A stretch of 64,000 bases of DNA, taken from positions 4,064,001 to 4,128,000 of the forward strand of contig CBDCWI010000002.1 in assembly GCA_965223325.1 (NCBI GenBank), written 5' to 3'. This document shows positions 1-64,000 of this stretch, one piece after another. The position numbers and the translations under genes were made by a program. The first letter of the stretch is position 1; each line of letters starts with the position of its first letter. The notes beneath the pieces are model-generated. The model ran no database searches. It was not told the DNA's origin and saw only the letters and a program-made list of their open reading frames with translations. Origin of the DNA: Candidatus Multivoradales bacterium (GTDB taxonomy: Bacteria; Acidobacteriota; Thermoanaerobaculia; Multivoradales; Multivoraceae).

Positions 1-1248
1 CTCGGCAACGACATGCAGCTGACCTCGATCAGTGGCTACGAGTCGGTCGACGCTGATGGTTTCGGTGACATCGACGGCGGCAACCCGACGGGTCCGGGTT
101 TCATTCCGTTTGGCTCTCACACCGGTGGCTTCAACGAAGTCGAACAGCTGACCCAGGAGATCCGTTTGAGTCAGGACCATGGCGAAGGCTTCCGTTGGCA
201 GGCCGGTGCGTTCCTCTTCGACGCCGAGCTCGACAGCATCACCCGAGTCTTCTTTATCGACGACAGTCGAACCGTCGAAGACAGCTCCGCCTGGGCCTTG
301 TTCGGCCAGGGCACCAAGGCGCTCAACGATCGCCTCGACCTGACCATCGGACTGCGCTACACCGAAGACGAGAAAGACCTCACGATCCTCGCTTCGCCGG
401 TTCCCAACGCTCCGGTGAGTGTCTCCGACGAGCAGGTGAGCTGGGACGCCAGCGTGGTCTATCAGGCAACCGACGACACCAATCTCTACGGTCGTGTTTC
501 CTCCGGCTTCCGTGGGCCGTCGATCCAGGGTCGGGACATCGCCTTCTTCGGCTCACCGTCGACGGCGCGTTCCGAGACGATCTTGTCGTACGAAGTGGGC
601 AGCAAGTCCGAGATCGCCAACGGGCGCGTGCGCCTCAACACCGCCCTCTTCTACTACACGGTTGACGACCAGCAGTTCACTGCCATCGGTGGTGACGGCA
701 ACTTCATTCGCCTGGTCAACGCCGCAGAGGGTCAGGGTCAGGGTCTCGAGTTCGACCTCAAGTGGTTGGCAACCAATCGCTTGCAGCTGGGCGTCGGGCT
801 CGGTCTCTCTGACACCGAGATCAACGACCCGAACCTGGCCGTCGCGACCTGCGGCTCAGGCCAGTGCACGGTACTCGATCCGCTCGACGGCAACGGCAAC
901 GCTCTCGTCGACGGCAACCCGTTCCCCAACGCCCCCGAGTACACCTACAACCTGAGCGCCGACTACACGATTCCAATCGGTGATGGTGGCCTGTTGTTGT
1001 CAGCCGACTACGTGGTGATTGGCGATACCAACTTCTTCCTCTACGAGTCGGCCGAGTTCAACATCGACGAGAACCCCGAACTCGGTCTTCGTATCGGTTA
1101 CGCGTGGGCCGGGCAGGAGATCGCGCTCTTCGGTCGCAACGTCACCGACGAGGAGAACCTGATCGGTGGGATCGACTTCAACAACAACACTGGTTTCGTC
1201 AACGAACCGCGGACCTACGGCGTCACGTACAAGCGCTTTGTGTTCTAA
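1..1248 (+). CDS. TonB-dependent outer-membrane receptor (5'-truncated by window edge)
   Basis: Beta-barrel-type sequence (GLRYTEDEK, YEVGSKS, N-x-TDE, PRTYGV) with C-terminal Phe; frame open from window start. Confidence 0.9.
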   Translation, partial: LGNDMQLTSISGYESVDADGFGDIDGGNPTGPGFIPFGSHTGGFNEVEQLTQEIRLSQDHGEGFRWQAGAFLFDAELDSITRVFFIDDSRTVEDSSAWALFGQGTKALNDRLDLTIGLRYTEDEKDLTILASPVPNAPVSVSDEQVSWDASVVYQATDDTNLYGRVSSGFRGPSIQGRDIAFFGSPSTARSETILSYEVGSKSEIANGRVRLNTALFYYTVDDQQFTAIGGDGNFIRLVNAAEGQGQGLEFDLKWLATNRLQLGVGLGLSDTEINDPNLAVATCGSGQCTVLDPLDGNGNALVDGNPFPNAPEYTYNLSADYTIPIGDGGLLLSADYVVIGDTNFFLYESAEFNIDENPELGLRIGYAWAGQEIALFGRNVTDEENLIGGIDFNNNTGFVNEPRTYGVTYKRFVF

Positions 1249-1480
1249 CGAAAGACGTGGTTGACGCCGTTGGGGCGTTTTCCTGGCGTTGGTTGAATGT
1301 GGTCGCTGTTTGGGCGTAGTACCTCCGCTGAGTGGTTACCACGTCTTTCGTTAGACGTCCTCTCCCCCCTTGGCGTCCCCCCAGGGGGGGCGGCGCAAGC
1401 GGTCCGTCGCGCGTGCCGGTTGCGGCAGGGTGCCGCCCTGTAGTGGGCGTCGCTGGCCTTCGTTTCGCCTGTCGCGCGCC
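1244..1480 (+). repeat. Stop-codon-anchored structured element, copy A (single)
   Basis: 18-bp inverted repeat TCTAACGAAAGACGTGGT (1244-1261) / ACCACGTCTTTCGTTAGA (1338-1355), C-run/G-run hairpin, CGGCGCAAGCGGTCCGT at 1391, GTCGCGCGCC at 1471; motifs shared with elements at 5483, 41024, 50210. Confidence 0.85.
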
Positions 1481-1545
1481 GCTGAGAGATGCCAGCCGCC
1501 CGGCTACCATGGCGGGGAGCCTCGACGACCTTTCTACGGAGAATC

Positions 1546-2802
1546 ATGAAGCCCAGCACCGCGACAAGCCCCGACCTTGCGCCCGAAGGCCATGAGCGCT
1601 TGGCCTGGGCGCGGCGCAATATGCCGGTCCTGCGCGGCCTGGAGGAGGAGTTCGCCAGGACCCAGCCGCTGGCCGGTCGCAATGTGGTGGTCAGTGTGCA
1701 CCTGGAGGCCAAGACCGCCTACCTGGCGCTGGTCCTGTGTGCCGGGGGGGCACGGGTGGCGGTGACGGGGAGCAACGCCGGCTCGACCAAGGACTCGGTG
1801 GTTGCGGCGCTGGTGGAACGTGGGCTGCATGTTTATGCGCGGCACGGGGCGTCGCCCGAGGAGATGCATCAGTTCCTCCACGACGCGCTCGATCTCGAAC
1901 CCCAGGTGGTGATCGATGACGGCGGAGACATCGTCGAAGTCCTGCATGACGAGCGAGCGGAGTTGCTGCCTCAGGTGCTCGGTGCCTGTGAAGAGACCAC
2001 CACCGGTGTCTTGCGGGCCCGGGCGCGCAGTCGGGCGGGCAAGCTCGCCTTCCCGGTGCTGCTCATCAACGACGCGCGTTGCAAGCACCTGTTCGACAAC
2101 GTCTACGGGACCGGCGAGTCGGTGTGGGCAGCGGTGATGCGGGCTGGCAACGTGGCAGTCGCCGGGAAGACGGTCGCGATCGCGGGCTTCGGTTGGTGTG
2201 GGCGCGGCTGTGCGCTGCGCGCGAGTGGTCTGGGTGCGCGTGTGATCGTCAGTGAGGTTGACCCGGTGAAGGCGCTCGATGCCACGATGAATGGCTATCA
2301 GGTCCTGCCGTTGGTGGAAGCCTGTCGCCAGGCCGACTTCGTTTTGACGGTCACCGGTCTACGCAACACGTTGCGACGAGAGCACTTCGAGGCCATGAAG
2401 AACGGCGCCTTCATCGCCAACGCCGGTCACTTCCGTTCGGAGGTCGACGTTCCTGCCCTGGAGGACTTGGGCGTAGAGCGCAGCCGGGAGCGTGAAACGA
2501 TCGAAGGCTTCCGAATGAGCGACGATCGGTGGCTCTACCTGCTCGGCAATGGGAACATCGTCAACATTGCCTGTGGTGATGGACATCCCGCCGAGATCAT
2601 GGACCTCTCGTTCTCGTTGCAGGCCCTCACCGCTCGCTACGTTACCGAGCAGGCAGGCACGCTCGCCCGCGACACCCTTCCGGTTCCAGAAGCCATCGAC
2701 CTCGAGGTGGCGCGTCGCAAACTCGAGAGCATGGGGGTTTCGATTGACGATCTCTCGGCCGAGCAGGAGGCCTACCGTGACCACTGGCGCACCGACGTTT
2801 GA
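1546..2802 (+). CDS. ahcY: Adenosylhomocysteinase family (short archaeal/Firmicutes-like type; possibly S-inosylhomocysteine hydrolase)
   Basis: Motifs HLEAKT, DDGGD, EETTTG, KHLFDNVYGTGES, GFGWCG, NAGHF, GHPAEIMDLSF; GGAGA RBS before ATG 1546. Confidence 0.93.
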   Translation: MKPSTATSPDLAPEGHERLAWARRNMPVLRGLEEEFARTQPLAGRNVVVSVHLEAKTAYLALVLCAGGARVAVTGSNAGSTKDSVVAALVERGLHVYARHGASPEEMHQFLHDALDLEPQVVIDDGGDIVEVLHDERAELLPQVLGACEETTTGVLRARARSRAGKLAFPVLLINDARCKHLFDNVYGTGESVWAAVMRAGNVAVAGKTVAIAGFGWCGRGCALRASGLGARVIVSEVDPVKALDATMNGYQVLPLVEACRQADFVLTVTGLRNTLRREHFEAMKNGAFIANAGHFRSEVDVPALEDLGVERSRERETIEGFRMSDDRWLYLLGNGNIVNIACGDGHPAEIMDLSFSLQALTARYVTEQAGTLARDTLPVPEAIDLEVARRKLESMGVSIDDLSAEQEAYRDHWRTDV

Positions 2803-2806
2803 ACCG

Positions 2807-4141
2807 ATGGCTGAAGGAAAGGAAGCACCCGACCTGGTCATCACCGGTGCCCGCGTCGTCACCCGTGACAGCGCGCGGCGCACCATCGATTCGGGCGGCG
2901 TGGCGGTCACCGGAACGCGCATCAGCGCTGTCGGAAGCGACGACGAGTTGTCAACGCTTGCTTTGCGTGCGGCAAGGCATTTCGATGCCTCCGGGCACCT
3001 GTTGTGTCCAGGTCTCGTCAACCTGCACTGTCATACGCCCAACAGTCTCTTCCGCGGATTGGTCGAAGACCTGGCGCTCGAGCCCTGGCTCGACACCTTG
3101 TGGAAGGCCGAGAAGGCGACTCTCACTCCCGAGACCACTCGCCTAGGTGCTCAGCTCGGTCTGGCCGAGAATCTGCTCGCCGGGGTGACCACCGTCATGG
3201 ACATGTTTTGGTTCCCCGAGGAAGGCGCGCAGGCCGCGGTGGACATGGGGGTGCGCGTTTCCACCGGCGGCATGGCCTTCGACGGTGAGGGCATGGATGG
3301 CATCGACGAGGGCGACCGCGAAGACCAGGCACGTGCCTTCGTTGCGCGGTTCGGCGATGAACCACTGGTCGTGCCGTCGCTCAACCCGCACGCCACCTAC
3401 ACGGTCGGGCCAGAGGGTCTCGAGATGTGTGCTCGGCTGCAGGAGGAGTTCGATTGCCTGCTTACGATCCATGCCGCTGAGACGCGTTTCGAGCAGCGCA
3501 CCGCAAAGGAGCGCTTCGGCAAGTCGGTGATCCGAGTACTCGAAGACAGAGGCCTTCTCGGTTCGCGCACGGTGCTTGCACACTGCGTACACCTCGACGA
3601 GGGCGAGATCGGCTTGATTGCCGAGAGTGGAACGGCGGTGGCGCACAATCCGGTCTCGAATCTGAAGATCGGTTCGGGGGTCGCCCCGATTCCCGAACTA
3701 CTCGCGGCGGGAGCGCGCGTCGGCGTCGGTACAGACGGTGCGGTAAGCGGCAACGACCTCGACATCTGGATGGCGCTCCGGCTAGCGGCGATTCTTCACA
3801 AGGGCGCGCATGAGGATCCGCTGGTGGTCACAGTCGACCAGGCGCTCGCCATGGTGACCGACGGGGGCGCGGCTGCTCTCGGGTTGGGAGATGAGATTGG
3901 CTCTCTCGAGGTCGGCAAGTCTGCTGATCTGGCGCTACTCGAGCTGCAGCAGCCCTATGCCGTGCCACTCTTCGACCCGGAAGGGCACCTGGTGTTCTCG
4001 GCCGGCAGGGGAGACGTGCGGCAGGTTTTCGTGCGTGGGCGCCAGGTGGTTGCGGATCGCGAGATCCTGACGCTCGACCTGGCCGATGTTCTCGGGCGCG
4101 TCGACGCTCTGGCTGGCAGCATCGCGGCTTCGGTGCGCTAG
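2807..4141 (+). CDS. Amidohydrolase, MTA/SAH deaminase (MtaD/DadD)-like
   Basis: PGLVNLHCH, HAAET, AHCV, HNPVSNLK, GTDG, GSLEVGKSAD motifs; starts 4 nt after ahcY stop. Confidence 0.8.
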   Translation: MAEGKEAPDLVITGARVVTRDSARRTIDSGGVAVTGTRISAVGSDDELSTLALRAARHFDASGHLLCPGLVNLHCHTPNSLFRGLVEDLALEPWLDTLWKAEKATLTPETTRLGAQLGLAENLLAGVTTVMDMFWFPEEGAQAAVDMGVRVSTGGMAFDGEGMDGIDEGDREDQARAFVARFGDEPLVVPSLNPHATYTVGPEGLEMCARLQEEFDCLLTIHAAETRFEQRTAKERFGKSVIRVLEDRGLLGSRTVLAHCVHLDEGEIGLIAESGTAVAHNPVSNLKIGSGVAPIPELLAAGARVGVGTDGAVSGNDLDIWMALRLAAILHKGAHEDPLVVTVDQALAMVTDGGAAALGLGDEIGSLEVGKSADLALLELQQPYAVPLFDPEGHLVFSAGRGDVRQVFVRGRQVVADREILTLDLADVLGRVDALAGSIAASVR

Positions 4142-4224
4142 CTCCCGGAGACGTCAGCCCGAGACGTCGGCCTGGGACTGTGGAAGACTCGTCAGCTGAG
4201 CGAGAACTCAGAGGAAACCCTCCC

Positions 4225-4995
4225 ATGACCGATCCTTCCGCCAGCATGCCAGGCTCACCGTTCGGAACGACCCGCACTCGGGTGACCGACAGCTACGCCG
4301 TGCTCGCTCCCGACGGTCACGTGCTGGCTCCGCTGGCGTCGTGGCGAAACACGCAAGGGGTGATCCTGATTTCGCCGGCCATGGGGGCCGCCTTCGTGCA
4401 GTACCTGGCCCTGGCCGAGGAAGGCTCATCGACCGACCACGCAGCTCAGGGCATCGAGCGCTTCATCTACGTCGAGGCGGGCGAAGCGCGTTTCGAATCG
4501 CCGGCAGCCAACGCCTCCGTGCTCGCAGCCGGCCACTACATCTTCGTGCCTGCCGACACCGAACACCACCTCGAGGCCACCCAGACGTCGCGCTTGTGGG
4601 TCTTCGAGAAACCGTTCGAGCGCCGCGCCGGCACAGCGCTGCCCGAGGTCGTCGTCGGTGACACCGCTCGAGTCGAGGGCGTACCCTTCATGGGCGATGA
4701 AGATGCAGTTCTCAAGACGCTTCTCCCCGACGAGCCCGAGTTCGATATGGCGGTCAACCTCTTCACCTACCAGTCGGGAGCGACCCTGCCGTTCGTCGAG
4801 ACCCACATCATGGAGCACGGCCTCTTGATGGTCGAGGGCATGGGTGTCTACCGGCTCGGAGACGATTGGCACCCGGTGCAACAGGGTGACGTGATCTGGT
4901 TGGCGCCCTTTTGCCCGCAGTGGTTCGTCGCGATGGGAAAGCAGCCCGCCTCGTACCTCTACTACAAAGACGTGAACAGGGACCCTCTCGCATGA
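4225..4995 (+). CDS. allE: (S)-ureidoglycine aminohydrolase (bicupin)
   Basis: PFVETHIMEHGL and YLYYKDVNRDP motifs; purine-catabolic context. Confidence 0.9.
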   Translation: MTDPSASMPGSPFGTTRTRVTDSYAVLAPDGHVLAPLASWRNTQGVILISPAMGAAFVQYLALAEEGSSTDHAAQGIERFIYVEAGEARFESPAANASVLAAGHYIFVPADTEHHLEATQTSRLWVFEKPFERRAGTALPEVVVGDTARVEGVPFMGDEDAVLKTLLPDEPEFDMAVNLFTYQSGATLPFVETHIMEHGLLMVEGMGVYRLGDDWHPVQQGDVIWLAPFCPQWFVAMGKQPASYLYYKDVNRDPLA

Positions 4996-5486
4996 CCGAG
5001 CCGTTTCCCGAGCGCGACATGGTGCAGCGGTTTCTCAGTCGCGCGATCGACCTCTCACGCGAGAAGATGCGTGCCGGCGAAGGCGGACCCTTCGGTGCAG
5101 TCATTGCGCGCGGCGACGAGGTGATCGCCGAGGGTTGGAACCGCGTGACCTCGTCGTGTGATCCCACCGCCCACGCCGAAGTGGTGGCCATTCGGCACGC
5201 CAGCGAAGGCACCGGAACTTTCGATCTCAGCGGTGCGATCATCTACTCGAGCTGCGAACCCTGCCCGATGTGCCTCGGTGCCATCTATTGGGCGCGGCTC
5301 GACGGCCTGGTCTATGCGAACACACGCCACGAAGCGGCGCGCATTGGCTTTGACGACGAGCACTTCTACGACCAGATGGGCCTGCCGATGGGAATGCAGA
5401 AACTGCCCACCCGTCACCTCACCAGCAATGCCGCACGGGCGGTGTTCGATGAGTGGTTAGAGAAGGCCGATCGCGTGGAGTACTAG
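4992..5486 (+). CDS. guaD: Guanine deaminase, cytidine-deaminase fold
   Basis: GGPFGAVI, DPTAHAE, SCEPCPMC, C-terminal Tyr; ATGA overlap with allE. Confidence 0.82.
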   Translation: MTEPFPERDMVQRFLSRAIDLSREKMRAGEGGPFGAVIARGDEVIAEGWNRVTSSCDPTAHAEVVAIRHASEGTGTFDLSGAIIYSSCEPCPMCLGAIYWARLDGLVYANTRHEAARIGFDDEHFYDQMGLPMGMQKLPTRHLTSNAARAVFDEWLEKADRVEY

Positions 5487-6713
5487 CTTCCCCCGTGGTG
5501 GCACGTAGCGGGAGCCGTTGCCGTTTTGGTGTTTCTGTTGAGGTGGTTGTGGCGCCTTTTTGTTTTTCGGTGGGTCGTTTACCACGGGGGAAGCTAGCGT
5601 CACATCTGCGGCGCAAGCGGTCCGTCTTGCGTTCTTCTTCCTGGGCGCTCGCCCTGTCGTGGCGTCGGTGGTGTTCGTAGATTGGTCGCGCGCCGCGGAT
5701 TCTTGGCTTCGATGGAACAACTGGATCCGATAGGAACCGGGTCGTTGTACGTTGGCTCGTGGTGGCACGTAGCGGGAGCCGTTGCCGTTTTGGTGTTTCT
5801 GTTGAGGTGGTTGTGGCGCCTTTTTGTTTTTCGGCGGGTCGTTTACCACGGGGGAAGCTAGCGTCACATCTGCGGCGCAAGCGGTCCGTCTTGCGTTCTT
5901 CTTCCTGGGCGCTCGCCCTGTCGTGGCGTCGGTGGTGTTCGTAGATTGGTCGCGCGCCGCGGATTCTTGGCTTCGATGGAACAACTGGATCCGATAGGAA
6001 CCGGGTCGTTGTACGTTGGCTCGTGGTGGCACGTAGCGGGAGCCGTTGCCGTTTTGGTGTTTCTGTTGAGGTGGTTGTGGCGCCTTTTGGTTTTTCGGCG
6101 GGTCGTTTACCACGGGGGAAGCTAGCGTCACATCTGCGGCGCAAGCGGTCCGTCTTGCGTTCTTCTTCCTGGGCGCTCGCCCTGTCGTGGCGTCGGTGGT
6201 GTTCGTAGATTGGTCGCGCGCCGCGGATTCTTGGCTTCGATGGAACAACTGGATCCGATAGGAACCGGGTCGTTGTACGTTGGCTCGTGGTGGCACGTAG
6301 CGGGAGCCGTTGCCGTTTTGGTGTTTCTGTTGAGGTGGTTGTGGCGGTTTTTGTTTTTCGGTGGGTCGTTTACCACGGGGGAAGCTAGCGTCACATCTGC
6401 GGCGCAAGCGGTCCGTCGTGCGTTCTTCTTCCTGGGCGCTCGCCCTGTCGTGGCGTCGGTGGTGTTCGTAGATTGGTCGCGCGCCGCGGATTCTTGGCTT
6501 CGATGGAACAACTGGATCCGATAGGAACCGGGTCGTTGTACGTTGGCTCGTGGTGGCACGTAGCGGGAGCCGTTGCCGTTTTAGTGTTTCTGTTGAGGTG
6601 GTTGTGGCGCCTTTTTGTTTTTCGGTGGGTCGTTTACCACGGTGGAAGCTAGCGTCACATCTGCGGCGCAAGCGGTCCGTCGTGCGTTCTTCTTCCTGGG
6701 CGCTCGCCCTGTC
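5483..6713 (+). repeat. Stop-codon-anchored element copy B, tandem array of ~4.6 x 264 bp
   Basis: Units start CGTGGTGGCACG at 5494, 5758, 6022, 6286, 6549; IR CTAGCTTCCCCCGTGGT (5483-5499) / ACCACGGGGGAAGCTAG (5581-5597); family motifs in each unit. Confidence 0.95.
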
Positions 6714-6741
6714 CGCGCGTTGCGACCCTGCCTCCCTTGTC

Positions 6742-9700
6742 TCATTCTTTCTCGCTGCCGCCAAGCACGCGCAGGATCTCTTCGTGGGTTGCCGGTAGCT
6801 GAAGGTTTCGCGAGCACCCTCTCGCCTGGGCCAGTGCGTCTTTGACTGCGGTGAACACGGCGATCGCCAGCATCAGCGGCGGTTCACCAACGGCCTTGGT
6901 GCTGCGCAGGTTCTTGTGGTTGAGGTCATTGTCGATGAAGTCGATGTTCATGACCGGCGGCAGGTCGCTGACGGCGGGGATCTTGTAGGTCGTGGGTGAG
7001 TGGGAGAGGAGCGCACCGCCCGGGTCGTAGACCAGTTCTTCGGCGGTGACCCAGCCGATTCCCTGAACGAGGCCGCCGATGACCTGGCCGCGTTCGATTT
7101 CGAAGTTGATGGGCTTGCCGATATCCATCAGCACGTCCAGTCGCTCGACCTGCAGCGTGCCGAAGTCGCGGTCGATGAGCACCTCTGCGACACAGCCGCC
7201 GGTGGTGAAGTAGTAGAAGGGCGTTCCGCGACCGGTTTCGCGGTTGAAATCCACTCCCGGCGTGGCGTAAAAGCCTCGCGCGCCGAGGTCGACGCGTTCG
7301 GTGTGGGCCTTCTTTATCAGCTCCTGGAAGGTCAACCGACGGGTCGGCGCGCGGCGGTCGAAGACTTCGCCGCAGTCGAAGACCACCGCTTCCGGTGACG
7401 CCACGCGGCCCTGTTTGCGACTAGCGAAGTGATCAGCGGCCAGGGTAGCCAAGCGTCGGCGAATGGTTGCGCAAGCGCGCACTGCGGCGGTGCCGTTCAG
7501 GTCCGTGCTTGCTGAGGCAGCTGTTGGGGAGGTGTTGTTGTTCTTTTCCGTCGACGTCTGGAGCACGACGACTCGCCGTGGGTCGATGGAAAACTCTTCG
7601 GCGACGACCTGGGCGATCTTTGTGTTCACTCCCTGGCCCATCTCAGTGGCCCCGGTCGAAACCTGCACCGTGCCGTCGGTGAACACGTTGACCAAGGCGT
7701 TGGCCTGGTTGAGGGTCTTGTTGGTGAACGAGATTCCGAACTTTACTGGCACCAGGGACAGGCCGCGAAGGTACGTTTCGTTCGACTGGTTGAACTGCCT
7801 GATCTCCTCGCGCCGTGCGTTGTAGTCGGCGTCGCGCGCGAGGCGCGGCATGATCTCGGGCAACAGGTTCGAGACCACGGGTTGCCCGTAGGGGGTCGTG
7901 TTGGATCTCTCATTCCCCGGATCGGGGTCGCGTGCGTAGAGGTTGGCCGTGCGCACCTCGAGCGAGTCAAGATCGAGATGCTGTGCGACTTCTTCCATCA
8001 CCGTTTCGATGACGGCCATACCCTGGGGGCCGCCGAAGCCACGAAATGCTGTGTTGGGCGGCAGGTTGGTGCGGCAGACCTGTGCGGTGATCCTGACCGC
8101 CGGTAGGTAGTAGGCGTTGTCTAGATGAAGCATCAGGCGCTCGAGCACCGCGGTCGACAGGTCGGCGAATGCGCCGCCATTGGTGCGTACCTCGAAGTCC
8201 GCCGCGAGAATGTGACCGTCGCCGTCGAAACCGATGCGATAACCCACCAGGGCTTCGTGGCGTTTGCCGGTCAGTTTCATGTCGTCGTCTTTGCTGTAGA
8301 CGACGCGAGCAGGCCGGCCGGTTTGCCTGGCGACCAGCGCTGCCATCAGTGCCGGGATCGCAGCTTGGGTTTCTTTACCGCCGAAAGCGCCGCCCATGCG
8401 CTTCACCTCGCAGATCACCTGGTGCATTCCGAGATCCAGGACCTCTGCGGCGACCGCCTGGATCTCGGTTGGGTTCTGGGTCGACGAGATGATGGTGAGT
8501 TCGTCGTTCTCGCGCGGAATGGCGAGGGCAGCCTGGCTCTCGAGGTAGAACTGCTCCTGACCTCCGGTGCGCAGGCTGCCTTCAAGCTCATGCGATGCCG
8601 CTTTGAAAGCCTTCGCCAGGCCGCCGCGGGCGATGACGCGTTGGGGACCCAGGAACTCGCCTCGTTCCTCGGCCTCTTCGATTCGAAGAGTCGGCTCGAG
8701 CTTCTGAGCCTCGATGACCACCAGCTTCTGTGCCGCTTTCAGTGCGTGGCGCGAGGTTGCTGCGAGAACCACCAGAGGCTGACCCAGGTAGTGGAACTCT
8801 CTCTTGGGGAGAAACGGCTCGTCGTGGAAAATCGGCCCAAAGGGACGATGGTGCGGTAGGTCGGCTGCGGTGAAGACTCCCTCGACACCCGGCACATTGC
8901 GCGCCGCCCTTGTGTCGATGCGTTCGATCGTGCCGCGCGCATGCGGGGCGCCGACAAAGCCGACCACCAGCTCGCCCTCACGGTGAGGCAGGTCTTCGAC
9001 GTATGGAGCGCTGCCCGTCACGTGGCCGCTCGCAGAGTCGTGATGAAGCGAGTTTGGATCCGGTGGGGCAGCTGCCGTGACCGCCTCGAGAGCGAGCCCA
9101 CACTCTCGTTCATCTGGAGGCGTTCGCTTCCAGCCGGCGTCGACGTCTCGCCACGTGCGCAGAAGGACGTTGGCGGCCAACTGCAGGCGGTACTCGGCCC
9201 GGCCGCGCACGTCGGTGATGGGGGTGATCTCACCTTGCGCTATCTGACCGGCTCTTGCGAACAGCTCTTCACTTACAGTCTCGCCGGCGAGTAGGGCCTC
9301 GGTCTCTGGAAGCCGCATCACGACGGGTCCGACACCGCCCATCACGACTTTGGGATCGCTGATCACACCCGCATCGTCAGCGAAGAAGCGGATGGCAGCG
9401 GTAAAGATCGAAATGTCGAGATCCAAGCGGCGTGAAACCTTGAACAACCGAAACACTTCGTCCGAACGTGGGATCTCGAATCGGATGCGCGCCAGCAGTT
9501 CGCCGCGCTCGAGGAGCGTTTCCTTGTAGCCGGTGTAGAAACCGTCGATCGGTAGCCAGCGCGCCCCTTTCGCACTCACCAGCTCGAGCTGTGCGTCGCA
9601 GGCGATCAGACACGGAATCGCATCGCCGATCGGAGAGGCGTTCATCAAGTTGCCACCGATGGTTCCCAAGTGGCGGATCTGGGGGGCGCCAAAGACGTCG

Positions 9701-10578
9701 AGGATGCGCGTGAACTCGGGGAAACGCTCGTCGAGCGCGCTCACGATTTCACTCCAAACGGTCAGAGCGCCAATCGCGACCGTCTCTGTGCCGTCGTCGG
9801 ACCTGGTGATCTCGACGCCCGATAGAGCCTCGATGCGAGCGCTGAGGGCGACAACGTCGGTAGCCTCCTCGCGGCCCTTGTTGCGCGCGACGCCGAGGTC
9901 GGTGGCGCCACTCACGATGCGCGCCTCAGGGTGACGCTCGAGCACAGCAGCAGCGGTTTCGACGTCGCGAGGTAAGACAACGCGACGGCCTCCGTCTTCC
10001 ACTGCGACCGAGTCGCGCGCCCAGCGCGCGAGATCCGCGGCGATCACCTCTTCGGCGAAGAGGTCCTGCAGGTGAGATGACGGCGGCTCGCCGAGTGAGA
10101 GACCAGCGTCGAGGATCTGCCGGTAGCCGGTGCAACGACAGAGGTTGCCGCTCAGCCCGCGCCGCAGTTCAGCTTCACGGAGTGGCCCGGTTGTCGCGTT
10201 CTCTGAGAGGGCGGTGAGCGCAACCACGAAGCCCGGAGTGCAGAAGCCACACTGCGAGCCGAAGTTCTCGATCATTGCCCGTTGAACAGGCGAAGGATGC
10301 GCGGTGCTTCCGAGTGCGTCGACGGTCACCAGGTGGGTGGCATCGAGCTGGTAGACGAAGGCGATGCAGGAGTCGACAGCGCGGTAGCGCAGCGAACCGT
10401 CGCCTCGCGGACGGCCAAGGAGAACCGAACAGGCACCACAGTCCCCTTCAGCGCACACCACCTTGGTGGCGGTCAAGCGCATCTCTTCGCGCAGAAACTC
10501 ACTGACGGTCAGAAACGCCGCGGTCCCACGTACCTCTGTTGGTTCGCCGTTGAGGTAGAGACGGACAGCGTCGCGCAT
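6742..10578 (-). CDS. Xanthine dehydrogenase, XdhA-XdhB fused in one 1278-aa polypeptide (2Fe-2S + FAD + molybdopterin)
   Basis: CAEGDCGAC, QCGFCTPG, GNLCRCTGY, GATDL, QIRHLGTIGGN, RMGGAFGGKE, AFRGFGGPQG, KAVGEPP in one ORF. Confidence 0.92.
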   Translation of the reverse strand: MRDAVRLYLNGEPTEVRGTAAFLTVSEFLREEMRLTATKVVCAEGDCGACSVLLGRPRGDGSLRYRAVDSCIAFVYQLDATHLVTVDALGSTAHPSPVQRAMIENFGSQCGFCTPGFVVALTALSENATTGPLREAELRRGLSGNLCRCTGYRQILDAGLSLGEPPSSHLQDLFAEEVIAADLARWARDSVAVEDGGRRVVLPRDVETAAAVLERHPEARIVSGATDLGVARNKGREEATDVVALSARIEALSGVEITRSDDGTETVAIGALTVWSEIVSALDERFPEFTRILDVFGAPQIRHLGTIGGNLMNASPIGDAIPCLIACDAQLELVSAKGARWLPIDGFYTGYKETLLERGELLARIRFEIPRSDEVFRLFKVSRRLDLDISIFTAAIRFFADDAGVISDPKVVMGGVGPVVMRLPETEALLAGETVSEELFARAGQIAQGEITPITDVRGRAEYRLQLAANVLLRTWRDVDAGWKRTPPDERECGLALEAVTAAAPPDPNSLHHDSASGHVTGSAPYVEDLPHREGELVVGFVGAPHARGTIERIDTRAARNVPGVEGVFTAADLPHHRPFGPIFHDEPFLPKREFHYLGQPLVVLAATSRHALKAAQKLVVIEAQKLEPTLRIEEAEERGEFLGPQRVIARGGLAKAFKAASHELEGSLRTGGQEQFYLESQAALAIPRENDELTIISSTQNPTEIQAVAAEVLDLGMHQVICEVKRMGGAFGGKETQAAIPALMAALVARQTGRPARVVYSKDDDMKLTGKRHEALVGYRIGFDGDGHILAADFEVRTNGGAFADLSTAVLERLMLHLDNAYYLPAVRITAQVCRTNLPPNTAFRGFGGPQGMAVIETVMEEVAQHLDLDSLEVRTANLYARDPDPGNERSNTTPYGQPVVSNLLPEIMPRLARDADYNARREEIRQFNQSNETYLRGLSLVPVKFGISFTNKTLNQANALVNVFTDGTVQVSTGATEMGQGVNTKIAQVVAEEFSIDPRRVVVLQTSTEKNNNTSPTAASASTDLNGTAAVRACATIRRRLATLAADHFASRKQGRVASPEAVVFDCGEVFDRRAPTRRLTFQELIKKAHTERVDLGARGFYATPGVDFNRETGRGTPFYYFTTGGCVAEVLIDRDFGTLQVERLDVLMDIGKPINFEIERGQVIGGLVQGIGWVTAEELVYDPGGALLSHSPTTYKIPAVSDLPPVMNIDFIDNDLNHKNLRSTKAVGEPPLMLAIAVFTAVKDALAQARGCSRNLQLPATHEEILRVLGGSEKE

Positions 10579-10582
10579 TGGG

Positions 10583-10816
10583 TCAGGACCGTTTGACGGT
10601 CGCTTGAATCAGCCCGAAAGGTTCAACGGTGTTCTTCATCGAGTCGGTGGCGATGACCTGGTGGTTGTCGCCGGCCAGGTAGCTGTCTTCGAAGTCGCCT
10701 TCGAGCTGGACCGAAACCGTGGCGACTGAAACTCGGTGCGGATCCCGGCCCCTGTCCAACCGGGTGACGCCCTCCCTCGACTGGCCGTAGAGGTGTTCCT
10801 TGAGTGTCAGTGGCAT
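10583..10816 (-). pseudogene. Urate oxidase (uricase) remnant with large in-frame internal deletion
   Basis: 77 aa: uricase N-terminus (YGQ.., LEGDFEDSYLAGDNHQVIATDSMKNTV) joined directly to a uricase-type C-terminus (EPFGLIQATVKR). Confidence 0.8.
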
Positions 10817-10839
10817 GACCGCAACTATAGTCGGGACCG

Positions 10840-12231
10840 ATGTCTACTGAAGCCCGGCATGAACCGCCCATCGTCTTACGCAGCCAACGCGTTCTGCTAG
10901 TCGATGGCGGGCTTGCGGCCCGTGACCTGGTATTTGATTGCGCTGTTGCGGGAGGGTTGATCCGTGCCGTCCTGGAACACGGTTCCTGGCGCGGTGATGG
11001 CGAGGTCATCGATGTCGGTTCCCGGGTGGTGATGCCGTCGCTGGTGGACACCCACACCCACTGCAACGATCCAGGACGCACGCACTGGGAGGGTTTCGAT
11101 CATGCGACCCGGGCCGCTGCGGCGGGTGGCATCGGCTGGCTTGCCGATATGCCACTCAACAGCGATCCGGTGACCATCGACCTGCCGGCGCTCGAACAGA
11201 AGCTGGATGCCGCACGCGGCAGGATCTTCGTCGATGTTTCGCTCTACGCCGGCCTCGTGGGTGGCGACAAAGTGCAGCCGGCCGAGTTGCTCACGGCGCT
11301 CGCAGAACGCACTTCAGCGTTCAAGGCGTTTCTTTGCGACTCGGGGCTCTACGATCTTGGGGTCGAGCAGTTCCCGCCAGTCAACCACGCAGTTCTCGAG
11401 GCTGCCATGCCGATTCTCGCCGCGCATGGGCGTCGCCTCCTGGTGCACGCCGAGCGCCTCGAGTCGGCTCCAGAGATGAACGATCCTCACGACCCGCGGT
11501 CCTACCAGGACTACCTGGCGAGTCGCCCGGTGTCTTGTGAGGTCGATGCAATCGCGGAGATGATTGCGCTCTCAGAAAAGACCGGCTGTGCGATCCACAT
11601 CGTGCACGTGTCGGCAGCAGAGTCGATCGATCTGCTGCGTGGCGCACGCGGTCGTGGAGTGGCGGTAAGCGCGGAGACCTGTCCACACTACCTCTACTTT
11701 GCGGCGGAAGAGGTTCCGGATCGCGCGGCGGCCTGGAAATGCGCTCCGCCGATTCGCGAGGCCCACCACCGTGACGCGTTGTGGGGTGGGCTCGCCGAGG
11801 GGGTGCTCAATTTCATCGCCAGCGATCATTCGCCCTGCCCCCCTGGTCTGAAAGCGCTCGCTACTGGTGACCTCGAAGCGGCTTGGGGCGGCATTGCTTC
11901 ACTCCAGCTCATGCTGCCGATCGTGTGGACCGAAGCGCAGCGACGGGGTTTTTCGGTCCCTGACATCAGCCGATGGCTGTCGCGCGAGCCGGCACGCTTT
12001 CTGGGTGACGAGAAGCGCACGATCACGGTTGGTGCGCGTGCCGACCTCCTGGTCTGGGATCCAGAGGCGCGCTTCGTCGTCGATGGAACGCGACTCGAAC
12101 ATCGACATGCACTCACCCCCTACGAAGGTCTCGAGCTCGAGGGTCAAGTGACGCGCCACTACCTGGCCGGCGATTTGGTCTGGAACGACGGCGCGATCGC
12201 CGGAACCCCACGAGGAGTCGTGCGTGTCTGA
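10840..12231 (+). CDS. allB: Allantoinase
   Basis: DTHTHCNDPGRTHWEGF, DMPLNS, HAE, HIVH, ETCPHYL, KCAPPIR, SDHSP. Confidence 0.92.
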   Translation: MSTEARHEPPIVLRSQRVLLVDGGLAARDLVFDCAVAGGLIRAVLEHGSWRGDGEVIDVGSRVVMPSLVDTHTHCNDPGRTHWEGFDHATRAAAAGGIGWLADMPLNSDPVTIDLPALEQKLDAARGRIFVDVSLYAGLVGGDKVQPAELLTALAERTSAFKAFLCDSGLYDLGVEQFPPVNHAVLEAAMPILAAHGRRLLVHAERLESAPEMNDPHDPRSYQDYLASRPVSCEVDAIAEMIALSEKTGCAIHIVHVSAAESIDLLRGARGRGVAVSAETCPHYLYFAAEEVPDRAAAWKCAPPIREAHHRDALWGGLAEGVLNFIASDHSPCPPGLKALATGDLEAAWGGIASLQLMLPIVWTEAQRRGFSVPDISRWLSREPARFLGDEKRTITVGARADLLVWDPEARFVVDGTRLEHRHALTPYEGLELEGQVTRHYLAGDLVWNDGAIAGTPRGVVRV

Positions 12232-12778
12232 GCCGCTCCAGTTCGATGACGGCTCGGCGTTCCTCAATGCCGTCGATCAGAACACCGCCGAGGTGCTCCT
12301 CGAGCGCTGCTGTGGTTCCAAACGCTGGGTCCATGCCATGCTGGTGGCCCGACCCTTCGCCGATGGCGCACATCTCGAGGAAGAAGCCGAGCGCGCTTTC
12401 GACGCTCTCGATGAAACGGACTGGTTGGAGGCCTTCGCCGCCCATCCCCGTATTGGCGAACACAAAGTGTCGGCAGCGGACGAACGAGAGAGCACGGAAG
12501 GGGCGACACGAGCGGCGATGGCTGCCGCTGAACAGGCAAGCACGGCCGCGGCTTCAGAGGACACTCTCGCGGCACTCGCCGAAGGGAATGCACTCTATGA
12601 AGAGCGCTTCGGCTTCGTCTATCTGGTCTTCGCAACCGGTAAGACCTCAGAGGAGATGCTCGCTCTCCTGGAGCGGCGTCTCCAGAACACGCGGTCTCGA
12701 GAGGTCCTGAACGCTGCCAGAGAACAGCGCCTGATCACGGCGCTGCGGCTGTCGAGAATCGGTACCATCGAAGGATGA
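12224..12778 (+). CDS. uraD: OHCU decarboxylase
   Basis: CCGSKRW, EAFAAHPRIG, EQ, YEERFGFVYLV, EQRLITALRL. Confidence 0.9.
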   Translation: MSEPLQFDDGSAFLNAVDQNTAEVLLERCCGSKRWVHAMLVARPFADGAHLEEEAERAFDALDETDWLEAFAAHPRIGEHKVSAADERESTEGATRAAMAAAEQASTAAASEDTLAALAEGNALYEERFGFVYLVFATGKTSEEMLALLERRLQNTRSREVLNAAREQRLITALRLSRIGTIEG

Positions 12779-13101
12779 GCCACGTCACCACCCACATTCT
12801 CGATACCAGCCGTGGTCGCCCGGTTGCCGGAGTCGACGTCGAACTATCGCAAGGGGGCGACGACGGTTGGCAGGTCATTGCGGCGGCGACCACCGACGCC
12901 GACGGGCGCTGCGCGGCCCTCGGGCCGGTGAGGCTCGAGTCGGGTGTCTATCGCATATCTTTCGCGGTCGCCTCCTACCTCGGCGCCGATGCGTTCTATC
13001 CCGAGGTGCAGGTGACGTTTCGACTCGACGGCGCGGAGCCGCACTACCACGTGCCGCTGCTTCTCAATCCTTTCGGCTACAGCACCTACCGAGGCAGCTG
13101 A
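12775..13101 (+). CDS. uraH: 5-hydroxyisourate hydrolase (transthyretin-like)
   Basis: TTHILDT...HYHVPLLLNPFGYSTYRGS signature. Confidence 0.95.
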   Translation: MSHVTTHILDTSRGRPVAGVDVELSQGGDDGWQVIAAATTDADGRCAALGPVRLESGVYRISFAVASYLGADAFYPEVQVTFRLDGAEPHYHVPLLLNPFGYSTYRGS

Positions 13102-13643
13102 TGCCGGGTCGAAAGCCCCGTAGCATCCCAGTCGAGCCACTGACTCGAGAGGCTTTCGAACCCTTCGGGGAAGTGGTCGATTGGCGCTCCGCCCTGCCGG
13201 TCGAGGCCAACGCGGGCACCGCTCAGAAGTTCTCCGACCTGGCGTCGATCGAAATCGACGCGGCGGGCAGGCCCTCGTTGTCGCTGTATCGCGCACAGCC
13301 GCGCCACTTTCCACTTCGCCTCGAAGTCCTGGAGCATCACCCGCTCGCCAGTCAGGCGTTTGTTCCGCTGGCCACCCGACGGTTCCTGATCGTGGTCGCC
13401 GACGGTTCTGATGTCGCTCCGGCGCTGGCGAGCTGCCGTGCCTTTCTCGCCGAGGGTGGCATGGGAGTCAACTTCAAGCCGGGCACCTGGCACCACCCCT
13501 TGCTGGCTCTCGATGAGGTGTGCGACTTCCTGGTGGTCGACCGGCGTTTCGAACCCCAGTGCCCGCGCGAGAACCTGGTCGAGTTTCCGCTCGAAGGGGA
13601 GCTCATGATCGAAAGCGCCGAGCTCTCGAAAGGCCTCGCATGA
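13101..13643 (+). CDS. allA: Ureidoglycolate lyase
   Basis: PLTREAFEPFGEV, LEHHPLASQAF, GVNFKPGTWHHPL, DFLVVDR; TGATG coupling to uraH. Confidence 0.88.
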   Translation: MPGRKPRSIPVEPLTREAFEPFGEVVDWRSALPVEANAGTAQKFSDLASIEIDAAGRPSLSLYRAQPRHFPLRLEVLEHHPLASQAFVPLATRRFLIVVADGSDVAPALASCRAFLAEGGMGVNFKPGTWHHPLLALDEVCDFLVVDRRFEPQCPRENLVEFPLEGELMIESAELSKGLA

Positions 13644-14872
13644 CGGGCTCGAGAGTGTCGAGAGACCGCCTGTGGGAACGGCTGCTCGCTATCGCTCTCA
13701 TCGGTGCGATTCCTGGCGACGGCAGTTGTCGCGAGGCCTTGAGCGATGGCGACCGTGAGGCGCGTGACCTGCTGGCGCGTTGGTGCGACGAGCTCGGCTA
13801 CTCGCAGCGGGTGGACCAGGTGGGCAACATGTTCGCCCGCCGTGCCGGGCGCGATCCCCAGGCGCCGCCGATCCTGCTCGGGAGCCACCTCGATACCCAA
13901 CCGACCGGCGGCCGTTTCGACGGGGTGGCAGGGGTCCTGGCTGCGCTCGAGGTTCTTCAGTCGCTCGATGACCTCGGAGTCGAAACCGAGATGCCGGTCG
14001 AGCTGGTCAATTGGACCAACGAAGAGGGGTCGCGCTTTCAAACCGGCCTGACGGGTTCCGCGGTGTGGTCAGGCCAGCTCGCCCTCGAAGAGGCCTGGGC
14101 CGATCAGGACCGCGACGGTCGCCTGTTGCGCGACGAGCTCGTGCGCATCGGCTACCTCGGAGAAGCGCCGGCCGAGGCGTTTCCGATTCGCGCCTTCTTC
14201 GAGCTCCACATTGAACAGGGTCCAGTGCTCGAAGGTGCTGGCGACTGGATCGGAGTCGTCGAGAGTATTCAGAACATGGCGCGCATCGAGGCGACTCTCC
14301 ACGGCACCGAGGCGCACGCTGGAACCACTCCGATGGATCAGCGCGACGACCCCATCCGTCTGCTGGCGGCAGTTCTTCCCGAACTCTACGCGCTGGTGGA
14401 CAACGCGGGTCCGGCGGTGCGCTTCAACGTCGGCACGTTGAACGTCGAACCAGGTGCGATCAACACCGTCCCGGGCAAGGTGCGTCTGGGGATCGATCTG
14501 CGCCATCCCGATGCGGCGGCTCACCGCGCGCTGATACGGCAGATTCACCAGGTCTTCGCCGCAAAGGGCGAGCAGTTGGGGATTGAAGTGGAGAGTAAGG
14601 TCGTGTGGTCCCATCCCGGGCTCAGTTTCGATTCTCTGGCTGTTGATGCCCTGGCGCGCGCTGCCGAGCGCTGTGGCTATCCGTGGCGCCCCATGGCTAG
14701 CGGCGCTGGCCACGACGCAATGGCTGTCGCCCGGGCGGCGCCAGCGGCGATGATCTTCATTCCCTGCCGAGGTGGTGTTTCACATAACCCTCTGGAGTGG
14801 GCCGAACCCGAACACCTGGCGGCCGGCGCGCATGTCTTGCTCGAGGCAGTGCTCGAGCTCAGCGGTCGCTGA
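13640..14872 (+). CDS. M20 Zn-dependent amidohydrolase (allantoate amidohydrolase / N-carbamoylase family)
   Basis: GSHLDTQPTGGRFDG, NEEGSRF, ELHIEQGP, HAGTTPM, SGAGHDA, SHNPLE. Confidence 0.85.
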   Translation: MTGSRVSRDRLWERLLAIALIGAIPGDGSCREALSDGDREARDLLARWCDELGYSQRVDQVGNMFARRAGRDPQAPPILLGSHLDTQPTGGRFDGVAGVLAALEVLQSLDDLGVETEMPVELVNWTNEEGSRFQTGLTGSAVWSGQLALEEAWADQDRDGRLLRDELVRIGYLGEAPAEAFPIRAFFELHIEQGPVLEGAGDWIGVVESIQNMARIEATLHGTEAHAGTTPMDQRDDPIRLLAAVLPELYALVDNAGPAVRFNVGTLNVEPGAINTVPGKVRLGIDLRHPDAAAHRALIRQIHQVFAAKGEQLGIEVESKVVWSHPGLSFDSLAVDALARAAERCGYPWRPMASGAGHDAMAVARAAPAAMIFIPCRGGVSHNPLEWAEPEHLAAGAHVLLEAVLELSGR

Positions 14873-14968
14873 AACTCGCTCCAGGGCCAGGTCAACGATT
14901 CTCCGCTCTCACGGGTACAGGTAGAGAAGGTCGGAAGAAGGAGCGTTTAACGGGAGGCCTGGCAGTCG

Positions 14969-15526
14969 ATGCTCGATGGCGACTCACATAGCGACGAGGG
15001 GTTGGCCTCATTGGCCCTCGAGGGTGATCGCGCGGCCTTCGAGGTTCTGGTTCGGCGTTACCTGCGGCGGGCGATGGCAGTCGCCGTCCAGCAGGTCGGT
15101 TCACTCGAAGACGCTGAAGACGTCGTCCAGGACGCCTTCCATCGCATGGTGCGGGCGCTCCCGGCCTACGACCCGGAGCGCCCGTTCAGCCCCTGGTTCT
15201 TCACCATCGTTCGCAACCAGGCGCGTAGCGCACTGCGCAAGGCGGGCCGACGCGCTGAACTCGTGCCCATGCGAACCCTCGACGCCGCCACCGTAGAGCC
15301 AACCGCGAGTCCGACCGAGGCGGCGACCGAGGTCGAACAGGCCGTCGCCCGGCTGCCCGCCATGCAGCAGTCGTGCTTCAGGCTGTGCGAGGTCGAAGGG
15401 TTCACCAGTCAGGAAATCGGCGCCATGCTCGGAATCAGCGACGGCACTGTGCGCACCCATCTTCATCGTGCCCGCGAACAACTGCGGAACACCTTGGCAA
15501 CAGCAGGAAAGGCCGGTTCCCGATGA
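14969..15526 (+). CDS. ECF sigma-70 factor
   Basis: DAEDVVQDAF, FSPWFFTIVRN, region 4 EIGAMLGISDGTVRTHLHRAR. Confidence 0.92.
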   Translation: MLDGDSHSDEGLASLALEGDRAAFEVLVRRYLRRAMAVAVQQVGSLEDAEDVVQDAFHRMVRALPAYDPERPFSPWFFTIVRNQARSALRKAGRRAELVPMRTLDAATVEPTASPTEAATEVEQAVARLPAMQQSCFRLCEVEGFTSQEIGAMLGISDGTVRTHLHRAREQLRNTLATAGKAGSR

Positions 15527-15939
15527 GCACCCTTCCCACCTCCCGACTTCCCGACGACGAGGGCTACTGGCAGGAGCTCGAGGGACAGATCGTTCGTGAC
15601 GCCCTGGGTCCTTTGGCTCTCTACCGTCGCAGCGCCAGCCGCTGGTACTGGCCGCTGGCTGAACGTGTCGGCTGGCTGGTCGCGGCGGCGCTGGCGGTCA
15701 TCGTTGCGTCGTGGTTCGCGGCCACCTCGCCCGGAACCCCGTCGCACGAGCGCCCGGAAGGGCGCACCAGCCCTCTCGAGCGTTCGGTGGCACCAGCAGA
15801 TGCCAGCGGAGTGTTGTTCGGCGCCGCCCAGCCTCCCGACCTGGCCGCGCTTCTCGAGCAGTTCCCGCCCAATCACCACAGCCGGGTGACAGCCAGTCCC
15901 ACAACAAACAGCCCCGAGGGCAGATCGGTGGAGCGATGA
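15523..15939 (+). CDS. Putative single-TM anti-sigma factor
   Basis: ATGA overlap with sigma gene; one hydrophobic helix (WLVAAALAVIVASWF). Confidence 0.6.
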   Translation: MSTLPTSRLPDDEGYWQELEGQIVRDALGPLALYRRSASRWYWPLAERVGWLVAAALAVIVASWFAATSPGTPSHERPEGRTSPLERSVAPADASGVLFGAAQPPDLAALLEQFPPNHHSRVTASPTTNSPEGRSVER

Positions 15940-16355
15940 TGAACTTGCGACTGCGAGCACTTCTGGGAGCGTTTTCGATCTTCGCAGCCGGCCTGGCCAG
16001 CGGAGTTGCCATTGGCAAGCTCCACAGCCCACAGCCGGTTCTCGGCGACAGCGCAGCGGATCATCACCAGCTCCTGATGAGCGAACTCGATCGCGCCATC
16101 GACCTCGATGAGCAACAGCTCGAGCAGTTGAACAAGGTCCTCGGGCGTCACCAGGACTTCGTCCAGAAAGCCTGGGAGCAGCTCCGGCCCGAAGTCGAGA
16201 TCGCGATGGAGAAGGTCCACCGCGAGATCGCCGAACTACTGCGAACCGATCAGCGCGAGCGCTATCACGAGTGGCTCCTGGAGCGGCACCACGACGGTGA
16301 CGGTGAGACATTCGAGACTGAGCACCACGGAGAAGACAAGAGTCATCACCCATGA
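15936..16355 (+). CDS. Exported helical protein, Spy/CpxP/heavy-metal-sensor-like
   Basis: N-terminal TM/signal, LDEQQ and LRTDQ LTxxQ-like motifs, His-rich. Confidence 0.55.
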   Translation: MMNLRLRALLGAFSIFAAGLASGVAIGKLHSPQPVLGDSAADHHQLLMSELDRAIDLDEQQLEQLNKVLGRHQDFVQKAWEQLRPEVEIAMEKVHREIAELLRTDQRERYHEWLLERHHDGDGETFETEHHGEDKSHHP

Positions 16356-18760
16356 CGCTGGTGCGCGAGGCTTTCCGCTCGCTGCTCCGAACTCCGCTGC
16401 CGACCTTCGTCGTCGTGATTACCTTGGCGATCACGATCGGTTCGACGACCGCCATCTGGACGGTTGCGGACGGTGTCTTGCGGCAGCCGATTGGCTACCA
16501 GGACGAGGATCGACTGGTGGTGGTCTGGGGCTCGACCGACCCTCTAGGCTCCTCGGTTTTCCGCCTGTCTCCGGCCGACTACCGCGACCTGCGTGACGAT
16601 GCGGATTCGTTCAACGGGCAGGTGGCGCTCTACCGGTCGATCGGCTCGACCCTCACGGGCGGCGACCGGCCAGCGCGGGTTGGGACCTTTGCGGTCACCC
16701 CGCGTTTGTTCGAGGTCCTCGATGCCCAACCTTTGTTGGGGCGTTTCTTCAGCTACGAAGACGAGACTCCAGGGAGCAGTAAGAAGCTCGTTCTCACCGA
16801 AGCGTCCTGGCGGCGCCGTTTTGCCGCCGATCCCAACATCGTCGGTAAGACCCTCGAGCTCGACGACGTGACCTACACCGTCGTCGGGGTGACGGCGCCC
16901 GGGTTTCACTTTCCGCCGGGCGACGACGAGGTCGAGATGTACTTTCCGATGGTGCTGGGTGATGCGATCCTGCTCGATCGCGACCATCGAATGTTCGATG
17001 CCGTCGCGCGACTGGCAGACGGGGTAAGCGTCAGTTCCGCGAGCGAGGAGCTGGAAGCGATCGCCGACCGGCTGGCGCGCGAGTACCCCGAGACCAACCA
17101 GGGCTGGTACCTGACGGTTGCCCCCCTTCGCGGCGAGATTCTCGGCGACCTCGCTCCGACCCTGTGGGCGCTTCTCGGTGCCGTGCTGATCGTGCTCCTG
17201 ATCGCCTGCGCCAACATCGCCAACGTGTTGATTGCGCGCGCGGCCCGCTCCGGCGGTGAGTACGCGGTGCGTTCTGCGCTTGGCGCACAGAAAGAGGACC
17301 TTCTCCTGCGGTCACTCGCGGAGAGCACCCTGCTTGGAACGGCAGGCGGCTTTGCCGGCCTGGTAGTTGCCCTCCTCGGCATCGCCGTGCTCGAGGCGAC
17401 GTTGCCGGGAGTACTTGGGCGCTTGACCAACATCGGGGCCTCTCCGGGAACCGCGATCGTGACCGCCTGCCTGGCACTTGGTGCGACGTTGCTTTTTGCA
17501 GCGCTACCCGCGCTGCGCGCCATGCGGCCGGATCTCGCCGGCGTGCTCTCGGCGTCAGGCACCTCACGGAGGGTCGGGACGGGGCGGATTCGCGAGCTCT
17601 TTGTCGTTGCGCAGGTGGCGCTTGCCATCGTGCTGCTGGTCGCTGCGGTCCTGGTGCTGCAGAGCTTCACCCGGCTTGCACGCACCGATCCCGGTTTCGA
17701 TCCCGGGGACGTCACCTCGGTCGTCGTCCAGCTTCCCACCTCGCGCTACAGCAGGGTTGAGTGGAAACCCTTCTTCGAGCGCGTCATCGAAGAGGTCGGC
17801 GAACTGCCGGGGGTGCAAACCGTCGGCGCCGTTTCTGATCTTCCGATGAGCAGTGTTGGGCTGGGCTTCGAGGTCGAGTTCACCGTGCCCGGGCTCGAGG
17901 CTCTTTCACCAACGGCGCGACCCAATGCCGACTTCAGATTCGTCGCTGGCGACTACTTCGAAGCCATGGACATGGCCATCACCAGCGGACGCGCCTTCGA
18001 TACCGGCGACGCTCTCGGTGAGCGCGTGGTGGCGGTGGTCAACGAGACCCTGGCGCGGCGCTACTTTGCCGACCTGGACCCGCTGGGGCGGGTGGTCGAC
18101 ACCGAGATTCTCGGTGAGATCACGGTGGTTGGAATCGTCGACGATGTCTCTCACCGCGGGCTCCTCAACAAACATGAGTCTGAGATCTACGTTCCCTTTG
18201 GCCGACTCGCTACGCGTGAGATGCACGTCGTGGTGGAATCGACCCTCGGAACCGAGGCGGTCGCGGGCGGAGTCTCCGGTGTCCTCAGCTCGATCGACTC
18301 GCAACTCGCGCCGACCCGGGTGGAACCGGTCGCTGACCTGGTCTGGGAGTCGATCGCCCGGCCCAGGTTCCTGGCAGCGCTGCTCGCCTGTTTGTCCCTG
18401 TGCGCTGCAGTCCTGGCGGCGATCGGCATCTACGGCATCGTCTCGTATGCGGTTGCGGTGCGCACCGCCGAGATCGGTTTGCGCATGGCCCTCGGTGCCG
18501 ACGCGCGCGCTACCTTGCGCTGGTTGGTTGCCCGAACGGTGCTGGTCGTTGTAGCAGGGTCGGTGCTGGGAGTGCTCGGTGCGATCGCCTCGTCGCGGTT
18601 TGTTGGCCGGCTGCTGCACGACCTGGCGCCGATCGACCCGTTGGTCTACGCGCTCACTGTTCTTGCGGCGTGCACGATCGCAGCCGCCGCTGCGTCGCTT
18701 CCCGCCCTGCGTGCGGTGAAGATCGACCCGGTCGCGGCGCTGCGCGAAGGGTCGTCCTGA
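16352..18760 (+). CDS. ABC permease, acidobacterial duplicated orphan permease (ADOP; MacB/FtsX x2)
   Basis: 802 aa, LLIACANIANVL, duplicated MacB/FtsX halves, EIGLRMALGA, IDPVAALRE. Confidence 0.9.
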   Translation: MTLVREAFRSLLRTPLPTFVVVITLAITIGSTTAIWTVADGVLRQPIGYQDEDRLVVVWGSTDPLGSSVFRLSPADYRDLRDDADSFNGQVALYRSIGSTLTGGDRPARVGTFAVTPRLFEVLDAQPLLGRFFSYEDETPGSSKKLVLTEASWRRRFAADPNIVGKTLELDDVTYTVVGVTAPGFHFPPGDDEVEMYFPMVLGDAILLDRDHRMFDAVARLADGVSVSSASEELEAIADRLAREYPETNQGWYLTVAPLRGEILGDLAPTLWALLGAVLIVLLIACANIANVLIARAARSGGEYAVRSALGAQKEDLLLRSLAESTLLGTAGGFAGLVVALLGIAVLEATLPGVLGRLTNIGASPGTAIVTACLALGATLLFAALPALRAMRPDLAGVLSASGTSRRVGTGRIRELFVVAQVALAIVLLVAAVLVLQSFTRLARTDPGFDPGDVTSVVVQLPTSRYSRVEWKPFFERVIEEVGELPGVQTVGAVSDLPMSSVGLGFEVEFTVPGLEALSPTARPNADFRFVAGDYFEAMDMAITSGRAFDTGDALGERVVAVVNETLARRYFADLDPLGRVVDTEILGEITVVGIVDDVSHRGLLNKHESEIYVPFGRLATREMHVVVESTLGTEAVAGGVSGVLSSIDSQLAPTRVEPVADLVWESIARPRFLAALLACLSLCAAVLAAIGIYGIVSYAVAVRTAEIGLRMALGADARATLRWLVARTVLVVVAGSVLGVLGAIASSRFVGRLLHDLAPIDPLVYALTVLAACTIAAAAASLPALRAVKIDPVAALREGSS

Positions 18761-18769
18761 GCCTACGAG

Positions 18770-19837
18770 CTACTCCAGCAGGTCGAGGACCTCTCCCTCA
18801 GGCTGTCCCAGCTCGTTGGCGACGTGCTTCAAGTAGGCCAGTTCGTTGGGGCCGACAGCGCCGTCTCGGCGTGCCAGCACCACCAGATCGGAGAGCACGT
18901 CGTCGACGACGTCGCCGTGCTCACGGAGCGCCCTCCAGTCGATCTCGAAATGGCTTCCCAGTCGCTTGGCTTCATTGAGGAGCTTCTCACGCAGCTCGTC
19001 GTCGATGGGCGCGGTCTCGATGACCGGCACCAGGAAGGCCAGCTCCTCATCCTTGATCTCGCCGTTCTGCTCCATCATGGTTGCCAAAACCTTGATGCGT
19101 TCGACCAAGATCTCGAGCGGCTCTTCTTCGTGGAAGGCGCTGTCGTCGCTGACTTCCTCCAGCACTGCGGCATCGTCGAAGAACTTCTCGGCGACGCCAC
19201 CGATCTTCTTGGTGCTTTTCTTCGTCCAAACCGACATCAAGAGAGCCCCCCCGACCGGCACGCACCGCACCAGCGACTTCTTGAGGTTCTTGACCGCGAT
19301 GACCTTGGCGTAGCTCTGCGCCTTGGCCTGAAGCTGCTCCGCGCCAGACTCGGTGGCGGCACCAGAGCTGCCCTGCCTCGACACCAGATCCGTGGGGACT
19401 CCCATTGCCTGCAGCGGAATATCGAGTAGCAGGTCACGATTGAGCAGGTCGTCTTTGTCGAAGGAGCCGCCGACGTCGGTAAGCATGGCCAGCTGATTGC
19501 CGGTGACCAGAACCAGCTCGCCGGCACTGGCCAGGAGTCCCAACGGCCCGGGAGCTGCAGATGCTGCGGCTGCGATGAGCATGTTGCGATTGGCGTAGCC
19601 ATCGATCACGGCCTTGACGTCTTTGGGGTCGACGTCTTCGGACTGACGCAGCTTGCGATCTTCGAGGACGGGATCGAGCAGCGCGAAGAACCGGGCGCCT
19701 AGAGATTCGGTGACCTTCTCGATCGAGTCGGAAGGCGAGATCGGGATGGCGGTCTTACCCAGGTCGGCGACGCGCTGAGTGAGCCCCGCTGCTGCGCCCA
19801 GCGAACCTGCCAACTCGGCGCTCACCTTTTTCAACAT
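18770..19837 (-). CDS. Hypothetical protein, EcsC-like N-terminus plus TerB-like C-terminus
   Basis: A/G-rich helices (AAAASAAPGPLG, RCVPVGG); C-terminal GEIKDEE ... LARRDGAVGPNELAYLKHVANELG. Confidence 0.55.
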   Translation of the reverse strand: MLKKVSAELAGSLGAAAGLTQRVADLGKTAIPISPSDSIEKVTESLGARFFALLDPVLEDRKLRQSEDVDPKDVKAVIDGYANRNMLIAAAASAAPGPLGLLASAGELVLVTGNQLAMLTDVGGSFDKDDLLNRDLLLDIPLQAMGVPTDLVSRQGSSGAATESGAEQLQAKAQSYAKVIAVKNLKKSLVRCVPVGGALLMSVWTKKSTKKIGGVAEKFFDDAAVLEEVSDDSAFHEEEPLEILVERIKVLATMMEQNGEIKDEELAFLVPVIETAPIDDELREKLLNEAKRLGSHFEIDWRALREHGDVVDDVLSDLVVLARRDGAVGPNELAYLKHVANELGQPEGEVLDLLE

Positions 19838-19896
19838 TGCCCCACGGTAGCATCCGGTCGCTCTGCGCCTCAATGCCCACTGATAGCTTGGCGGCG

Positions 19897-21189
19897 ATGT
19901 CGTACCTCAATCTGGTTTCGGCCGCCGGCTTTTGTGGGTTGCTGTTGTTGGCCTGGGTGCTGGGCGGTGCCAAGCGGCCGCTGCCCTGGCGAACTCTGGC
20001 AGGTGGAACGATCTCGAGCGTCGTGTTTGCTGCTGTCGTCTTCTTGCTGCCAGCGGCCCGCCAGGCCCTTGTGCTGGTCAACGATGCCGTCCTCATGGTG
20101 TTGACGGCGAGCTCTCGTGGCGCCGAGTTCTTGCTCGGCCCGCTGGCCGTCGGTCCTGGTGCGACGACCACGGCGGGGGAGCCTTCGGTAGGCGTCATTC
20201 TGGCGACGCAGGTGTTGCCGGCGGTTATTTTCTTCTCGGCCGCGATGGCTCTTTTCGACCACTTCGGTTGGATCCAGCCGGTGGTGCGCATGTTCGCGCG
20301 TATCTTTCGTCGCTTGCTGGAGGTCTCGGGCGCCGAAGCACTGGTGGGCGCGCTGCACATGTTCTTCGGTGTCGAAAGTGGCGCGGCGATCCGTTCCTAC
20401 CTACCGAGGATGACGCGCTCCGAGTTGCTGGGAGTTCTCGGCACCAACCTGGCAACGGTGGCGTCGACCGTGCTGGCGATCTACGTGCTTTTTCTGCGCG
20501 ACGTCTTTCCTCAGATTGCCGGGCACCTTCTTTCGGCATCGTTGATGTCGATTCCATGTGCCTTGATGGTGAGCAAGCTGGTTCTACCTGAGACGGATAC
20601 CCCCGAGACCCTGGGGCGGGTTCCAGACATGGTGCTCGGGGAGCAACACCAGAGTGCCTTTGCGGCACTGGCTTCTGGTGCGCTGGCAGGCGTCAGGGTT
20701 GCGGTGGGAATCGGCGCGATTCTCATTGCGGTACTCGGACTTGTCGGTGTCGTCGATGCCCTCCTTGCGAGCCTTGCGGGGGTGACCGGCTTCGAAGCGG
20801 CGGCAAGTCTCGATCGCATTCTGGGTGTCGTGTTCGTTCCCTTTGCGTGGTTGATCGGAATCGAAGCGGCAGATGTCGGTGAGGCGGGCCGACTGCTCGG
20901 GCAGCGCCTGGTGGCCACTGAAATCGTCAGCTACCAGGAACTCGGACAGCGCGTCGCGGCAGGCGAGGTTTCTGGGCGCACTCTGATGGTGCTCTCCTAT
21001 TCCCTCTGCGGTTTTGCCCACATTGCCGGTGTCGGGATCGCTGTCGGCGGGTTCGCCGCACTGGCGCCGACGAGGCTCGAAGATCTGTCCGCACTCGCCC
21101 CGCGATGCCTCGTCGTTGCAACTCTCGCGACCTTGATGACCGGCGCCCTGGCGGGCATCTTCTACGTCGGTCAAGGAGGTCTCTTGTGA
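19897..21189 (+). CDS. CNT/NupC-family nucleoside transporter
   Basis: QVLPAVIFFSA, VSGAE, YSLCGFAH; polytopic membrane protein. Confidence 0.88.
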   Translation: MSYLNLVSAAGFCGLLLLAWVLGGAKRPLPWRTLAGGTISSVVFAAVVFLLPAARQALVLVNDAVLMVLTASSRGAEFLLGPLAVGPGATTTAGEPSVGVILATQVLPAVIFFSAAMALFDHFGWIQPVVRMFARIFRRLLEVSGAEALVGALHMFFGVESGAAIRSYLPRMTRSELLGVLGTNLATVASTVLAIYVLFLRDVFPQIAGHLLSASLMSIPCALMVSKLVLPETDTPETLGRVPDMVLGEQHQSAFAALASGALAGVRVAVGIGAILIAVLGLVGVVDALLASLAGVTGFEAAASLDRILGVVFVPFAWLIGIEAADVGEAGRLLGQRLVATEIVSYQELGQRVAAGEVSGRTLMVLSYSLCGFAHIAGVGIAVGGFAALAPTRLEDLSALAPRCLVVATLATLMTGALAGIFYVGQGGLL

Positions 21190-22043
21190 ACCAGCGAGCG
21201 TCCGCGCCGCTCGCTGCCCGGTTGGCCGAAGCCGAAAGCGTGGTCCGTGAGCACACGACGCTTGCTCCGCAGGTCGCCCTGGTGCTTGGTTCAGGGAGCG
21301 GCGATCTCGCCACGGAACTCACCGACGCGGTGTCCATCGACTACGCAGCGATTCCACACTTTCCAGAGGCCACTGCGCCCTCGCATGCCGGTCGGCTTCA
21401 CCTCGGGTGGCTGGCCGGGAAGACGATCGCCGTCATGGAGGGGCGGCTGCATTTGTACGAAGGGCATACGCCTGCCGACATTGCCTTTCCCGTGCGGCTC
21501 TTGGCCCGCCTGGGTGCCGAGACCCTGATCCTCACCAACGCGGCGGGCGGTCTCAACCCCGGCTACGCGGCTGGCGACGTGATGTTGCTCGAAGACCACC
21601 TCAGCCTGCCGAGCCTTGCCGGGCTCGATCCCTTGCGCGGCCCGAACGAGGCCGACATCGGTCCCCGCTTCGTAGGCTTGAACGGGGCCTACGATCGCGA
21701 GTTGCGGGAGGTCGCCGAGCGTTGCGCTGGGGAGAGTGAACTCACTTGCCACCGGGGTTGCTACGGCTTTGTCGTCGGCCCAGCTTTCGAAACACCCGCC
21801 GAGGTGCGTTTCTTGCGCGGCATCGGTGCCGACGCCGTCGGCATGTCGACCGTTCCCGAGGTGGTGGCAGCTCGTCACTCGGGAATGCGGGTGCTGGCGC
21901 TGAGCATCATTTCGAATCTCGCGGTCGCTGACGTCTCGAGCAGTCATGAGACCAATGTCGAGGAAGTCTGGGACACCCTGTCCCAGATGATGCCCCGATT
22001 GCGCCGGTTTCTCCGAACCCTGCTTCAGAAGCTGCCGGTCTAG
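21186..22043 (+). CDS. Purine-nucleoside phosphorylase (trimeric type)
   Basis: LVLGSG, HAGRL, GRLHLYEG, TNAAGG, GPAFETPAE, VGMSTVPEV. Confidence 0.93.
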   Translation: MNQRASAPLAARLAEAESVVREHTTLAPQVALVLGSGSGDLATELTDAVSIDYAAIPHFPEATAPSHAGRLHLGWLAGKTIAVMEGRLHLYEGHTPADIAFPVRLLARLGAETLILTNAAGGLNPGYAAGDVMLLEDHLSLPSLAGLDPLRGPNEADIGPRFVGLNGAYDRELREVAERCAGESELTCHRGCYGFVVGPAFETPAEVRFLRGIGADAVGMSTVPEVVAARHSGMRVLALSIISNLAVADVSSSHETNVEEVWDTLSQMMPRLRRFLRTLLQKLPV

Positions 22044-22102
22044 CGGCGCTGAGGCCGCCGCGGACCCACCGGCCTCGGGCAGTCCGATATCGTGTCTCCA
22101 AT

Positions 22103-23143
22103 ATGTCATTCCAAGTCGTTCGTGGGGAGGGAGGCAACATTGAGCTTCCCGATTTCCCCAAGGTTCCTCCGGGGGCGCGCCGCTTCGCGTTCCTGCTGCC
22201 GTTACTGGTCTTGGCAGCAGTCGTGGTTTTCGATTCGGTCTACACCGTCCAACCCGAGGAGGTGGGGATCATCCTCCGACTCGGCAAGTACCGTGGTCAA
22301 GAACATGATGCCGGCCCCGGTCTGCACCTCAAAGTTCCGATCATCGATCGGGTAACCAAGGTGCCGGTCGAGCGTCAGCTCAAGGCAGAGTTTGGCTTTC
22401 GCACCGAGAGTGTCGGGGTCCGTTCGACGTTTTCGACCGCCCCCAAGGAAGCCAGCATGCTCACCGGCGATCTCAACGCGGCGATGGTCGAGTGGGTCGT
22501 GCAGTACCGCATTCAGGACGCCTACAAGTACCTCTTCAAGGTGCGCCACGTCGAGGAGACCTTCCGCGACATGAGCGAAGCGGTGATGCGCAAGGTGGTT
22601 GGCGAGCGCACGGTCAACGAAGTTCTCACCGTTGGCCGTGCCGAGATCGAAGACGAGGTGCAGGTCGACCTGCAGGCGCTGTGTGACCAGTACGAGACCG
22701 GCATTCGCGTCGACCAGGTCGTCTTGCAGACGATCAACCCGCCCGACCCGGTCAAGCCGTCATTCAACGAGGTCAACCAGGCCGAGCAGGAGCTCGAGCG
22801 GCTGGTCAACGAAGCGCAGCAGCAGTACAACCGGGTCATTCCCCAGGCACAGGGCCAGGCGCGCCAGGCGATTCAGCAGGCCGAGGGTTACGCCCTCGAT
22901 CGCGTCAATCGCTCCGAGGGCGACGCCAAACGCTTCAACGCTCTCTACGACGAGTACCGAAAGGCCCCCGAAGTCACCCGTACCCGCCTCTACCTCGAGA
23001 CCATGGCGAAGGTGATGGAGGCAGCTGGCCAGAAGGTGGTTGTCGATGAAGACATCGAAGGCCTGGTGCCGATGATGGGCCTCGAAGGTACGCGCAAAGA
23101 AGAAATCGGTAAGGCTGCGGCCGCCGCCCAGGGGAGCAACTAG
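22103..23143 (+). CDS. hflK: FtsH modulator HflK (SPFH)
   Basis: TM + SPFH domain, MLTGDLN, FNEVNQAEQE, YRKAPEVTRTRLYLETM. Confidence 0.92.
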   Translation: MSFQVVRGEGGNIELPDFPKVPPGARRFAFLLPLLVLAAVVVFDSVYTVQPEEVGIILRLGKYRGQEHDAGPGLHLKVPIIDRVTKVPVERQLKAEFGFRTESVGVRSTFSTAPKEASMLTGDLNAAMVEWVVQYRIQDAYKYLFKVRHVEETFRDMSEAVMRKVVGERTVNEVLTVGRAEIEDEVQVDLQALCDQYETGIRVDQVVLQTINPPDPVKPSFNEVNQAEQELERLVNEAQQQYNRVIPQAQGQARQAIQQAEGYALDRVNRSEGDAKRFNALYDEYRKAPEVTRTRLYLETMAKVMEAAGQKVVVDEDIEGLVPMMGLEGTRKEEIGKAAAAAQGSN

Positions 23144-24130
23144 ATGCGTTTTCTGATCATCGTCGTCATCTTTGGCCTACTCCTCCTGGCGCTGAACTCG
23201 GCGTTCATCGTGCGCGAGACAGAGCAGGTCATCATCACCCAGTTCGGCCAGGTGCAGGGCGACCCGATCGACGAGCCCGGCCTGCATTGGAAGGTGCCCT
23301 TCGTGCAGAAGGTCGTGGCGTTCGACAAGCGCTTCCTCGAGTGGCAGGGCGACGCCGAAGAACTGCCCACGAAAGACAAGGTCTTCATCTTTGTCGACAA
23401 CTACGCCCGCTGGCGTATCGCCGACCCGAAGAAGTTCTTCGAGCGCCTCGGCGACGAGCGCGGCGCGCAGTCCCGACTCGACGACATCATCGACGGCGAA
23501 ACCCGCAACGCGCTGGCCCGTCACAACCTGATCGAGGTCATCCGGTCGACCAATCGGGTGCCGATCGTCGACGAGTCCGTGCAACAGATCGCCGAGAACC
23601 TGGTGAGGACTGACGACCCGGAAAACCCGCGCCACGCCGGTGGTGACGATCGCTGGCTCGAGATCGAGGCGGGGCGCGACCGGATCCGCCAGCAGATTCT
23701 CGATGCCGCCAAGCGGCGCATGGAGGCGGATCTCGGAATCGAGATTCTCGACGTCCAGTTCCGGCGCATCAACTACGGCGAATCCGTCGAGCGCGACGTG
23801 TTCAACCGCATGGTCTCCGAGCGCAAGCGCATCGCCGACCGTTATCGATCGCAGGGGCGCGGTGAACAGGCGCGCATCCTCGGCGACATGGAGCGCGACC
23901 TCAAGAAGATCCAATCGGAGGCCTATCGCGAGGCGGAAGAGATCCGCGGTCGCGCAGACGCCAAGGCGACCGAGGTTTACGCCAGCGCCTACAACCAGTC
24001 CGCCGATTCGCGCAGCTTCTACGAGTTCCTGAAGACGATGGAGACCTTCGAATCGACGGTCGACCCGGAGACCGTTCTGATGCTCTCGACCGAGGGCGAC
24101 TTCTACCGTTACCTGAAGGGAAGCCGCTAG
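23144..24130 (+). CDS. hflC: FtsH modulator HflC (SPFH)
   Basis: PGLHWKVPF, VDNYARWRIADP, RMVSERKRIA..YRSQG, FYEFLKTME. Confidence 0.92.
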   Translation: MRFLIIVVIFGLLLLALNSAFIVRETEQVIITQFGQVQGDPIDEPGLHWKVPFVQKVVAFDKRFLEWQGDAEELPTKDKVFIFVDNYARWRIADPKKFFERLGDERGAQSRLDDIIDGETRNALARHNLIEVIRSTNRVPIVDESVQQIAENLVRTDDPENPRHAGGDDRWLEIEAGRDRIRQQILDAAKRRMEADLGIEILDVQFRRINYGESVERDVFNRMVSERKRIADRYRSQGRGEQARILGDMERDLKKIQSEAYREAEEIRGRADAKATEVYASAYNQSADSRSFYEFLKTMETFESTVDPETVLMLSTEGDFYRYLKGSR

Positions 24131-24156
24131 CCCCCTCCGGGCGGCGGGGTGCCCCC

Positions 24157-25359
24157 ATGGTCGGGATTCTCGGGCTCTTCGTCATCCCGCTCATTGCCTG
24201 GAGTCTCTCCACGGCGCGCGCGAAGGTCGTCTGGCGGACGGTCTTCGTTGGCATGGCGTTCCAGTTCACCTTCGCCCTTCTCATTCTGCGCACCGAGCCG
24301 GGCCGTCGTTTGTTCGAGGCCGCCAACACCGGGGCGACCTGGCTGCTGGGGTTCACCGACGCCGGGTCGAGCTTCATCTTCGGTCCGAACTTTCGCGACC
24401 ACCCGTTTGCGTTCCAGGTTCTGCCGACGATCATCTTCTTCTCGAGCCTGATCTCGGTGCTCTACTACATCGGCTTTTTGCAGTTGGTGGTCAAAGGCTT
24501 CGCCTGGTTGATGATGCGCCTTCTGCGGACCTCGGGTTCGGAGTCACTCTCCGCCTCGGCCAACATCTTCGTTGGCCAGACCGAGGCGCCGCTCCTGGTC
24601 AAGCCCTACGTCAGCACCATGACCCAGTCAGAGTTGATGGCGGTCATGACCGGTGGCTTTGCAACCGTCGCCGGGGGAGTGATGGCGCTCTATATGCAGT
24701 GGGGCATCGAGGCCGGGCACTTGATTGCCGCCAGCGTGATGTCGGCGCCGGCGGCGTTGGTGATGGCCAAGTTGATGGTTCCCGAAACCGAGCACAGCAT
24801 GACGGCCGGCAAAGTCGAGCTCGAAGTCGACCTGCCCTACGTCAACGCCATCGATGCCGCGGCGAGCGGGGCTGCCGACGGTCTCAAGCTGGCGCTCAAC
24901 GTCGGCGCGATGTTGCTCGCCTTCGTAGCCCTGATCGCGATGCTCGACGGCATTCTGGTGCCGATCGGGGAGTGGATCGGCAGGCCGTACCTCAGTCTCA
25001 ACTGGATCCTCGGCTGGCTCTTCCGCCCCCTCGCCTGGGTGATGGGTGTGCCCTGGGCCGAGGCCGACACCGTCGGCACGCTACTTGGGGTCAAGACGGT
25101 TGCCAACGAACTGATCGCCTACGACCAGATGCGCGAACTTGCTCCGGATACTCTTTCTCCGCGTTCGCGGGTGATCGCGATCTACTCGTTGTGCGGCTTT
25201 GCCAACTTCTCCTCGATCGCAATCCAGATCGGTGGCATCGGTGGCATCGCGCCGGAACGCAAGGGTGACATCGCACGCCTCGGTCTTCGCGGCATGGTTG
25301 CCGGCTCGCTGGCTTGCTTTCAGACGGCGACAATCGCGGGTCTGATCGCGCCTCTGTAG
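24157..25359 (+). CDS. CNT/NupC-family nucleoside transporter (canonical)
   Basis: FQVLPTIIFFSSL, ANIFVGQTEAP, GGFATVAGG, LCGFANFSSIAIQIGG. Confidence 0.93.
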   Translation: MVGILGLFVIPLIAWSLSTARAKVVWRTVFVGMAFQFTFALLILRTEPGRRLFEAANTGATWLLGFTDAGSSFIFGPNFRDHPFAFQVLPTIIFFSSLISVLYYIGFLQLVVKGFAWLMMRLLRTSGSESLSASANIFVGQTEAPLLVKPYVSTMTQSELMAVMTGGFATVAGGVMALYMQWGIEAGHLIAASVMSAPAALVMAKLMVPETEHSMTAGKVELEVDLPYVNAIDAAASGAADGLKLALNVGAMLLAFVALIAMLDGILVPIGEWIGRPYLSLNWILGWLFRPLAWVMGVPWAEADTVGTLLGVKTVANELIAYDQMRELAPDTLSPRSRVIAIYSLCGFANFSSIAIQIGGIGGIAPERKGDIARLGLRGMVAGSLACFQTATIAGLIAPL

Positions 25360-25389
25360 GTCGTTTCTCGGTGCAGAGTAGAACCGGGA

Positions 25390-26574
25390 CTATCCTGCTC
25401 CGCTGCGAACGGCAGACGTGTTGGCGATCGAGATGTGGCCGCTCTGGTAGAGGCTACGGATCACCAACTGGGCATCGAGCGTGTTCATTGGGCTGATCTT
25501 GATCAGTGACTCGATGTCATAGGACCCGTTGATGCGCGAGAGGGCGAAGCCCTCTTCGGGTGTGAGGTCTAGCGAGGTGAGTTCGTCGACGCTGCGCTCG
25601 AGCACTGGAACAGCATCGAGCGACAGGCCTTCCTCGCCGAGCTTGGTGCGAATGTGAGACTCCGCCTTCTTGAGGTGCTTTTCAACCTTGGTGCAATCCG
25701 GCTCGAGGCTGAGTGCCGCCCGCAGGTGGCGAAGGGCTTTGGCGAAGTTGCCCTGCACCAGATGACGATCGGCGGACTCGATCAGCGCGTCTGAGCTCAC
25801 CACTGCCATCGCCGTTGCCGACCCTGCACCCGGTGCGGAGGCGACGAGCGATCTGCCTTGCGAAGGGGCCGTTCCGCGCGCCCGGACGACCTTGACCAGT
25901 CCTTGCTGTTGGAGGAAGAACAGCGACTGCGAGACGTGAAACTCGCTCGCATGAGCCTGCATGCAGATCTCGCGTACCGTCCTGTCGTCATCGATCAGGG
26001 CGGCGACTTTGGCCACCGAAGGTGGCAGTTCCTCGGCCGGGATGTCGCCGAGCGAGACCGGCACCGCCTCGGCGTTGGGAATCGCTTCCCGGATGCGTTT
26101 CCATTCGTCGAGGCGGTTGATGCCCTGCAGAACGAGCGCTTGTACGTCGAGGGCCATCGGGATGTTGCCCTTGTCGAGCGTCTCGTCGTCGACGAAGCGA
26201 AACTCGCCTTCCTTCCAGAAGAAGACGTCGTAGACGGACTCTTGAGTCTTCATCACCAGGAGGCGCTGCAGCTCTTCATCAGCGATCGCGCCAATGGTGC
26301 TGAGGATCTTTCCCAGCAACATTCCGGTCTCACTCTGGATCTCCATTGCCTTGGCCAGCTCAGGCTCGGTGATGAACCCATGCGAGACGAGGAAATGCCC
26401 CAGGTACTCGCTTGGATCGGTGGAGGCCGAGGCGACAATCTGGCCGCGAACGAAGTAGATGCGCTTGCGCACCGTGCCGTTGTCGATCAGCAGATTGCCG
26501 GTCTTGCCACCCTGAGCGATCCATTGCAGGAGCTCGGAGAGCTCCATGGTCTTGAGGTTGCCGGAAATACTCAT
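25390..26574 (-). CDS. DUF4388-domain protein with TPR-like helix
   Basis: ISGNLKTMELSELLQWI..GKTGNL N-terminus, W-x-EGEFRF, LTPEEGFALSRINGSYDI C-terminal module. Confidence 0.75.
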   Translation of the reverse strand: MSISGNLKTMELSELLQWIAQGGKTGNLLIDNGTVRKRIYFVRGQIVASASTDPSEYLGHFLVSHGFITEPELAKAMEIQSETGMLLGKILSTIGAIADEELQRLLVMKTQESVYDVFFWKEGEFRFVDDETLDKGNIPMALDVQALVLQGINRLDEWKRIREAIPNAEAVPVSLGDIPAEELPPSVAKVAALIDDDRTVREICMQAHASEFHVSQSLFFLQQQGLVKVVRARGTAPSQGRSLVASAPGAGSATAMAVVSSDALIESADRHLVQGNFAKALRHLRAALSLEPDCTKVEKHLKKAESHIRTKLGEEGLSLDAVPVLERSVDELTSLDLTPEEGFALSRINGSYDIESLIKISPMNTLDAQLVIRSLYQSGHISIANTSAVRSGAG

Positions 26575-26780
26575 TGTTCTGGGAGGTCGGGACGGGTAGT
26601 CCCAACTTCCGAGAATACTATGAATACGGAGTTTTCTAAACCCCGAAGGAGCTTTTTCAGGGTCCGCCCGGTCCTGGGGTCCCGAGGAGCGGCGCCAGGC
26701 TGCCGCTCGTAGGGCCAGGACGGTGGCCCGGCAGGCCCCCGACAGCCCCCCAGAGCCCCGCGCCGACCTCGAGAAACCGC

Positions 26781-27269
26781 CTACTCGCGGGCGATTGTGG
26801 TCCCGGTCTGGCCCTGGTAGTGGCTGCCCGAGCCGGGCTCGCCGTAGGCGATCTCAGGCTCAGACTCCATCGAAATAAAGATCAACTGGGCAATCCGGCG
26901 CCCGGCCTCGAGGACAAAGGGCACCGGCCCGAGGTTTTGCAGCTCGAGGGTGATCTGGCCCTTGAACCCCGGGTCACACCAGCCGGCCAGCGAGTGGTTG
27001 ATCCACAAGCGACCGAGGGTCGACTTGAGCTTCAGGTCGCAGGCGACATTGCGCGGGATGATGACGTACTCGAGGGTCGAGGCCAGAAGCACCTCGCCGG
27101 GAAAAAGCTTGACGCTTGGGGCTGAGAAGTCTTCTGGGTCGCGAGTCGGGCAGATCCAATGGTCGCCGACCCGCACGTCGTAGCTGGCTGCGTTCACTTG
27201 CTCGGGGACGTACGGGTCGACGTTGCCGGCTTCTGCCCAGCTGCGAATCCAATGGTCGGGCTTGATCAT
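26781..27269 (-). CDS. dcd: dCTP deaminase
   Basis: ASYDVR, STLEY, KSTLGRL, DPGFKGQITLE, RIAQL, YQGQ. Confidence 0.88.
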   Translation of the reverse strand: MIKPDHWIRSWAEAGNVDPYVPEQVNAASYDVRVGDHWICPTRDPEDFSAPSVKLFPGEVLLASTLEYVIIPRNVACDLKLKSTLGRLWINHSLAGWCDPGFKGQITLELQNLGPVPFVLEAGRRIAQLIFISMESEPEIAYGEPGSGSHYQGQTGTTIARE

Positions 27270-27335
27270 GAGGCCTTTTCCGTCGGCATGGGTTGTTTTG
27301 ATGTTGGAGAGCTTCGCGGTGCCAGCGCCGGGCTT

Positions 27336-28340
27336 CTACCTGAAGTGCACCGCCTGCGTCGTATCGTCGCGGTGAATGGTGTCGACGAAACGAATGACGC
27401 GGCGCGACAGCGACATGAAGAGCGTCGAGGTTCGGCAGCCGTGGCCGAAGAAGCGCACTCCGCGCAGTAGCTCGCCGCTGGTGACACCCGTGGCGCAGAA
27501 GAGAATGTTCTCTCCTGGTGCCAGGTCCTCGGTGTTGTAGACGCGATCGAGACTCTCGATGCCGAGTTCCTTGACGCGCTTCTCCTGACCTTCGTCGAGA
27601 GCACAAAGGCGGCCCTTGATCTCACCTCCCAGGCAGCGCATCGCCGCGGCGGTGATGACGCCTTCGGGGGCACCGCCAATTCCGAAAACGGCGTGGATGC
27701 CCGTGCCGCGCACGGCGGCAGCGATTCCGGCCGACAGGTCACCGTCACCGATCAGTTGGATGCGAGCACCAGCACTCCGGATGTCTTCGATGAGCTGGCC
27801 GTGACGTTCGCGGTCGAGCACCACAACGGTGAGGTCGCGGACCTCTCTCTCGAAACGGTCCGCGATGTTACGCAGGTTCTCAGACACTGGTGCGTCGAGG
27901 TGAACTGCGCCGCGGGCGGTCGGCCCGACGACGATCTTCTCCATGTAGACGTCGGGAGCTTCGAGCAGCCCGCCGCGCTCGGACGCTGCCAGAACGGCGA
28001 TCGCGTCGGGCGCACCGGTTGCGCAAAGGTTGGTGCCCTCGAGCGGGTCGACGGCGATATCGATCTTGGGTGCTCCAGCGACGTTGCAGCTGCTGCCCAC
28101 CTGCTCTCCAGTCCACAACATCGGTGCTCGGTCTCGTTCGCCCTCACCAATGACGATGCGACCGCACATGGCAATGGTGTCCATCTCCTTGCGCATTGCC
28201 TCGACGGCGGCGCGATCCGACTCTTCGCCATCGCCCTTTCCCATGGTCAGGGCGGAGGCGATGGCGGCGGCGTCGGTGACGCGGATGAAGTCCTGTTCGA
28301 AGACCGTGTCGAGGGCGTCCTGGATGTCGACGTTCTTCAT
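27336..28340 (-). CDS. glpX: Class II fructose-1,6-bisphosphatase
   Basis: [45 protein letters not shown]. Confidence 0.95.
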
Positions 28341-29557
28341 CGTGAACCATCTCGTGATGCCTCGTGAGCCATGTCGCGACTCATCGGCGGGTTGTAAGAG
28401 GCGATCCCGGTGATGGCCTGGCCGATGACCAGGCCATGAATGTCGTGGGTGCCTTCGTAGGTGTACACCGACTCGATGTTCATCATGTGGCGCATGATCG
28501 GGTAGTCGTCGACGATTCCGGCGGCGCCCAGAACCTCGCGTGCGAGCTTGGCGCACTCGCGCGCGACCCAGACGTTGTTGCGCTTGCACATCGACACGTG
28601 ATGCGGTTTCATGGTGCCGGCGTCCTTGAGGCGGCCGAGCTGCAACGCGAGGAACTGTCCCTTGGTGATCTCGGTGATCATCCAGGCCAGTCGGTCCTGG
28701 ATGATCTGATGGCTGGCGATCGGTTGCCCGGCCCACTGGCGGCGCTCCTTCGCGTACTCGAGAGCCGTGTGGTAGCACTCCATCGCCGAGCCGATGCCAC
28801 CCCAGGCGATGCCGTAGCGTGCCTGGGTGAGGCACGAGAGCGGGCTCTTGAGACCGGCGGATTCGGGTAAAACAGCATCGCCCGGCAGTCGGCAGTCTCG
28901 AAAGATCAGTTCGCCAGTTGCTGAAGCGCGTAATGAGAACTTGCCGTGAATCGGTGCACGCTCGAAACCCGGTGTCTCCTTGGGGACCACAAAGCCGCGA
29001 ATGCCATTGTCGGTGCGGGCCCAGACCACGGCAACGTCGGCGAGATCACCGTTGGTGATCCACATCTTCTGACCGTTGAGGATCCAGTCGTCACCGTCGC
29101 GTTTCGCGGTTGTCGTCATGGCGCTCGGGTTGGACCCGAAGTCGGGCTCGGTCAGCCCGAAGCAGCCGATCGCTTCGCCTGAGGCCAGCGGTGGAATCCA
29201 ACGGTCACGTTGCTCCTGGGAGCCGAAAGTGTAGATCGGGTACATCACCAACGAGCTCTGCACCGAGGCCATGCTGCGCAGGCCAGAGTCGCCCCGCTCG
29301 AGCTCCTGATTGATCAGGCCGTAGCCGATCGCGCCGAGGCCCGGCAGGTCGTAGTCGTCGATCGTCGGGCCGAACAGGTTGAGCTCGCCCATCATCGGCA
29401 CGAGCTCGAGCGGCGCCCGTCCTTCGCGGTGGCAGTCCTCGATGATCGGCATCACGTGCTGATCGACGAAGGAGCGCACCGAGTCGCGGATCAGGCGGTC
29501 CTCTCCAGAGAGCAAAGAGTCGAATTCGAGGTAGTCAACGCCGGGGAAGCGGTCCAT
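28337..29557 (-). CDS. Acyl-CoA dehydrogenase, glutaryl-CoA dehydrogenase-like
   Basis: [50 protein letters not shown]. Confidence 0.9.
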
Positions 29558-29632
29558 GGATTGTCTCCGCGAAATAAGGGAAGAGGGGCCGGCGCACGAT
29601 ACCAGCGTCAGGCTGCAACGAGTCGCCAACCG

Positions 29633-30610
29633 CTAGAGACCGAGCGCGGCCGGGATGATGATGGCCAACTGCAGGGCATCGAACACCGTGTGCGCCACCA
29701 TCGCAGCCAGGAGGCTCTGCCGCCAGCGCACGAGCAGGGCAAAGATCAACGATAAGAGCGTGACGCCGATCAACATCCAGGGCTGGTCGTAGGAGAGGTG
29801 GGCGAGGCCGAACATCGCAGTGGAAGCAAGAATGCCGATGCGCGGCTGCAGCAGGCCGCGAAAGAACAGCTCTTCGACGACCCCCGCCGATAGCGAGACC
29901 AACATGCGGAGGCCGAGCGAAAGGCCCGCCAGGTAGGTCACGATCTCGGGGACGTCCTGTGGCAGGAGAGACTCCGCACCGATCGCCATCAAGAAGGAGG
30001 CTGCGGCCAGATTGACCAACACGACCACCAGCCAACCCACCAGTCCGCCGGCCATGCCGATGCCGATCTCGGGCAGCCAGGTTCGCGTCCGAAGGCCCAG
30101 CTGGCGCGAGAAGCCGGCTCCTTCCAGGTGTTGGAAGCCCATGAAGCCGGCGAGGTACCAGATGACGATGCCTAGGACCAGAAAGCCGTGGGTGGCAAAC
30201 AACTGAAGCGGATGGAGGTTCTCGAGGTCGAGCGTCAGGTCGGTGCCGAAGGCCGAGAGGCTCTGGGTGATTGCGAACCAGAAGACGATCGTCAACGAGG
30301 AGTAGGCGACGAACCGTCGGATAGAGGTCGATCCGTAGAGAGCCGGCCGCGGTGGCCGGTCGATGACGGTGGTGTCGTCTCGATCGTCTCCATCTCCGTC
30401 GGCCCGTGCGAGGACGGCGGAGCTGGACGGAGCAAGGCTCGTTGCTTCGCGCGTCGAAGCTACCGTTGGCGGCGGTGGGGAAGCCAGTCCAGGAGGCACC
30501 AGGCCTGGGGGCATGAGCCCGCGGCTCCGCGTGCCGCGGTCGAAAGCCCAGACGAGTAGAACGGCCACCGCGAGCGGGCCAAAGAGGCGTAGAAGATCGA
30601 ACAGTTCCAT
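29633..30610 (-). CDS. CPBP (Abi/CAAX type II) intramembrane metalloprotease
   Basis: EELFFRG, FGLAH, AHTVFD motifs; multi-TM. Confidence 0.88.
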   Translation of the reverse strand: MELFDLLRLFGPLAVAVLLVWAFDRGTRSRGLMPPGLVPPGLASPPPPTVASTREATSLAPSSSAVLARADGDGDDRDDTTVIDRPPRPALYGSTSIRRFVAYSSLTIVFWFAITQSLSAFGTDLTLDLENLHPLQLFATHGFLVLGIVIWYLAGFMGFQHLEGAGFSRQLGLRTRTWLPEIGIGMAGGLVGWLVVVLVNLAAASFLMAIGAESLLPQDVPEIVTYLAGLSLGLRMLVSLSAGVVEELFFRGLLQPRIGILASTAMFGLAHLSYDQPWMLIGVTLLSLIFALLVRWRQSLLAAMVAHTVFDALQLAIIIPAALGL

Positions 30611-30724
30611 GAGCCTGACGGATCATATGGCTCTGGCTCTCGCCGGTGTCTCCGTTCGAGGTGAGGGCGAGGGGCCCGGAGGGGCAATCGACCTTGCTAC
30701 ACTGATCTAGGAGTTCTTCCGTAC

Positions 30725-31189
30725 ATGATGAGTCAAGCGTCGACAACCGGCGAAATCGTCCTGTCGATCGGAAGCCGCTTCGAGAACATCGAGCTCGTGC
30801 AAGCGATGGTCGATGACTCTCTCGACAAGGTGGCGATCGATGAGGACAGCCGCTACTGGATCGGAATCGCGGTGCGCGAAGCCGTGGCGAATGCGATCAA
30901 GCACGGAAATCAGCAGGATCCGGACAAGAAAGTGCGGGTCAAGATGTTGATCGATTCTTCGGAGATGGTGATTACGATCTCTGACGAAGGCGAGGGCTTC
31001 CAACCAGAAGAAGTAGAGAACCCACTAGACCCGGAGAACCTGCTGAAGCCCAGCGGACGTGGCATCTTCTATATGAAGAAGTTCATGGACGATCTTTGCT
31101 ACAGCTTCGGGCCTGAAGGCGGAACGACGGTTACCCTGCGCAAGGCGCTGGAGCCCGGCGACGATGCCGCGAAGGAGAACGAAGAATGA
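30725..31189 (+). CDS. RsbW/SpoIIAB-like anti-sigma Ser/Thr kinase
   Basis: EAVANAIKHGN, DEGEGF, SGRGIFYM (HATPase_c_2). Confidence 0.9.
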   Translation: MMSQASTTGEIVLSIGSRFENIELVQAMVDDSLDKVAIDEDSRYWIGIAVREAVANAIKHGNQQDPDKKVRVKMLIDSSEMVITISDEGEGFQPEEVENPLDPENLLKPSGRGIFYMKKFMDDLCYSFGPEGGTTVTLRKALEPGDDAAKENEE

Positions 31190-31524
31190 AAGTAACGGCA
31201 CGCGAGCGCGAGGGCGTCACCCTTCTCGACCTCAAAGGCAAGATCACTATCGGTGTCGGTGACGTCGCCCTGCGCGAAGCAGTCCAGGAAGCCCTGGCGG
31301 CAGGTGCGCGCAACATCCTGGTCAACCTCGGCGACGTATCCACCATCGACTCTTCCGGCATCGGCGAGCTGGTCGCGGCCTTCACCACGGTCACCAACCG
31401 AGGCGGCAAGCTGCGGGTGTACAACATTCCGCCCAAGGTCAGCGACATTCTGCACATCACCCAGCTAGTCACCGTGCTCGATATCTTCGAAGATGAAGAC
31501 GAAGCGGTAGCGTCCTTTCAGTAG
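31186..31524 (+). CDS. STAS anti-anti-sigma factor
   Basis: IDSSGIGEL phospho-Ser motif; coupled to kinase gene. Confidence 0.92.
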   Translation: MKVTAREREGVTLLDLKGKITIGVGDVALREAVQEALAAGARNILVNLGDVSTIDSSGIGELVAAFTTVTNRGGKLRVYNIPPKVSDILHITQLVTVLDIFEDEDEAVASFQ

Positions 31525-31594
31525 ACGCGGTGCGTGGCCTCCGCTCGAGGGTCCGTCGGGCTGTTGGCAGGTCTGGCTGATTGCGGGCGAGTTC

Positions 31595-32752
31595 ATGAGT
31601 CCGAGCCGTGACCTGCTGTTTCTGGGACTCGTTGCGGGGAGTCTTCTCCTTCCCCTGTACGCCAGCGCGCGGCCTGCAGAGGGCAGAGAGCCCACAGTTA
31701 CGCGCCCGCCCGACCGGTCGAGGCAGCTCGAGGGCATTCGCCGTGAGATCGACGACCTCGAGAACCGTCTCGAGGTCGCAGAGGCCCAGCGCAGCGACCT
31801 CGGTACGCAGCTCGAAGCGGCAACCCTGGAGGTCGAGCTCCAGGAGGCCCGTCTCGCCGAGGCGGTTGCGGCGCACCAGCAGGCGGAAATGGAGTTTCAG
31901 CTCCTCGAGAGGGACATCGAGCAACTCGAAAGCTCTGCCAACGAGCTGCTCGAGCGGCTCGGCAAGCGTCTGGCGGCGGTCTACCGCTTCGGCGCGCATG
32001 GCTATCTCAGACTCGTGCTCCAGGTCGAGCGCCGCGATGCGGTGCTGCCGACCGTGCGCCAGCTGCGCTATCTGGTGCGGCACGATGCCGAAATCCTCGA
32101 CGAATTCCGCGCTACCGAACGCCAATTGGCCACTGCTCGCGATGCCGCCCTCGACAGACAGCGGGAGATCGAGAGCTGGGTCGACCGGGAGGCCGAGCAG
32201 CAGGCCGTTGTCGACCAAACGCGAGCGCAGTTCGCCAGTCGTTTCAGCGCCGCCGAGCGCCACCAACGCGCACTCGAACAGCGAGCGCGCGATCTGGAGC
32301 AGCGCGAGCGCGGAATGGCCGAGCTCATGGCCGCACTTTCTGAGGGTCGTGCGGCAGAGCTCGCCGGTCGGCCGATTACGGACTTCCGCGGTGCCCTCGA
32401 CTGGCCGCTGTGGGGCCGCGTCACCGTCCCGTTCGGGCCACGTCGAGATCCGGTCTACGGCACGATGGTGCCCAACAACGGTATCGAGATCGCGAGCGCA
32501 GAAGGGGTGCCGGTGACGGCCGTCTTCGGTGGCCAGGTTCTGTTCGCCGCCCCCTTCCAGGACTACGGTTTCACCGTCGTCATGCAGCACGCCGGGGGCG
32601 GCATCACTCTCTATGCCGGTCTCCAGGAGCTCAGAACCGAGAGGGGAGTTGTGCTAGATTTGGGGGATATCGTGGGTGTTTCCACGGCGCGGCTCTACTT
32701 CGAGATACGCAGCGAGAACCGCCCGCAAGACCCTGCTCTCTGGCTCAGGTAG
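31595..32752 (+). CDS. EnvC-like murein hydrolase activator (coiled coil + degenerate M23)
   Basis: Signal peptide, long coiled coil, LDWPLWG, NNGIEI, LYFEIR; lacks M23 Zn ligands. Confidence 0.85.
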   Translation: MSPSRDLLFLGLVAGSLLLPLYASARPAEGREPTVTRPPDRSRQLEGIRREIDDLENRLEVAEAQRSDLGTQLEAATLEVELQEARLAEAVAAHQQAEMEFQLLERDIEQLESSANELLERLGKRLAAVYRFGAHGYLRLVLQVERRDAVLPTVRQLRYLVRHDAEILDEFRATERQLATARDAALDRQREIESWVDREAEQQAVVDQTRAQFASRFSAAERHQRALEQRARDLEQRERGMAELMAALSEGRAAELAGRPITDFRGALDWPLWGRVTVPFGPRRDPVYGTMVPNNGIEIASAEGVPVTAVFGGQVLFAAPFQDYGFTVVMQHAGGGITLYAGLQELRTERGVVLDLGDIVGVSTARLYFEIRSENRPQDPALWLR

Positions 32753-32904
32753 CGGCCTTCGCGCACGCGAGATCGGCTACCAGGCCCTGACCCCTTCAAG
32801 GCTGCCGACGTGGTCGGAATCAAAGGTGGCCGCCAGGGTTTTTCGGGTGGGGTTGATTCGTTCCTGCCCAACCGTCGACTGCCTGAGGACCACTACTCTC
32901 AATC

Positions 32905-34089
32905 ATGCAAACCAAGCGCACGAACCGGAGCCGCGTCGCCTTCTTCACGCTGTCGATCGCGCTCGTTGCCCCCCTTCTCACCAGCACTCTGTCGACCGCT
33001 TCGGCACAGCGTGGCGAGGGGCGTGACTCGCTCTACAAGTATTTGAGCGTCTTCACCGAGGTCCTGCGGCTGGTGCGGCAGGTCTACGTCGAAGAGACCG
33101 ACATTCAGAGTCTGATGGCAGGCGCCCTCGATGGCGCAACCGATGCGCTCGATCCGTTCTCGGTCTACGTTCCGGCCGAGCGCATCGATGAGTATCGCCA
33201 AACGCGGGCCATCGGAACCAGCCGCAGTGGCATTCTGGTCCTCAAGGAGCGTGGCGTGGCCTACGTCGCCGCGGTAGCAGAGGGCAGCCCCGCCAGGCAG
33301 GCGGGCGTCGAAGCAGCCGACATCATCTCCGAGATCCGTGGCGTGTCGACGCGCGACATGCCGCTCTGGCAGCTGCGCGGCCTGCTTGCTGGCGACGTGG
33401 GCGACGAGATCGCACTCGAGATCATTCGCCGCGGGTCGAACGAAACGATCGACCTGGTGCTTGGTGACTTCACCCCGCTTCCGGTCGCAGCCGAGGACGT
33501 GCGCGGCATTCAGGTGGTTCGCATCCCGCACATTACCGCGGCGACTCCGGCACAGCTCGACTCGGTCCTGGCGAAGCTCGGTGACCAGCACCTCTTGATC
33601 GATCTCCGCGGCTCGTCCGGTGGTCAACCAGAGATCGCCTATGAAGTCGCCGAGCGGTTCGTGACGGGTGAGCTCGGTAGCTTGCGCACCCGCAACGAGG
33701 TTCTCGAGAGCTACTCGTCGACCGGCACGCCAGCTTGGGATGGTGAAGTTTCCCTCCTCGTCGATCGCGGTTCGCAGGGAGCCTCTGAGGTTCTGGCCGA
33801 GATTCTGCGCGGCAGCGGTCACCGCTTGATGGGCGAGACCACGTTCGGTCATGCCGGTCGCAACTCCTTGATCGAGCTCGCCTCCGGTGGGTATCTGGAC
33901 ATCACCGACGGGTTCTTCACCGGGCCCGACGGCGAGCCGTTGGCCGAAGGCCTCGAACCAGACCTCGAGCTCGACGTTCGCGGCGCGCGCTGGGCCGATG
34001 ACGCCGAGGGCGACCCGGTGCTCGAAGAAGCCATCGAGGCCATCCTGGGCGGCCTCGAGGCCGAAGAAGAGCTACGCGACGTCGCATGA
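32905..34089 (+). CDS. S41/CtpA-family PDZ protein, catalytically degenerate
   Basis: LDPFSVY, PDZ (GSPARQAG), IDLRGSSGG; SQGASE and TFGHA in place of SASASE / TFGKG. Confidence 0.8.
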   Translation: MQTKRTNRSRVAFFTLSIALVAPLLTSTLSTASAQRGEGRDSLYKYLSVFTEVLRLVRQVYVEETDIQSLMAGALDGATDALDPFSVYVPAERIDEYRQTRAIGTSRSGILVLKERGVAYVAAVAEGSPARQAGVEAADIISEIRGVSTRDMPLWQLRGLLAGDVGDEIALEIIRRGSNETIDLVLGDFTPLPVAAEDVRGIQVVRIPHITAATPAQLDSVLAKLGDQHLLIDLRGSSGGQPEIAYEVAERFVTGELGSLRTRNEVLESYSSTGTPAWDGEVSLLVDRGSQGASEVLAEILRGSGHRLMGETTFGHAGRNSLIELASGGYLDITDGFFTGPDGEPLAEGLEPDLELDVRGARWADDAEGDPVLEEAIEAILGGLEAEEELRDVA

Positions 34090-34129
34090 CCCCCAGGGTG
34101 GGGTCTGAGCGACAACGCCGCGCGCGACT

Positions 34130-35143
34130 ATGAACCCCTCGTCGCGCCGCCGTTGGCTGGTGGCTCTCTCGGGGGGGATCATAGTCTTCGCGCTCGGTCT
34201 CTGGCTGCGAAACCACCAGCTGGCTGACCCCGCTTCGAGGTCAGAGCCAGCGACCGGAACGCAGGCCGAGGGCTCGAGGTCATCGACCGATCCTCCTTCG
34301 CCCGACACTTCTGCGGCAGACAGTGCGCCAGGCCCACTCGACTCCTCCCCGTCTCGAGAGCCAGGAGCGGTGTCCGCAGAACTGCCTCCAGGCGAAGAAG
34401 ACCGGGACCGGCTGGGCGCCGCGAGGGAGTCAGACGCACTGGGCGAGAGTGCGCCCCGGTGGAGCGAGCAGGAGTCGACAAGATGGGGTGAGGGGCGCCT
34501 GGCGTTGGTGATCGACGACCTCGGCCGCGACGTGCGCGACGTCGAGCGCTTCGGGGCCATCGCTCCGATGACCTTTGCCGTCCTACCGTTCGAGCGCCGA
34601 ACCGAGCAGGTGGTCGCGGCACTCGAAAGCGCCGGCGCGGGCTTCCTCTGTCATCTACCAATGGAGGGTGCCAGCGGGGCAGACCCGGGCCCGGGGGCGC
34701 TGCTCCTGGGAATGTCGGCCGAGGAGTTGCGGGAGAAGACCCAAGCCGCCCTGCTCGCCGTGCCGGGTGCAATGGGTGTCAACAACCACATGGGATCCGC
34801 TCTGACGGCCGACCAGGATGCGATGCAGGTCGTCCTCGACGTCGTCCGGCAGCATGACCTCTTCTTCCTCGACTCACGCACTGGTGCCGACACGGTGGGC
34901 TTCAAGCTCGCGCGCGAGCAGGGTCTGCCCGCCGCAGAGCGCCACGTCTTCCTGGATGGCGAGCGCGATGAAGAAGCGATTCGCGAGCGCTTCTGGCAAG
35001 CGGTGAGCATCGCCCGGAGCCGCGGGTTCGCAGTCGCGATCGGTCACCCCTACGGCGAAACCCTGTACGTCCTACGAAGCGAAGTGCCGCGCGCACGCGA
35101 GCTGGGCATCGAGCCGGTCGGGCTCTTGGAGCTTGTCGAGTAG
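34130..35143 (+). CDS. Divergent polysaccharide deacetylase family protein
   Basis: LVIDDLG, HLPME, GVNNHMGS, FLDSRT, VFLD, AIGHP. Confidence 0.9.
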   Translation: MNPSSRRRWLVALSGGIIVFALGLWLRNHQLADPASRSEPATGTQAEGSRSSTDPPSPDTSAADSAPGPLDSSPSREPGAVSAELPPGEEDRDRLGAARESDALGESAPRWSEQESTRWGEGRLALVIDDLGRDVRDVERFGAIAPMTFAVLPFERRTEQVVAALESAGAGFLCHLPMEGASGADPGPGALLLGMSAEELREKTQAALLAVPGAMGVNNHMGSALTADQDAMQVVLDVVRQHDLFFLDSRTGADTVGFKLAREQGLPAAERHVFLDGERDEEAIRERFWQAVSIARSRGFAVAIGHPYGETLYVLRSEVPRARELGIEPVGLLELVE

Positions 35144-35207
35144 TCGAGTATGAGACAGCGCGCTGGGTCGCTGGGCACTGGCGGGGGCATCCGGGACCGC
35201 CCAGAGC

Positions 35208-35247
35208 CTTCATGCAGGCACAATCATGATAGCATGCAGGCATGAAG
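35208..35247 (+). promoter_or_regulatory. Probable TA autoregulatory operator/promoter
   Basis: IR CTTCATGC/GCATGAAG, central palindrome ATCATGAT and direct repeat CATGCAGGCA overlapping the antitoxin start. Confidence 0.55.
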
Positions 35248-35481
35248 CAGCTGACCATTCGAAACCTTCCGGATGATGTGGCGAAGCGGCTGAAGGTGCT
35301 GAGCGAGGAAAGGGAGATGAGTGTCAACGCCACAGTCGTCTCGATCCTTGCAAACGCGGTCGGTATCGAGGGCCGGCGGAAGCGAATCGAGCGATACATC
35401 ACCTGGACGGATACTGATCTCGCCAGGTTCGAAGCTGACCTCGAGGTCCAGAGGGTTGTAGATGACGAGCTCTGGCGTTGA
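35242..35481 (+). CDS. Antitoxin, FitA/ribbon-helix-helix type
   Basis: MKQLTIRNLPDDV RHH N-terminus; directly upstream of PIN gene. Confidence 0.82.
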   Translation: MKQLTIRNLPDDVAKRLKVLSEEREMSVNATVVSILANAVGIEGRRKRIERYITWTDTDLARFEADLEVQRVVDDELWR

Positions 35482-35884
35482 ACCAGTAGCGCGCCTCGTT
35501 CTCGATACATCGGCCTACGCACACTTGCGACATGGCCACGAGGCCGTTCTGGATCACGTCGCTGCTGCAGGAATCGTCCTGTTGCCCATGATCGTGCTGG
35601 GTGAGCTGGAAGCCGGGTTTGAACTCGGGACCAGGCACCGGGAGAATCGACTCATGCTCGAGGAGTTCCTCGATGAACCCTTCGTATCGATCTTGCCGCT
35701 CAACCGCTCGTCGACGCGTAGATACGGGCGCGTGTTCGCTCAGCTCCGCACAGCGGGAACACCAATACCGATCAATGACGTATGGATTGCGGCGGCAACG
35801 ATTGATGCCGCCGCCCACCTGCTGACCTTCGACTCGGATTTCGGGCACATCGACTCGCTGGACTGCACCGTCCTGAACCGGTAG
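35462..35884 (+). CDS. vapC: VapC PIN-domain toxin
   Basis: LVLDTSAY, GEL, PINDVWIAA, LLTFDSDF. Confidence 0.9.
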   Translation: MTSSGVEPVARLVLDTSAYAHLRHGHEAVLDHVAAAGIVLLPMIVLGELEAGFELGTRHRENRLMLEEFLDEPFVSILPLNRSSTRRYGRVFAQLRTAGTPIPINDVWIAAATIDAAAHLLTFDSDFGHIDSLDCTVLNR

Positions 35885-36097
35885 GTGCGAGTGGCGCCGA
35901 GCTTGCCCACCTTGATCACCGTCACCCACCAGAGTTCTGGGCGCAGCGCGAGTCGCGAGCCTCCTGATCGAACGCAGCGAAGACCCGGCGACTGAACCAA
36001 CGACGCGATCGAACCGACGGAGGGTACTTCGGTCTCTCGAAGGCGACATGCTTCCAGGCGAGATTCGAGCCCTCATCGACCGTCTGGAGTGAGCAGC

Positions 36098-36931
36098 TCA
36101 GGACTCCTGCTCCACCCCTCCGAGAGCCAGGTCCTGGTCCTTTGCCTCGTTCCACCACGCTTCGAGCCTCTCGAGGTCACGCGTGCCGCCCGCTTCTCGC
36201 TGCTGACGCTCGACCCAGGCGAAGCGGCGACGGAACTTCTGGTTGGCGCCGGCCAGAGCGCCTTCGGCATCGATGCCGTGGTGGCGGGCGAGCGAGGCGA
36301 CGGCGAAGAGCAGGTCGCCGATCTCTTCGCTGACCGCCGTGCGTGAAGCTTCGGTCTGCGCGCCGGCTGCTCGCACCTCAGCGAGCTCCTCGCGGACCTT
36401 CTCGAAGACTCCCTCCGTGTCGGGCCAGTCGAAGCCAAGCCCCGCCGCCTTTTCCGCCAGGCGGTGCGCCGCGACCAGGGCTGGCAGGGTTTCGGGCACG
36501 CCCTCGAGCGCCGATCTCTCTGGGCGCTCCTTTCGCTTTTGCTCCTGCCACAGTTGTTTGACCTCAGCCGCGGAGCGCGCGGTGGCTTCCCCGAAGACGT
36601 GTGGATGGCGTTCCACCATCTTGTCGACGACGCCGTTCAAGACCTCCTTGAAGCCGAACCAGCCGCGGTCCTCAGCAAGATCGGCCAGGAAAACCACCTG
36701 GAAGCTCAGGTCGCCGAGTTCCTCGCCCATCCGGTTGCGGTCGTTGTGGTCGATCGCAGCGGCGGTCTCATGCGCCTCTTCGAGCAGGTTCGAGCGGCAG
36801 CTGGCGAGGGTCTGTTCCTGGTCCCATGGGCATCCGTCCGGCCCGCGGAGGTGGCGAATCAGTCCCTGGAGGCGATCAAGGGCCGAGCCGGCGGAGTTTC
36901 TGACCTCGAAGGGGTCACGATCAGCACCCAT
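36098..36931 (-). CDS. mazG: Nucleoside triphosphate pyrophosphohydrolase
   Basis: LRGPDGCPWDQEQT, EELGDL, RHPHVFG, GFDW, EEIGDLLF. Confidence 0.95.
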   Translation of the reverse strand: MGADRDPFEVRNSAGSALDRLQGLIRHLRGPDGCPWDQEQTLASCRSNLLEEAHETAAAIDHNDRNRMGEELGDLSFQVVFLADLAEDRGWFGFKEVLNGVVDKMVERHPHVFGEATARSAAEVKQLWQEQKRKERPERSALEGVPETLPALVAAHRLAEKAAGLGFDWPDTEGVFEKVREELAEVRAAGAQTEASRTAVSEEIGDLLFAVASLARHHGIDAEGALAGANQKFRRRFAWVERQQREAGGTRDLERLEAWWNEAKDQDLALGGVEQES

Positions 36932-37171
36932 GGTGATATCTCCAGATTCTCGCTTGCCGCGTTTCCCTAGTGCTTGCTAGGATATTCGATCGTGTGCGTG
37001 TTGGCCGTTAGAACACGTGCAACTCCTGCCAATGGAGCAATTTGCCGCAGAAGCGCGGTGGTGTCAAAGGCGCCCCGTGTTGTGCGGAGCGCCTGCGGCT
37101 TCTGGCAGCGCTGAGAATGCTCCGGTGCGACCGAGTCATGGTGAGACCGAGGGCTGACCTCCGAGGACTGA

Positions 37172-37684
37172 ATGAGCGATCAGATCAAGGTTACCGACAA
37201 CCGGATATTCGATGAAGACGGTGAATTGCGAGAAGAGTTCCGCCATCTCGAGGCGGAACAGCAAGCCGAGTCGAGAGCGCCGAAGGCGCCCGAGCCAGCT
37301 GCGACTGGCGAGCCAGTGGTGACCGGGCCGCCCGTTGAAGAGGCACCGTCCGTCGCCTCCCAGGCCGCCGCTGGCCCTGCGCCTGCTACTGAGGCGCCAC
37401 CCTCGCGAGCGGACACCGTCGATATGCCGAGTGGCTCTGGCCAGCAGGTGCAGTTTCTCGACCTCTTGGCGGTCCTGGTGGAGCCGACCTATTTGTTTCT
37501 CGGTGAGGCTAGCCTCCCCGATGGCTCGTCGGCAGAGGATCTGGATAGAGCCCGCCTCTACATCGATCTTCTCGGCGTTCTGCAGGAGAAGTCGAGTGGC
37601 AATCTAGACGCCCAGGAGGCGGCGGTACTCGACGACCTGCTGTACCGCCTGCGCCTTGCCTACGTGGAGAAGACGGGCGCCTAG
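37172..37684 (+). CDS. DUF1844-domain protein
   Basis: KVTDNRIF N-terminus; ARLYIDLLGVLQEKSSGNL...LYRLRLAYVE. Confidence 0.75.
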   Translation: MSDQIKVTDNRIFDEDGELREEFRHLEAEQQAESRAPKAPEPAATGEPVVTGPPVEEAPSVASQAAAGPAPATEAPPSRADTVDMPSGSGQQVQFLDLLAVLVEPTYLFLGEASLPDGSSAEDLDRARLYIDLLGVLQEKSSGNLDAQEAAVLDDLLYRLRLAYVEKTGA

Positions 37685-37706
37685 CGGCGCTGTGTCCACT
37701 TCTGTG

Positions 37707-39473
37707 ATGCCTTTTGGCTTTGCACCGAGCGCGCCCGCCTCAAGCGGGCGAGCGGGCTTGAGAACTGGCTCTGTGCTCCTGCAGTGGAGCCTGTTCTTCG
37801 TGCTGCTCATCGTTGGTGCCCTGCCGGTCCACGGTGCAGAAGGTGAGTCCGACAACACCGTTCCGCTGTCGGTCGAACTGCAAGAGAAGCTCGCCCGACT
37901 GAACGATCAATGGTTGGTGTGGAACACCGCGTTCCTGCAGGGCAATCAGGCGACGGCCGGAGTGGCAGTTCGCGACATGATGTATTCGGTCGATGATCTC
38001 GGCATGGAAACCTTGCCGGATTTGACGCTCGGGATGATTTCGCGGGCCGTCAACGCGGCCCGCGAGGGTGAGACGGCGAAGGCGGTCTGGGGGCTGGAAA
38101 TGGCCGAGCGCATGGACCCGGATCGTCCCGAGACTGCCCTGGGTCGCAGTCGCGTCGCGGCTCTCGACAAGGACTGGGTGTCGGCGGCAGGGCACTGGGT
38201 CGAGGCCCAGGTGCGGTTGCTCGAGAGTCGCCAGACCCGCTTTCTGGTCCTCAGCAACGTACTGTTGTGGTTGTTGTCGGCGCTGATGTTGGCCGGGCTG
38301 CTGTACGTGGCACTCCTCTTTGCGACTCGTGGCGGCAGGGTCGTCCGGGCGCTGGCAGGAAAGCTCGGCATTCTTCCTACGCCGCTCGCCTACGCCCTGA
38401 TTCTCGTGGTGCTTGTTGGGCCGATGTTCTTGCCCCGCGGCTTCATCTGGGTGGCTCTCTTGTGGATGGTGCTCCTGTGGAGTGCGTGCGAAATCAACGA
38501 ACGTTGGGTCCTGGGTGGTGTGTGCCTGCTCCTCGGTCTGGCGCCGGTGGTGGTTCTTCAGCAGCAGCGTGGCGTTGAGGTGGCGGTCTCCCACCAGCTG
38601 CGCGCAGTGGACAGTGCGATCGAAGGGCGCCTTAATGGCCAGCTACTGAACGACCTGGACCGCCTGCGTTGGACCCTTCCGACCAGCGTGGCTGTGACCC
38701 AGCTGATTGCCGACGCACACATGCGTCTCGGCCAGGATCAGGTGGCCCGACCGCTCTACCGGCAGGTGGCCGAGGAAGAACCTGACAACGCTTCCGCCTT
38801 CATCAATCTGGGGATTTTCCACAGCCGTCGGGCCGAGCACTTCCAGGCGATTCCCTTCTACGAGCGCGCGGTCGAAGTTGCCGATGCTCCGTTGGTCGCC
38901 TACTACAACCTGGCGCAGGCCTATCGAGAGTTGCTCGAGTTCGAGCGCGCCGACGAAAACCTCGAGAAGGCCCGCGCGGCCGACGCCGCGACGCTCAGTC
39001 GCTGGATCAAGGAGTCGCGGACGGCCCAACCTCTGTTTGGCGGTTTCGAACGTCGCGATGTGATTCGTGACGAACTCGAAGCGACCTGGGACGGTGCTTC
39101 GCGCAGTGCCGCGGATCAGTTGCTCTCCAACGCGTCGTCCGCACCGCTGGCACTCCTGGTGCCAATCCTCGGCATGATGGTTGGGCGTGGTCTGCACACT
39201 CCGCCTGGACCTCCGGCAGCCAAAACCGGCTTTCTCGACCGGGCCCTCCAGTTCATCGTTCCGGGCTTGCCGTCGGCCGAAGATGGTCGCGGCGTGCGGG
39301 CCTACCTGGCCGCCCTCATGCCGATCCTTGCCGTCACGCTACCGTTGATTGGCTACATCGGTTACCGAGTGCCTCTTGGTTATGACCCCGGGCAGGCGGT
39401 GACCTCGGTGGTCGGCATCGGGATGCTGGCACTGTTTTATCTGTTTCGGCTTCCGATGCTGTTTCGCGCCTAG
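37707..39473 (+). CDS. TPR-containing membrane protein
   Basis: Signal/TM segments plus TPR repeats (AFINLG, AYYNLAQAY); start approximate. Confidence 0.7.
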   Translation: MPFGFAPSAPASSGRAGLRTGSVLLQWSLFFVLLIVGALPVHGAEGESDNTVPLSVELQEKLARLNDQWLVWNTAFLQGNQATAGVAVRDMMYSVDDLGMETLPDLTLGMISRAVNAAREGETAKAVWGLEMAERMDPDRPETALGRSRVAALDKDWVSAAGHWVEAQVRLLESRQTRFLVLSNVLLWLLSALMLAGLLYVALLFATRGGRVVRALAGKLGILPTPLAYALILVVLVGPMFLPRGFIWVALLWMVLLWSACEINERWVLGGVCLLLGLAPVVVLQQQRGVEVAVSHQLRAVDSAIEGRLNGQLLNDLDRLRWTLPTSVAVTQLIADAHMRLGQDQVARPLYRQVAEEEPDNASAFINLGIFHSRRAEHFQAIPFYERAVEVADAPLVAYYNLAQAYRELLEFERADENLEKARAADAATLSRWIKESRTAQPLFGGFERRDVIRDELEATWDGASRSAADQLLSNASSAPLALLVPILGMMVGRGLHTPPGPPAAKTGFLDRALQFIVPGLPSAEDGRGVRAYLAALMPILAVTLPLIGYIGYRVPLGYDPGQAVTSVVGIGMLALFYLFRLPMLFRA

Positions 39474-39487
39474 GTAAGAGGTTCGCT

Positions 39488-41023
39488 TTGCAACTAGAAG
39501 GATCTCTCAACGAAATCGCGGTCGCACCGCTACTCGAGCGGGTCGGTGCCCTGGGCAAAACCGGCATCCTCACGATTCACAGTGAAAGCGACATCATCGC
39601 GGTCACCTTCCTGGATGGGCGAATCGTGGCAGCCGATGCGCTCAACGAACCGATCGACGAAGGTCTCGGCCAGGTTCTGATCAGCCAGGGCCTGCTTACC
39701 GAAGAGCGCTTCACGGGCATGCTCGAGGACGCTCGCGGGGCGAGTCGCCGCCTGTCGCATCACCTGGTGGAGCGGGCAGTGGTGGGTCGCGACCAGGTCC
39801 TCGAGGCGGTGCGCCTGCAGACGTATCGCCTGTTGCTTCGCCTGCTGCGCTGGAACGAAGGCGAGTGGAACATCTTTGTCGGCGACGAGATCTCCTACGA
39901 GGACGGCATCCGCCCGATTGCGGTGGAAGAGGTGCTCGTTCGGGCGCAGGGGGACCTGGGTGACGAATCACCCGTTGATGGCGTCCTGCCGGAACTCGAA
40001 ACCACCTGGGAGCGTAGCCCCGACACCCGCACCATCAAGATCCTCGGTATCGACGGAGATACTCCGAGTGGCGATGAGACCGAGGTGTGGGTCACGGCGG
40101 CTCAGCACGCCCTGTTGCGCGAGAGCGAAGGCGGCTGCTTCGGCACCTCGCTGCTCACCCGTGCTGGGCTCGATGAGTACGAGGTGCGTTGGGGTCTCTC
40201 GCAGCTGCGCAACCTCGGCATGGTCAACGAACGCCAGCAAACGGAGCTCGAGGTCGGCGAGCACACTCTCGGTGGAGGGGGTCTCGGCAGTCTCGACGAC
40301 CAGGTTCGCGATCCGCTGCGCGAAACCGGCAGCCACTCGTTCCTCGGCGACACCGACGCTTCGCTGGGAGAGCTGCTCTCCGGGGCCCCGGTCGAAGCCG
40401 AAGCTGATTTCCTTCGCGACACTGGCTCATTCGGCGGGCTGGTGCCGCCGCCACCCACCGGCCAGCGACCAGTTTCAGCCGGCCAGACCGGTGTCCACGA
40501 GAAGGTCACGCCGCCTCCCAAGTCCGCGGCTCCTAGCCGTCACAAGGCGCGGTCGATTCTGCGGGACTTCGTCGATGTCTGGTTGGGGCGCACCATGGCG
40601 CTCGGCTTCTTCCTGGTCGTCGTGCTGGCCTTTGCGCTCATGCCGGACCGCAACGGGTTGTTCTTCCCCTACCCTTGGCAGGAACGTCAACGTGAGGCAT
40701 TCGAGAGCGCCCAGCGTGCTTCTCAGGCCGCCAAGCTCGATCGCGCGGTGCGTTCCTACTACCTGCTCTATGGGCGCTTCCCCGAACGTCTCGGAGCCCT
40801 CTCGGCTCTCGAGCTCTTGAGTCCCAACGATCAGGTCGACAGCCGGGGTCGGCAGCTGCAGTACTCCTCAGCCAAGACTAGCTACACCCTGCAGCCGCTT
40901 CGCGATGGCCAGCCGGTGCCGGGTCTCGAACGCACCTACGACGTGGCGGAAGACTTCCTGCTCAGCCCGGAGTTCGTGCGGGTGCAGAGAAACGAGCGCA
41001 GCCCGGTGGTTCTTCTGGATTGA
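39488..41023 (+). CDS. DUF4388-domain membrane protein
   Basis: LEGSLNEI...KTGILTI N-terminus, WNEGEW, C-terminal TM followed by GRFPERL...DSRGRQLQY (pseudopilin-like) segment. Confidence 0.72.
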   Translation: MQLEGSLNEIAVAPLLERVGALGKTGILTIHSESDIIAVTFLDGRIVAADALNEPIDEGLGQVLISQGLLTEERFTGMLEDARGASRRLSHHLVERAVVGRDQVLEAVRLQTYRLLLRLLRWNEGEWNIFVGDEISYEDGIRPIAVEEVLVRAQGDLGDESPVDGVLPELETTWERSPDTRTIKILGIDGDTPSGDETEVWVTAAQHALLRESEGGCFGTSLLTRAGLDEYEVRWGLSQLRNLGMVNERQQTELEVGEHTLGGGGLGSLDDQVRDPLRETGSHSFLGDTDASLGELLSGAPVEAEADFLRDTGSFGGLVPPPPTGQRPVSAGQTGVHEKVTPPPKSAAPSRHKARSILRDFVDVWLGRTMALGFFLVVVLAFALMPDRNGLFFPYPWQERQREAFESAQRASQAAKLDRAVRSYYLLYGRFPERLGALSALELLSPNDQVDSRGRQLQYSSAKTSYTLQPLRDGQPVPGLERTYDVAEDFLLSPEFVRVQRNERSPVVLLD

Positions 41024-42110
41024 TTGAGGCGGGCGTGGTTGGTCGCGGTTGTAGCGCGGGCCGGCGTTTCTTTCTTTGTTGGTGGATGGGGTGGCCGGTT
41101 GACGGTGCGAGGTGGTTACCACGCCCGCCTCAACCGGTCTTCTCCCCCCTTGGGATTGAGGCGGGCGTGGTTGGTCGCGGTTGTGGCGCGGGCCGGCGTT
41201 TCTTTCTTTGTTGGTGGATGGGGTGGCCGGTTGGCTTTGTGAGGTGGTTACCACGCCCGCCTCAATCGGTCTTCTCCCCCCTTGGGATTGAGGCGGGCGT
41301 GGTTGGTCGCGGTTGTAGCGCGGGCCGGCGTTTCTTTCTTTGTTGGTGGATGGGGTGGCCGGTTGACGGTGCGAGGTTGGTTACCACGCCCGCCTCAACC
41401 GGTCTTCTCCCCCCCTTGGTATCCCCCCAGGGGGACGGCGCAAGCGGTCCGTGGCGCTGGCCTTCTTTGTGGGGCCCTGGTTCCCTGCACTTGCGGCGTC
41501 GGCCTTCGTTTCGCTTGTCGCGCGCCTTTGCCGGACTTCGGGACTGAAGCGCGAGGTGCCTTCCGCGCTGGTTAGCGCGGGCCGGCGTTTCTTTCTTTGT
41601 TGGTGGATGGGGTGGCCGGTTGGCTTTGTGAGGTGGTTACCACGCCCGCCTCAATCGGTCTTCTCCCCCCTTGGCATCCCCCCAGGGGGACGGCGCAAGC
41701 GGTCCGTGGCGCTGGCCTTCTTTGTGGGGCCTGGTTCCCTGCACTTGCGGCGTCGGCCTTCGTTTCGCTTGTCGCGCGCCTTGCCGGACTTCGGGACTGA
41801 AGCGGCGGTGGTTTCGTGGCGGTTTGTAGCGCGGGCCGGCGTTTCTTTCTTTGTTGGTGGATGGGGTGGCCGGTTGGCTTTGTGAGGTGGTTACCACGCC
41901 CGCCTCAACCGGTCTTCTCCCCCCTTGGTATCCCCCCAGGGGGACGGCGCAAGCGGTCCGTGGCGCTGGCCTTCTTTGTGGGGCCTGGTTCCCTGCACTT
42001 GCGGCGTCGGCCTTCGTTTCGCTTGTCGCGCGCCTTTGCCGGACTTCGGGACTGAAGCGCGAGGTGCCTTCCGCGCTGGTTAGCGCGGGCCGGCGTTTCT
42101 TTCTTTGTTG
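41024..42110 (+). repeat. Stop-codon-anchored element copy C: 3 x 132 bp followed by ~3 x 254-257 bp
   Basis: TTGAGGCGGGCGTGGT at 41024, 41156, 41288 with partner ACCACGCCCGCCTCAA; TAGCGCGGGCCGGCG recurs at 41316, 41573, 41827, 42081; family motifs present. Confidence 0.93.
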
Positions 42111-42194
42111 CCTACGTCCAAACGGGGTCCGGAGGGGCCTCTGTCCCTGGTCGGAGCCCTCGAAGCTCCGGCTTTCCTCTGGGCCCTCGGGAAT

Positions 42195-42220
42195 AAATCT
42201 TAGTCTCTTTCTGTCATATA
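42195..42220 (+). promoter_or_regulatory. Possible degenerate HAIR (HspR) operator upstream of dnaK
   Basis: AT-rich island TCTTAGT-N7-TGTCATA, weak match to CTTGAGT-N7-ACTCAAG; hspR is in the same operon. Confidence 0.3.
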
Positions 42221-42423
42221 GGTTGTTCGTGGCGATTTGACAGTGATGGGCTCAGGAGTGTACGCTTCGGCCTGCTGCGAGGGTTGGGGCACGGTGAGCC
42301 CTGGTCTGCGGCTGTCGGGCGCTGTCGAGCGCGCCGGGGTGCTTTGTGCTCCAAGAGCGAGTCCAGAACTCACCCGAACCAAACCAGAACTTTTCGAAAC
42401 CTATCGGGACGGAGAACAAAGAG

Positions 42424-44340
42424 ATGAGCAAGATCATTGGTATCGACCTGGGAACGACCAACAGTGTCGTTGCGGTCATGGAAGGAGCGGAGCCCAAGGT
42501 GGTTCCCAATAGCGAAGGCGGTCGAACGACGCCTTCGATCGTGGCGTTTGCCAAGAACGGTGAGCGACTGGTTGGGCAGGTTGCCAAGCGCCAGGCGGTG
42601 ACCAACCCCGAGAACACGGTGTTCTCGATCAAGCGCTTCATGGGTCGTCGTAAAGACGAGGTCAGCGACGAGATGAGCATGGTTCCCTACACCATCGAGG
42701 CGTCGGGACAGGACGTGGTGGTCAAGGCGAATGGCAAGAGCTACACGCCGCCCGAGATCTCCGCGATGATTCTCCAGAAGCTCAGGCAGGCAGCGGAGGA
42801 CTATCTCGGTCAGCCGGTGAGCAAGGCAGTGATCACGGTTCCCGCCTACTTCAACGACGCCCAGCGCCAGGCGACCAAAGACGCCGGCAAAATCGCCGGC
42901 CTCGAGGTTGAGCGCCTCGTCAACGAGCCCACCGCGGCCGCCCTCGCCTACGGTCTCGACCAGAAGGGCGACACGACGATTGCGGTCTACGACTTCGGAG
43001 GCGGTACGTTCGACATCTCGATTCTCGAAGTCGGCGAAGGTGTTGTCGAAGTCAAGTCGACGAACGGTGACACCCACCTCGGTGGCGACAACATCGACCA
43101 GCGGGTCATCGAGTGGATCCTCGAGGAGTTCAAGAAGGACCAGGGGATCGACCTGTCGGCCGACCCGATGGCCATGCAGCGCCTCAAGGAAGCCGCCGAG
43201 AAGGCGAAGATCGAGCTCTCGACCGCCCAGGAGAGTGAAATCAACCTGCCCTTCGTCACTGCCGACGCCTCGGGCCCCAAGCACCTGAACCTGTCGCTGA
43301 CCCGCTCGAAGCTCGAGCAACTGGTCGGCGATCTGGTCAAGCGTTCGCTCGAGCCCTGCCAGAAGGCGCTCGACGACGCTGGCGTCAAGCCGGCGGACAT
43401 CGACGAGGTGGTCCTGGTCGGTGGCCAGACCCGCATGCCTGCCATTCAGGAGGCAGTTTCTGAGTTCTTCGCGCGGGAAGCGCACAAGGGCGTCAACCCG
43501 GACGAGGTCGTTGCCCTCGGTGCGGCGATTCAGGGCGGGGTGCTTGCCGGTGACGTCAAAGACGTTCTGCTGCTCGACGTGACGCCCCTGTCGCTCGGCA
43601 TCGAGACCATGGGCGGCGTGGCACACAAGCTGATTGAGCGCAACACCACCATCCCGGCGCGCAAGAGCGAAGTCTTCTCGACCGCCAGCGACAACCAGAA
43701 CCAGGTCGAGGTGCACGTGTTGCAGGGTGAGCGCGAGATGGCGATCGACAACCGCACCCTCGGCAAGTTCAATCTGGTGGGCATCCCCCCGGCGCCGCGC
43801 GGCGTGCCGCAGATCGAGGTCACCTTCGACATCGACGCCAACGGCATCACCCACGTCTCCGCCAAGGACCTGGGAACCAGCAAGGAGCAGAAGATCACCA
43901 TCTCTGGTTCGAGCGGTCTCTCTGACGAGGACATCGAGCGTATGGTCAACGACGCCCAGGCGCACGCTGGCGACGACAAGAAGCGTCGCGAGACAGCCGA
44001 GGCTCGCAACCAGCTCGACTCGCTGGTCTACTCAACCCAGAAGACCCTCGACGAGCACGGCGATAAGCTCGACGCTCCGTCGAAGACGGCCATCGAGGAA
44101 GCCCTCGAGGAAGGCAAGAAGGCCCTCGAGGGCGAGGATACCGAGGCGATGACCGCGGCAGTCTCCAAGATCTCGGAGGTCTCCCACAAAATGGCCGAGG
44201 CGATGTACCAGGCGGCGGGTGCCGAAGGCGCCACACCTGGTGCCGATGCCGCTCCAGGCACCGAGACTGCCGACGCTGGCGAGGCCGACGACGAGGTCAT
44301 CGATGCCGAGTACGTGGACGTCAACGACAAGGCGAGCTGA
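42424..44340 (+). CDS. dnaK: Chaperone DnaK
   Basis: [42 protein letters not shown]; RBS GGAG. Confidence 0.98.
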
Positions 44341-44355
44341 TAGCCTTCGCCTCCC

Positions 44356-44760
44356 ATGGAGAAACGCGAAAGCTACCTTCACGAGCTATCCCGGATCCGG
44401 GGAGAGATCAACCGACTGTTCGAGACGGCGCTTTCGAGCGCCGGTCTCGACAGCGGTAGTCCGCTTCCCCCGGGGGCCTGGCTTCCACCCATGGACGTCC
44501 TCGAGGAGGACGACCACTACGAGTTTCACGTCGAGCTGCCGGGAGTCGACCCGGGCGGCATCCACTGTTCCATCGACGACGGGGTGCTCCAGATTTCGGG
44601 CCAGCGCTCCATGCCACTGGAGGAAGGTTCGAGCTTTCGCCGCATGGAGAGGATCTACGGCCCGTTCCGGCGCATGGTCGAGCTACGTGGGCCGGTCGCT
44701 TCGGAGCCTCAGGTGGACTTTCGCGACGGGATTCTCACGGTCCGCGTCGATCGCAAGTAA
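44356..44760 (+). CDS. Hsp20/alpha-crystallin small heat-shock protein
   Basis: PPMDVLE, VELPGV, ERIYGPFRR, FRDGILTV. Confidence 0.9.
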   Translation: MEKRESYLHELSRIRGEINRLFETALSSAGLDSGSPLPPGAWLPPMDVLEEDDHYEFHVELPGVDPGGIHCSIDDGVLQISGQRSMPLEEGSSFRRMERIYGPFRRMVELRGPVASEPQVDFRDGILTVRVDRK

Positions 44761-44814
44761 GAGGCGACCGAACGGCTCGGCCGCCTCACCAGGGAACAAA
44801 CCGAGAGAAGCACC

Positions 44815-45192
44815 ATGGCGCGCGCCAAGCGATACGTGATGATCAGCGTCGTCGCTGAACGGTACGGTATCCATCCGCAGACGCTCCGTTTGTACGAGCG
44901 CGAAGGTCTGATCGAGCCCCATCGCAGCGAGGGCAACACACGTCTCTACGATGAAGAGTCGATCGCGCGCCTCGAGGCGATTCTCGCCCTGACGCGCGAT
45001 ATGGGCGTCAACCTCGCAGGCGTGGAGGTCATCCTCCGTCTCAAGGCGCATTTGCAGGAGCTCGAAGAAGAGAATCTTCGTCTCCGTCGGGCGCTCGAGA
45101 TGGAGCGTCGCGATCGCCGGAGTGGCGTCGAGCGGCAACGGGCACTGGTCAAGTTCGAGAGCGCGGCCCTCCTGCGTCTCGAGGACGAGTAG
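44815..45192 (+). CDS. hspR: MerR-family heat-shock repressor
   Basis: ISVVAE..IHPQTLRLYEREGL..PHRSEGNTRLY, GVNLAGV. Confidence 0.88.
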   Translation: MARAKRYVMISVVAERYGIHPQTLRLYEREGLIEPHRSEGNTRLYDEESIARLEAILALTRDMGVNLAGVEVILRLKAHLQELEEENLRLRRALEMERRDRRSGVERQRALVKFESAALLRLEDE

Positions 45193-45372
45193 GGACGAGT
45201 AGGTCGGAGAGCGCGCAGCGCACCGGGTGTCTGCCTTGGGCTGCTAGGCTTACGGTTCGCCCGCCGCACCGTCCTCCTCCTGAGGTACGGTCCCTCCGGT
45301 GTTCTGGTGACACTCCGTGCGGCACCGCATGGCGGTGTGACCCCCGCCCCTCCAGTTTACAAAGTGAGGCCG

Positions 45373-46161
45373 ATGTCAGCCCCTCTCGATTTCCCGGTTC
45401 CGCCCGCTTGCTCGGTGTGCTCTGGGCGACGCTGGATTGTTGAAGAGGGGCGTGCTCGTCGCTGCGAATGCGCCCAAAGCATTCCAGGGTCGAACCTGAT
45501 CGAGAGGGCGGGGTTGCCTCCGCGCTATCGCGATTGCCGGCTGGAGACGTTCAAACCCGAAGTCGCCAGCGGTTCTGCCCGTGAGCAGCTGGCGCGCGCG
45601 CGCAGCATCTGCCGGCAGTACATCGATGAGTTTCTCGAAGCCGATGGGCTCTTTCGCGAGACCGGGCTGATCTTCATTGGCCCCCCGGGGGTCGGTAAGA
45701 CGCATCTGGCGGCGGCGGTTCTGCGAGAGTTGATCGAGCAGTACCGAGTCGATGGGCGGTTCGTCGACTTCACCAGCTTGTTGCACGAGATCCAGGCGAC
45801 CTTCGACTCGTCGTCGCCGATCACCAAGAACGCAGTGCTCCGCCCGGTCACCAATGCAGAAGTCCTGGTACTCGATGAGCTCGGAGCACAGAAGCCGACC
45901 CCCTGGGTCTCCGAGATGCTCTACCTGATCATGAACGCGCGCTACTCTCGGCGCCTACCGACCCTCTTCACCACCAACTTTCGGCTCGACCCGGAGGCCG
46001 AGGAGCAGGGCCTGGACCGCGGCGCCGATCAAACCGCGTCGCTCCATCGACGCATTCCGGCACCGCTTCTCAGTCGTCTCTACGAAATGGCTCGTCCCGT
46101 CGTGCTTGACGGTGCGCCCGATTTTCGGCGCCAGATTCAGGTCCACCAGCACGGCATCTGA
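45373..46161 (+). CDS. DnaC/DnaI/IstB-like AAA+ ATPase
   Basis: CxxC...CxC N-terminus, Walker A GPPGVGKT, Walker B VLVLDELG, FTTN, SRLYEM. Confidence 0.85.
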   Translation: MSAPLDFPVPPACSVCSGRRWIVEEGRARRCECAQSIPGSNLIERAGLPPRYRDCRLETFKPEVASGSAREQLARARSICRQYIDEFLEADGLFRETGLIFIGPPGVGKTHLAAAVLRELIEQYRVDGRFVDFTSLLHEIQATFDSSSPITKNAVLRPVTNAEVLVLDELGAQKPTPWVSEMLYLIMNARYSRRLPTLFTTNFRLDPEAEEQGLDRGADQTASLHRRIPAPLLSRLYEMARPVVLDGAPDFRRQIQVHQHGI

Positions 46162-46186
46162 TCGCCGCTATCGATCTCGAGAAGAC

Positions 46187-48421
46187 GTGAAGCTGAGCAG
46201 CTCGAGAGGGAGGCCCCTGGCATCCCAGTGCAGGCAGGGAGACTCCGGCCACCGTCCGCTGGCGTGGGTGGTCGCAGCGCTCGTTCTTGCTGTGTTGTCG
46301 TGTAGTGCACCGCAGCCGGTCTCGTCGCCTCCGCCCCTACTCGACCTTTCCGAAGAGTGGATGGTGCCGGGTGACGTGGTGCCCACGTCGCCACCTGCAG
46401 CAACTCCTTCCGCCACCGCCGACAGGCCCGCCAGAGCGCCCGCGCCAGCGCCGGAAGTATGGCTCCCGGTGCGTGTGCGTGTGGGCCTCGACACCGACCA
46501 TCCGAGCTACGCTCTGCCATGCTGTCAAGACGAGTACCTGATCTACATCGAGGGCGAAAGAACCGGTTTCCGCATCCGCGCCGGCTCGCCGCAGGTCGTG
46601 ATTCGACCGGCCGCCCGTAGTGTGACCACTGGAGTGTTCAGACTGCAGGCCGCTGCCCTCAAAGACGAACGGCAGGCGGTCGGTCTCGCGCGTCGCCTGG
46701 GTGGTTTGCTCGACCAACCAGCCGACGCCGTGTTCGATGCCGGAACAGACCTCTATCGGGTGCGCGTCGGCGCCTACCGCGATCGCGCTGAAGCAGAGCG
46801 CGCAGCACGCCAACTCGAAGCTGCCGGGGTGAGTGGCGCTTGGATCGCTCAGGAGGGCGGTACGCTCGAGGGCGCGGGCTTCACGCTCGAGCAGGGTGGT
46901 AAGTCGCGTCGCGTTGACGGGCGCAGCCTGGTCGTGTCGTCTCCGTCGGGAGTTGTGGCGTTCGAGAAGCGCACCTTTCGTGGTGCCCTCGGGCTGTTTC
47001 TCAACGGTCGTGGGTCGTTGAACATCGTCAATCACGTGTCGCTCGACGACTACCTGCGCGGCGTCTTGCCGATGGAAATGGGTCCGGCGCTGTTTCCCGA
47101 GCCAGAGGCGCTCGCAGCCCAGACGATCGCCGCTAGAACCTACGTCGTTCGCCACATGGGCGAGTTCCAGGCCGAGGGCTACGACATCTGCGCGACCCCC
47201 CGTTGCCAGGTCTACGGTGGCATGGGTGCCGAACATCCGATGTCTGACCGTGCGGTCGCAACAACCAGTGGCCAGATCCTGGTCGCCGACGGCGGAGCCG
47301 CCAACGCGATGTACAGCGCCACCTGTGGTGGCCACACCGAAGACGTGAGCGCCGTCTTCCCGCAGCAGGACGAGTGGTACCTCGAGGGCATCGCGTGCTG
47401 GGAGCGCGGCGTAGACGAGGTGCGGGGCTACCGAACCAACGGGGCCTTCGAGCGTGAACTGCTCGACCGCTTGCTCGGGCCGGTGCGCCGGAAGTCGAGC
47501 CTCGACGCGCGTCTCGAGCAAGTTGCGGCCCGGATCGACGTTCCTTCACCACCACCCATGCCGGTTTCGCGTGCACGCAGCGAGATCGCTCTTGCCATCA
47601 GACAGAACTTCGACCTGCGTCTCGAGCCCGGGCTCTTGCAGGGTGCGCACAACGAGGAGCTGAGTCCCGCTGGAAGAGCGCTCACCAGGTTCTTCGGGCG
47701 TCGTGGGAGAAACCTGACCGCGCCAGAAGAAGACGAGCTGGTCCTTCTCCTCATGCGCGAGTTCGGACTGCTGCGCAGGGTGCGTGGCGGCTTTCTGACC
47801 CGTTCAGGCGATCGGCTGAGAGTTCGTGTCGAACGGTCACGCCTCGACCTCGTCGTTGGGCCCGATCTTCTGCTGGCACCTGAGAGGGGTGTTCAAAGAG
47901 CCGGTCAAGGGACGCTCTCGTTGCGTCCTGGTGATCCCCTCGAGATCTACTACGACGCATCAGGCGCGCGCGCCATCATTCCTCGCTTTGCGCTTGCTCA
48001 TCGGGCAGGGCCCAGGATTCCGGGGCCGTGGCGGAAGTTCAGGTCGGATCGGGAGCTGGCCCGCCTGGTGGAGGCGCGCTACCCAGGTTTTCAGATGATC
48101 GATCTGGAGGTCCTTCGTACGGGTCGCTCAGGGCGAGTTGCTGAAGTCCTGCTGCGTGACGCCACCGGTCGCGAGTTGACGATCGAAGGTCTCGCCATCC
48201 GCTGGACGTTCGACCTACCCGACGTGCGCTTCACCGTGTCTCGAGAGACCAGCGGACGTCGAGGTTGGCTGTTCAGGGGCCAAGGGCACGGCCATGGTGT
48301 CGGTCTCTGCCAGCGCGGCGCGGTAGGTATGGCGGCGCGGGGTCACGACCGAGCGACGATTCTCGAGCACTACTATGGCGGCCTACGCCCGATGCAGGTG
48401 ACGCAGGCGACTGGCGGCTAG
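46187..48421 (+). CDS. SpoIID/LytB lytic transglycosylase lipoprotein with SPOR domain
   Basis: Lipobox VLSC, SPOR (LYRVRVGAY), YLRGVLPMEM, AQTIAARTY, CQVYGG, GHGHGVGLCQRGA. Confidence 0.88.
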   Translation: MKLSSSRGRPLASQCRQGDSGHRPLAWVVAALVLAVLSCSAPQPVSSPPPLLDLSEEWMVPGDVVPTSPPAATPSATADRPARAPAPAPEVWLPVRVRVGLDTDHPSYALPCCQDEYLIYIEGERTGFRIRAGSPQVVIRPAARSVTTGVFRLQAAALKDERQAVGLARRLGGLLDQPADAVFDAGTDLYRVRVGAYRDRAEAERAARQLEAAGVSGAWIAQEGGTLEGAGFTLEQGGKSRRVDGRSLVVSSPSGVVAFEKRTFRGALGLFLNGRGSLNIVNHVSLDDYLRGVLPMEMGPALFPEPEALAAQTIAARTYVVRHMGEFQAEGYDICATPRCQVYGGMGAEHPMSDRAVATTSGQILVADGGAANAMYSATCGGHTEDVSAVFPQQDEWYLEGIACWERGVDEVRGYRTNGAFERELLDRLLGPVRRKSSLDARLEQVAARIDVPSPPPMPVSRARSEIALAIRQNFDLRLEPGLLQGAHNEELSPAGRALTRFFGRRGRNLTAPEEDELVLLLMREFGLLRRVRGGFLTRSGDRLRVRVERSRLDLVVGPDLLLAPERGVQRAGQGTLSLRPGDPLEIYYDASGARAIIPRFALAHRAGPRIPGPWRKFRSDRELARLVEARYPGFQMIDLEVLRTGRSGRVAEVLLRDATGRELTIEGLAIRWTFDLPDVRFTVSRETSGRRGWLFRGQGHGHGVGLCQRGAVGMAARGHDRATILEHYYGGLRPMQVTQATGG

Positions 48422-48429
48422 GAGCGCAC

Positions 48430-48771
48430 CTACGAAGGTAGGACTTGGTCATTCGGCTCGCTTCCCTGCCCGACGAACTGCTGAACCGATATCCCAACGC
48501 GGCGCTCGAAGCGTTGGCAGTAGCTTTCGACATCGCCGACCTGCTCGTCGAGAAAGACGCGTTCGACCCGCGAAATCGGAACGAACATCGTCGCCAGGCC
48601 GAGCGAGGGCTTCTCGCCGCTAGCGGCCTCGGCCATCCAGTCGTCGAAGGTCGACACGTTGAGGCCCATGAGCACGAGACCGACGGCGTCGAGGCGCTGC
48701 AAAACTCCCCAGAACTTCTCGGAGGGTTGCGCCAGGTGAGTGATGACGATGGAACCTGGTTCCATCATCAC
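48430..48771 (-). CDS. Hypothetical protein (possible Sm-like small beta-barrel)
   Basis: Coupled to mce; EKFWGVL...MFVPISRVERVFLDE. Confidence 0.65.
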   Translation of the reverse strand: MMMEPGSIVITHLAQPSEKFWGVLQRLDAVGLVLMGLNVSTFDDWMAEAASGEKPSLGLATMFVPISRVERVFLDEQVGDVESYCQRFERRVGISVQQFVGQGSEPNDQVLPS

Positions 48772-49178
48772 GCAGTACCCTTCCGCGGTTCCGACAGCTC
48801 GACCAGCACCCCACCAGCGCTCTTTGGATGGATGAACTGAACCAGAGCGCCCTCGGCGCCAACCGACGGCGTATCGCGAATCAGACGGAAGCCATCGCCA
48901 CGAAGCTTTGCGTCCTCCCCGTGCACGTCGTCCGTCGCCATACAGATGTGATGAATCCCGGGCCCGCCGCGCTCGAGAAAGCGCGCAATCGCGGACTCGT
49001 CTGAAGTCGGTTCGATGAGTTCGATGCGCGTGTTGCCGCAGGGGATCATTGCCACCCGGACGTGCTCTCGAGGTACCTCTTCGATGTGTTCGATCGACAA
49101 ACCGAGGGCCTCGTAGAAGCCGCGCGACTCCTGGATGGAAGAAACCGCAATACCAATGTGGTCAAGACCTTCGATCAT
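48768..49178 (-). CDS. mce: Methylmalonyl-CoA epimerase
   Basis: LDHIGIAV, IELIEP, GPGIHHIC, FIHPKSAGGVLVEL. Confidence 0.9.
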   Translation of the reverse strand: MIEGLDHIGIAVSSIQESRGFYEALGLSIEHIEEVPREHVRVAMIPCGNTRIELIEPTSDESAIARFLERGGPGIHHICMATDDVHGEDAKLRGDGFRLIRDTPSVGAEGALVQFIHPKSAGGVLVELSEPRKGTA

Positions 49179-49277
49179 GGCCGGGGCCCTCGTGGAGATG
49201 AATCAGAGATGAAAGTGCTGCCGGAGAGATGAAGCAGAGTACACGGTGACCAGCGTCCGTCCGAACTCGGTGGAAGA

Positions 49278-50210
49278 AGTCGGCAAACGCCACGGAGCGC
49301 TTGCGCCGACGCCCCGCTTTGTGCAGGCCAGGGGAGAGGCATCGTTGGGAGGGGGTGTGGTTTGGAGGAGTAGCAACCGCGAGGTCGCCGCCAACCTCGG
49401 GACGGTCCACCAGGCGTGAACACCAAGACTGCACCCAGCGACGCGCAGTCCGTGGGGTTAGCGCGTCCGGAGAGGCGCGCGACGATCCCTCGTCTACGAC
49501 GATCGCTGCTGCAGGGGTACGGCTTCTGCAGTCGGCAAACGCCACGGAGCGCTTGCGCCGACGCCCCGCTTTGTGCAGGCCAGGGGAGAGGCATCGTTGG
49601 GCGGGGGTGTGGTTTGGAGGAGTAGCAACCGCGAGGTCGCCGCCAACCTCGGGACGGTCCACCAGGCGTGAACACCAAGACTGCACCCAGCGACGCGCAG
49701 TCCGTGGGGTTAGCGCGTCCGGAGAGGCGCGCGACGGTCCCTCGTCTACGACGATCGCTGCTGCAGGGGTATGGCTTCCGCAGTCGGCAAACGCCACGGA
49801 GCGCTTGCGCCGACGCCCCGCTTTGTGCAGGCCAGGGGAGAGGCATCGTTGGGAGGGGGTGTGGTTTGGAGGAGTAGCAACCGCGAGGTCGCCGCCAACC
49901 TCGGGACGGTCCACCAGGCGTGAACACCAAGACTGCACCCAGCGACGCGCAGTCCGTGGGGTTAGCGCGTCCGGAGAGGCGCGCGACGGTCCCTCGCCCA
50001 CGACGATCGCTGCTGCAGGGGTATGGCTTCCGCAGTCGGCAAACGCCACGGACCGCTTGCGCCGACGCCCCCCTTGGGGGACCCGGGGGGAGAAAGACGT
50101 TGATTCTGGGTGTGGTAACGACGTCTTCCATGCACGAGGTCGCCCCCGCAACCAAATCACTCCACAATCAACGGCACTCCCATCATCGACAAGACCACAC
50201 CCAGAATCAA
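49278..50210 (-). repeat. Stop-codon-anchored element copy D with 3 x 252 bp tandem array
   Basis: IR arms at 50194-50210 and 50100-50116 (TTGATTCTGGGTGTGGT); AGTCGGCAAAC recurs at 49278, 49530, 49782, 50034; family motifs on the minus strand. Confidence 0.93.
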
Positions 50211-50981
50211 TCAGAACTGAACCTTCTGGACAAAGAAGTCGGAGGGAGAGACTTTGCCTTCAGCCAAGGCCTTCGCGTCGGCCGGCCCGATGAGGAACTG
50301 GCCAGAGCGTTCGTTGCTCCGGTCGACCATGAGGACTTCGAAGGCCGCGAGCTGGCGATGGGCTGGTTTCACTTCGAGGAAACCGTGGGCGACAGCTTCG
50401 AGAGCCTCGAACACTTCTTTGGCTCCCGGTGCCTGCAGGTGAATCACCGCGCGGTCGGCGCTCGTGCCCTGAAAGACTTCTGGCCGGCGGATGCCGCGGT
50501 TCTCGAGCGCCTTGACAATGGCCTCGGCGAGCCCCGCGTCGGGGAGCCGCTCGCGACGGAGGACCTGCAGATCTGGATAGCCGGCTCGGGTCTTGCGGAT
50601 CTGAGGCCCAGAGTTGCTGCGGCCTGTGCTGAGCCGTCGACTGCCGATCGCGGCCCCGGGTGTCTGGTTGTTTCGGTTGACGTCGCTCGTGGTGAGCGGC
50701 CTGGCGCCGTCGTCGCCCAGGACCCTTGTGCTGTTGCCGAGGTTGTTGGTGTTGAAGCTCTTGGTCTTCTCGACGTCGACCTCAGATAGCGGGATCGAGG
50801 TCTGTGAGCCATTCGTGCGGGTGAAGAAGGCGCGGTCCCCGCGCACCTCGTAGGGGCCCTGGGCGTCGATCTGTTGACCGGTCTTGAGCACAATCGTGTA
50901 GGCCGAGGCGAGAGCGGCGAAGAAACTCGAGATCACAAAGACGATGAGAACGACGCGGACAGGGAAGAGAAGACGAGACAT
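50211..50981 (-). CDS. Secreted hypothetical protein
   Basis: Signal peptide (ALA-SA), GGAG RBS, GC3-biased codons. Confidence 0.7.
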   Translation of the reverse strand: MSRLLFPVRVVLIVFVISSFFAALASAYTIVLKTGQQIDAQGPYEVRGDRAFFTRTNGSQTSIPLSEVDVEKTKSFNTNNLGNSTRVLGDDGARPLTTSDVNRNNQTPGAAIGSRRLSTGRSNSGPQIRKTRAGYPDLQVLRRERLPDAGLAEAIVKALENRGIRRPEVFQGTSADRAVIHLQAPGAKEVFEALEAVAHGFLEVKPAHRQLAAFEVLMVDRSNERSGQFLIGPADAKALAEGKVSPSDFFVQKVQF

Positions 50982-51219
50982 AGGAGTGGGCCCTCGGAGT
51001 GACAGCGGCGGGAAGGAGTCAGGAGGCGGGTTCGGGGCGCTCGGAGAGCGGTACGACCTTTGATTCTACCCTTTCCGGGCTTCCCGAGAAAACACCAGGC
51101 GTCGCTACCGAACGTTGCGGGGCGCAGCCACCTGATCCATCCACCACGGACTGCTAATGTCCGGTCCGGCAGACGCTTCTCCAGATCGCTTCACTCAACC
51201 TTCCCGGCGGGTTTTCTCC

Positions 51220-52353
51220 ATGAACCAGAGCAATGCTTTTCTCCTCCTGGAGGACGGGAGTTTGTTTCCCGGGCGAGCGGTGTCTCCAGGAACACGGTTT
51301 GGCGAAGTGGTCTTCAATACCGCCATGGCTGGCTACCAGGAGATCGTGACCGACCCCTCTTATCGAGGCCAGATCGTCGTCATGACCCAGCCTCACATCG
51401 GCAACTATGGAACCGCGGAGTTGGCTGAGGAATCGGGGCGCCCATGGGTCGAGGGCTTTATTGCTCGGCAGTTTGCGGCCGCGCCGTCGGGCACTGTTGG
51501 AGTCGACGGTTCGACCGGCGCGGGTAGTGAAGGTCTAGGCGACTACCTGGTTCGGCACGGCGTGCCGGCGGTCGAGGTCTACGACACGCGCGCGCTGGTC
51601 CGGCGGCTGCGGGAACACGGGTCCCTACGCGGGGTCCTGACGACGGAGCGCGACGATCGCGATGCGCTGCTCGAAGAGCTGCTGGCTTTTCCAGAGATGA
51701 TCGGTCGCGCTCTGGTCGACGAGGTAACCACCGCCGAACGCTACACAGTCGAGGCACTCGGCGAGGAGCGCTTCCATCTGGCTCTCTACGACTTTGGTGT
51801 CAAGACCAACATCGTGCGCTGTCTTGCCGAGCTGGGCGCGCGCGTAACGGTGCTACCGGCGCGCACACCGGCGGGGGAGTGCCTGGCACTCGAGCCCGAC
51901 GGGATCGTTCTTTCCAACGGACCAGGCGACCCCGAGGCGCTCGCTGGCATCGTCGACGAGGTTCGCAATCTGCTCGATAGAGGGATTCCTGTTCTGGGCA
52001 TCTGCCTCGGGCACCAGCTCCTCGGGCTCGCCCTTGGTGGAAGAACCTTCAAGCTCAAGTTTGGCCACCACGGCGGCAATCAACCGGTGCGTGACGAGGT
52101 CACCCAGCAGGTAGCGATCACCAGCCAGAACCACGGCTTCGCCCTCGACCCGGAGAGTCTGCCGGCAGAGTGCCGGGTGACCGGCATCAATCTGAACGAC
52201 GGGACGGTCGAATCCTTCGAAGTCCAGGGCCGACCGATCTTCTCGGTGCAGTACCACCCCGAAGCGGCTCCCGGTCCGCACGATGCGGCGCGGGTCTTTG
52301 GTGATTTTCTGGGGGCGGTCGCCGATCGCCGCCCCTTGCCAGCGGGAGTGTGA
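51220..52353 (+). CDS. carA: Carbamoyl-phosphate synthase small subunit
   Basis: GEVVFNT..GYQE..TDPSY, SNGPGDP, GICLGHQ, QYHPEA. Confidence 0.96.
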
Positions 52354-53654
52354 GCTCGGTCTCTCTCAGCCAGGGTTCAAGGCGGGCCGCTGGTTCGAGG
52401 CCACGGGCTCGCGGTGCGACGGCGGATCTCGCGCGACGCTATCTTTTCGGGGCGCGCAGCCGATTGCTCACCGGTACAACGCGAGCAGCCCTGGGTTCGA
52501 CCGGACTCGGAGTGACCGCCATGGTCGTGGCGATGGCACTGATGACCGGCTACACCGCGGAGCTCAAGCGCAAGCTCGGAGAGGTCGGCGCGATTCAGGT
52601 GACCTCGCAGCTGCCTCCTGGTTTCGGCGAGGAGGCGCTCGGCCCGGGTGATGCGCGTCCAGAGGACCTGCTCGAGCTCGCTCGGGTGCACTCGGTCCAG
52701 AAGGTGGTCTTTGGCCAGGGGGCGATTTCGACCCGCGGTGGCAAGAGCCTCGATGTCGTTCTGCGAGGTGTCGAGGAGGGTTCAAAGAACTTCGGAGTGG
52801 ACTTGGAAGCCAATCCTGAACTGCTGACCGGCGGTGCCGGCATGGCCGGTTCGCCCGGTGAGAGGGTGATTCCGGGGGTCCTTCTCGGCCAGGAGCTGGC
52901 CCGCCGACTCGGTGCTTCTCTAGGAGACCGGCTCGAGCTGGTGGCTGTGGGGCTCGACAACGGGGTGCCGCGTTTCCGCTACCGCACCCTCGAGTTCACC
53001 GGTACGTTTGCGACCGGCTTTGCTGAGTTCGACCAGGGCTACGCGATGCTGGGCGCCGATCAGCTGGCACTGCTTGGCGGCGGGCTGACGGTCTACGAAG
53101 TTGCGGTCGACGACTTTGATCGGGTTGTCGAGGTCTCCGACGAAGCGCAGCGCTTGCTCGGGGATCACTGGTTCGTCTCCGACTGGCTGCGCCAGAACCC
53201 CGGCCTGTTCACTGCCCTCCGGCTTCAGAAGCTGCTCTTGTTCCTCACCCTCAGTTTGATCGTCGTCGTTTCAACCTTCAACGTGGCCTCGACTCTGGTT
53301 GTGCTGGTGCGGGAGAAGATGCGCGATATTGGCATCTTGACCGCGTTGGGAATGCGCCCGCGCCAGATCGAGATTCTCTTCCTGGCCTGCGGAGGTTTTC
53401 TCGGAATGACAGGAACCGCGATTGGTCTCCTGGTCGGCTCTACCATCGCCTGGCTGCTGACAACCTTCCGGGTGATCCGCTTCAACTCCAGTGTCGCCAA
53501 GATCTACTTCATCGACTGGGTGCCGTTCGAGGTGCGAGTGCTCGACTTGGCGGCCATCGCGTTCTTCGCGACCGTCGTCACTCTTCTGGCCAGCTGGATC
53601 CCCGCCCGCCGCGCGGCACGAATCGATCCAGCGCAAGCGCTTCGCTATGAGTAG
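52350..53654 (+). CDS. LolC/E-type ABC transporter permease
   Basis: Periplasmic MacB domain, [29 protein letters not shown]. Confidence 0.88.
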
Positions 53655-53992
53655 ACCCTCTGCGAAGGTGGTCTGGTCAGGGGCCAATCACGACCACCTC
53701 GAGGCGGCGTCGGAGTGAACATTCAACGCTCGGCAGACGTAAGAAAGAATGCACGACGGCAATCAACCGTCGTCCCGCCGAGCTCCAGCCGACCACCGTC
53801 CGGTGCCCGGATTTGAGGCTCACGAGACGACCCCAGCCCAACGGGGCGGGTCGTTCCTCCCTCCCAACCCAACACCACCGCGACGCCGCCGACCTGGCGG
53901 CCCGCGCGTCCATCGAATGGCCGGCCGGAGCGATCCGACCGGCCCTTCCCTCGTGGCCCTCTGAGGCAGAGGACGCTCCTGAGCAACCTTCG

Positions 53993-54154
53993 TTGAAGCC
54001 ACTTGCGACCGAACCGGGACTCTGTGCCCGCTGCCTGCACGCGCGTCTGGTGCACGCGCGGTATCCGCAGCTGCCGGTGGCCGCTCGTCGTGGCTTCCGA
54101 GAGCGCGACGAGGAGGGGCCGATTCCAGAGTTTCGGTCGCCCGCCGAACGCTAG
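53993..54154 (+). pseudogene. Probable remnant of a small Cys-rich protein
   Basis: GLCARCLHARLV-HARYPQLPV with a 10-bp direct repeat TGCACGCGCG at 54036 and 54051. Confidence 0.35.
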
Positions 54155-54262
54155 AACGGCCGCACCTGGTCGCGGCTCAGACCGCTCTGCCGTGCCGTCG
54201 CCGAAGAAACCTGAAGTTCGTCCGTTCGCGAGCCGCTGTGGCTGTTATATTCCCGCACCGAT

Positions 54263-57484
<3,222 letters not shown>

Positions 57485-57529
57485 CCCGAATCGGCCCGAG
57501 CTCAGCCGCTCTTTCTACGGAGACCAAAG

Positions 57530-58918
57530 ATGGCGACACGCATTGAGAACGACAGCCTCGGCGAGATCGAGGTTCCGAGTGATGTCTACTACGGCGCGCA
57601 GACAGAGCGCGCTCGACAGAACTTTCCGATCAGCGGCATCGGGATGCCGCCGCGTTTTATCAAGGCTCACACGCTGATCAAGCGCGAGGCGGCGCGCGTC
57701 AACGCTGACATCGGGGTGATTCCCGAAGAGATCGCCGAAGCCATCATCCAGGCCGCAGACGAAGTGCTCGACGGCCAGCACGGTAACAACTTTCCCGTCG
57801 ATGTCTTCCAGACCGGGTCAGGAACGTCGAGCAACATGAACGTCAACGAGGTGCTGGCGAACCGCGCGATCGAGATCCTCGGCGGCGAGATGGGTTCGAA
57901 GAGTCCCGTTCATCCGAACGACCACGTCAACCAGGGCCAGTCCTCGAACGACTCGGTGCCGACGTCGATTCATATTGCCGCCTACCAGGCAGTCGAAGAA
58001 GAGCTCCGCCCCGGGCTCGAGCGCCTGCAAGCGTCACTGGCTGCCAAGGCCGAAGAGTTCGACAAGGTCGTCAAGATCGGGCGTACTCATCTTCAAGATG
58101 CCGTGCCGGTTCGCCTGGGTCAGGAGTTCTCCGGTTATGCACAGCAGGTCACCAACGGGCTGGCGCGCGTCGACGCTTGCCTGCCTCGCATCGCGGAGCT
58201 CGCGCTCGGTGGCACCGCGGTTGGTACTGGTCTCAATGCGCGACCTGGGTTCGCCGAAGACGTTATCGCCGGGATTGCAAGGTCGACCGGTTTGCCGTTC
58301 GTCTCGGCGCCGAACAAGTTCGAGGCGCTGGCAGCCAAAGATGCGGCGGTCGAGCTCTCGGGCGTCCTAAAGACCATTGCGGCATCGCTGACCAAGATCG
58401 CCAACGATGTGCGGTGGCTTGGCTCTGGACCCCGTTGTGGTCTGGGCGAGATGATGCTGCCCAGTCTGCAGCCAGGCAGCTCCATCATGCCCGGCAAGGT
58501 CAACCCCGTCATTCCCGAGGCGGTGCTCATGGTGTGTGCGCAGGTGATTGGCAACGACGTCAGCGTGACGACCGGCGGCATGGCGGGGAACTTCGAGCTC
58601 AACGTCATGATGCCGGTGGTCGCCCACAATCTCCTGCAGTCGATCGAGATCACCGGCCGAGCGGCTCTGCTGCTCGCGGAGCGATGCATCGATGGCCTGG
58701 AGGCCAACGAAGACCGCGTCGAAGAAATGGTCGAGAGGTCGCTTGCCATGTGCACCGCTCTGGCGCCCGTCATCGGTTACGACCAGGCGGCGGCAATTGC
58801 TAAAGAGGCGTTCGCGACGGGTCGCACGGTGCGCGAAGTGGCGTTGGCCAAGGAGGCCCTGCCGGCCGACGAACTGGCCGAGCTACTCGACCCCTTCAGC
58901 CAGACCGAGCCCGGGTAG
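57530..58918 (+). CDS. fumC: Class II fumarate hydratase
   Basis: FQTGSGTSSNMN, HPNDHVN, GRTHLQDA, GSSIMPGKVNP. Confidence 0.93.
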   Translation: MATRIENDSLGEIEVPSDVYYGAQTERARQNFPISGIGMPPRFIKAHTLIKREAARVNADIGVIPEEIAEAIIQAADEVLDGQHGNNFPVDVFQTGSGTSSNMNVNEVLANRAIEILGGEMGSKSPVHPNDHVNQGQSSNDSVPTSIHIAAYQAVEEELRPGLERLQASLAAKAEEFDKVVKIGRTHLQDAVPVRLGQEFSGYAQQVTNGLARVDACLPRIAELALGGTAVGTGLNARPGFAEDVIAGIARSTGLPFVSAPNKFEALAAKDAAVELSGVLKTIAASLTKIANDVRWLGSGPRCGLGEMMLPSLQPGSSIMPGKVNPVIPEAVLMVCAQVIGNDVSVTTGGMAGNFELNVMMPVVAHNLLQSIEITGRAALLLAERCIDGLEANEDRVEEMVERSLAMCTALAPVIGYDQAAAIAKEAFATGRTVREVALAKEALPADELAELLDPFSQTEPG

Positions 58919-60022
58919 GAAGAGCTGCGGATCGTCGCGGCTGGTTTCGGTGTGGAACTTCGACAGGCCGATCCCGAGAAGTCGAACCGCACGCTCCCCG
59001 GCGCTGGTCTTCTGCAGCAGGTCGCGCCCTATGCGGGCGAGCTCAGAAGCGTCGCGAACTGGCCGTTCGAGCGTGCGTGAGCGGGTCACCGTGGTGAAGT
59101 CCTCGTAGCGCACCTTGAGGGTGACGGAAGAGCCATGCAGGTCGCGCTTCTCGAGCCCTCGGGTCACGCGCGCGGCGAGGCGCTCGATCTCCTGCTCCAT
59201 CTGCTCGAGCTCGACCAGATCGGTGGTGTAGGTCGTCTCGGCGCTCAGGCTCTTGCGCTCGCGGGTCGTCTGCACCGGTCGGTCGTCGATACCCCGAGCG
59301 TAGCGCCAGAGCACGCTACCGTAGCGACCGAGGCGTGCCGTCAAGCGGGGGAGTTCGATCTCTCGCAGCTCGGCGATCTTGTGAACCCGGAACTCCTCAT
59401 GAAGAATGCGCTCGGTCGCCGGGCCGACGCCCATCAGCACGCGGACGTCGAGGGGTGCCAGGAAATCGAGAACGCGTCCCGGTCGAACGACGGTCAGGCC
59501 ATCAGGTTTGTTGAAGTCAGAGGCGATCTTTGCCACCAGCCGGTTAGGGGCAACACCTACGCTCACCGTCAGATTGACCACCCGACGAACCTCCTCGCGA
59601 ATCGCCTCCGCGACGCCGGTGGCAGAACCGTAGGGCCGCCAGCAGTCGGTCACGTCGAGGTAGGCCTCGTCGATCGAAACCGGCTGGATGACGTCGGTCA
59701 CGCCTCGGAAGATGTCGAAGACCCGCTCCGACTCCCTCTGGTAGCGCTCGAAGTCGGGGCGCAGGATGGTGGCGTGTGGGCACAGGCGAACGGCTTGCGA
59801 GCACGGCATGGCGGAGTGCACGCCGAAGCGGCGCACCTCGTAGTTGGCGGCAGCGACGACGCCCCGGCCGCTGGGACTGCCGCCGATGATCAGGGGCTTA
59901 CCGGCCAGCGACGGATCGTCGCGCATGTGGACGGCGGCGTAGAAGCAGTCCATGTCGCAGTGGAGAATGCGACGGTCGGGGAACGGGTCACCGACCGTTC
60001 TGTCGGCCTTCGTTGTTGTCAC
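58883..60022 (-). CDS. dinB: DNA polymerase IV
   Basis: HCDMDCFYA, YEVRRFGV, SIDEAYLD, KIASDFNKPDG. Confidence 0.95.
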   Translation of the reverse strand: MTTTKADRTVGDPFPDRRILHCDMDCFYAAVHMRDDPSLAGKPLIIGGSPSGRGVVAAANYEVRRFGVHSAMPCSQAVRLCPHATILRPDFERYQRESERVFDIFRGVTDVIQPVSIDEAYLDVTDCWRPYGSATGVAEAIREEVRRVVNLTVSVGVAPNRLVAKIASDFNKPDGLTVVRPGRVLDFLAPLDVRVLMGVGPATERILHEEFRVHKIAELREIELPRLTARLGRYGSVLWRYARGIDDRPVQTTRERKSLSAETTYTTDLVELEQMEQEIERLAARVTRGLEKRDLHGSSVTLKVRYEDFTTVTRSRTLERPVRDASELARIGRDLLQKTSAGERAVRLLGIGLSKFHTETSRDDPQLFLPGLGLAEGVE

Positions 60023-60396
60023 TTGTCTCGCAGCTTGTCGATCAGGCGACGTTCACGCTTGGTTGGGCGCCCGGCTCCTGGCTCACGCTTTGCGGGAGTC
60101 TTTCGCAGCTCTCGTTTCCATGGATCTGCGGGTGGGCGCGGGCCGGTGAGGTCTTCGAAGATCTCTCGAGCTGCGGCCTTTGCCATGGGACGGTCGGCCA
60201 GCTTGCGCACGACCAGCCGCCTTGTCCATTCGCGGTCCTTGCGGATCTCGAGCTGATCGCCGACTTTGACCGGTCGATGCGCCTTGGCGCGTTGTTCGTT
60301 GACCCTGACGCGTCCTAGCGAACACGCCCGAGTTGCTTGGCTTCTTGTCTTATAGACGCGCGCCGCGTGCAGCCAGCGGTCGAGCCGGACGGGCAC
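60019..60396 (-). CDS. hslR: S4-domain heat-shock protein Hsp15
   Basis: RLDRWLHAARVYKTRSQA, GRPTKRERR. Confidence 0.9.
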   Translation of the reverse strand: MPVRLDRWLHAARVYKTRSQATRACSLGRVRVNEQRAKAHRPVKVGDQLEIRKDREWTRRLVVRKLADRPMAKAAAREIFEDLTGPRPPADPWKRELRKTPAKREPGAGRPTKRERRLIDKLRDK

Positions 60397-60680
60397 TAGC
60401 TCTCGCGCAGGTTCTCGAGGTCGCGGTCTCGCTTCGACTCGACGCGGTCGATCTCGACTCGTAGTTCCTGATCGAGGGCGGGTGAATTGGCCGGGTCATC
60501 GGCCTTCGCCTTCTCGTTCATGATGCGCAGCTCGGCGATGCGTGCCTCGGCGCGCTGACGAATGTCTTCCATCGCCTCGCGCGTCTTGTCGTCGTAGGCT
60601 TCGTCCCGGGGCCGGTCGATGCCCTGCTCGTCGAGGCGCTCGAGAGCGGTTTCCCATGCTGATTTGATGCCGTCACTCAT
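60396..60680 (-). CDS. Hypothetical helical protein
   Basis: 94 aa, IKSAWETALERL; stop/start overlap with hslR. Confidence 0.7.
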   Translation of the reverse strand: MSDGIKSAWETALERLDEQGIDRPRDEAYDDKTREAMEDIRQRAEARIAELRIMNEKAKADDPANSPALDQELRVEIDRVESKRDRDLENLRES

Positions 60681-60851
60681 TTCTTTCCACGCCTCTTCCG
60701 GGCCCGTTCACGAGACGCGAGGATACCATCGTAAGTCCCCCCTATCATGGGTGCCAACGGCGGCCTGGACGCAGGAACGCGAGCGCGATTGGTGGCGTCA
60801 CGACGCTCGCGGCGTCCCGATCTGCCTGCTTCGCCGCTTGGGAGTGAACGA

Positions 60852-61898
60852 ATGGTCTCACGCTACGGAGTCCAACCACTAGAAAGACGGCCGAGCAGCG
60901 CAGAGTCGGCCGCGCGGGTGCTTCTCCTCTTCATCGACGGGATCGGGCTGGCGGCTAAAGCTCCAGCCAACCCGTTCTCGACGGTCGCCATGCCGACGCT
61001 CGAGAGTCTGCTGGGGGGGCCATTGACTGTTGAGACGGTCGAGCCGGCGACTGCGCTGCCAGATCCACGGGTCGTCGAGGTCGATGGCCAGACGCTTTCC
61101 GTTCTCGCGACCGGTATCGATGCGAACTTGGGTGTCGATGGGTTGCCGCAGAGTGCGACCGGGCAAACGACACTCTTCACAGGGGTGAATGCCGCCCGCG
61201 TGATGGGGCGGCACGTCACCGCCTTCCCGGGCCCACGACTGCGCGAGGTCCTGGAGCAACACTCGATCTTTCTTCAGCTGGCACGCGCGGGCAAGAAGAG
61301 CACTTTCGCCAACCTTTTCTCAGACCTCTACTTCGAACGCCTTCGCGCTCGTCGGTTGCGTATGTCAGCCAGTGTCCTGGCGGTGCGCGCCGGCTCGTTG
61401 CGCCTGCGGGACCTTAACGACCTGCGGCGTGACCGAGCCGTCACCTGGGATATCAAGCGCTGCTACGTCCAGCCCAGTGAGAGGGAGGCAGAGGCATTCG
61501 GGACCTTCGGGGCCATCACTTCAAGACTTGCGGGCCGGCACCTGAATCGCTTGGCCCAGGATCATCACTTCACGCTCTGGGAGACCTTTGCGACCGACCT
61601 CGCCGGTCACGGGCGAGGCAGCATCGCCGTTCCCGAGCTCCTGGCCGACATCGACTGCCTCATCGCGGGTGTCCTGGCGGAGGGCATGTCCGAACTGACG
61701 GTGGTGATCACGAGTGACCATGGCAACCTCGAAGATCTGAGTCACGGCAAACACACCAGGAACTGTGTGCCATTGATCGCCATCGGGAAGGATGCCAACG
61801 CGTTTGCGGAGGTGCGATCTCTGACGGATGTGACGGCGGCGATTCTGCGGGTTCTCTATGAGTCCAATGTTCGGGCGCGAGAGCAAGGCACAACCTAG
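60852..61898 (+). CDS. Alkaline-phosphatase-superfamily metalloenzyme (phosphoglycerate mutase/phosphopentomutase-like)
   Basis: FIDGIG, PQSATGQT, TDLAGH, TSDHGN, HT metal ligands. Confidence 0.8.
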   Translation: MVSRYGVQPLERRPSSAESAARVLLLFIDGIGLAAKAPANPFSTVAMPTLESLLGGPLTVETVEPATALPDPRVVEVDGQTLSVLATGIDANLGVDGLPQSATGQTTLFTGVNAARVMGRHVTAFPGPRLREVLEQHSIFLQLARAGKKSTFANLFSDLYFERLRARRLRMSASVLAVRAGSLRLRDLNDLRRDRAVTWDIKRCYVQPSEREAEAFGTFGAITSRLAGRHLNRLAQDHHFTLWETFATDLAGHGRGSIAVPELLADIDCLIAGVLAEGMSELTVVITSDHGNLEDLSHGKHTRNCVPLIAIGKDANAFAEVRSLTDVTAAILRVLYESNVRAREQGTT

Positions 61899-62022
61899 AA
61901 AGCGCGTTCTCAGGCGCGAAGCGCACGATGTGTTCAAGCGAAGATTCGCCACGCAACCGCAACCAGTGGTGGTGTCTGAGCGTCGCGACCGCTACATGTT
62001 GAGGAAGTGGTGTTGGGTACGC

Positions 62023-62052
62023 TTGACATTCAATTTGAAATGTCTGTAAGTT
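62023..62052 (+). promoter_or_regulatory. Putative sigma-70 promoter overlapped by near-palindrome
   Basis: TTGACA (62023) - 18 nt - TAAGTT; GACATTCAA-T-TTGAAATGTC dyad at 62025-62044 in an AT-rich island. Confidence 0.5.
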
Positions 62053-62555
62053 TCGTTTGTGACGAGGATTCGTTGACTCACAATGATTCGTTCACGATCG
62101 TGCGACGCTCCGATAAACGATGAACCGACAAGGTCATCGCGAACGCTTCAACACACCGATTCCCGTCACTCTGGAGTCCAGCGTCGCGCAAGACGAGGGA
62201 GAAATCGCAAGGACAGACCGAGCGAACATTCTTAGCGACCGTCCGACCTTCAGCACAGGTTCAGCAACTGCCGGATCTGAAGCAGAGGAAGGAGTCCGAC
62301 CTTTCCCATCGTGGGTCAGGGCGGGCAGCGGCCGCGATCCTCAGCAGGCCAGAAGCCCCGCGCCAACGGGGGCTCGAGGCCGTGATCGATGAACTCCCAA
62401 CCCCAGCAGAGCGCACTTGAGACCCCCTTCAGCCGCCCCGGCTCGTCGGGTGGTGTCGTCGTGCTTGCAGCTCTCAAACGCAGGAAGCAATCAAGCTTCG
62501 CTGCAGAAGCCCGTTGCCGAGGCTAGGCCCGGCTGACGGCGGAGGACTTCGTCAA

Positions 62556-63395
62556 ATGGCGACTAGAAAGAAAGCGAAACGCAAGAAGGCGAAACGCAAG
62601 ACCGCGAAACGCAAGACCGCGAAGAGGCGGACCACGAGGAAGAAGGCAACACGCAAGAAGGCCAAGCGCAAGACCAAGAAGAAGGCAACACGCAAGAAGG
62701 CCAAGCGCAAGACCAAGAAGAAGGCCAAGCGCAAGACGGCGAAGCGCAAGACCAGGAAGAAGGCCAAGCGCAAGACGGCAAAGCGTAAGACCAGGAAGAA
62801 GGCCAAGCGCAAGACGGCGAAGCGTAAGACCAGGAAGAAGGCCAAGCGCAAGACGGCGAAGCGTAAGACCAAGAAGAAGGCCAAGCGCAAGACGGCGAAG
62901 CGTAAGACCAGGAAGAAGGCCAAGCGCAAGACGGCGAAGCGTAAGACCAGGAAGAAGGCCAAGCGCAAGACGGCGAAGCGTAAGACCAGGAAGAAGGCCA
63001 AGCGCAAGACGGCGAAGCGTAAGACCAGGAAGAAGGCCAAGCGCAAGACGGCGAAGCGTAAGACCAGGAAGAAGGCCAAGCGCAAGACAGCGAAGCGTAA
63101 GACCAAGAAGAAGGCCAAGCGCAAGACGGCGAAGCGTAAGACCAGGAAGAAGGCCAAGCGCAAGACGGCAAAGCGTAAGACCAGGAAGAAGGCCAAGCGC
63201 AAGACGGCAAAGCGTAAGACCAGGAAGAAGGCTACGCGTAAGAAGGCCAAGCGTAAGACCAAGAAGAAGGCTACGCGTAAGAAGGCCAAGCGTCGGACCA
63301 AGAAGAAGGCTACGCGTAAGAAGGCCAAGCGTCGGACCAAGAAGAAGGCCACGCGCAAGAAGGCCAAGCGCAGGACGACCCGCAGAAGGCGCTAG
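62556..63395 (+). CDS. Histone H1-like / Hc2-like basic protein built from 13-aa repeats
   Basis: GGAGG RBS, 279 aa of only K/R/A/T after Met, 39-bp tandem units with synonymous variation, downstream terminator. Confidence 0.82.
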   Translation: MATRKKAKRKKAKRKTAKRKTAKRRTTRKKATRKKAKRKTKKKATRKKAKRKTKKKAKRKTAKRKTRKKAKRKTAKRKTRKKAKRKTAKRKTRKKAKRKTAKRKTKKKAKRKTAKRKTRKKAKRKTAKRKTRKKAKRKTAKRKTRKKAKRKTAKRKTRKKAKRKTAKRKTRKKAKRKTAKRKTKKKAKRKTAKRKTRKKAKRKTAKRKTRKKAKRKTAKRKTRKKATRKKAKRKTKKKATRKKAKRRTKKKATRKKAKRRTKKKATRKKAKRRTTRRRR

Positions 63396-63422
63396 CGCGC
63401 TGTTCTGACGGAAACGTCAACG

Positions 63423-63461
63423 GGCCCGGGTCCGGTACTCTTACCGGCTCCGGGCCTTTTT
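63423..63461 (+). terminator. Rho-independent terminator
   Basis: GGCCCGGGTCCGGTA-CTCT-TACCGGCTCCGGGCC followed by TTTTT. Confidence 0.8.
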
Positions 63462-63516
63462 GCGTGCGAGAAGAGGCTCGCCATCCATTGGCACCAGACG
63501 TCGAAGGAGTTCCCCG

Positions 63517-64000
63517 CTGACTCAGTCCCCAGATCTCCGCCCCGAGCGAACGCCACCTTCTGACGACGGTTCGAAGGTCGAGAACTGGCCGGCCGCGGCC
63601 GCCGTGGCACTCGGCCTGGCATTGTTGACGATCGGGGCAGGCCTGCTTGGCTGGCGCCTCGGTGGTGACCTCATGACTCCTGTGGGACGCGACGCTGGCT
63701 TTCTCTCAGGGTTTCGTTTCCCAACCCTCGACGGCGAGCGCTTGGGTCCACCCGACTTCAAAGGCCAGGTCGTCGTGCTCGACTTCTGGGCGACCTGGTG
63801 CACTCCCTGTCGTGCGCAAGCGCGAATCCTCGAGCAAGTGCGCAGCGAGTACCCTCCCGAGGACGTTTCGTTCCTCGCCATCAGCGTCAACGAGGAGCGC
63901 GAAACCGTCGCTGGTTTTCTGCGCAAGAACCCGGGTGCCTACACCTATCCCGTCGTCGTCGATACCGACGGCGCCTCCAGCTCGCGCGGTGGTGTTCACG
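63517..64000 (+). CDS. TlpA/ResA-like thiol-disulfide oxidoreductase (3'-truncated; absent from ORF track; start uncertain)
   Basis: Frame reads TM helix then PTLDG...DFKGQVVVLDFWATWCTPCRAQ...FLAISVNE; AAGGAG precedes CTG at 63517. Confidence 0.85.
   Translation, partial: MTQSPDLRPERTPPSDDGSKVENWPAAAAVALGLALLTIGAGLLGWRLGGDLMTPVGRDAGFLSGFRFPTLDGERLGPPDFKGQVVVLDFWATWCTPCRAQARILEQVRSEYPPEDVSFLAISVNEERETVAGFLRKNPGAYTYPVVVDTDGASSSRGGVH

Follow-up and report, generated by a model that had tools for sequence, protein, structure and literature searches.

Non-coding palindromic repeats cap the 3′ ends of genes in a single acidobacterial lineage

The four loci of the window (the whole stretch of 64,000 nucleotides that was analysed) are members of a genome-wide family of private, non-coding repeats of ~240 bases in one acidobacterial genome, which caps some 40 to 70 of its genes. 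Each locus has its first unit at the 3′ end of a gene, which it caps without altering the encoded protein. The reading that we prefer, tentatively and with a little less than even confidence, is that of a lineage-specific, non-autonomous palindromic repeat of the REP/BIME type, constrained as hairpins at the level of the DNA, that caps gene 3′ ends and has no protein of its own. The family would then be comparable in kind to REP/BIME or to structured MITE families.

The unit is ~235–245 nt long. It runs from a left arm through a G/T-rich domain of ~78 nt to a right arm that is the exact reverse complement of the left, followed by a linker and a ~115-nt module, which another covarying stem closes. 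The left arm comprises 1–5 nt of the last codons of the host gene, the stop codon, ~7 variable nt and CGTGGT. The hairpin occupies 112–118 nt, and can be described as an outer box, a spacer of 5–7 nt, an inner box and a variable centre. The loop of the main stem is 73–83 nt in length (60 nt in some copies, and 3 nt in the gyrB copy only), and its sense strand is rich in G and T (0.55–0.85). The linker comes in two forms, either GTCAC..TTGC or a hairpin formed by a C-run and a G-run.

Table 1. Coordinates of the repeat features at the four loci of the window
Feature	Position	Strand	Details
Locus A left arm, 18 nt	1244-1261	+	TAA stop (1246-1248) and last 2 nt of Phe codon inside
Locus A loop domain, G/T-rich, 76 nt	1262-1337	+	
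Locus A right arm	1338-1355	+	perfect reverse complement of 1244-1261 (18 bp)
Locus A C-run/G-run hairpin (optional linker)	1360-1390	+	
Locus A conserved module	1389-1493	+	motif 5 1391-1407; motif 6 1471-1480
Locus B first hairpin	5483-5597	+	arms 5483-5499/5581-5597, 17 bp, loop 81 nt; TAG stop 5484-5486 within left arm
Locus B tandem array	5598-6727	+	5 units, period 264/263 nt
Locus B modules	5598-5714, 5862-5978, 6126-6242, 6389-6505, 6653-6727	+	last one truncated
Locus C hairpin-only tandem units, 3 x 132 nt	41024-41433	+	arm starts 41024, 41154, 41288; first hairpin arms 41024-41039/41118-41133, 16 bp, loop 78 nt; first arm begins immediately 3′ of native TGA (41021-41023)
Locus C module-bearing units, 3 x ~254 nt	41434-42110	+	modules 41434-41543, 41689-41796, 41943-42051
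Locus D first hairpin	50100-50210	-	arms 50210-50194/50116-50100, 17 bp, loop 77 nt; first arm begins immediately 3′ of native TGA (50213-50211)
Locus D array, 252-nt units	49278-50099	-	modules 50064-49976, 49812-49724, 49560-49472

The initial annotation had described four loci sharing one architecture, and each of them is organized as it claimed, with arms that are perfect reverse complements around loops of 76, 81, 78 and 77 nt. It had missed that B, C and D are tandem arrays. The internal units of B have lost the left arm but retain the loop and right arm, while D contains at least three module-bearing units of 252 nt and one degenerate further copy. At locus A, where the ORF upstream of the left arm is TonB-receptor-like, a C-run/G-run hairpin stands in for the GTCAC..TTGC linker found in most copies; on re-inspection this hairpin is present at A, C and D and missing from B only, as had been stated. 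The near-constant spacing reported between motifs 5 and 6 is 80 nt in A, and the two motifs are the halves of a covarying stem, pairing as the closing stem P1. A stop triplet was said to lie within every arm. This is so for A (TAA) and B (TAG), but the reading frames at C and D end at the TGA that directly precedes the arm, not at that of the TTGA inside it. The loops had been thought unrelated in sequence; yet they have motifs in common across the family and are detected by a profile HMM. Selection was proposed to act on structure and spacing and not on sequence. The covarying stems and near-constant spacing agree with the first part of this, but sequence is conserved too, in the inner arm (CGTGGTT/TACCACG), the loop motifs and the ~115-nt module. 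The arrays also explain spurious long ORFs that gene callers will put on top of them (e.g. 5457–6764 on the minus strand).

How extensive is the family? A scan of the genome for further copies, which the initial annotation had suggested, was made with nhmmer and returned 174 module matches and 123 matches to the hairpin domain. The modules fall into 68 loci, of which 27 are single and 41 are arrays of 2–7. There are 42 perfect hairpins of at least 15 bp, their stems mostly of 17–18 bp and tightly clustered at that length; first units outside this set have one mismatch each. Perfect arms are retained in first units and lost in the internal units of arrays. Local amplification has produced tandem arrays of nearly identical units, with 93–100% identity between units of one locus, whereas copies at separate loci are at most 84% identical (82–84% for the closest pairs). 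Array copy numbers could be wrong, given the general risk that repeats are mis-assembled.

The pairing of the arms is not accidental. The genome contains 65 perfect inverted repeats of at least 15 bp with such spacers, 43 of them with a GTGGT-type inner end, and two shuffles of a 2.1-Mb contig gave 0 and 1 such hairpins. In an alignment of 24 sequences 97.4% of cells are paired. Changes on both sides of a pair are found in 96 cells, compared with 26 in shuffles, and none of 500 shuffles reaches the observed value; sliding the partner gives only 18–25 such cells. Chance is thus excluded. Locus A and parts of B were moreover recovered without differences in contigs from three other runs (separate study codes, low depth), and that the pattern is a chance similarity or an artefact of assembly is improbable in the extreme.

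Watson–Crick pairing is kept almost throughout both long stems. Over their 26 covarying pairs there are 5 G-U pairs in 622 cells, some of which are alignment slips, and this near-absence favours a constraint on the DNA or on both strands. The folding z-score is better for the antisense strand (−5.1) than for the sense strand (−2.6), and RNAalifold found no conserved structure within the loop. Counting against a DNA-level reading, several copies contain sense-strand G-U pairs in a small alternative hairpin of motif 5. Small terminator-like hairpins are confined to array B, where 13 of the 14 sites found are on the sense strand against 5.8 expected.

The position of the stop codon is closely fixed. 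Of the 42 perfect hairpins, 36 are preceded by an open frame of 80 codons or more whose end falls between −5 and +5 of the arm start; the stop lies in or beside the arm in 36/36 first units. These stops are TAG in 27 cases, TGA in 7 and TAA in 2; the genome-wide background of TAG is 39% (p = 2e-5 for the excess). In most copies the spacing TAG + 7 nt + CGTGGT is constant. All seven genes tested end at the same residue as their orthologues in element-free relatives, in which unrelated sequence follows the stop. At G000 the sequence reads AAG GAC TGA AGT CGTGGT, while a genome of the same genus has AAA GAC TGA and then unrelated sequence; the right arm at G000 pairs with AGGACTGAAGT, and the complement therefore extends over native coding bases. 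The outermost pairs of the stem match the last codon of the host itself. The TAG and the 7-nt segment of the arm move along with the element lineage. Four loci 3′ of unrelated genes have TAG + CGAGGGG in common and differ in the outer 2–3 nt, with both arms matched each time, and at three TAG-type loci the stops of the orthologues are TGA in 11 of 13. The hosts are large core genes whose synteny is conserved, gyrB included. An aromatic C-terminus, the signature of outer-membrane proteins, is found in 17 of 36 compared with 6.0%, a 15-fold enrichment (p = 4e-12).

The module is the target of a group II intron (RF02005, 180 bits; TIGR04416, 342 bits) present in 14 full-length copies, 12 of them identical. 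Thirteen of the 14 near-identical introns lie antisense at one position of the module, each adjoining a module match that starts at HMM position 18. The homing site is GGCG^CAAGCGG of the module, on the opposite strand; the insertion point is inside a stem, and belongs to the module and not to the hairpin. Robart et al. reportedly described in 2007 the hairpin targets of bacterial group II introns, those of class C inserting after terminators or attC sites. The module resembles these as a repeated structured DNA target, with 13 insertions at one phosphodiester bond and the intron opposite to the neighbouring gene, but it is neither a terminator nor an attC site, and the insertion falls within a stem.

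The family was found in none of 60 relatives (0/60) and in none of 150 genomes of the phylum (0/150), nor in scans of public contigs. In the window there is no Rfam match at the gathering threshold, and six units searched with E up to 5 gave just two chance matches (19.6 and 14.8 bits); with no covariance model matching at or near the gathering score, membership of an Rfam RNA family is rejected. The initial annotation had pointed to HUH/RAYT, IS110 or reverse-transcriptase genes as possible neighbours of the copies. No transposase, recombinase or reverse transcriptase linked to the units was found in the genome, which counts against the reading that we prefer. One of the 28 Y1_Tnp matches adjoins an array, as expected by chance, and is not flanked on both sides; none of the 4 IS110 matches is adjacent to a unit. 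The loci had also been called non-autonomous mobile elements. They are indeed non-coding and have no gene of their own, but neither a polymorphism of empty and filled sites nor a recent copy between loci was seen, so that mobility is something we infer.

The initial annotation did not recognize the repeat as a REP, attC, CRISPR or retron element, and every feature of these that was testable here was indeed missing. With 68 module loci and 42 perfect hairpins in one lineage, the family is an interspersed structured palindromic repeat in the generic sense. Like the REP/BIME sequences of proteobacteria with their RAYT (Y1 HUH), it consists of short non-coding palindromes at gene 3′ ends, often near stops, that group into arrays and are under constraint as hairpins of the DNA. 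Several of the arms start with GTAG, the head tetranucleotide of REPs. The unit is however ~240 nt as opposed to 20–40 nt, the stem is a perfect 17–18 bp around a ~78-nt domain with the stop codon inside it, the arrays run head-to-tail and do not alternate, and no RAYT is flanked by units. It therefore falls outside REP/BIME in the strict sense (an imperfect palindrome of 20–40 nt, a conserved head and a REP-flanked RAYT). A cut-and-paste MITE is also rejected, as pairing joins the 5′ end of the unit to its middle and not to its other end, the outer 11–12 nt of the arms vary between copies and no direct duplication is seen at the unit ends; duplication of a TA target fails to explain the 7 TGA-type arms. 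The pneumococcal SPRITE, the Neisseria Correia elements (terminator-like MITEs) and the mycobacterial MIRUs are likewise intergenic repeats that lie at the ends of genes and are specific to a lineage, MIRUs being tandem and overlapping neighbouring stop and start codons. Our family differs from these in lacking a conserved terminal inverted repeat with target duplication, in arms that vary between copies yet pair perfectly, in having no U-tract after the main stem, and in arrays of which about two thirds have a period not divisible by three. An intrinsic terminator, a GC-rich hairpin with a short loop and a U-tract after it, does not fit a main stem that closes a long loop and has GTCAC or a C-run behind it, with no T-run. 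The only reverse transcriptase is that of the intron, inserted inside units, and this is not a retron; nor are array units that are whole copies of ~250 nt a CRISPR. Loop lengths and array periods show no preference for multiples of three, and a protein-coding repeat is rejected.

In the reading that we prefer, the constraint would act on a DNA hairpin or cruciform (on ssDNA that becomes accessible during replication or transcription), or on the transcripts of both strands. A trans-acting activity would spread the element by setting its own stop codon over that of the host, after which the internal arm would be matched to the host codon; arrays may arise via slippage or unequal exchange. In the mRNA the terminating ribosome would have to melt the stem, and thus the element probably modulates termination or 3′-end stability, mainly of outer-membrane-protein genes. 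We know of no DNA-level mechanism that finds stop codons, which counts against this reading, and the aromatic C-termini and exact stop overlap fit a selected function at the RNA level better than a selfish repeat. Array-internal units that have two mismatches in the arms remain uncorrected, which counts against automatic templated repair. It is possible, if rather doubtful, that the unit is a cis-acting structured 3′-UTR RNA, perhaps a domesticated repeat, tuning termination, ribosome rescue or 3′-end stability chiefly in outer-membrane-protein mRNAs. The stop is inside a helix of 17–18 bp, so each terminating ribosome must open it, and in the common TAG+7 layout the conserved inner helix CGUGGU/ACCACG begins 11 nt downstream of the first stop-codon base, approximately where mRNA enters the ribosome. 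The constant spacing, the perfect arms of first but not internal units, the G/T-rich sense strand, which favours G-U folding, and the sense bias of the terminator-like hairpins in array B point the same way, and Liang, Rudd and Deutscher reportedly found in 2015 that E. coli REPs within ~15 nt of the stop stall ribosomes and reduce expression. Yet G-U pairs are nearly missing from the stems despite that G/T-rich strand, the loop has no conserved structure, the antisense strand folds better, the downstream gene context is mixed (18 tandem, 21 convergent, 37 unclear), and the tandem arrays and module have no obvious role in such an RNA.

We consider unlikely a true stop-codon-homing element, in which each copy places its TAG over the host stop with the protein intact and completes the 17–18 bp helix from the host codon. 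A step tied to the termination of translation, on folded ssDNA or templated by RNA, would write the complement of that codon into the element interior; one possibility is joining at mRNA ends that are generated at the ribosomal A site, with the resident reverse transcriptase doing the copying. It is quite improbable that the right arm is a guide, whereby an ssDNA or RNA element picks its target by pairing 11–12 internal nt with the DNA upstream of the insertion point, the hairpin being guide plus target as in EBS/IBS of group II introns, IS200/IS605 guides or IS110 bridge RNAs. Conserved element sequences do surround the variable segment of the right arm, which complements the left flank, native coding bases included, over a near-fixed length, in a genome with an active group II intron and the Y1_Tnp and IS110-type matches noted above. 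But sister copies behind unrelated genes have TAG+N7 in common, so that this part of the ‘target’ moves with the element; a 10-nt guide would find about a dozen sites per genome, few at stop codons; the unit matches no Rfam model, intron or otherwise, and no linked enzyme was found in the genome. Very improbable, finally, are attC-like folded-ssDNA recombination sites for the resident integron integrase, although this enzyme is bona fide (TIGR02249, 422 bits; cut-off 265). The hairpin resembles attC in its ~115 nt, its box–spacer–box stem, variable centre and a structure more conserved than sequence, and the stop of the upstream ORF falls within its outer box. In the attC consensus the outer boxes carry AAC/GTT core triplets. 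Of the 42 perfect hairpins, locus A of the window and C2:603561 alone have these; the outer box is mostly CTAG(C/T)G, and most read TAGCG/CGCTA. All 42 stems are perfect, where attC has an imperfect stem with extrahelical bases and an unpaired spacer. There is no cassette array or cluster of units at intI, the nearest unit being 11.4 kb away with ORFs of 284–934 aa in between, and a crude scan turned up 0 canonical attC sites. The family is dispersed behind large syntenic core genes, not cassettes, has an extra conserved module and forms tandem arrays. An antisense group II intron is associated with both; PMC3001079 describes IIC-attC introns inserted opposite to the adjacent gene, but here the intron is in the module and not in the hairpin.

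The family offers a clean natural case in which a group II intron uses a repeat as a multi-copy safe harbour. As far as we have checked, we know of no described bacterial repeat family that holds the stop codon of dozens of unrelated genes in a perfect stem of constant length and also adapts an internal segment to the last codon of its host. Were the element truly stop-homing, it would be a portable ‘stop-codon cap’ set preferentially on outer-membrane-protein genes. Gene regulation has barely been studied in the host phylum. A mechanistic placement would imply a way to recognize the ends of genes at the level of DNA or RNA; a selected one would make the family a portable post-transcriptional module for the genes of outer-membrane proteins.

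The four window loci (A to D) belong to a large repeat family dispersed through the genome. Each unit of ~235–245 nt consists of a left arm, a G/T-rich loop, a right arm, a linker and a module of ~115 nt closed by the stem P1. Profile HMMs built from 24 copies were searched with nhmmer against the whole genome (two contigs, C1 and C2, 6.69 Mb, 64% G+C), revealing 174 modules and 123 hairpin domains. There are 68 module loci, 27 with a single unit and 41 with arrays of 2–7 units, the copy numbers being based on a single assembly. The genome contains 65 perfect inverted repeats of at least 15 bp with comparable spacers, 43 of which belong to the family; in two shuffled versions of the smaller contig such repeats numbered 0 and 1. 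Between loci, the similar stretch begins at the first arm base (0 to –6) and ends around +235 to +246. The closest copies at different loci are 82–84% identical, and units inside one array are 93–100% identical. Two arrangements are unusual. At C2:3706310-3706414 (–) the hairpin is missing and a module is joined to a stop codon by just one ACTAGT palindrome, which looks like a precise hairpin deletion between two palindromic copies of the outer box. At C1:819930-824173 two convergent genes each have an array behind them; these arrays, 82% identical, point towards one another, with an intron copy in between.

Within the window, a scan for perfect inverted repeats returned exactly the arms, loops and positions of the initial annotation, which had overlooked the tandem arrays at B, C and D. 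It had also called the loop sequences unrelated, and this does not hold: the loops (G/T content 0.55–0.85) carry motifs found throughout the family consensus, and are thus diverged homologues. A stop triplet had been placed inside every arm; this is so at A and B, while at C and D an in-frame TGA directly precedes the arm. One strand of the arrays is poor in T or A, and long spurious ORFs therefore run across them (window 5457-6764 (–), 41020-41547 (+) and 49301-50293 (+)), which gene callers may label as repeat proteins. Elsewhere in the window a 293-aa ORF (62514-63395 (+)) consists of little other than 24 copies of a 13-residue Lys/Arg/Ala/Thr repeat with a period of 39 nt, and resembles a histone-H1-like or AlgP-like basic protein.

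Hairpins, arrays and other copies of the family, with an example of the intron
Feature	Position	Strand	Description	Method
Locus A hairpin	arm start 1244		stem 18 bp, loop 76 nt	perfect inverted-repeat scan
Locus B hairpin	arm start 5483		stem 17 bp, loop 81 nt	perfect inverted-repeat scan
Locus C hairpin	arm start 41024		stem 16 bp, loop 78 nt	perfect inverted-repeat scan
Locus D hairpin	arm start 50210	minus	stem 17 bp, loop 77 nt	perfect inverted-repeat scan
Locus B array			five units, period 264/263 nt	
Locus C array			three 132-nt hairpin-only units, then three units of ~254 nt	
Locus D array			at least three module-bearing 252-nt units and one further degenerate copy	
gyrB-gyrA spacer copy			16-bp stem, 3-nt loop, over ATC TGA; then C-run hairpin and second unit	
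Pair of family units	near C2:3545285-3545700			profile HMM
Example intron copy	C2:698828-700737 (numbered stretch L031)			

The second long-range stem, P1, pairs two sequence stretches of the module, motif 5 (GCGGCGC(AA)GCG) and motif 6 (CGC-GCGCCGC), and covaries between copies as GGCGC/GCGCC, GGGGC/GCCCC, CGCGC/GCGCG and CGCTC/GAGCG. The covarying stems proposed earlier are borne out by a 24-sequence alignment, in which standard pairs occupy 97.4% of the 622 cells across both stems. Both sides have changed in 96 cells, compared with 26 in column shuffles (the observed value was reached in 0 of 500) and 18–25 when the partner was slid by 1–3 columns. Only five cells in both stems are G-U, and misaligned window copies account for some of these.

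Anchoring to the stop codon was analyzed in 42 perfect hairpins of at least 15 bp, oriented by their G/T-rich loop, with genes called by our own ORF heuristics. In 36, an upstream open frame of 80 codons or more ends in a stop located –5 to +5 from the arm start. The other six comprise four internal array units and two hairpins with short upstream frames (C2:1097100 and C2:3795818). In an HMM-based recount, 39 of the 61 full-length hairpin matches were first units; the remaining 22 were either internal or the two exceptions just named. The arm usually runs as 1–2 nt of the last sense codon, TAG, 7 nt and CGTGGT, and the stem is 17 or 18 bp long in 37 of the 42. A single arm mismatch is present in about ten further first units; in internal units the left arm is often missing, or mismatches are left uncorrected. 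The anchored stops are TAG (27), TGA (7) and TAA (2). Compared with a background of 3,199 coding-like ORFs, the host genes are enriched both in TAG (27/36 versus 39%, p = 2e-5) and in F, W or Y as last residue (17/36 versus 6.0%, p = 4e-12), and many host proteins have tails resembling the C-terminal signature typical of beta-barrel outer-membrane proteins. On a rough assessment the downstream gene is tandem in 18 cases, convergent in 21 and unclear in 37.

What does the element bring to the stop, and what is native? Seven host genes (those at loci B, C and D, and at C2:1790755, C2:85525, C2:3622710 and C2:3088908) were set against their orthologues from as many as five element-free relatives. 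The proteins end at the identical residue in six; the exception, C2:85525, has the identical end in one relative (G012) and one extra residue in another (G001). Beyond the orthologue stop the sequence is unrelated in all seven. At TGA-type loci the native TGA is retained. At C2:1790755 the arm AGGACTGAAGT takes in native codons (AAA GAC TGA in a same-genus genome), to which the internal right arm is complementary. At three TAG-type loci the orthologues end in TGA in 11 of 13 cases, and TAG followed by CGAGGGG is common to four loci behind unrelated genes, where the outer 2–3 nt differ and the right arm is matched each time. TAG and the following 7 nt are thus element-borne, a segment that moves with the element lineage and lands exactly on the host stop. 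The outermost pairs would be adapted to the host codon, either at insertion or afterwards. Insertion into the loop of a native terminator was rejected because conserved element sequence borders the right arm on both sides, and readthrough coding because loop lengths show no preference for multiples of three.

The modules are themselves the target of a 1,910-nt group II intron (180 bits to RF02005), whose RT/maturase matches TIGR04416 with 342 bits (cut-off 300). It has 14 full-length copies, of which 12 are identical and two 99.95% identical, pointing to a very recent burst. Thirteen lie at one module bond, GGCG^CAAGCGG, antisense to both the repeat and the upstream gene; the fourteenth is in coding-like DNA beside CAAGCGCTC. 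The flanking units vary between loci, and thus the intron entered units that were already present. An antisense orientation is described for IIC-attC introns in PMC3001079, and that of the module intron parallels it. The inferred 5′ end of the intron is GAUAC, compared with the usual GUGYG. The nearest RT in 60 relatives is 59% identical, and no intron boundaries could be aligned in the flanks of distant intron relatives from five genomes.

How widely is the family distributed? Locus A was found by blastn in none of 40 relatives. The covariance model, which would overlook copies with the C-run subtype alone, found the family in none of 60 relatives (a lone 23.6-bit match was taken as chance) and in none of 150 genomes of the phylum. 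Scanning for exact motifs gave 30 single matches in public genome contigs and three matches in public metagenome contigs, all in coding-like GC-rich sequence lacking the hairpin. There was no empty site in contigs of four low-depth sequencing runs of the same organism, and a same-genus match considered as an empty site of locus A was rejected, being probably a paralogue whose context differs. A full-text search of the literature, not exhaustive, found no description of such a family.

Nor could the family be assigned to any specific class of element among those compared. The initial annotation recognized no riboswitch, REP/BIME, attC, retron or CRISPR; we find no match to Rfam at the gathering threshold or at permissive E-values, and each testable defining feature of the last four failed. 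All those of MITEs and terminators failed likewise. We can therefore file the family only as a generic ‘interspersed structured palindromic repeat’. Across the whole genome the units are not associated with Y1_Tnp or IS110 DEDD genes. There are 28 matches to Y1_Tnp (PF01797) genome-wide, and ORFs of ~320–350 aa with a weak domain of this type form clusters near the ends of both contigs (C1:2126128-2143849 and C2:4455510-4486968).

The units are not associated with the integron integrase gene either, and a scan too crude to prove absence found no canonical attC sites; an attC-like model of the hairpins is given only a small weight, as is guide-directed targeting of the element. The integron-type integrase (C2:3807124-3808215, or 18124-19215 of stretch L040; TIGR02249, 422 bits, cut-off 265) adjoins a tRNA-SeC gene, which is followed by four tandem repeats (L040:17468-18046), each with the 3′ end of that tRNA, three spaced at 134 nt and the last at 100 nt. 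No canonical cassette array was seen near the integrase.

A role at the RNA level, at the 3′ end of the mRNA, is suggested by the exact overlap with the stop codon, by internal units having lost the arm and by the bias to genes of outer-membrane proteins. We think it rather unlikely that the family is primarily an RNA-level cis-regulator. In two stems of a G/T-rich strand, covariation is confined to Watson-Crick pairs, which suggests that DNA hairpins, or both transcripts, are under constraint. Such a constraint and an mRNA 3′-end function are not mutually exclusive. Our tentative preference is that the family may be a selfish or semi-domesticated repeat that acts at the level of DNA.

Follow-up and report, generated by a model that had tools for sequence, protein, structure and literature searches.

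A stop-codon hairpin behind a deaminase gene as the probable head of a formerly mobile, non-coding repeat in a Candidatus Multivoradales genome

The window analysed here, a 64,000-nt stretch of DNA, contains near its start a guanine/cytidine-deaminase-like gene whose reading frame ends with GAG TAC TAG (Table 1). The TAG (5484-5486) lies within the left arm of a long hairpin, which reads, from the gene outward, the C of the Tyr codon, the TAG, a 7-nt variable box (CTTCCCC) and a conserved inner box (CGTGGT). This arm, CTAGCTTCCCCCGTGGT (5483-5499), matches base for base the reverse complement of ACCACGGGGGAAGCTAG (5581-5597), the right arm that opens a conserved core. In the core of unit 1, TCAC..TGCGGCGCAAGCGGTCCG and GTCGCGCGCCGCGGATTC form a covarying long-range helix. 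The hairpin stands at the head of a tandem array, here called array B, whose units open at the inner box CGTGGT (breakpoint offset 0) and whose final unit ends inside the core. The right arm is repeated in the array at 5845-5861, 6109-6125, 6372-6388 and 6636-6652, with one substitution in the last.

Table 1 Coordinates of the deaminase-like gene and of the repeat copies in the window.
Feature	Position	Strand	Basis or remarks
Host gene, guanine/cytidine-deaminase-like	4992..5486 (ORF 4911..5486)	+	Pfam dCMP_cyt_deam_1, E 1.3e-23
Hairpin left arm, array B	5483..5499	+	Sole full left arm of the array
Loop, G/T-rich, 81 nt	5500..5580	+	Homologous to the loops of other family copies (alignment)
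Hairpin right arm, array B	5581..5597	+	ACCACG + GGGGAAG + CTAG; opens the conserved core
Core and tail of unit 1	5598..5757	+	nhmmer family, RNAalifold, pair counts
Tandem array B	5494..6713	+	TRF: period 264, 4.6 copies, 98% matches
Copy A, solo, after TonB-dependent receptor	1244..1485	+	Hairpin 1244-1355; core match 1390-1485
TTGA-armed subfamily array	41021..42110	+	Three 132-bp hairpin units, then ~254 bp units
TTGA-armed subfamily array, reverse orientation	49278..50213	-	252-bp units at 49278-50075

A search of the window with the arm pattern, allowing at most one mismatch, gave six matches: one on the minus strand at 5483-5499 and the others on the plus strand, exact at 5581, 5845, 6109 and 6372 and with one substitution at 6636. 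None was expected by chance (100 shuffles). This agrees with the earlier note, which had described a right arm in each of the five units of 264 bp (unit 5 with one substitution) and a single full left arm that overlaps the last base of the Tyr codon and the TAG of the deaminase gene; the TTGGCT that it placed ahead of units 2-5 is likewise seen in the sequence, as part of GTTGGCT. For a 125-nt stretch, the predicted fold reaches −56.1 kcal/mol on the plus strand (z −4.35) and −45.0 kcal/mol on the minus strand (z −5.72), with 0 of 200 shuffles as good in either case, and the 17-bp stem dominates the prediction on both strands. Positions 5469-5619 are identical to a 151-nt contig from an independent metagenome run (X6) that spans the junction of stop codon and hairpin, indicating that this junction is not an assembly artefact.

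Four sites of the same family lie in the 64-kb window, namely array B, copy A and two arrays of a TTGA-armed subfamily. Copy A, a variant with a C-rich insert, has a TAA (1246-1248) inside its left arm and pairs TCTAACGAAAGACGTGGT with its complement; the pairing takes in the TC of the last Phe codon in addition to the TAA, confirming what had been reported for this copy. In the TTGA-armed arrays, the stop codon adjoins the arm. The TGA (41021-41023) of the ORF 39488..41023 is directly next to the left arm TTGAGGCGGGCGTGGT, and in the reverse-oriented array the TGA (50211-50213) of the minus-strand ORF 50211..50981 adjoins a left arm at 50210-50194, with the right arm at 50116-50100.

The family was collected from this one genome by iterated nhmmer, seeded with the portion of the unit that starts at the right arm. 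The iterations returned 101, 174 and 177 core matches, which fall into 67 clusters. Thirteen of these clusters come from copies that one and the same insertion, an intron, has interrupted, and contain their distal halves; without them, 54 sites remain. A full copy begins with (N)TAG, a variable box of ~7 nt, CGTGGT(T) and a G/T-rich loop of ~80 nt, and continues with GTCGTT(T)ACCACG, the complementary box, CTA(N'), one or two free bases and the core. Each copy therefore presents a hairpin with a 17-20-bp stem and an ~80-nt loop ahead of ~150 nt of conserved core, in which TCAC...TTGCGGCGCAAGCGGTCCG...GTCGCGCGCCGCGGATTC...GGCTTCGATGGAA is followed by a loosely conserved tail. The copies carry no ORF. 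A site holds 1-7 units, truncated units included; at many sites, 2-7 units follow one another in tandem, with periods of 130-325 bp. Between sites, the copies are at most 91% identical and mostly 72-83%; judged by this divergence, the family copies are old. A group II intron sits in 13 of the cores, in the sense of the strand opposite the upstream gene.

What the sites have in common is a stop codon. By an automatic rule (a stop inside the left arm or within a few bases of it), the left arm holds or adjoins the stop of an ORF that is 97 codons or longer at 45 of the 54 sites. Inspection added loci 8, 27, 47, 56 and 61, which brings to 50 of the 54 the sites where a stop lies across the 5′ end or directly beside it. 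As for the non-docked sites, the stop is 11 nt upstream at locus 19, locus 31 is a degenerate copy, no long ORF ends at locus 37, and at locus 57 the ORF continues for nine codons into the element. The stops of the 45 automatic-rule sites are TAG at 38, TGA at five and TAA at two, compared with a TAG share of 33.5% in crude genome-wide ORFs (p 2.6e-12). In 34 of the 38 TAG sites the stop is fully paired in the stem, and a (C/G/T)TAG terminus pairs with CTA(G/C/A) of the opposite arm in 38 of the 45 loci. The host genes are unrelated and include those for IMPDH, RecA, ArgG (argininosuccinate synthase), RibBA, an aminoacyl-tRNA synthetase, TonB receptors and autotransporters, among others. Docking at 50 of 54 sites exceeds what the choice of TAG sites together with selection would easily yield. 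The arrangement of the neighbouring genes was uninformative, with 34 convergent and 33 co-directional pairs against a background of 42% convergent in a crude ORF map.

Hairpins starting on the stop codon of the gene before them are also known from integrons, where attC sites are recognised by their structure and have conserved boxes and variable paired spacers. The conserved structure of our family, its variable arm between two conserved boxes and its start at the stop codon would suit integron-like, attC-type recombination sites whose hairpins mark cassette ends. However, the hosts are dispersed core housekeeping genes in conserved contexts and form no cassette arrays; the deaminase gene and its convergent neighbour, for example, are syntenic in relatives. 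Furthermore, this family has no cassettes or integrase context, and its hairpin is followed by a 150-nt conserved core and by tandem arrays. We consider an attC-type origin very improbable. It is scarcely credible that the repeat encodes protein, either in the 435-codon minus-strand frame that runs over array B or as a read-through peptide from TAG to TAG. The minus-strand ORF (5457..6764), the period of 264, which is divisible by 3, and the frame that is open from the TAG at 5484 to the TAG at 5595 (111 nt) would allow for it. Against this, the periods of other arrays (254, 260, 235, 305 and 256) are not multiples of 3, indels between copies do not come in threes, and the next in-frame stop past the host stop is scattered across the loci from 3 nt to more than 130 nt.

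It had been proposed that the left arm is the host's target sequence and the internal arm a guide that the element carries or copies. Two comparisons contradict this. All ten deaminase orthologues (10/10) end at the same Tyr, followed by TGA and unrelated sequence, and none has TAGCTTCCCC. In addition, the arm TAGCGAGGGGCG(T/C)GGT, 16 nt long and identical across loci 18, 25, 29, 40 and 64, is found with its complement behind five unrelated genes, where a guide would have been expected to match each flank. From the identical arm behind unrelated genes and the orthologues without the arm, the left arm would be part of the element; the alternative that the earlier note had itself stated, an element-borne left arm and a partial amplification, is supported by both. 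The element also retains its own NTAG where the host stop is 1-5 nt upstream (loci 6, 21, 39 and 52). The relatives of six other host genes gave a mixed picture. Their TAG is often at the same position (loc29, loc40, IMPDH 7/11, RibBA 7/11), the FeS-assembly protein ends with TGA in seven, TAG in three and TAA in one of 11 relatives, and the C-terminus of ArgG is variable among relatives. The orthologues compared are distant (51-79% protein identity) and bound the question of arm origin only loosely. As read from these sequences, both arms appear to belong to the repeat and not to the host gene, and the element looks like one of the REP/MITE type with no programmable guide. What stands of the proposed complementarity between arm and flank is that the outermost pairs follow the last codon of the host; the bulk of the arm is element-borne.

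The stem is strongly covarying. Over 21 pairs and 40 loci, 88.3% of the cells hold standard pairs, compared with 66.2% after shuffling (0 of 500 shuffles as high), and the covariation score is 0.579 as against 0.151. When the register is shifted by 1-3 columns, 32-48% are paired. The 17 inner pairs are formed in 38-40 of the 40 loci, each pair of the variable box occurs as three or four pair types, and in columns 5-20 every altered pair is altered on both sides. The long-range helix of the core shows compensatory changes at three pairs (e.g., GC 29 / CG 9). RNAalifold gives only this helix in the core, and core helices proposed by hand failed inspection by eye.

The mismatches of these helices are one-sided. 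On the gene strand, the internal wobble-type mismatches of the arms are A.C in nine cases and G.T in none, and those of the core helix are A.C in four and G.T in none (total 13:0). An A.C on the gene strand is a G.U or G.T on the opposite strand. From this mismatch asymmetry by itself, we infer that the constrained fold is that of the strand opposite the upstream gene, either as RNA or as single-stranded DNA. The asymmetry argues against a simple mRNA 3′-UTR hairpin.

Such a constraint could mean that the repeat is a structured RNA that serves the host, either as a ~270-nt ncRNA made from the strand opposite the gene or as a 3′-UTR module whose stem lies over the stop and which acts on mRNA 3′-end stability, termination or antisense transcription. 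The covariation of both the stem and the long-range helix, the 13:0 asymmetry toward the opposite strand, the sense of the group II intron on that same strand in 13 cores and the fixed position relative to stop codons are consistent with this. We nevertheless regard it as unlikely because the host genes are functionally unrelated, the copies per site vary from 1 to 7 with truncated units among them, and, apart from the one helix, no conserved core fold was found. The core covariance model R1 matched nothing in 40 relatives, one of them from the same genus, in a scan that scored only 74 candidates per genome. A promoter scan of 5300-6900 gave no sigma-70-like sites, and Rfam 15 gave no gathering-score match in the window, the best sub-threshold score being 13.1 bits. 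The terminator-like hits in 5300-6900 are small local hairpins peculiar to array B.

An exact-pattern scan of a wider genome collection, which may have excluded records of this or near-identical genomes, returned 15 scattered hits, all of which score at most 22.7 bits with R1 and were judged to be chance. On these scans, the repeat family appears to be specific to this genome or lineage. We found no published description of it in the literature searched; the supplementary lists of PMC3733652 may include acidobacterial repeats.

The arrays, in comparison to the spread of the family, are secondary, later local amplifications. Units within an array mostly match at 90% or more (range 84-99%), and 25 of 30 arrays have their 5′ breakpoint between −10 and +18 relative to the inner box. 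This clustering at the inner left arm explains why no unit but the first has a complete left arm. The spread of the breakpoints over ~29 nt speaks for slippage associated with the hairpin rather than for a fixed cleavage site.

That the family was mobile is suggested solely by its dispersal behind unrelated genes. We found no transposase linked to the family, no target-site duplication and no polymorphism between empty and filled sites. In the 3′ flanks, neither a target-site duplication nor a defined 3′ end was recognisable, and the 3′ end is fuzzy. The metagenome contigs of runs X5-X7 are short, identical pieces from the same organism, none of which spans an empty site. The RAYT-like Y1 transposases of the genome are candidate movers by analogy only. 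There are 28 Y1_Tnp Pfam hits, and the best NCBIfam match of these genes is the REP-associated tyrosine transposase model, below its cut-off. No Y1 gene, nor any other gene, is bracketed by arm pairs of the family; the repeats on either side of the best RAYT-like ORF (L001) are of another kind, CCCGGGC-type 11-mers, and the one adjacency of a Y1 gene to the family, at locus 14, was judged to be chance. A parent IS with the same ends was not found, as all long-distance arm pairs come from arrays or intron insertions, and none of four PF01548 hits, which would indicate an IS110 partner, lies within 25 kb of a family locus. The orientation relative to replication is unbiased (34 co-directional versus 33), which makes a poor fit to single-strand transposition of the IS200/IS605 kind.

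The match to the host's last codon is short and exact. Over the 38 loci whose stop codon is fully paired, the −1 base (third in the final sense codon) is paired in 38/38, compared with a permutation mean of 17.9, and the −2 base in 25/38, compared with 12.8, while the −3 and −4 bases are paired at chance level. The right arm follows the other stop codons too, reading TTA opposite TAA (loci 26 and 59) and TCA opposite TGA (loci 3 and 20). In the subfamily with identical arms, the outer 2-3 nt vary and fit each host codon at 5/5 loci, and wherever the right-arm tail has an A, the host base facing it is a T (15/15). Host ends of the type TC-TAG are enriched (12/34 versus 9.7%), as are AC-TAG hosts. 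Between CTA and the conserved TCAC motif lie one or two free bases, which is the exact reach of the extra pairing.

These matches can be read as the trace of base-pair-guided docking, in which the tail CTA(N')(N'') of the right arm would pair with (N)(N)TAG of the host during insertion and serve as splint or guide, in the manner of IS200/IS605, with target choice or junction repair set by complementarity. The hairpin would then be a docking device, handled as the antisense strand, whose tail sets the landing place or templates the repair of the junction. If this were true, the hairpin would amount to a short, programmable guide directed at reading-frame ends, and the device would jointly explain the stop-codon docking (50 of 54 sites), the complete match at −1 and the later array units without an outer left arm. 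Every match listed above counts in its favour: the −1 and −2 pairing, the complements to TAA and TGA, the outer nucleotides of the identical-arm subfamily, the A opposite T and the TC-TAG enrichment. However, most of the left arm is element-borne, the array breakpoints scattered over ~29 nt show no single cleavage site, a replication-strand bias is absent, and no associated enzyme was found among the Y1 and IS110 genes checked. A guide of 4-6 nt alone also could not explain why stop codons are used over other TAGs. Moreover, the copies are old and at most 91% alike, and there has therefore been time enough for one or two compensatory substitutions after insertion. The short flank match is more likely a consequence of stem upkeep than a cause of targeting, although the −2 match and the TC-TAG and AC-TAG enrichment would also fit a sequence-matched choice of target. 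Taken together, we hold docking by base pairing to be quite unlikely, and the hairpin as a docking device to be equally doubtful.

We consider it probable that 5483-5597 is the hairpin head of a lineage-specific, non-coding and formerly mobile repeat of ~270-300 nt, of the REP/REPIN/MITE kind, whose arms are maintained for their structure. The element would have two modules, the hairpin and then the ~150-nt core closed by the covarying long-range helix. In the distant past, copies would have dispersed to the 3′ ends of genes unrelated to one another; there, the terminal TAG of the element would serve as the stop codon or sit on one. Many copies would later have multiplied locally through replication slippage or unequal exchange at the hairpin. 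The complementarity of the arms may have been kept because the fold of the opposite strand, as RNA or single-stranded DNA, is constrained. Compensatory change, possibly with templated correction of the quasi-palindrome, may then have pushed the stem outward; such growth would cover the host stop and one or two bases of the last codon, limited by the free bases before the core. Template-switch correction of quasi-palindromes is described as an established process (PMC7202029).

The closest known relatives in kind are the dispersed extragenic palindromic repeats. As with REPs and REPINs, the copies lie at gene 3′ ends, single or clustered, have an (N)TAG terminus that supplies the TAG stop of the flanking ORF (TAG at 38 of 45 sites in this family) and occur in a genome rich in RAYT-like Y1 genes. 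The REPIN concept reportedly goes back to Bertels & Rainey in 2011. Our element differs from REPs in that it is ~10 times longer, with a hairpin of ~115 nt compared with a REP palindrome of 20-40 bp, and in that its TAG tag is paired whereas the 5′ GTAG of REPs is unpaired. Its arms are not themselves palindromes, and a structured 150-nt core follows the hairpin. In contrast to REPs and REPINs, it forms head-to-tail arrays and no alternating BIMEs, and no RAYT gene is bracketed by its arms (no REPtron). In Di Nocera et al. 2013 (PMC3733652), GTAG-tagged REP termini are said often to provide the TAG stop of flanking ORFs, and Acidobacteria to have their own group of TIR-associated Y1 transposases.

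In addition to REPs, several other systems share features with the family. The bacterial MITEs with long hairpins, such as Correia/CREE of Neisseria, ERIC/IRU, RUP and SPRITE, resemble it in their non-autonomous size class, their terminal inverted repeats, their intergenic position beside gene ends and their transcripts, which may fold. In our family, however, the middle of the arm is hypervariable among copies and still complementary, the inverted repeat brackets the first 115 nt only, as a 5′ hairpin module, and neither a target-site duplication nor a parent IS was found. In IS200/IS605 elements (IS608, ISDra2), targets are chosen by guide-target pairing, and IS110 elements use bridge RNAs; as in these, an internal sequence by the foot of our hairpin complements host bases at the left end. 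Unlike them, the family matches only one or two host bases beyond its own TAG, has no adjoining TnpA or IS110 transposase and no ORF, and shows no strand bias (34:33). Mycobacterial MIRUs are 46-101 bp long and lie within operons with small coupled ORFs. MIRU-VNTRs and our arrays are alike in that intergenic tandem arrays adjoin or overlap stop codons and differ in their number of copies, but our units, of 130-325 bp, are non-coding, with a long hairpin at their head. In the way it works, the family resembles a REPIN or a MITE, yet by the features that define either it belongs to neither.

In summary, the family adds to a recurring class of hairpin repeats placed exactly on stop codons, with arms that change freely and yet stay paired; it is documented by 54 sites, by covariation and by a strand asymmetry. 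Two questions can be tested on it. The first is what draws such elements to reading-frame ends, and the second is whether the stems persist through selection acting on a folded single strand or through templated correction. As regards annotation, the family accounts for many odd intergenic arrays in this genome, and a group II intron that was active very recently has it as the preferred landing site. Its arrays can shift stop codons or change the last residue of housekeeping proteins.

In this genome, the non-coding repeat family, whose hairpin and ~150-nt core sit on the stop codons of unrelated genes, is the multi-copy homing site of a group II intron that carries a 521-aa RVT_1 ORF. We found 14 full copies of this intron across the genome and 0 in the window, and 12 of the 14 are 100% identical. 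Thirteen share one insertion point in the repeat core, GCGGCG|CAAGCGG, where their sense strand is the one opposite the gene upstream of the repeat. The remaining copy is located at an ectopic site, ...CTG|CAAGCG.

Some copies of the repeat itself depart from the usual architecture. Two sites, loci 56 and 47, have a missing or reduced hairpin and look like deletions between both CTAGs, or intermediate forms. In the TTGA-armed subfamily, the right arm and the GGCGCAAGCGG motif are separated by a C-run/G-run insert, which replaces the main subfamily's TCAC...TTGC segment.

Features of the repeat family and associated loci (G000, source genome; C1 and C2, its contigs; L numbers, stretches thereof)
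Feature	Location	Description
Group II intron	L029 (G000:C2:698600-700900), ~229-2138 of L029	1910 nt; Rfam RF02005, 180.6 bits
Locus 56	G000:C2:3706440 region	Core directly after the TAG of a 477-codon ORF, without hairpin
Locus 47	G000:C2:2426889 region	Hairpin shrunk to a loop-less 9+9 palindrome, CTAGTGAGG/CCTCACTAG
C-run/G-run insert, TTGA-armed subfamily	Window 41140-41160, 41395-41440, 50060-50095	TCTCCCCCC...GGGGG
CCCGGGC-type 11-nt repeat, inverted runs	L001 (G000:C1:1304577-1307894), 1309-1340 and 2221-2286 of L001	Either side of the 272-aa RAYT-like ORF
IMPDH/RibBA codons adjoining the element	L186/L198 (G000:C1:155933-155935; G000:C2:3962285-3962287)	

The genome also contains 28 matches to PF01797 (Y1_Tnp), in frames of 170-410 aa, and several of these genes are multi-copy and grouped close to contig ends. 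The best match is a 272-aa ORF in L001, which matches the model for REP-associated tyrosine transposases (RAYT) below the cut-off. Together with the CCCGGGC-type runs, this ORF looks like a REPtron, a RAYT gene flanked by its own repeats, of another repeat family.

The cumulative GC skew falls monotonically over the whole of C1, and in C2 its extreme values lie at 0.35 and 3.5 Mb; on the basis of these profiles, the two contigs may be parts of a single 6.7-Mb replicon, not two chromosomes. Within the window, a separate 39-bp tandem repeat (62637-63370; 18.8 copies, 96% matches) is flanked by 15-bp periodicities, and because its period is a multiple of 3, it may code for a basic repeat protein.

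At the host genes IMPDH and RibBA, the residue encoded by the codon adjoining the element is unlike that of all relatives. The last residue of IMPDH is Ser, while the same position is Arg or Lys in 10 of 11 relatives, and one has an extra Gly after the Arg. The last residue of RibBA is Ile, as opposed to Val in 11 of 11 relatives. The terminal codons of host genes may have been altered by the element or its stem.
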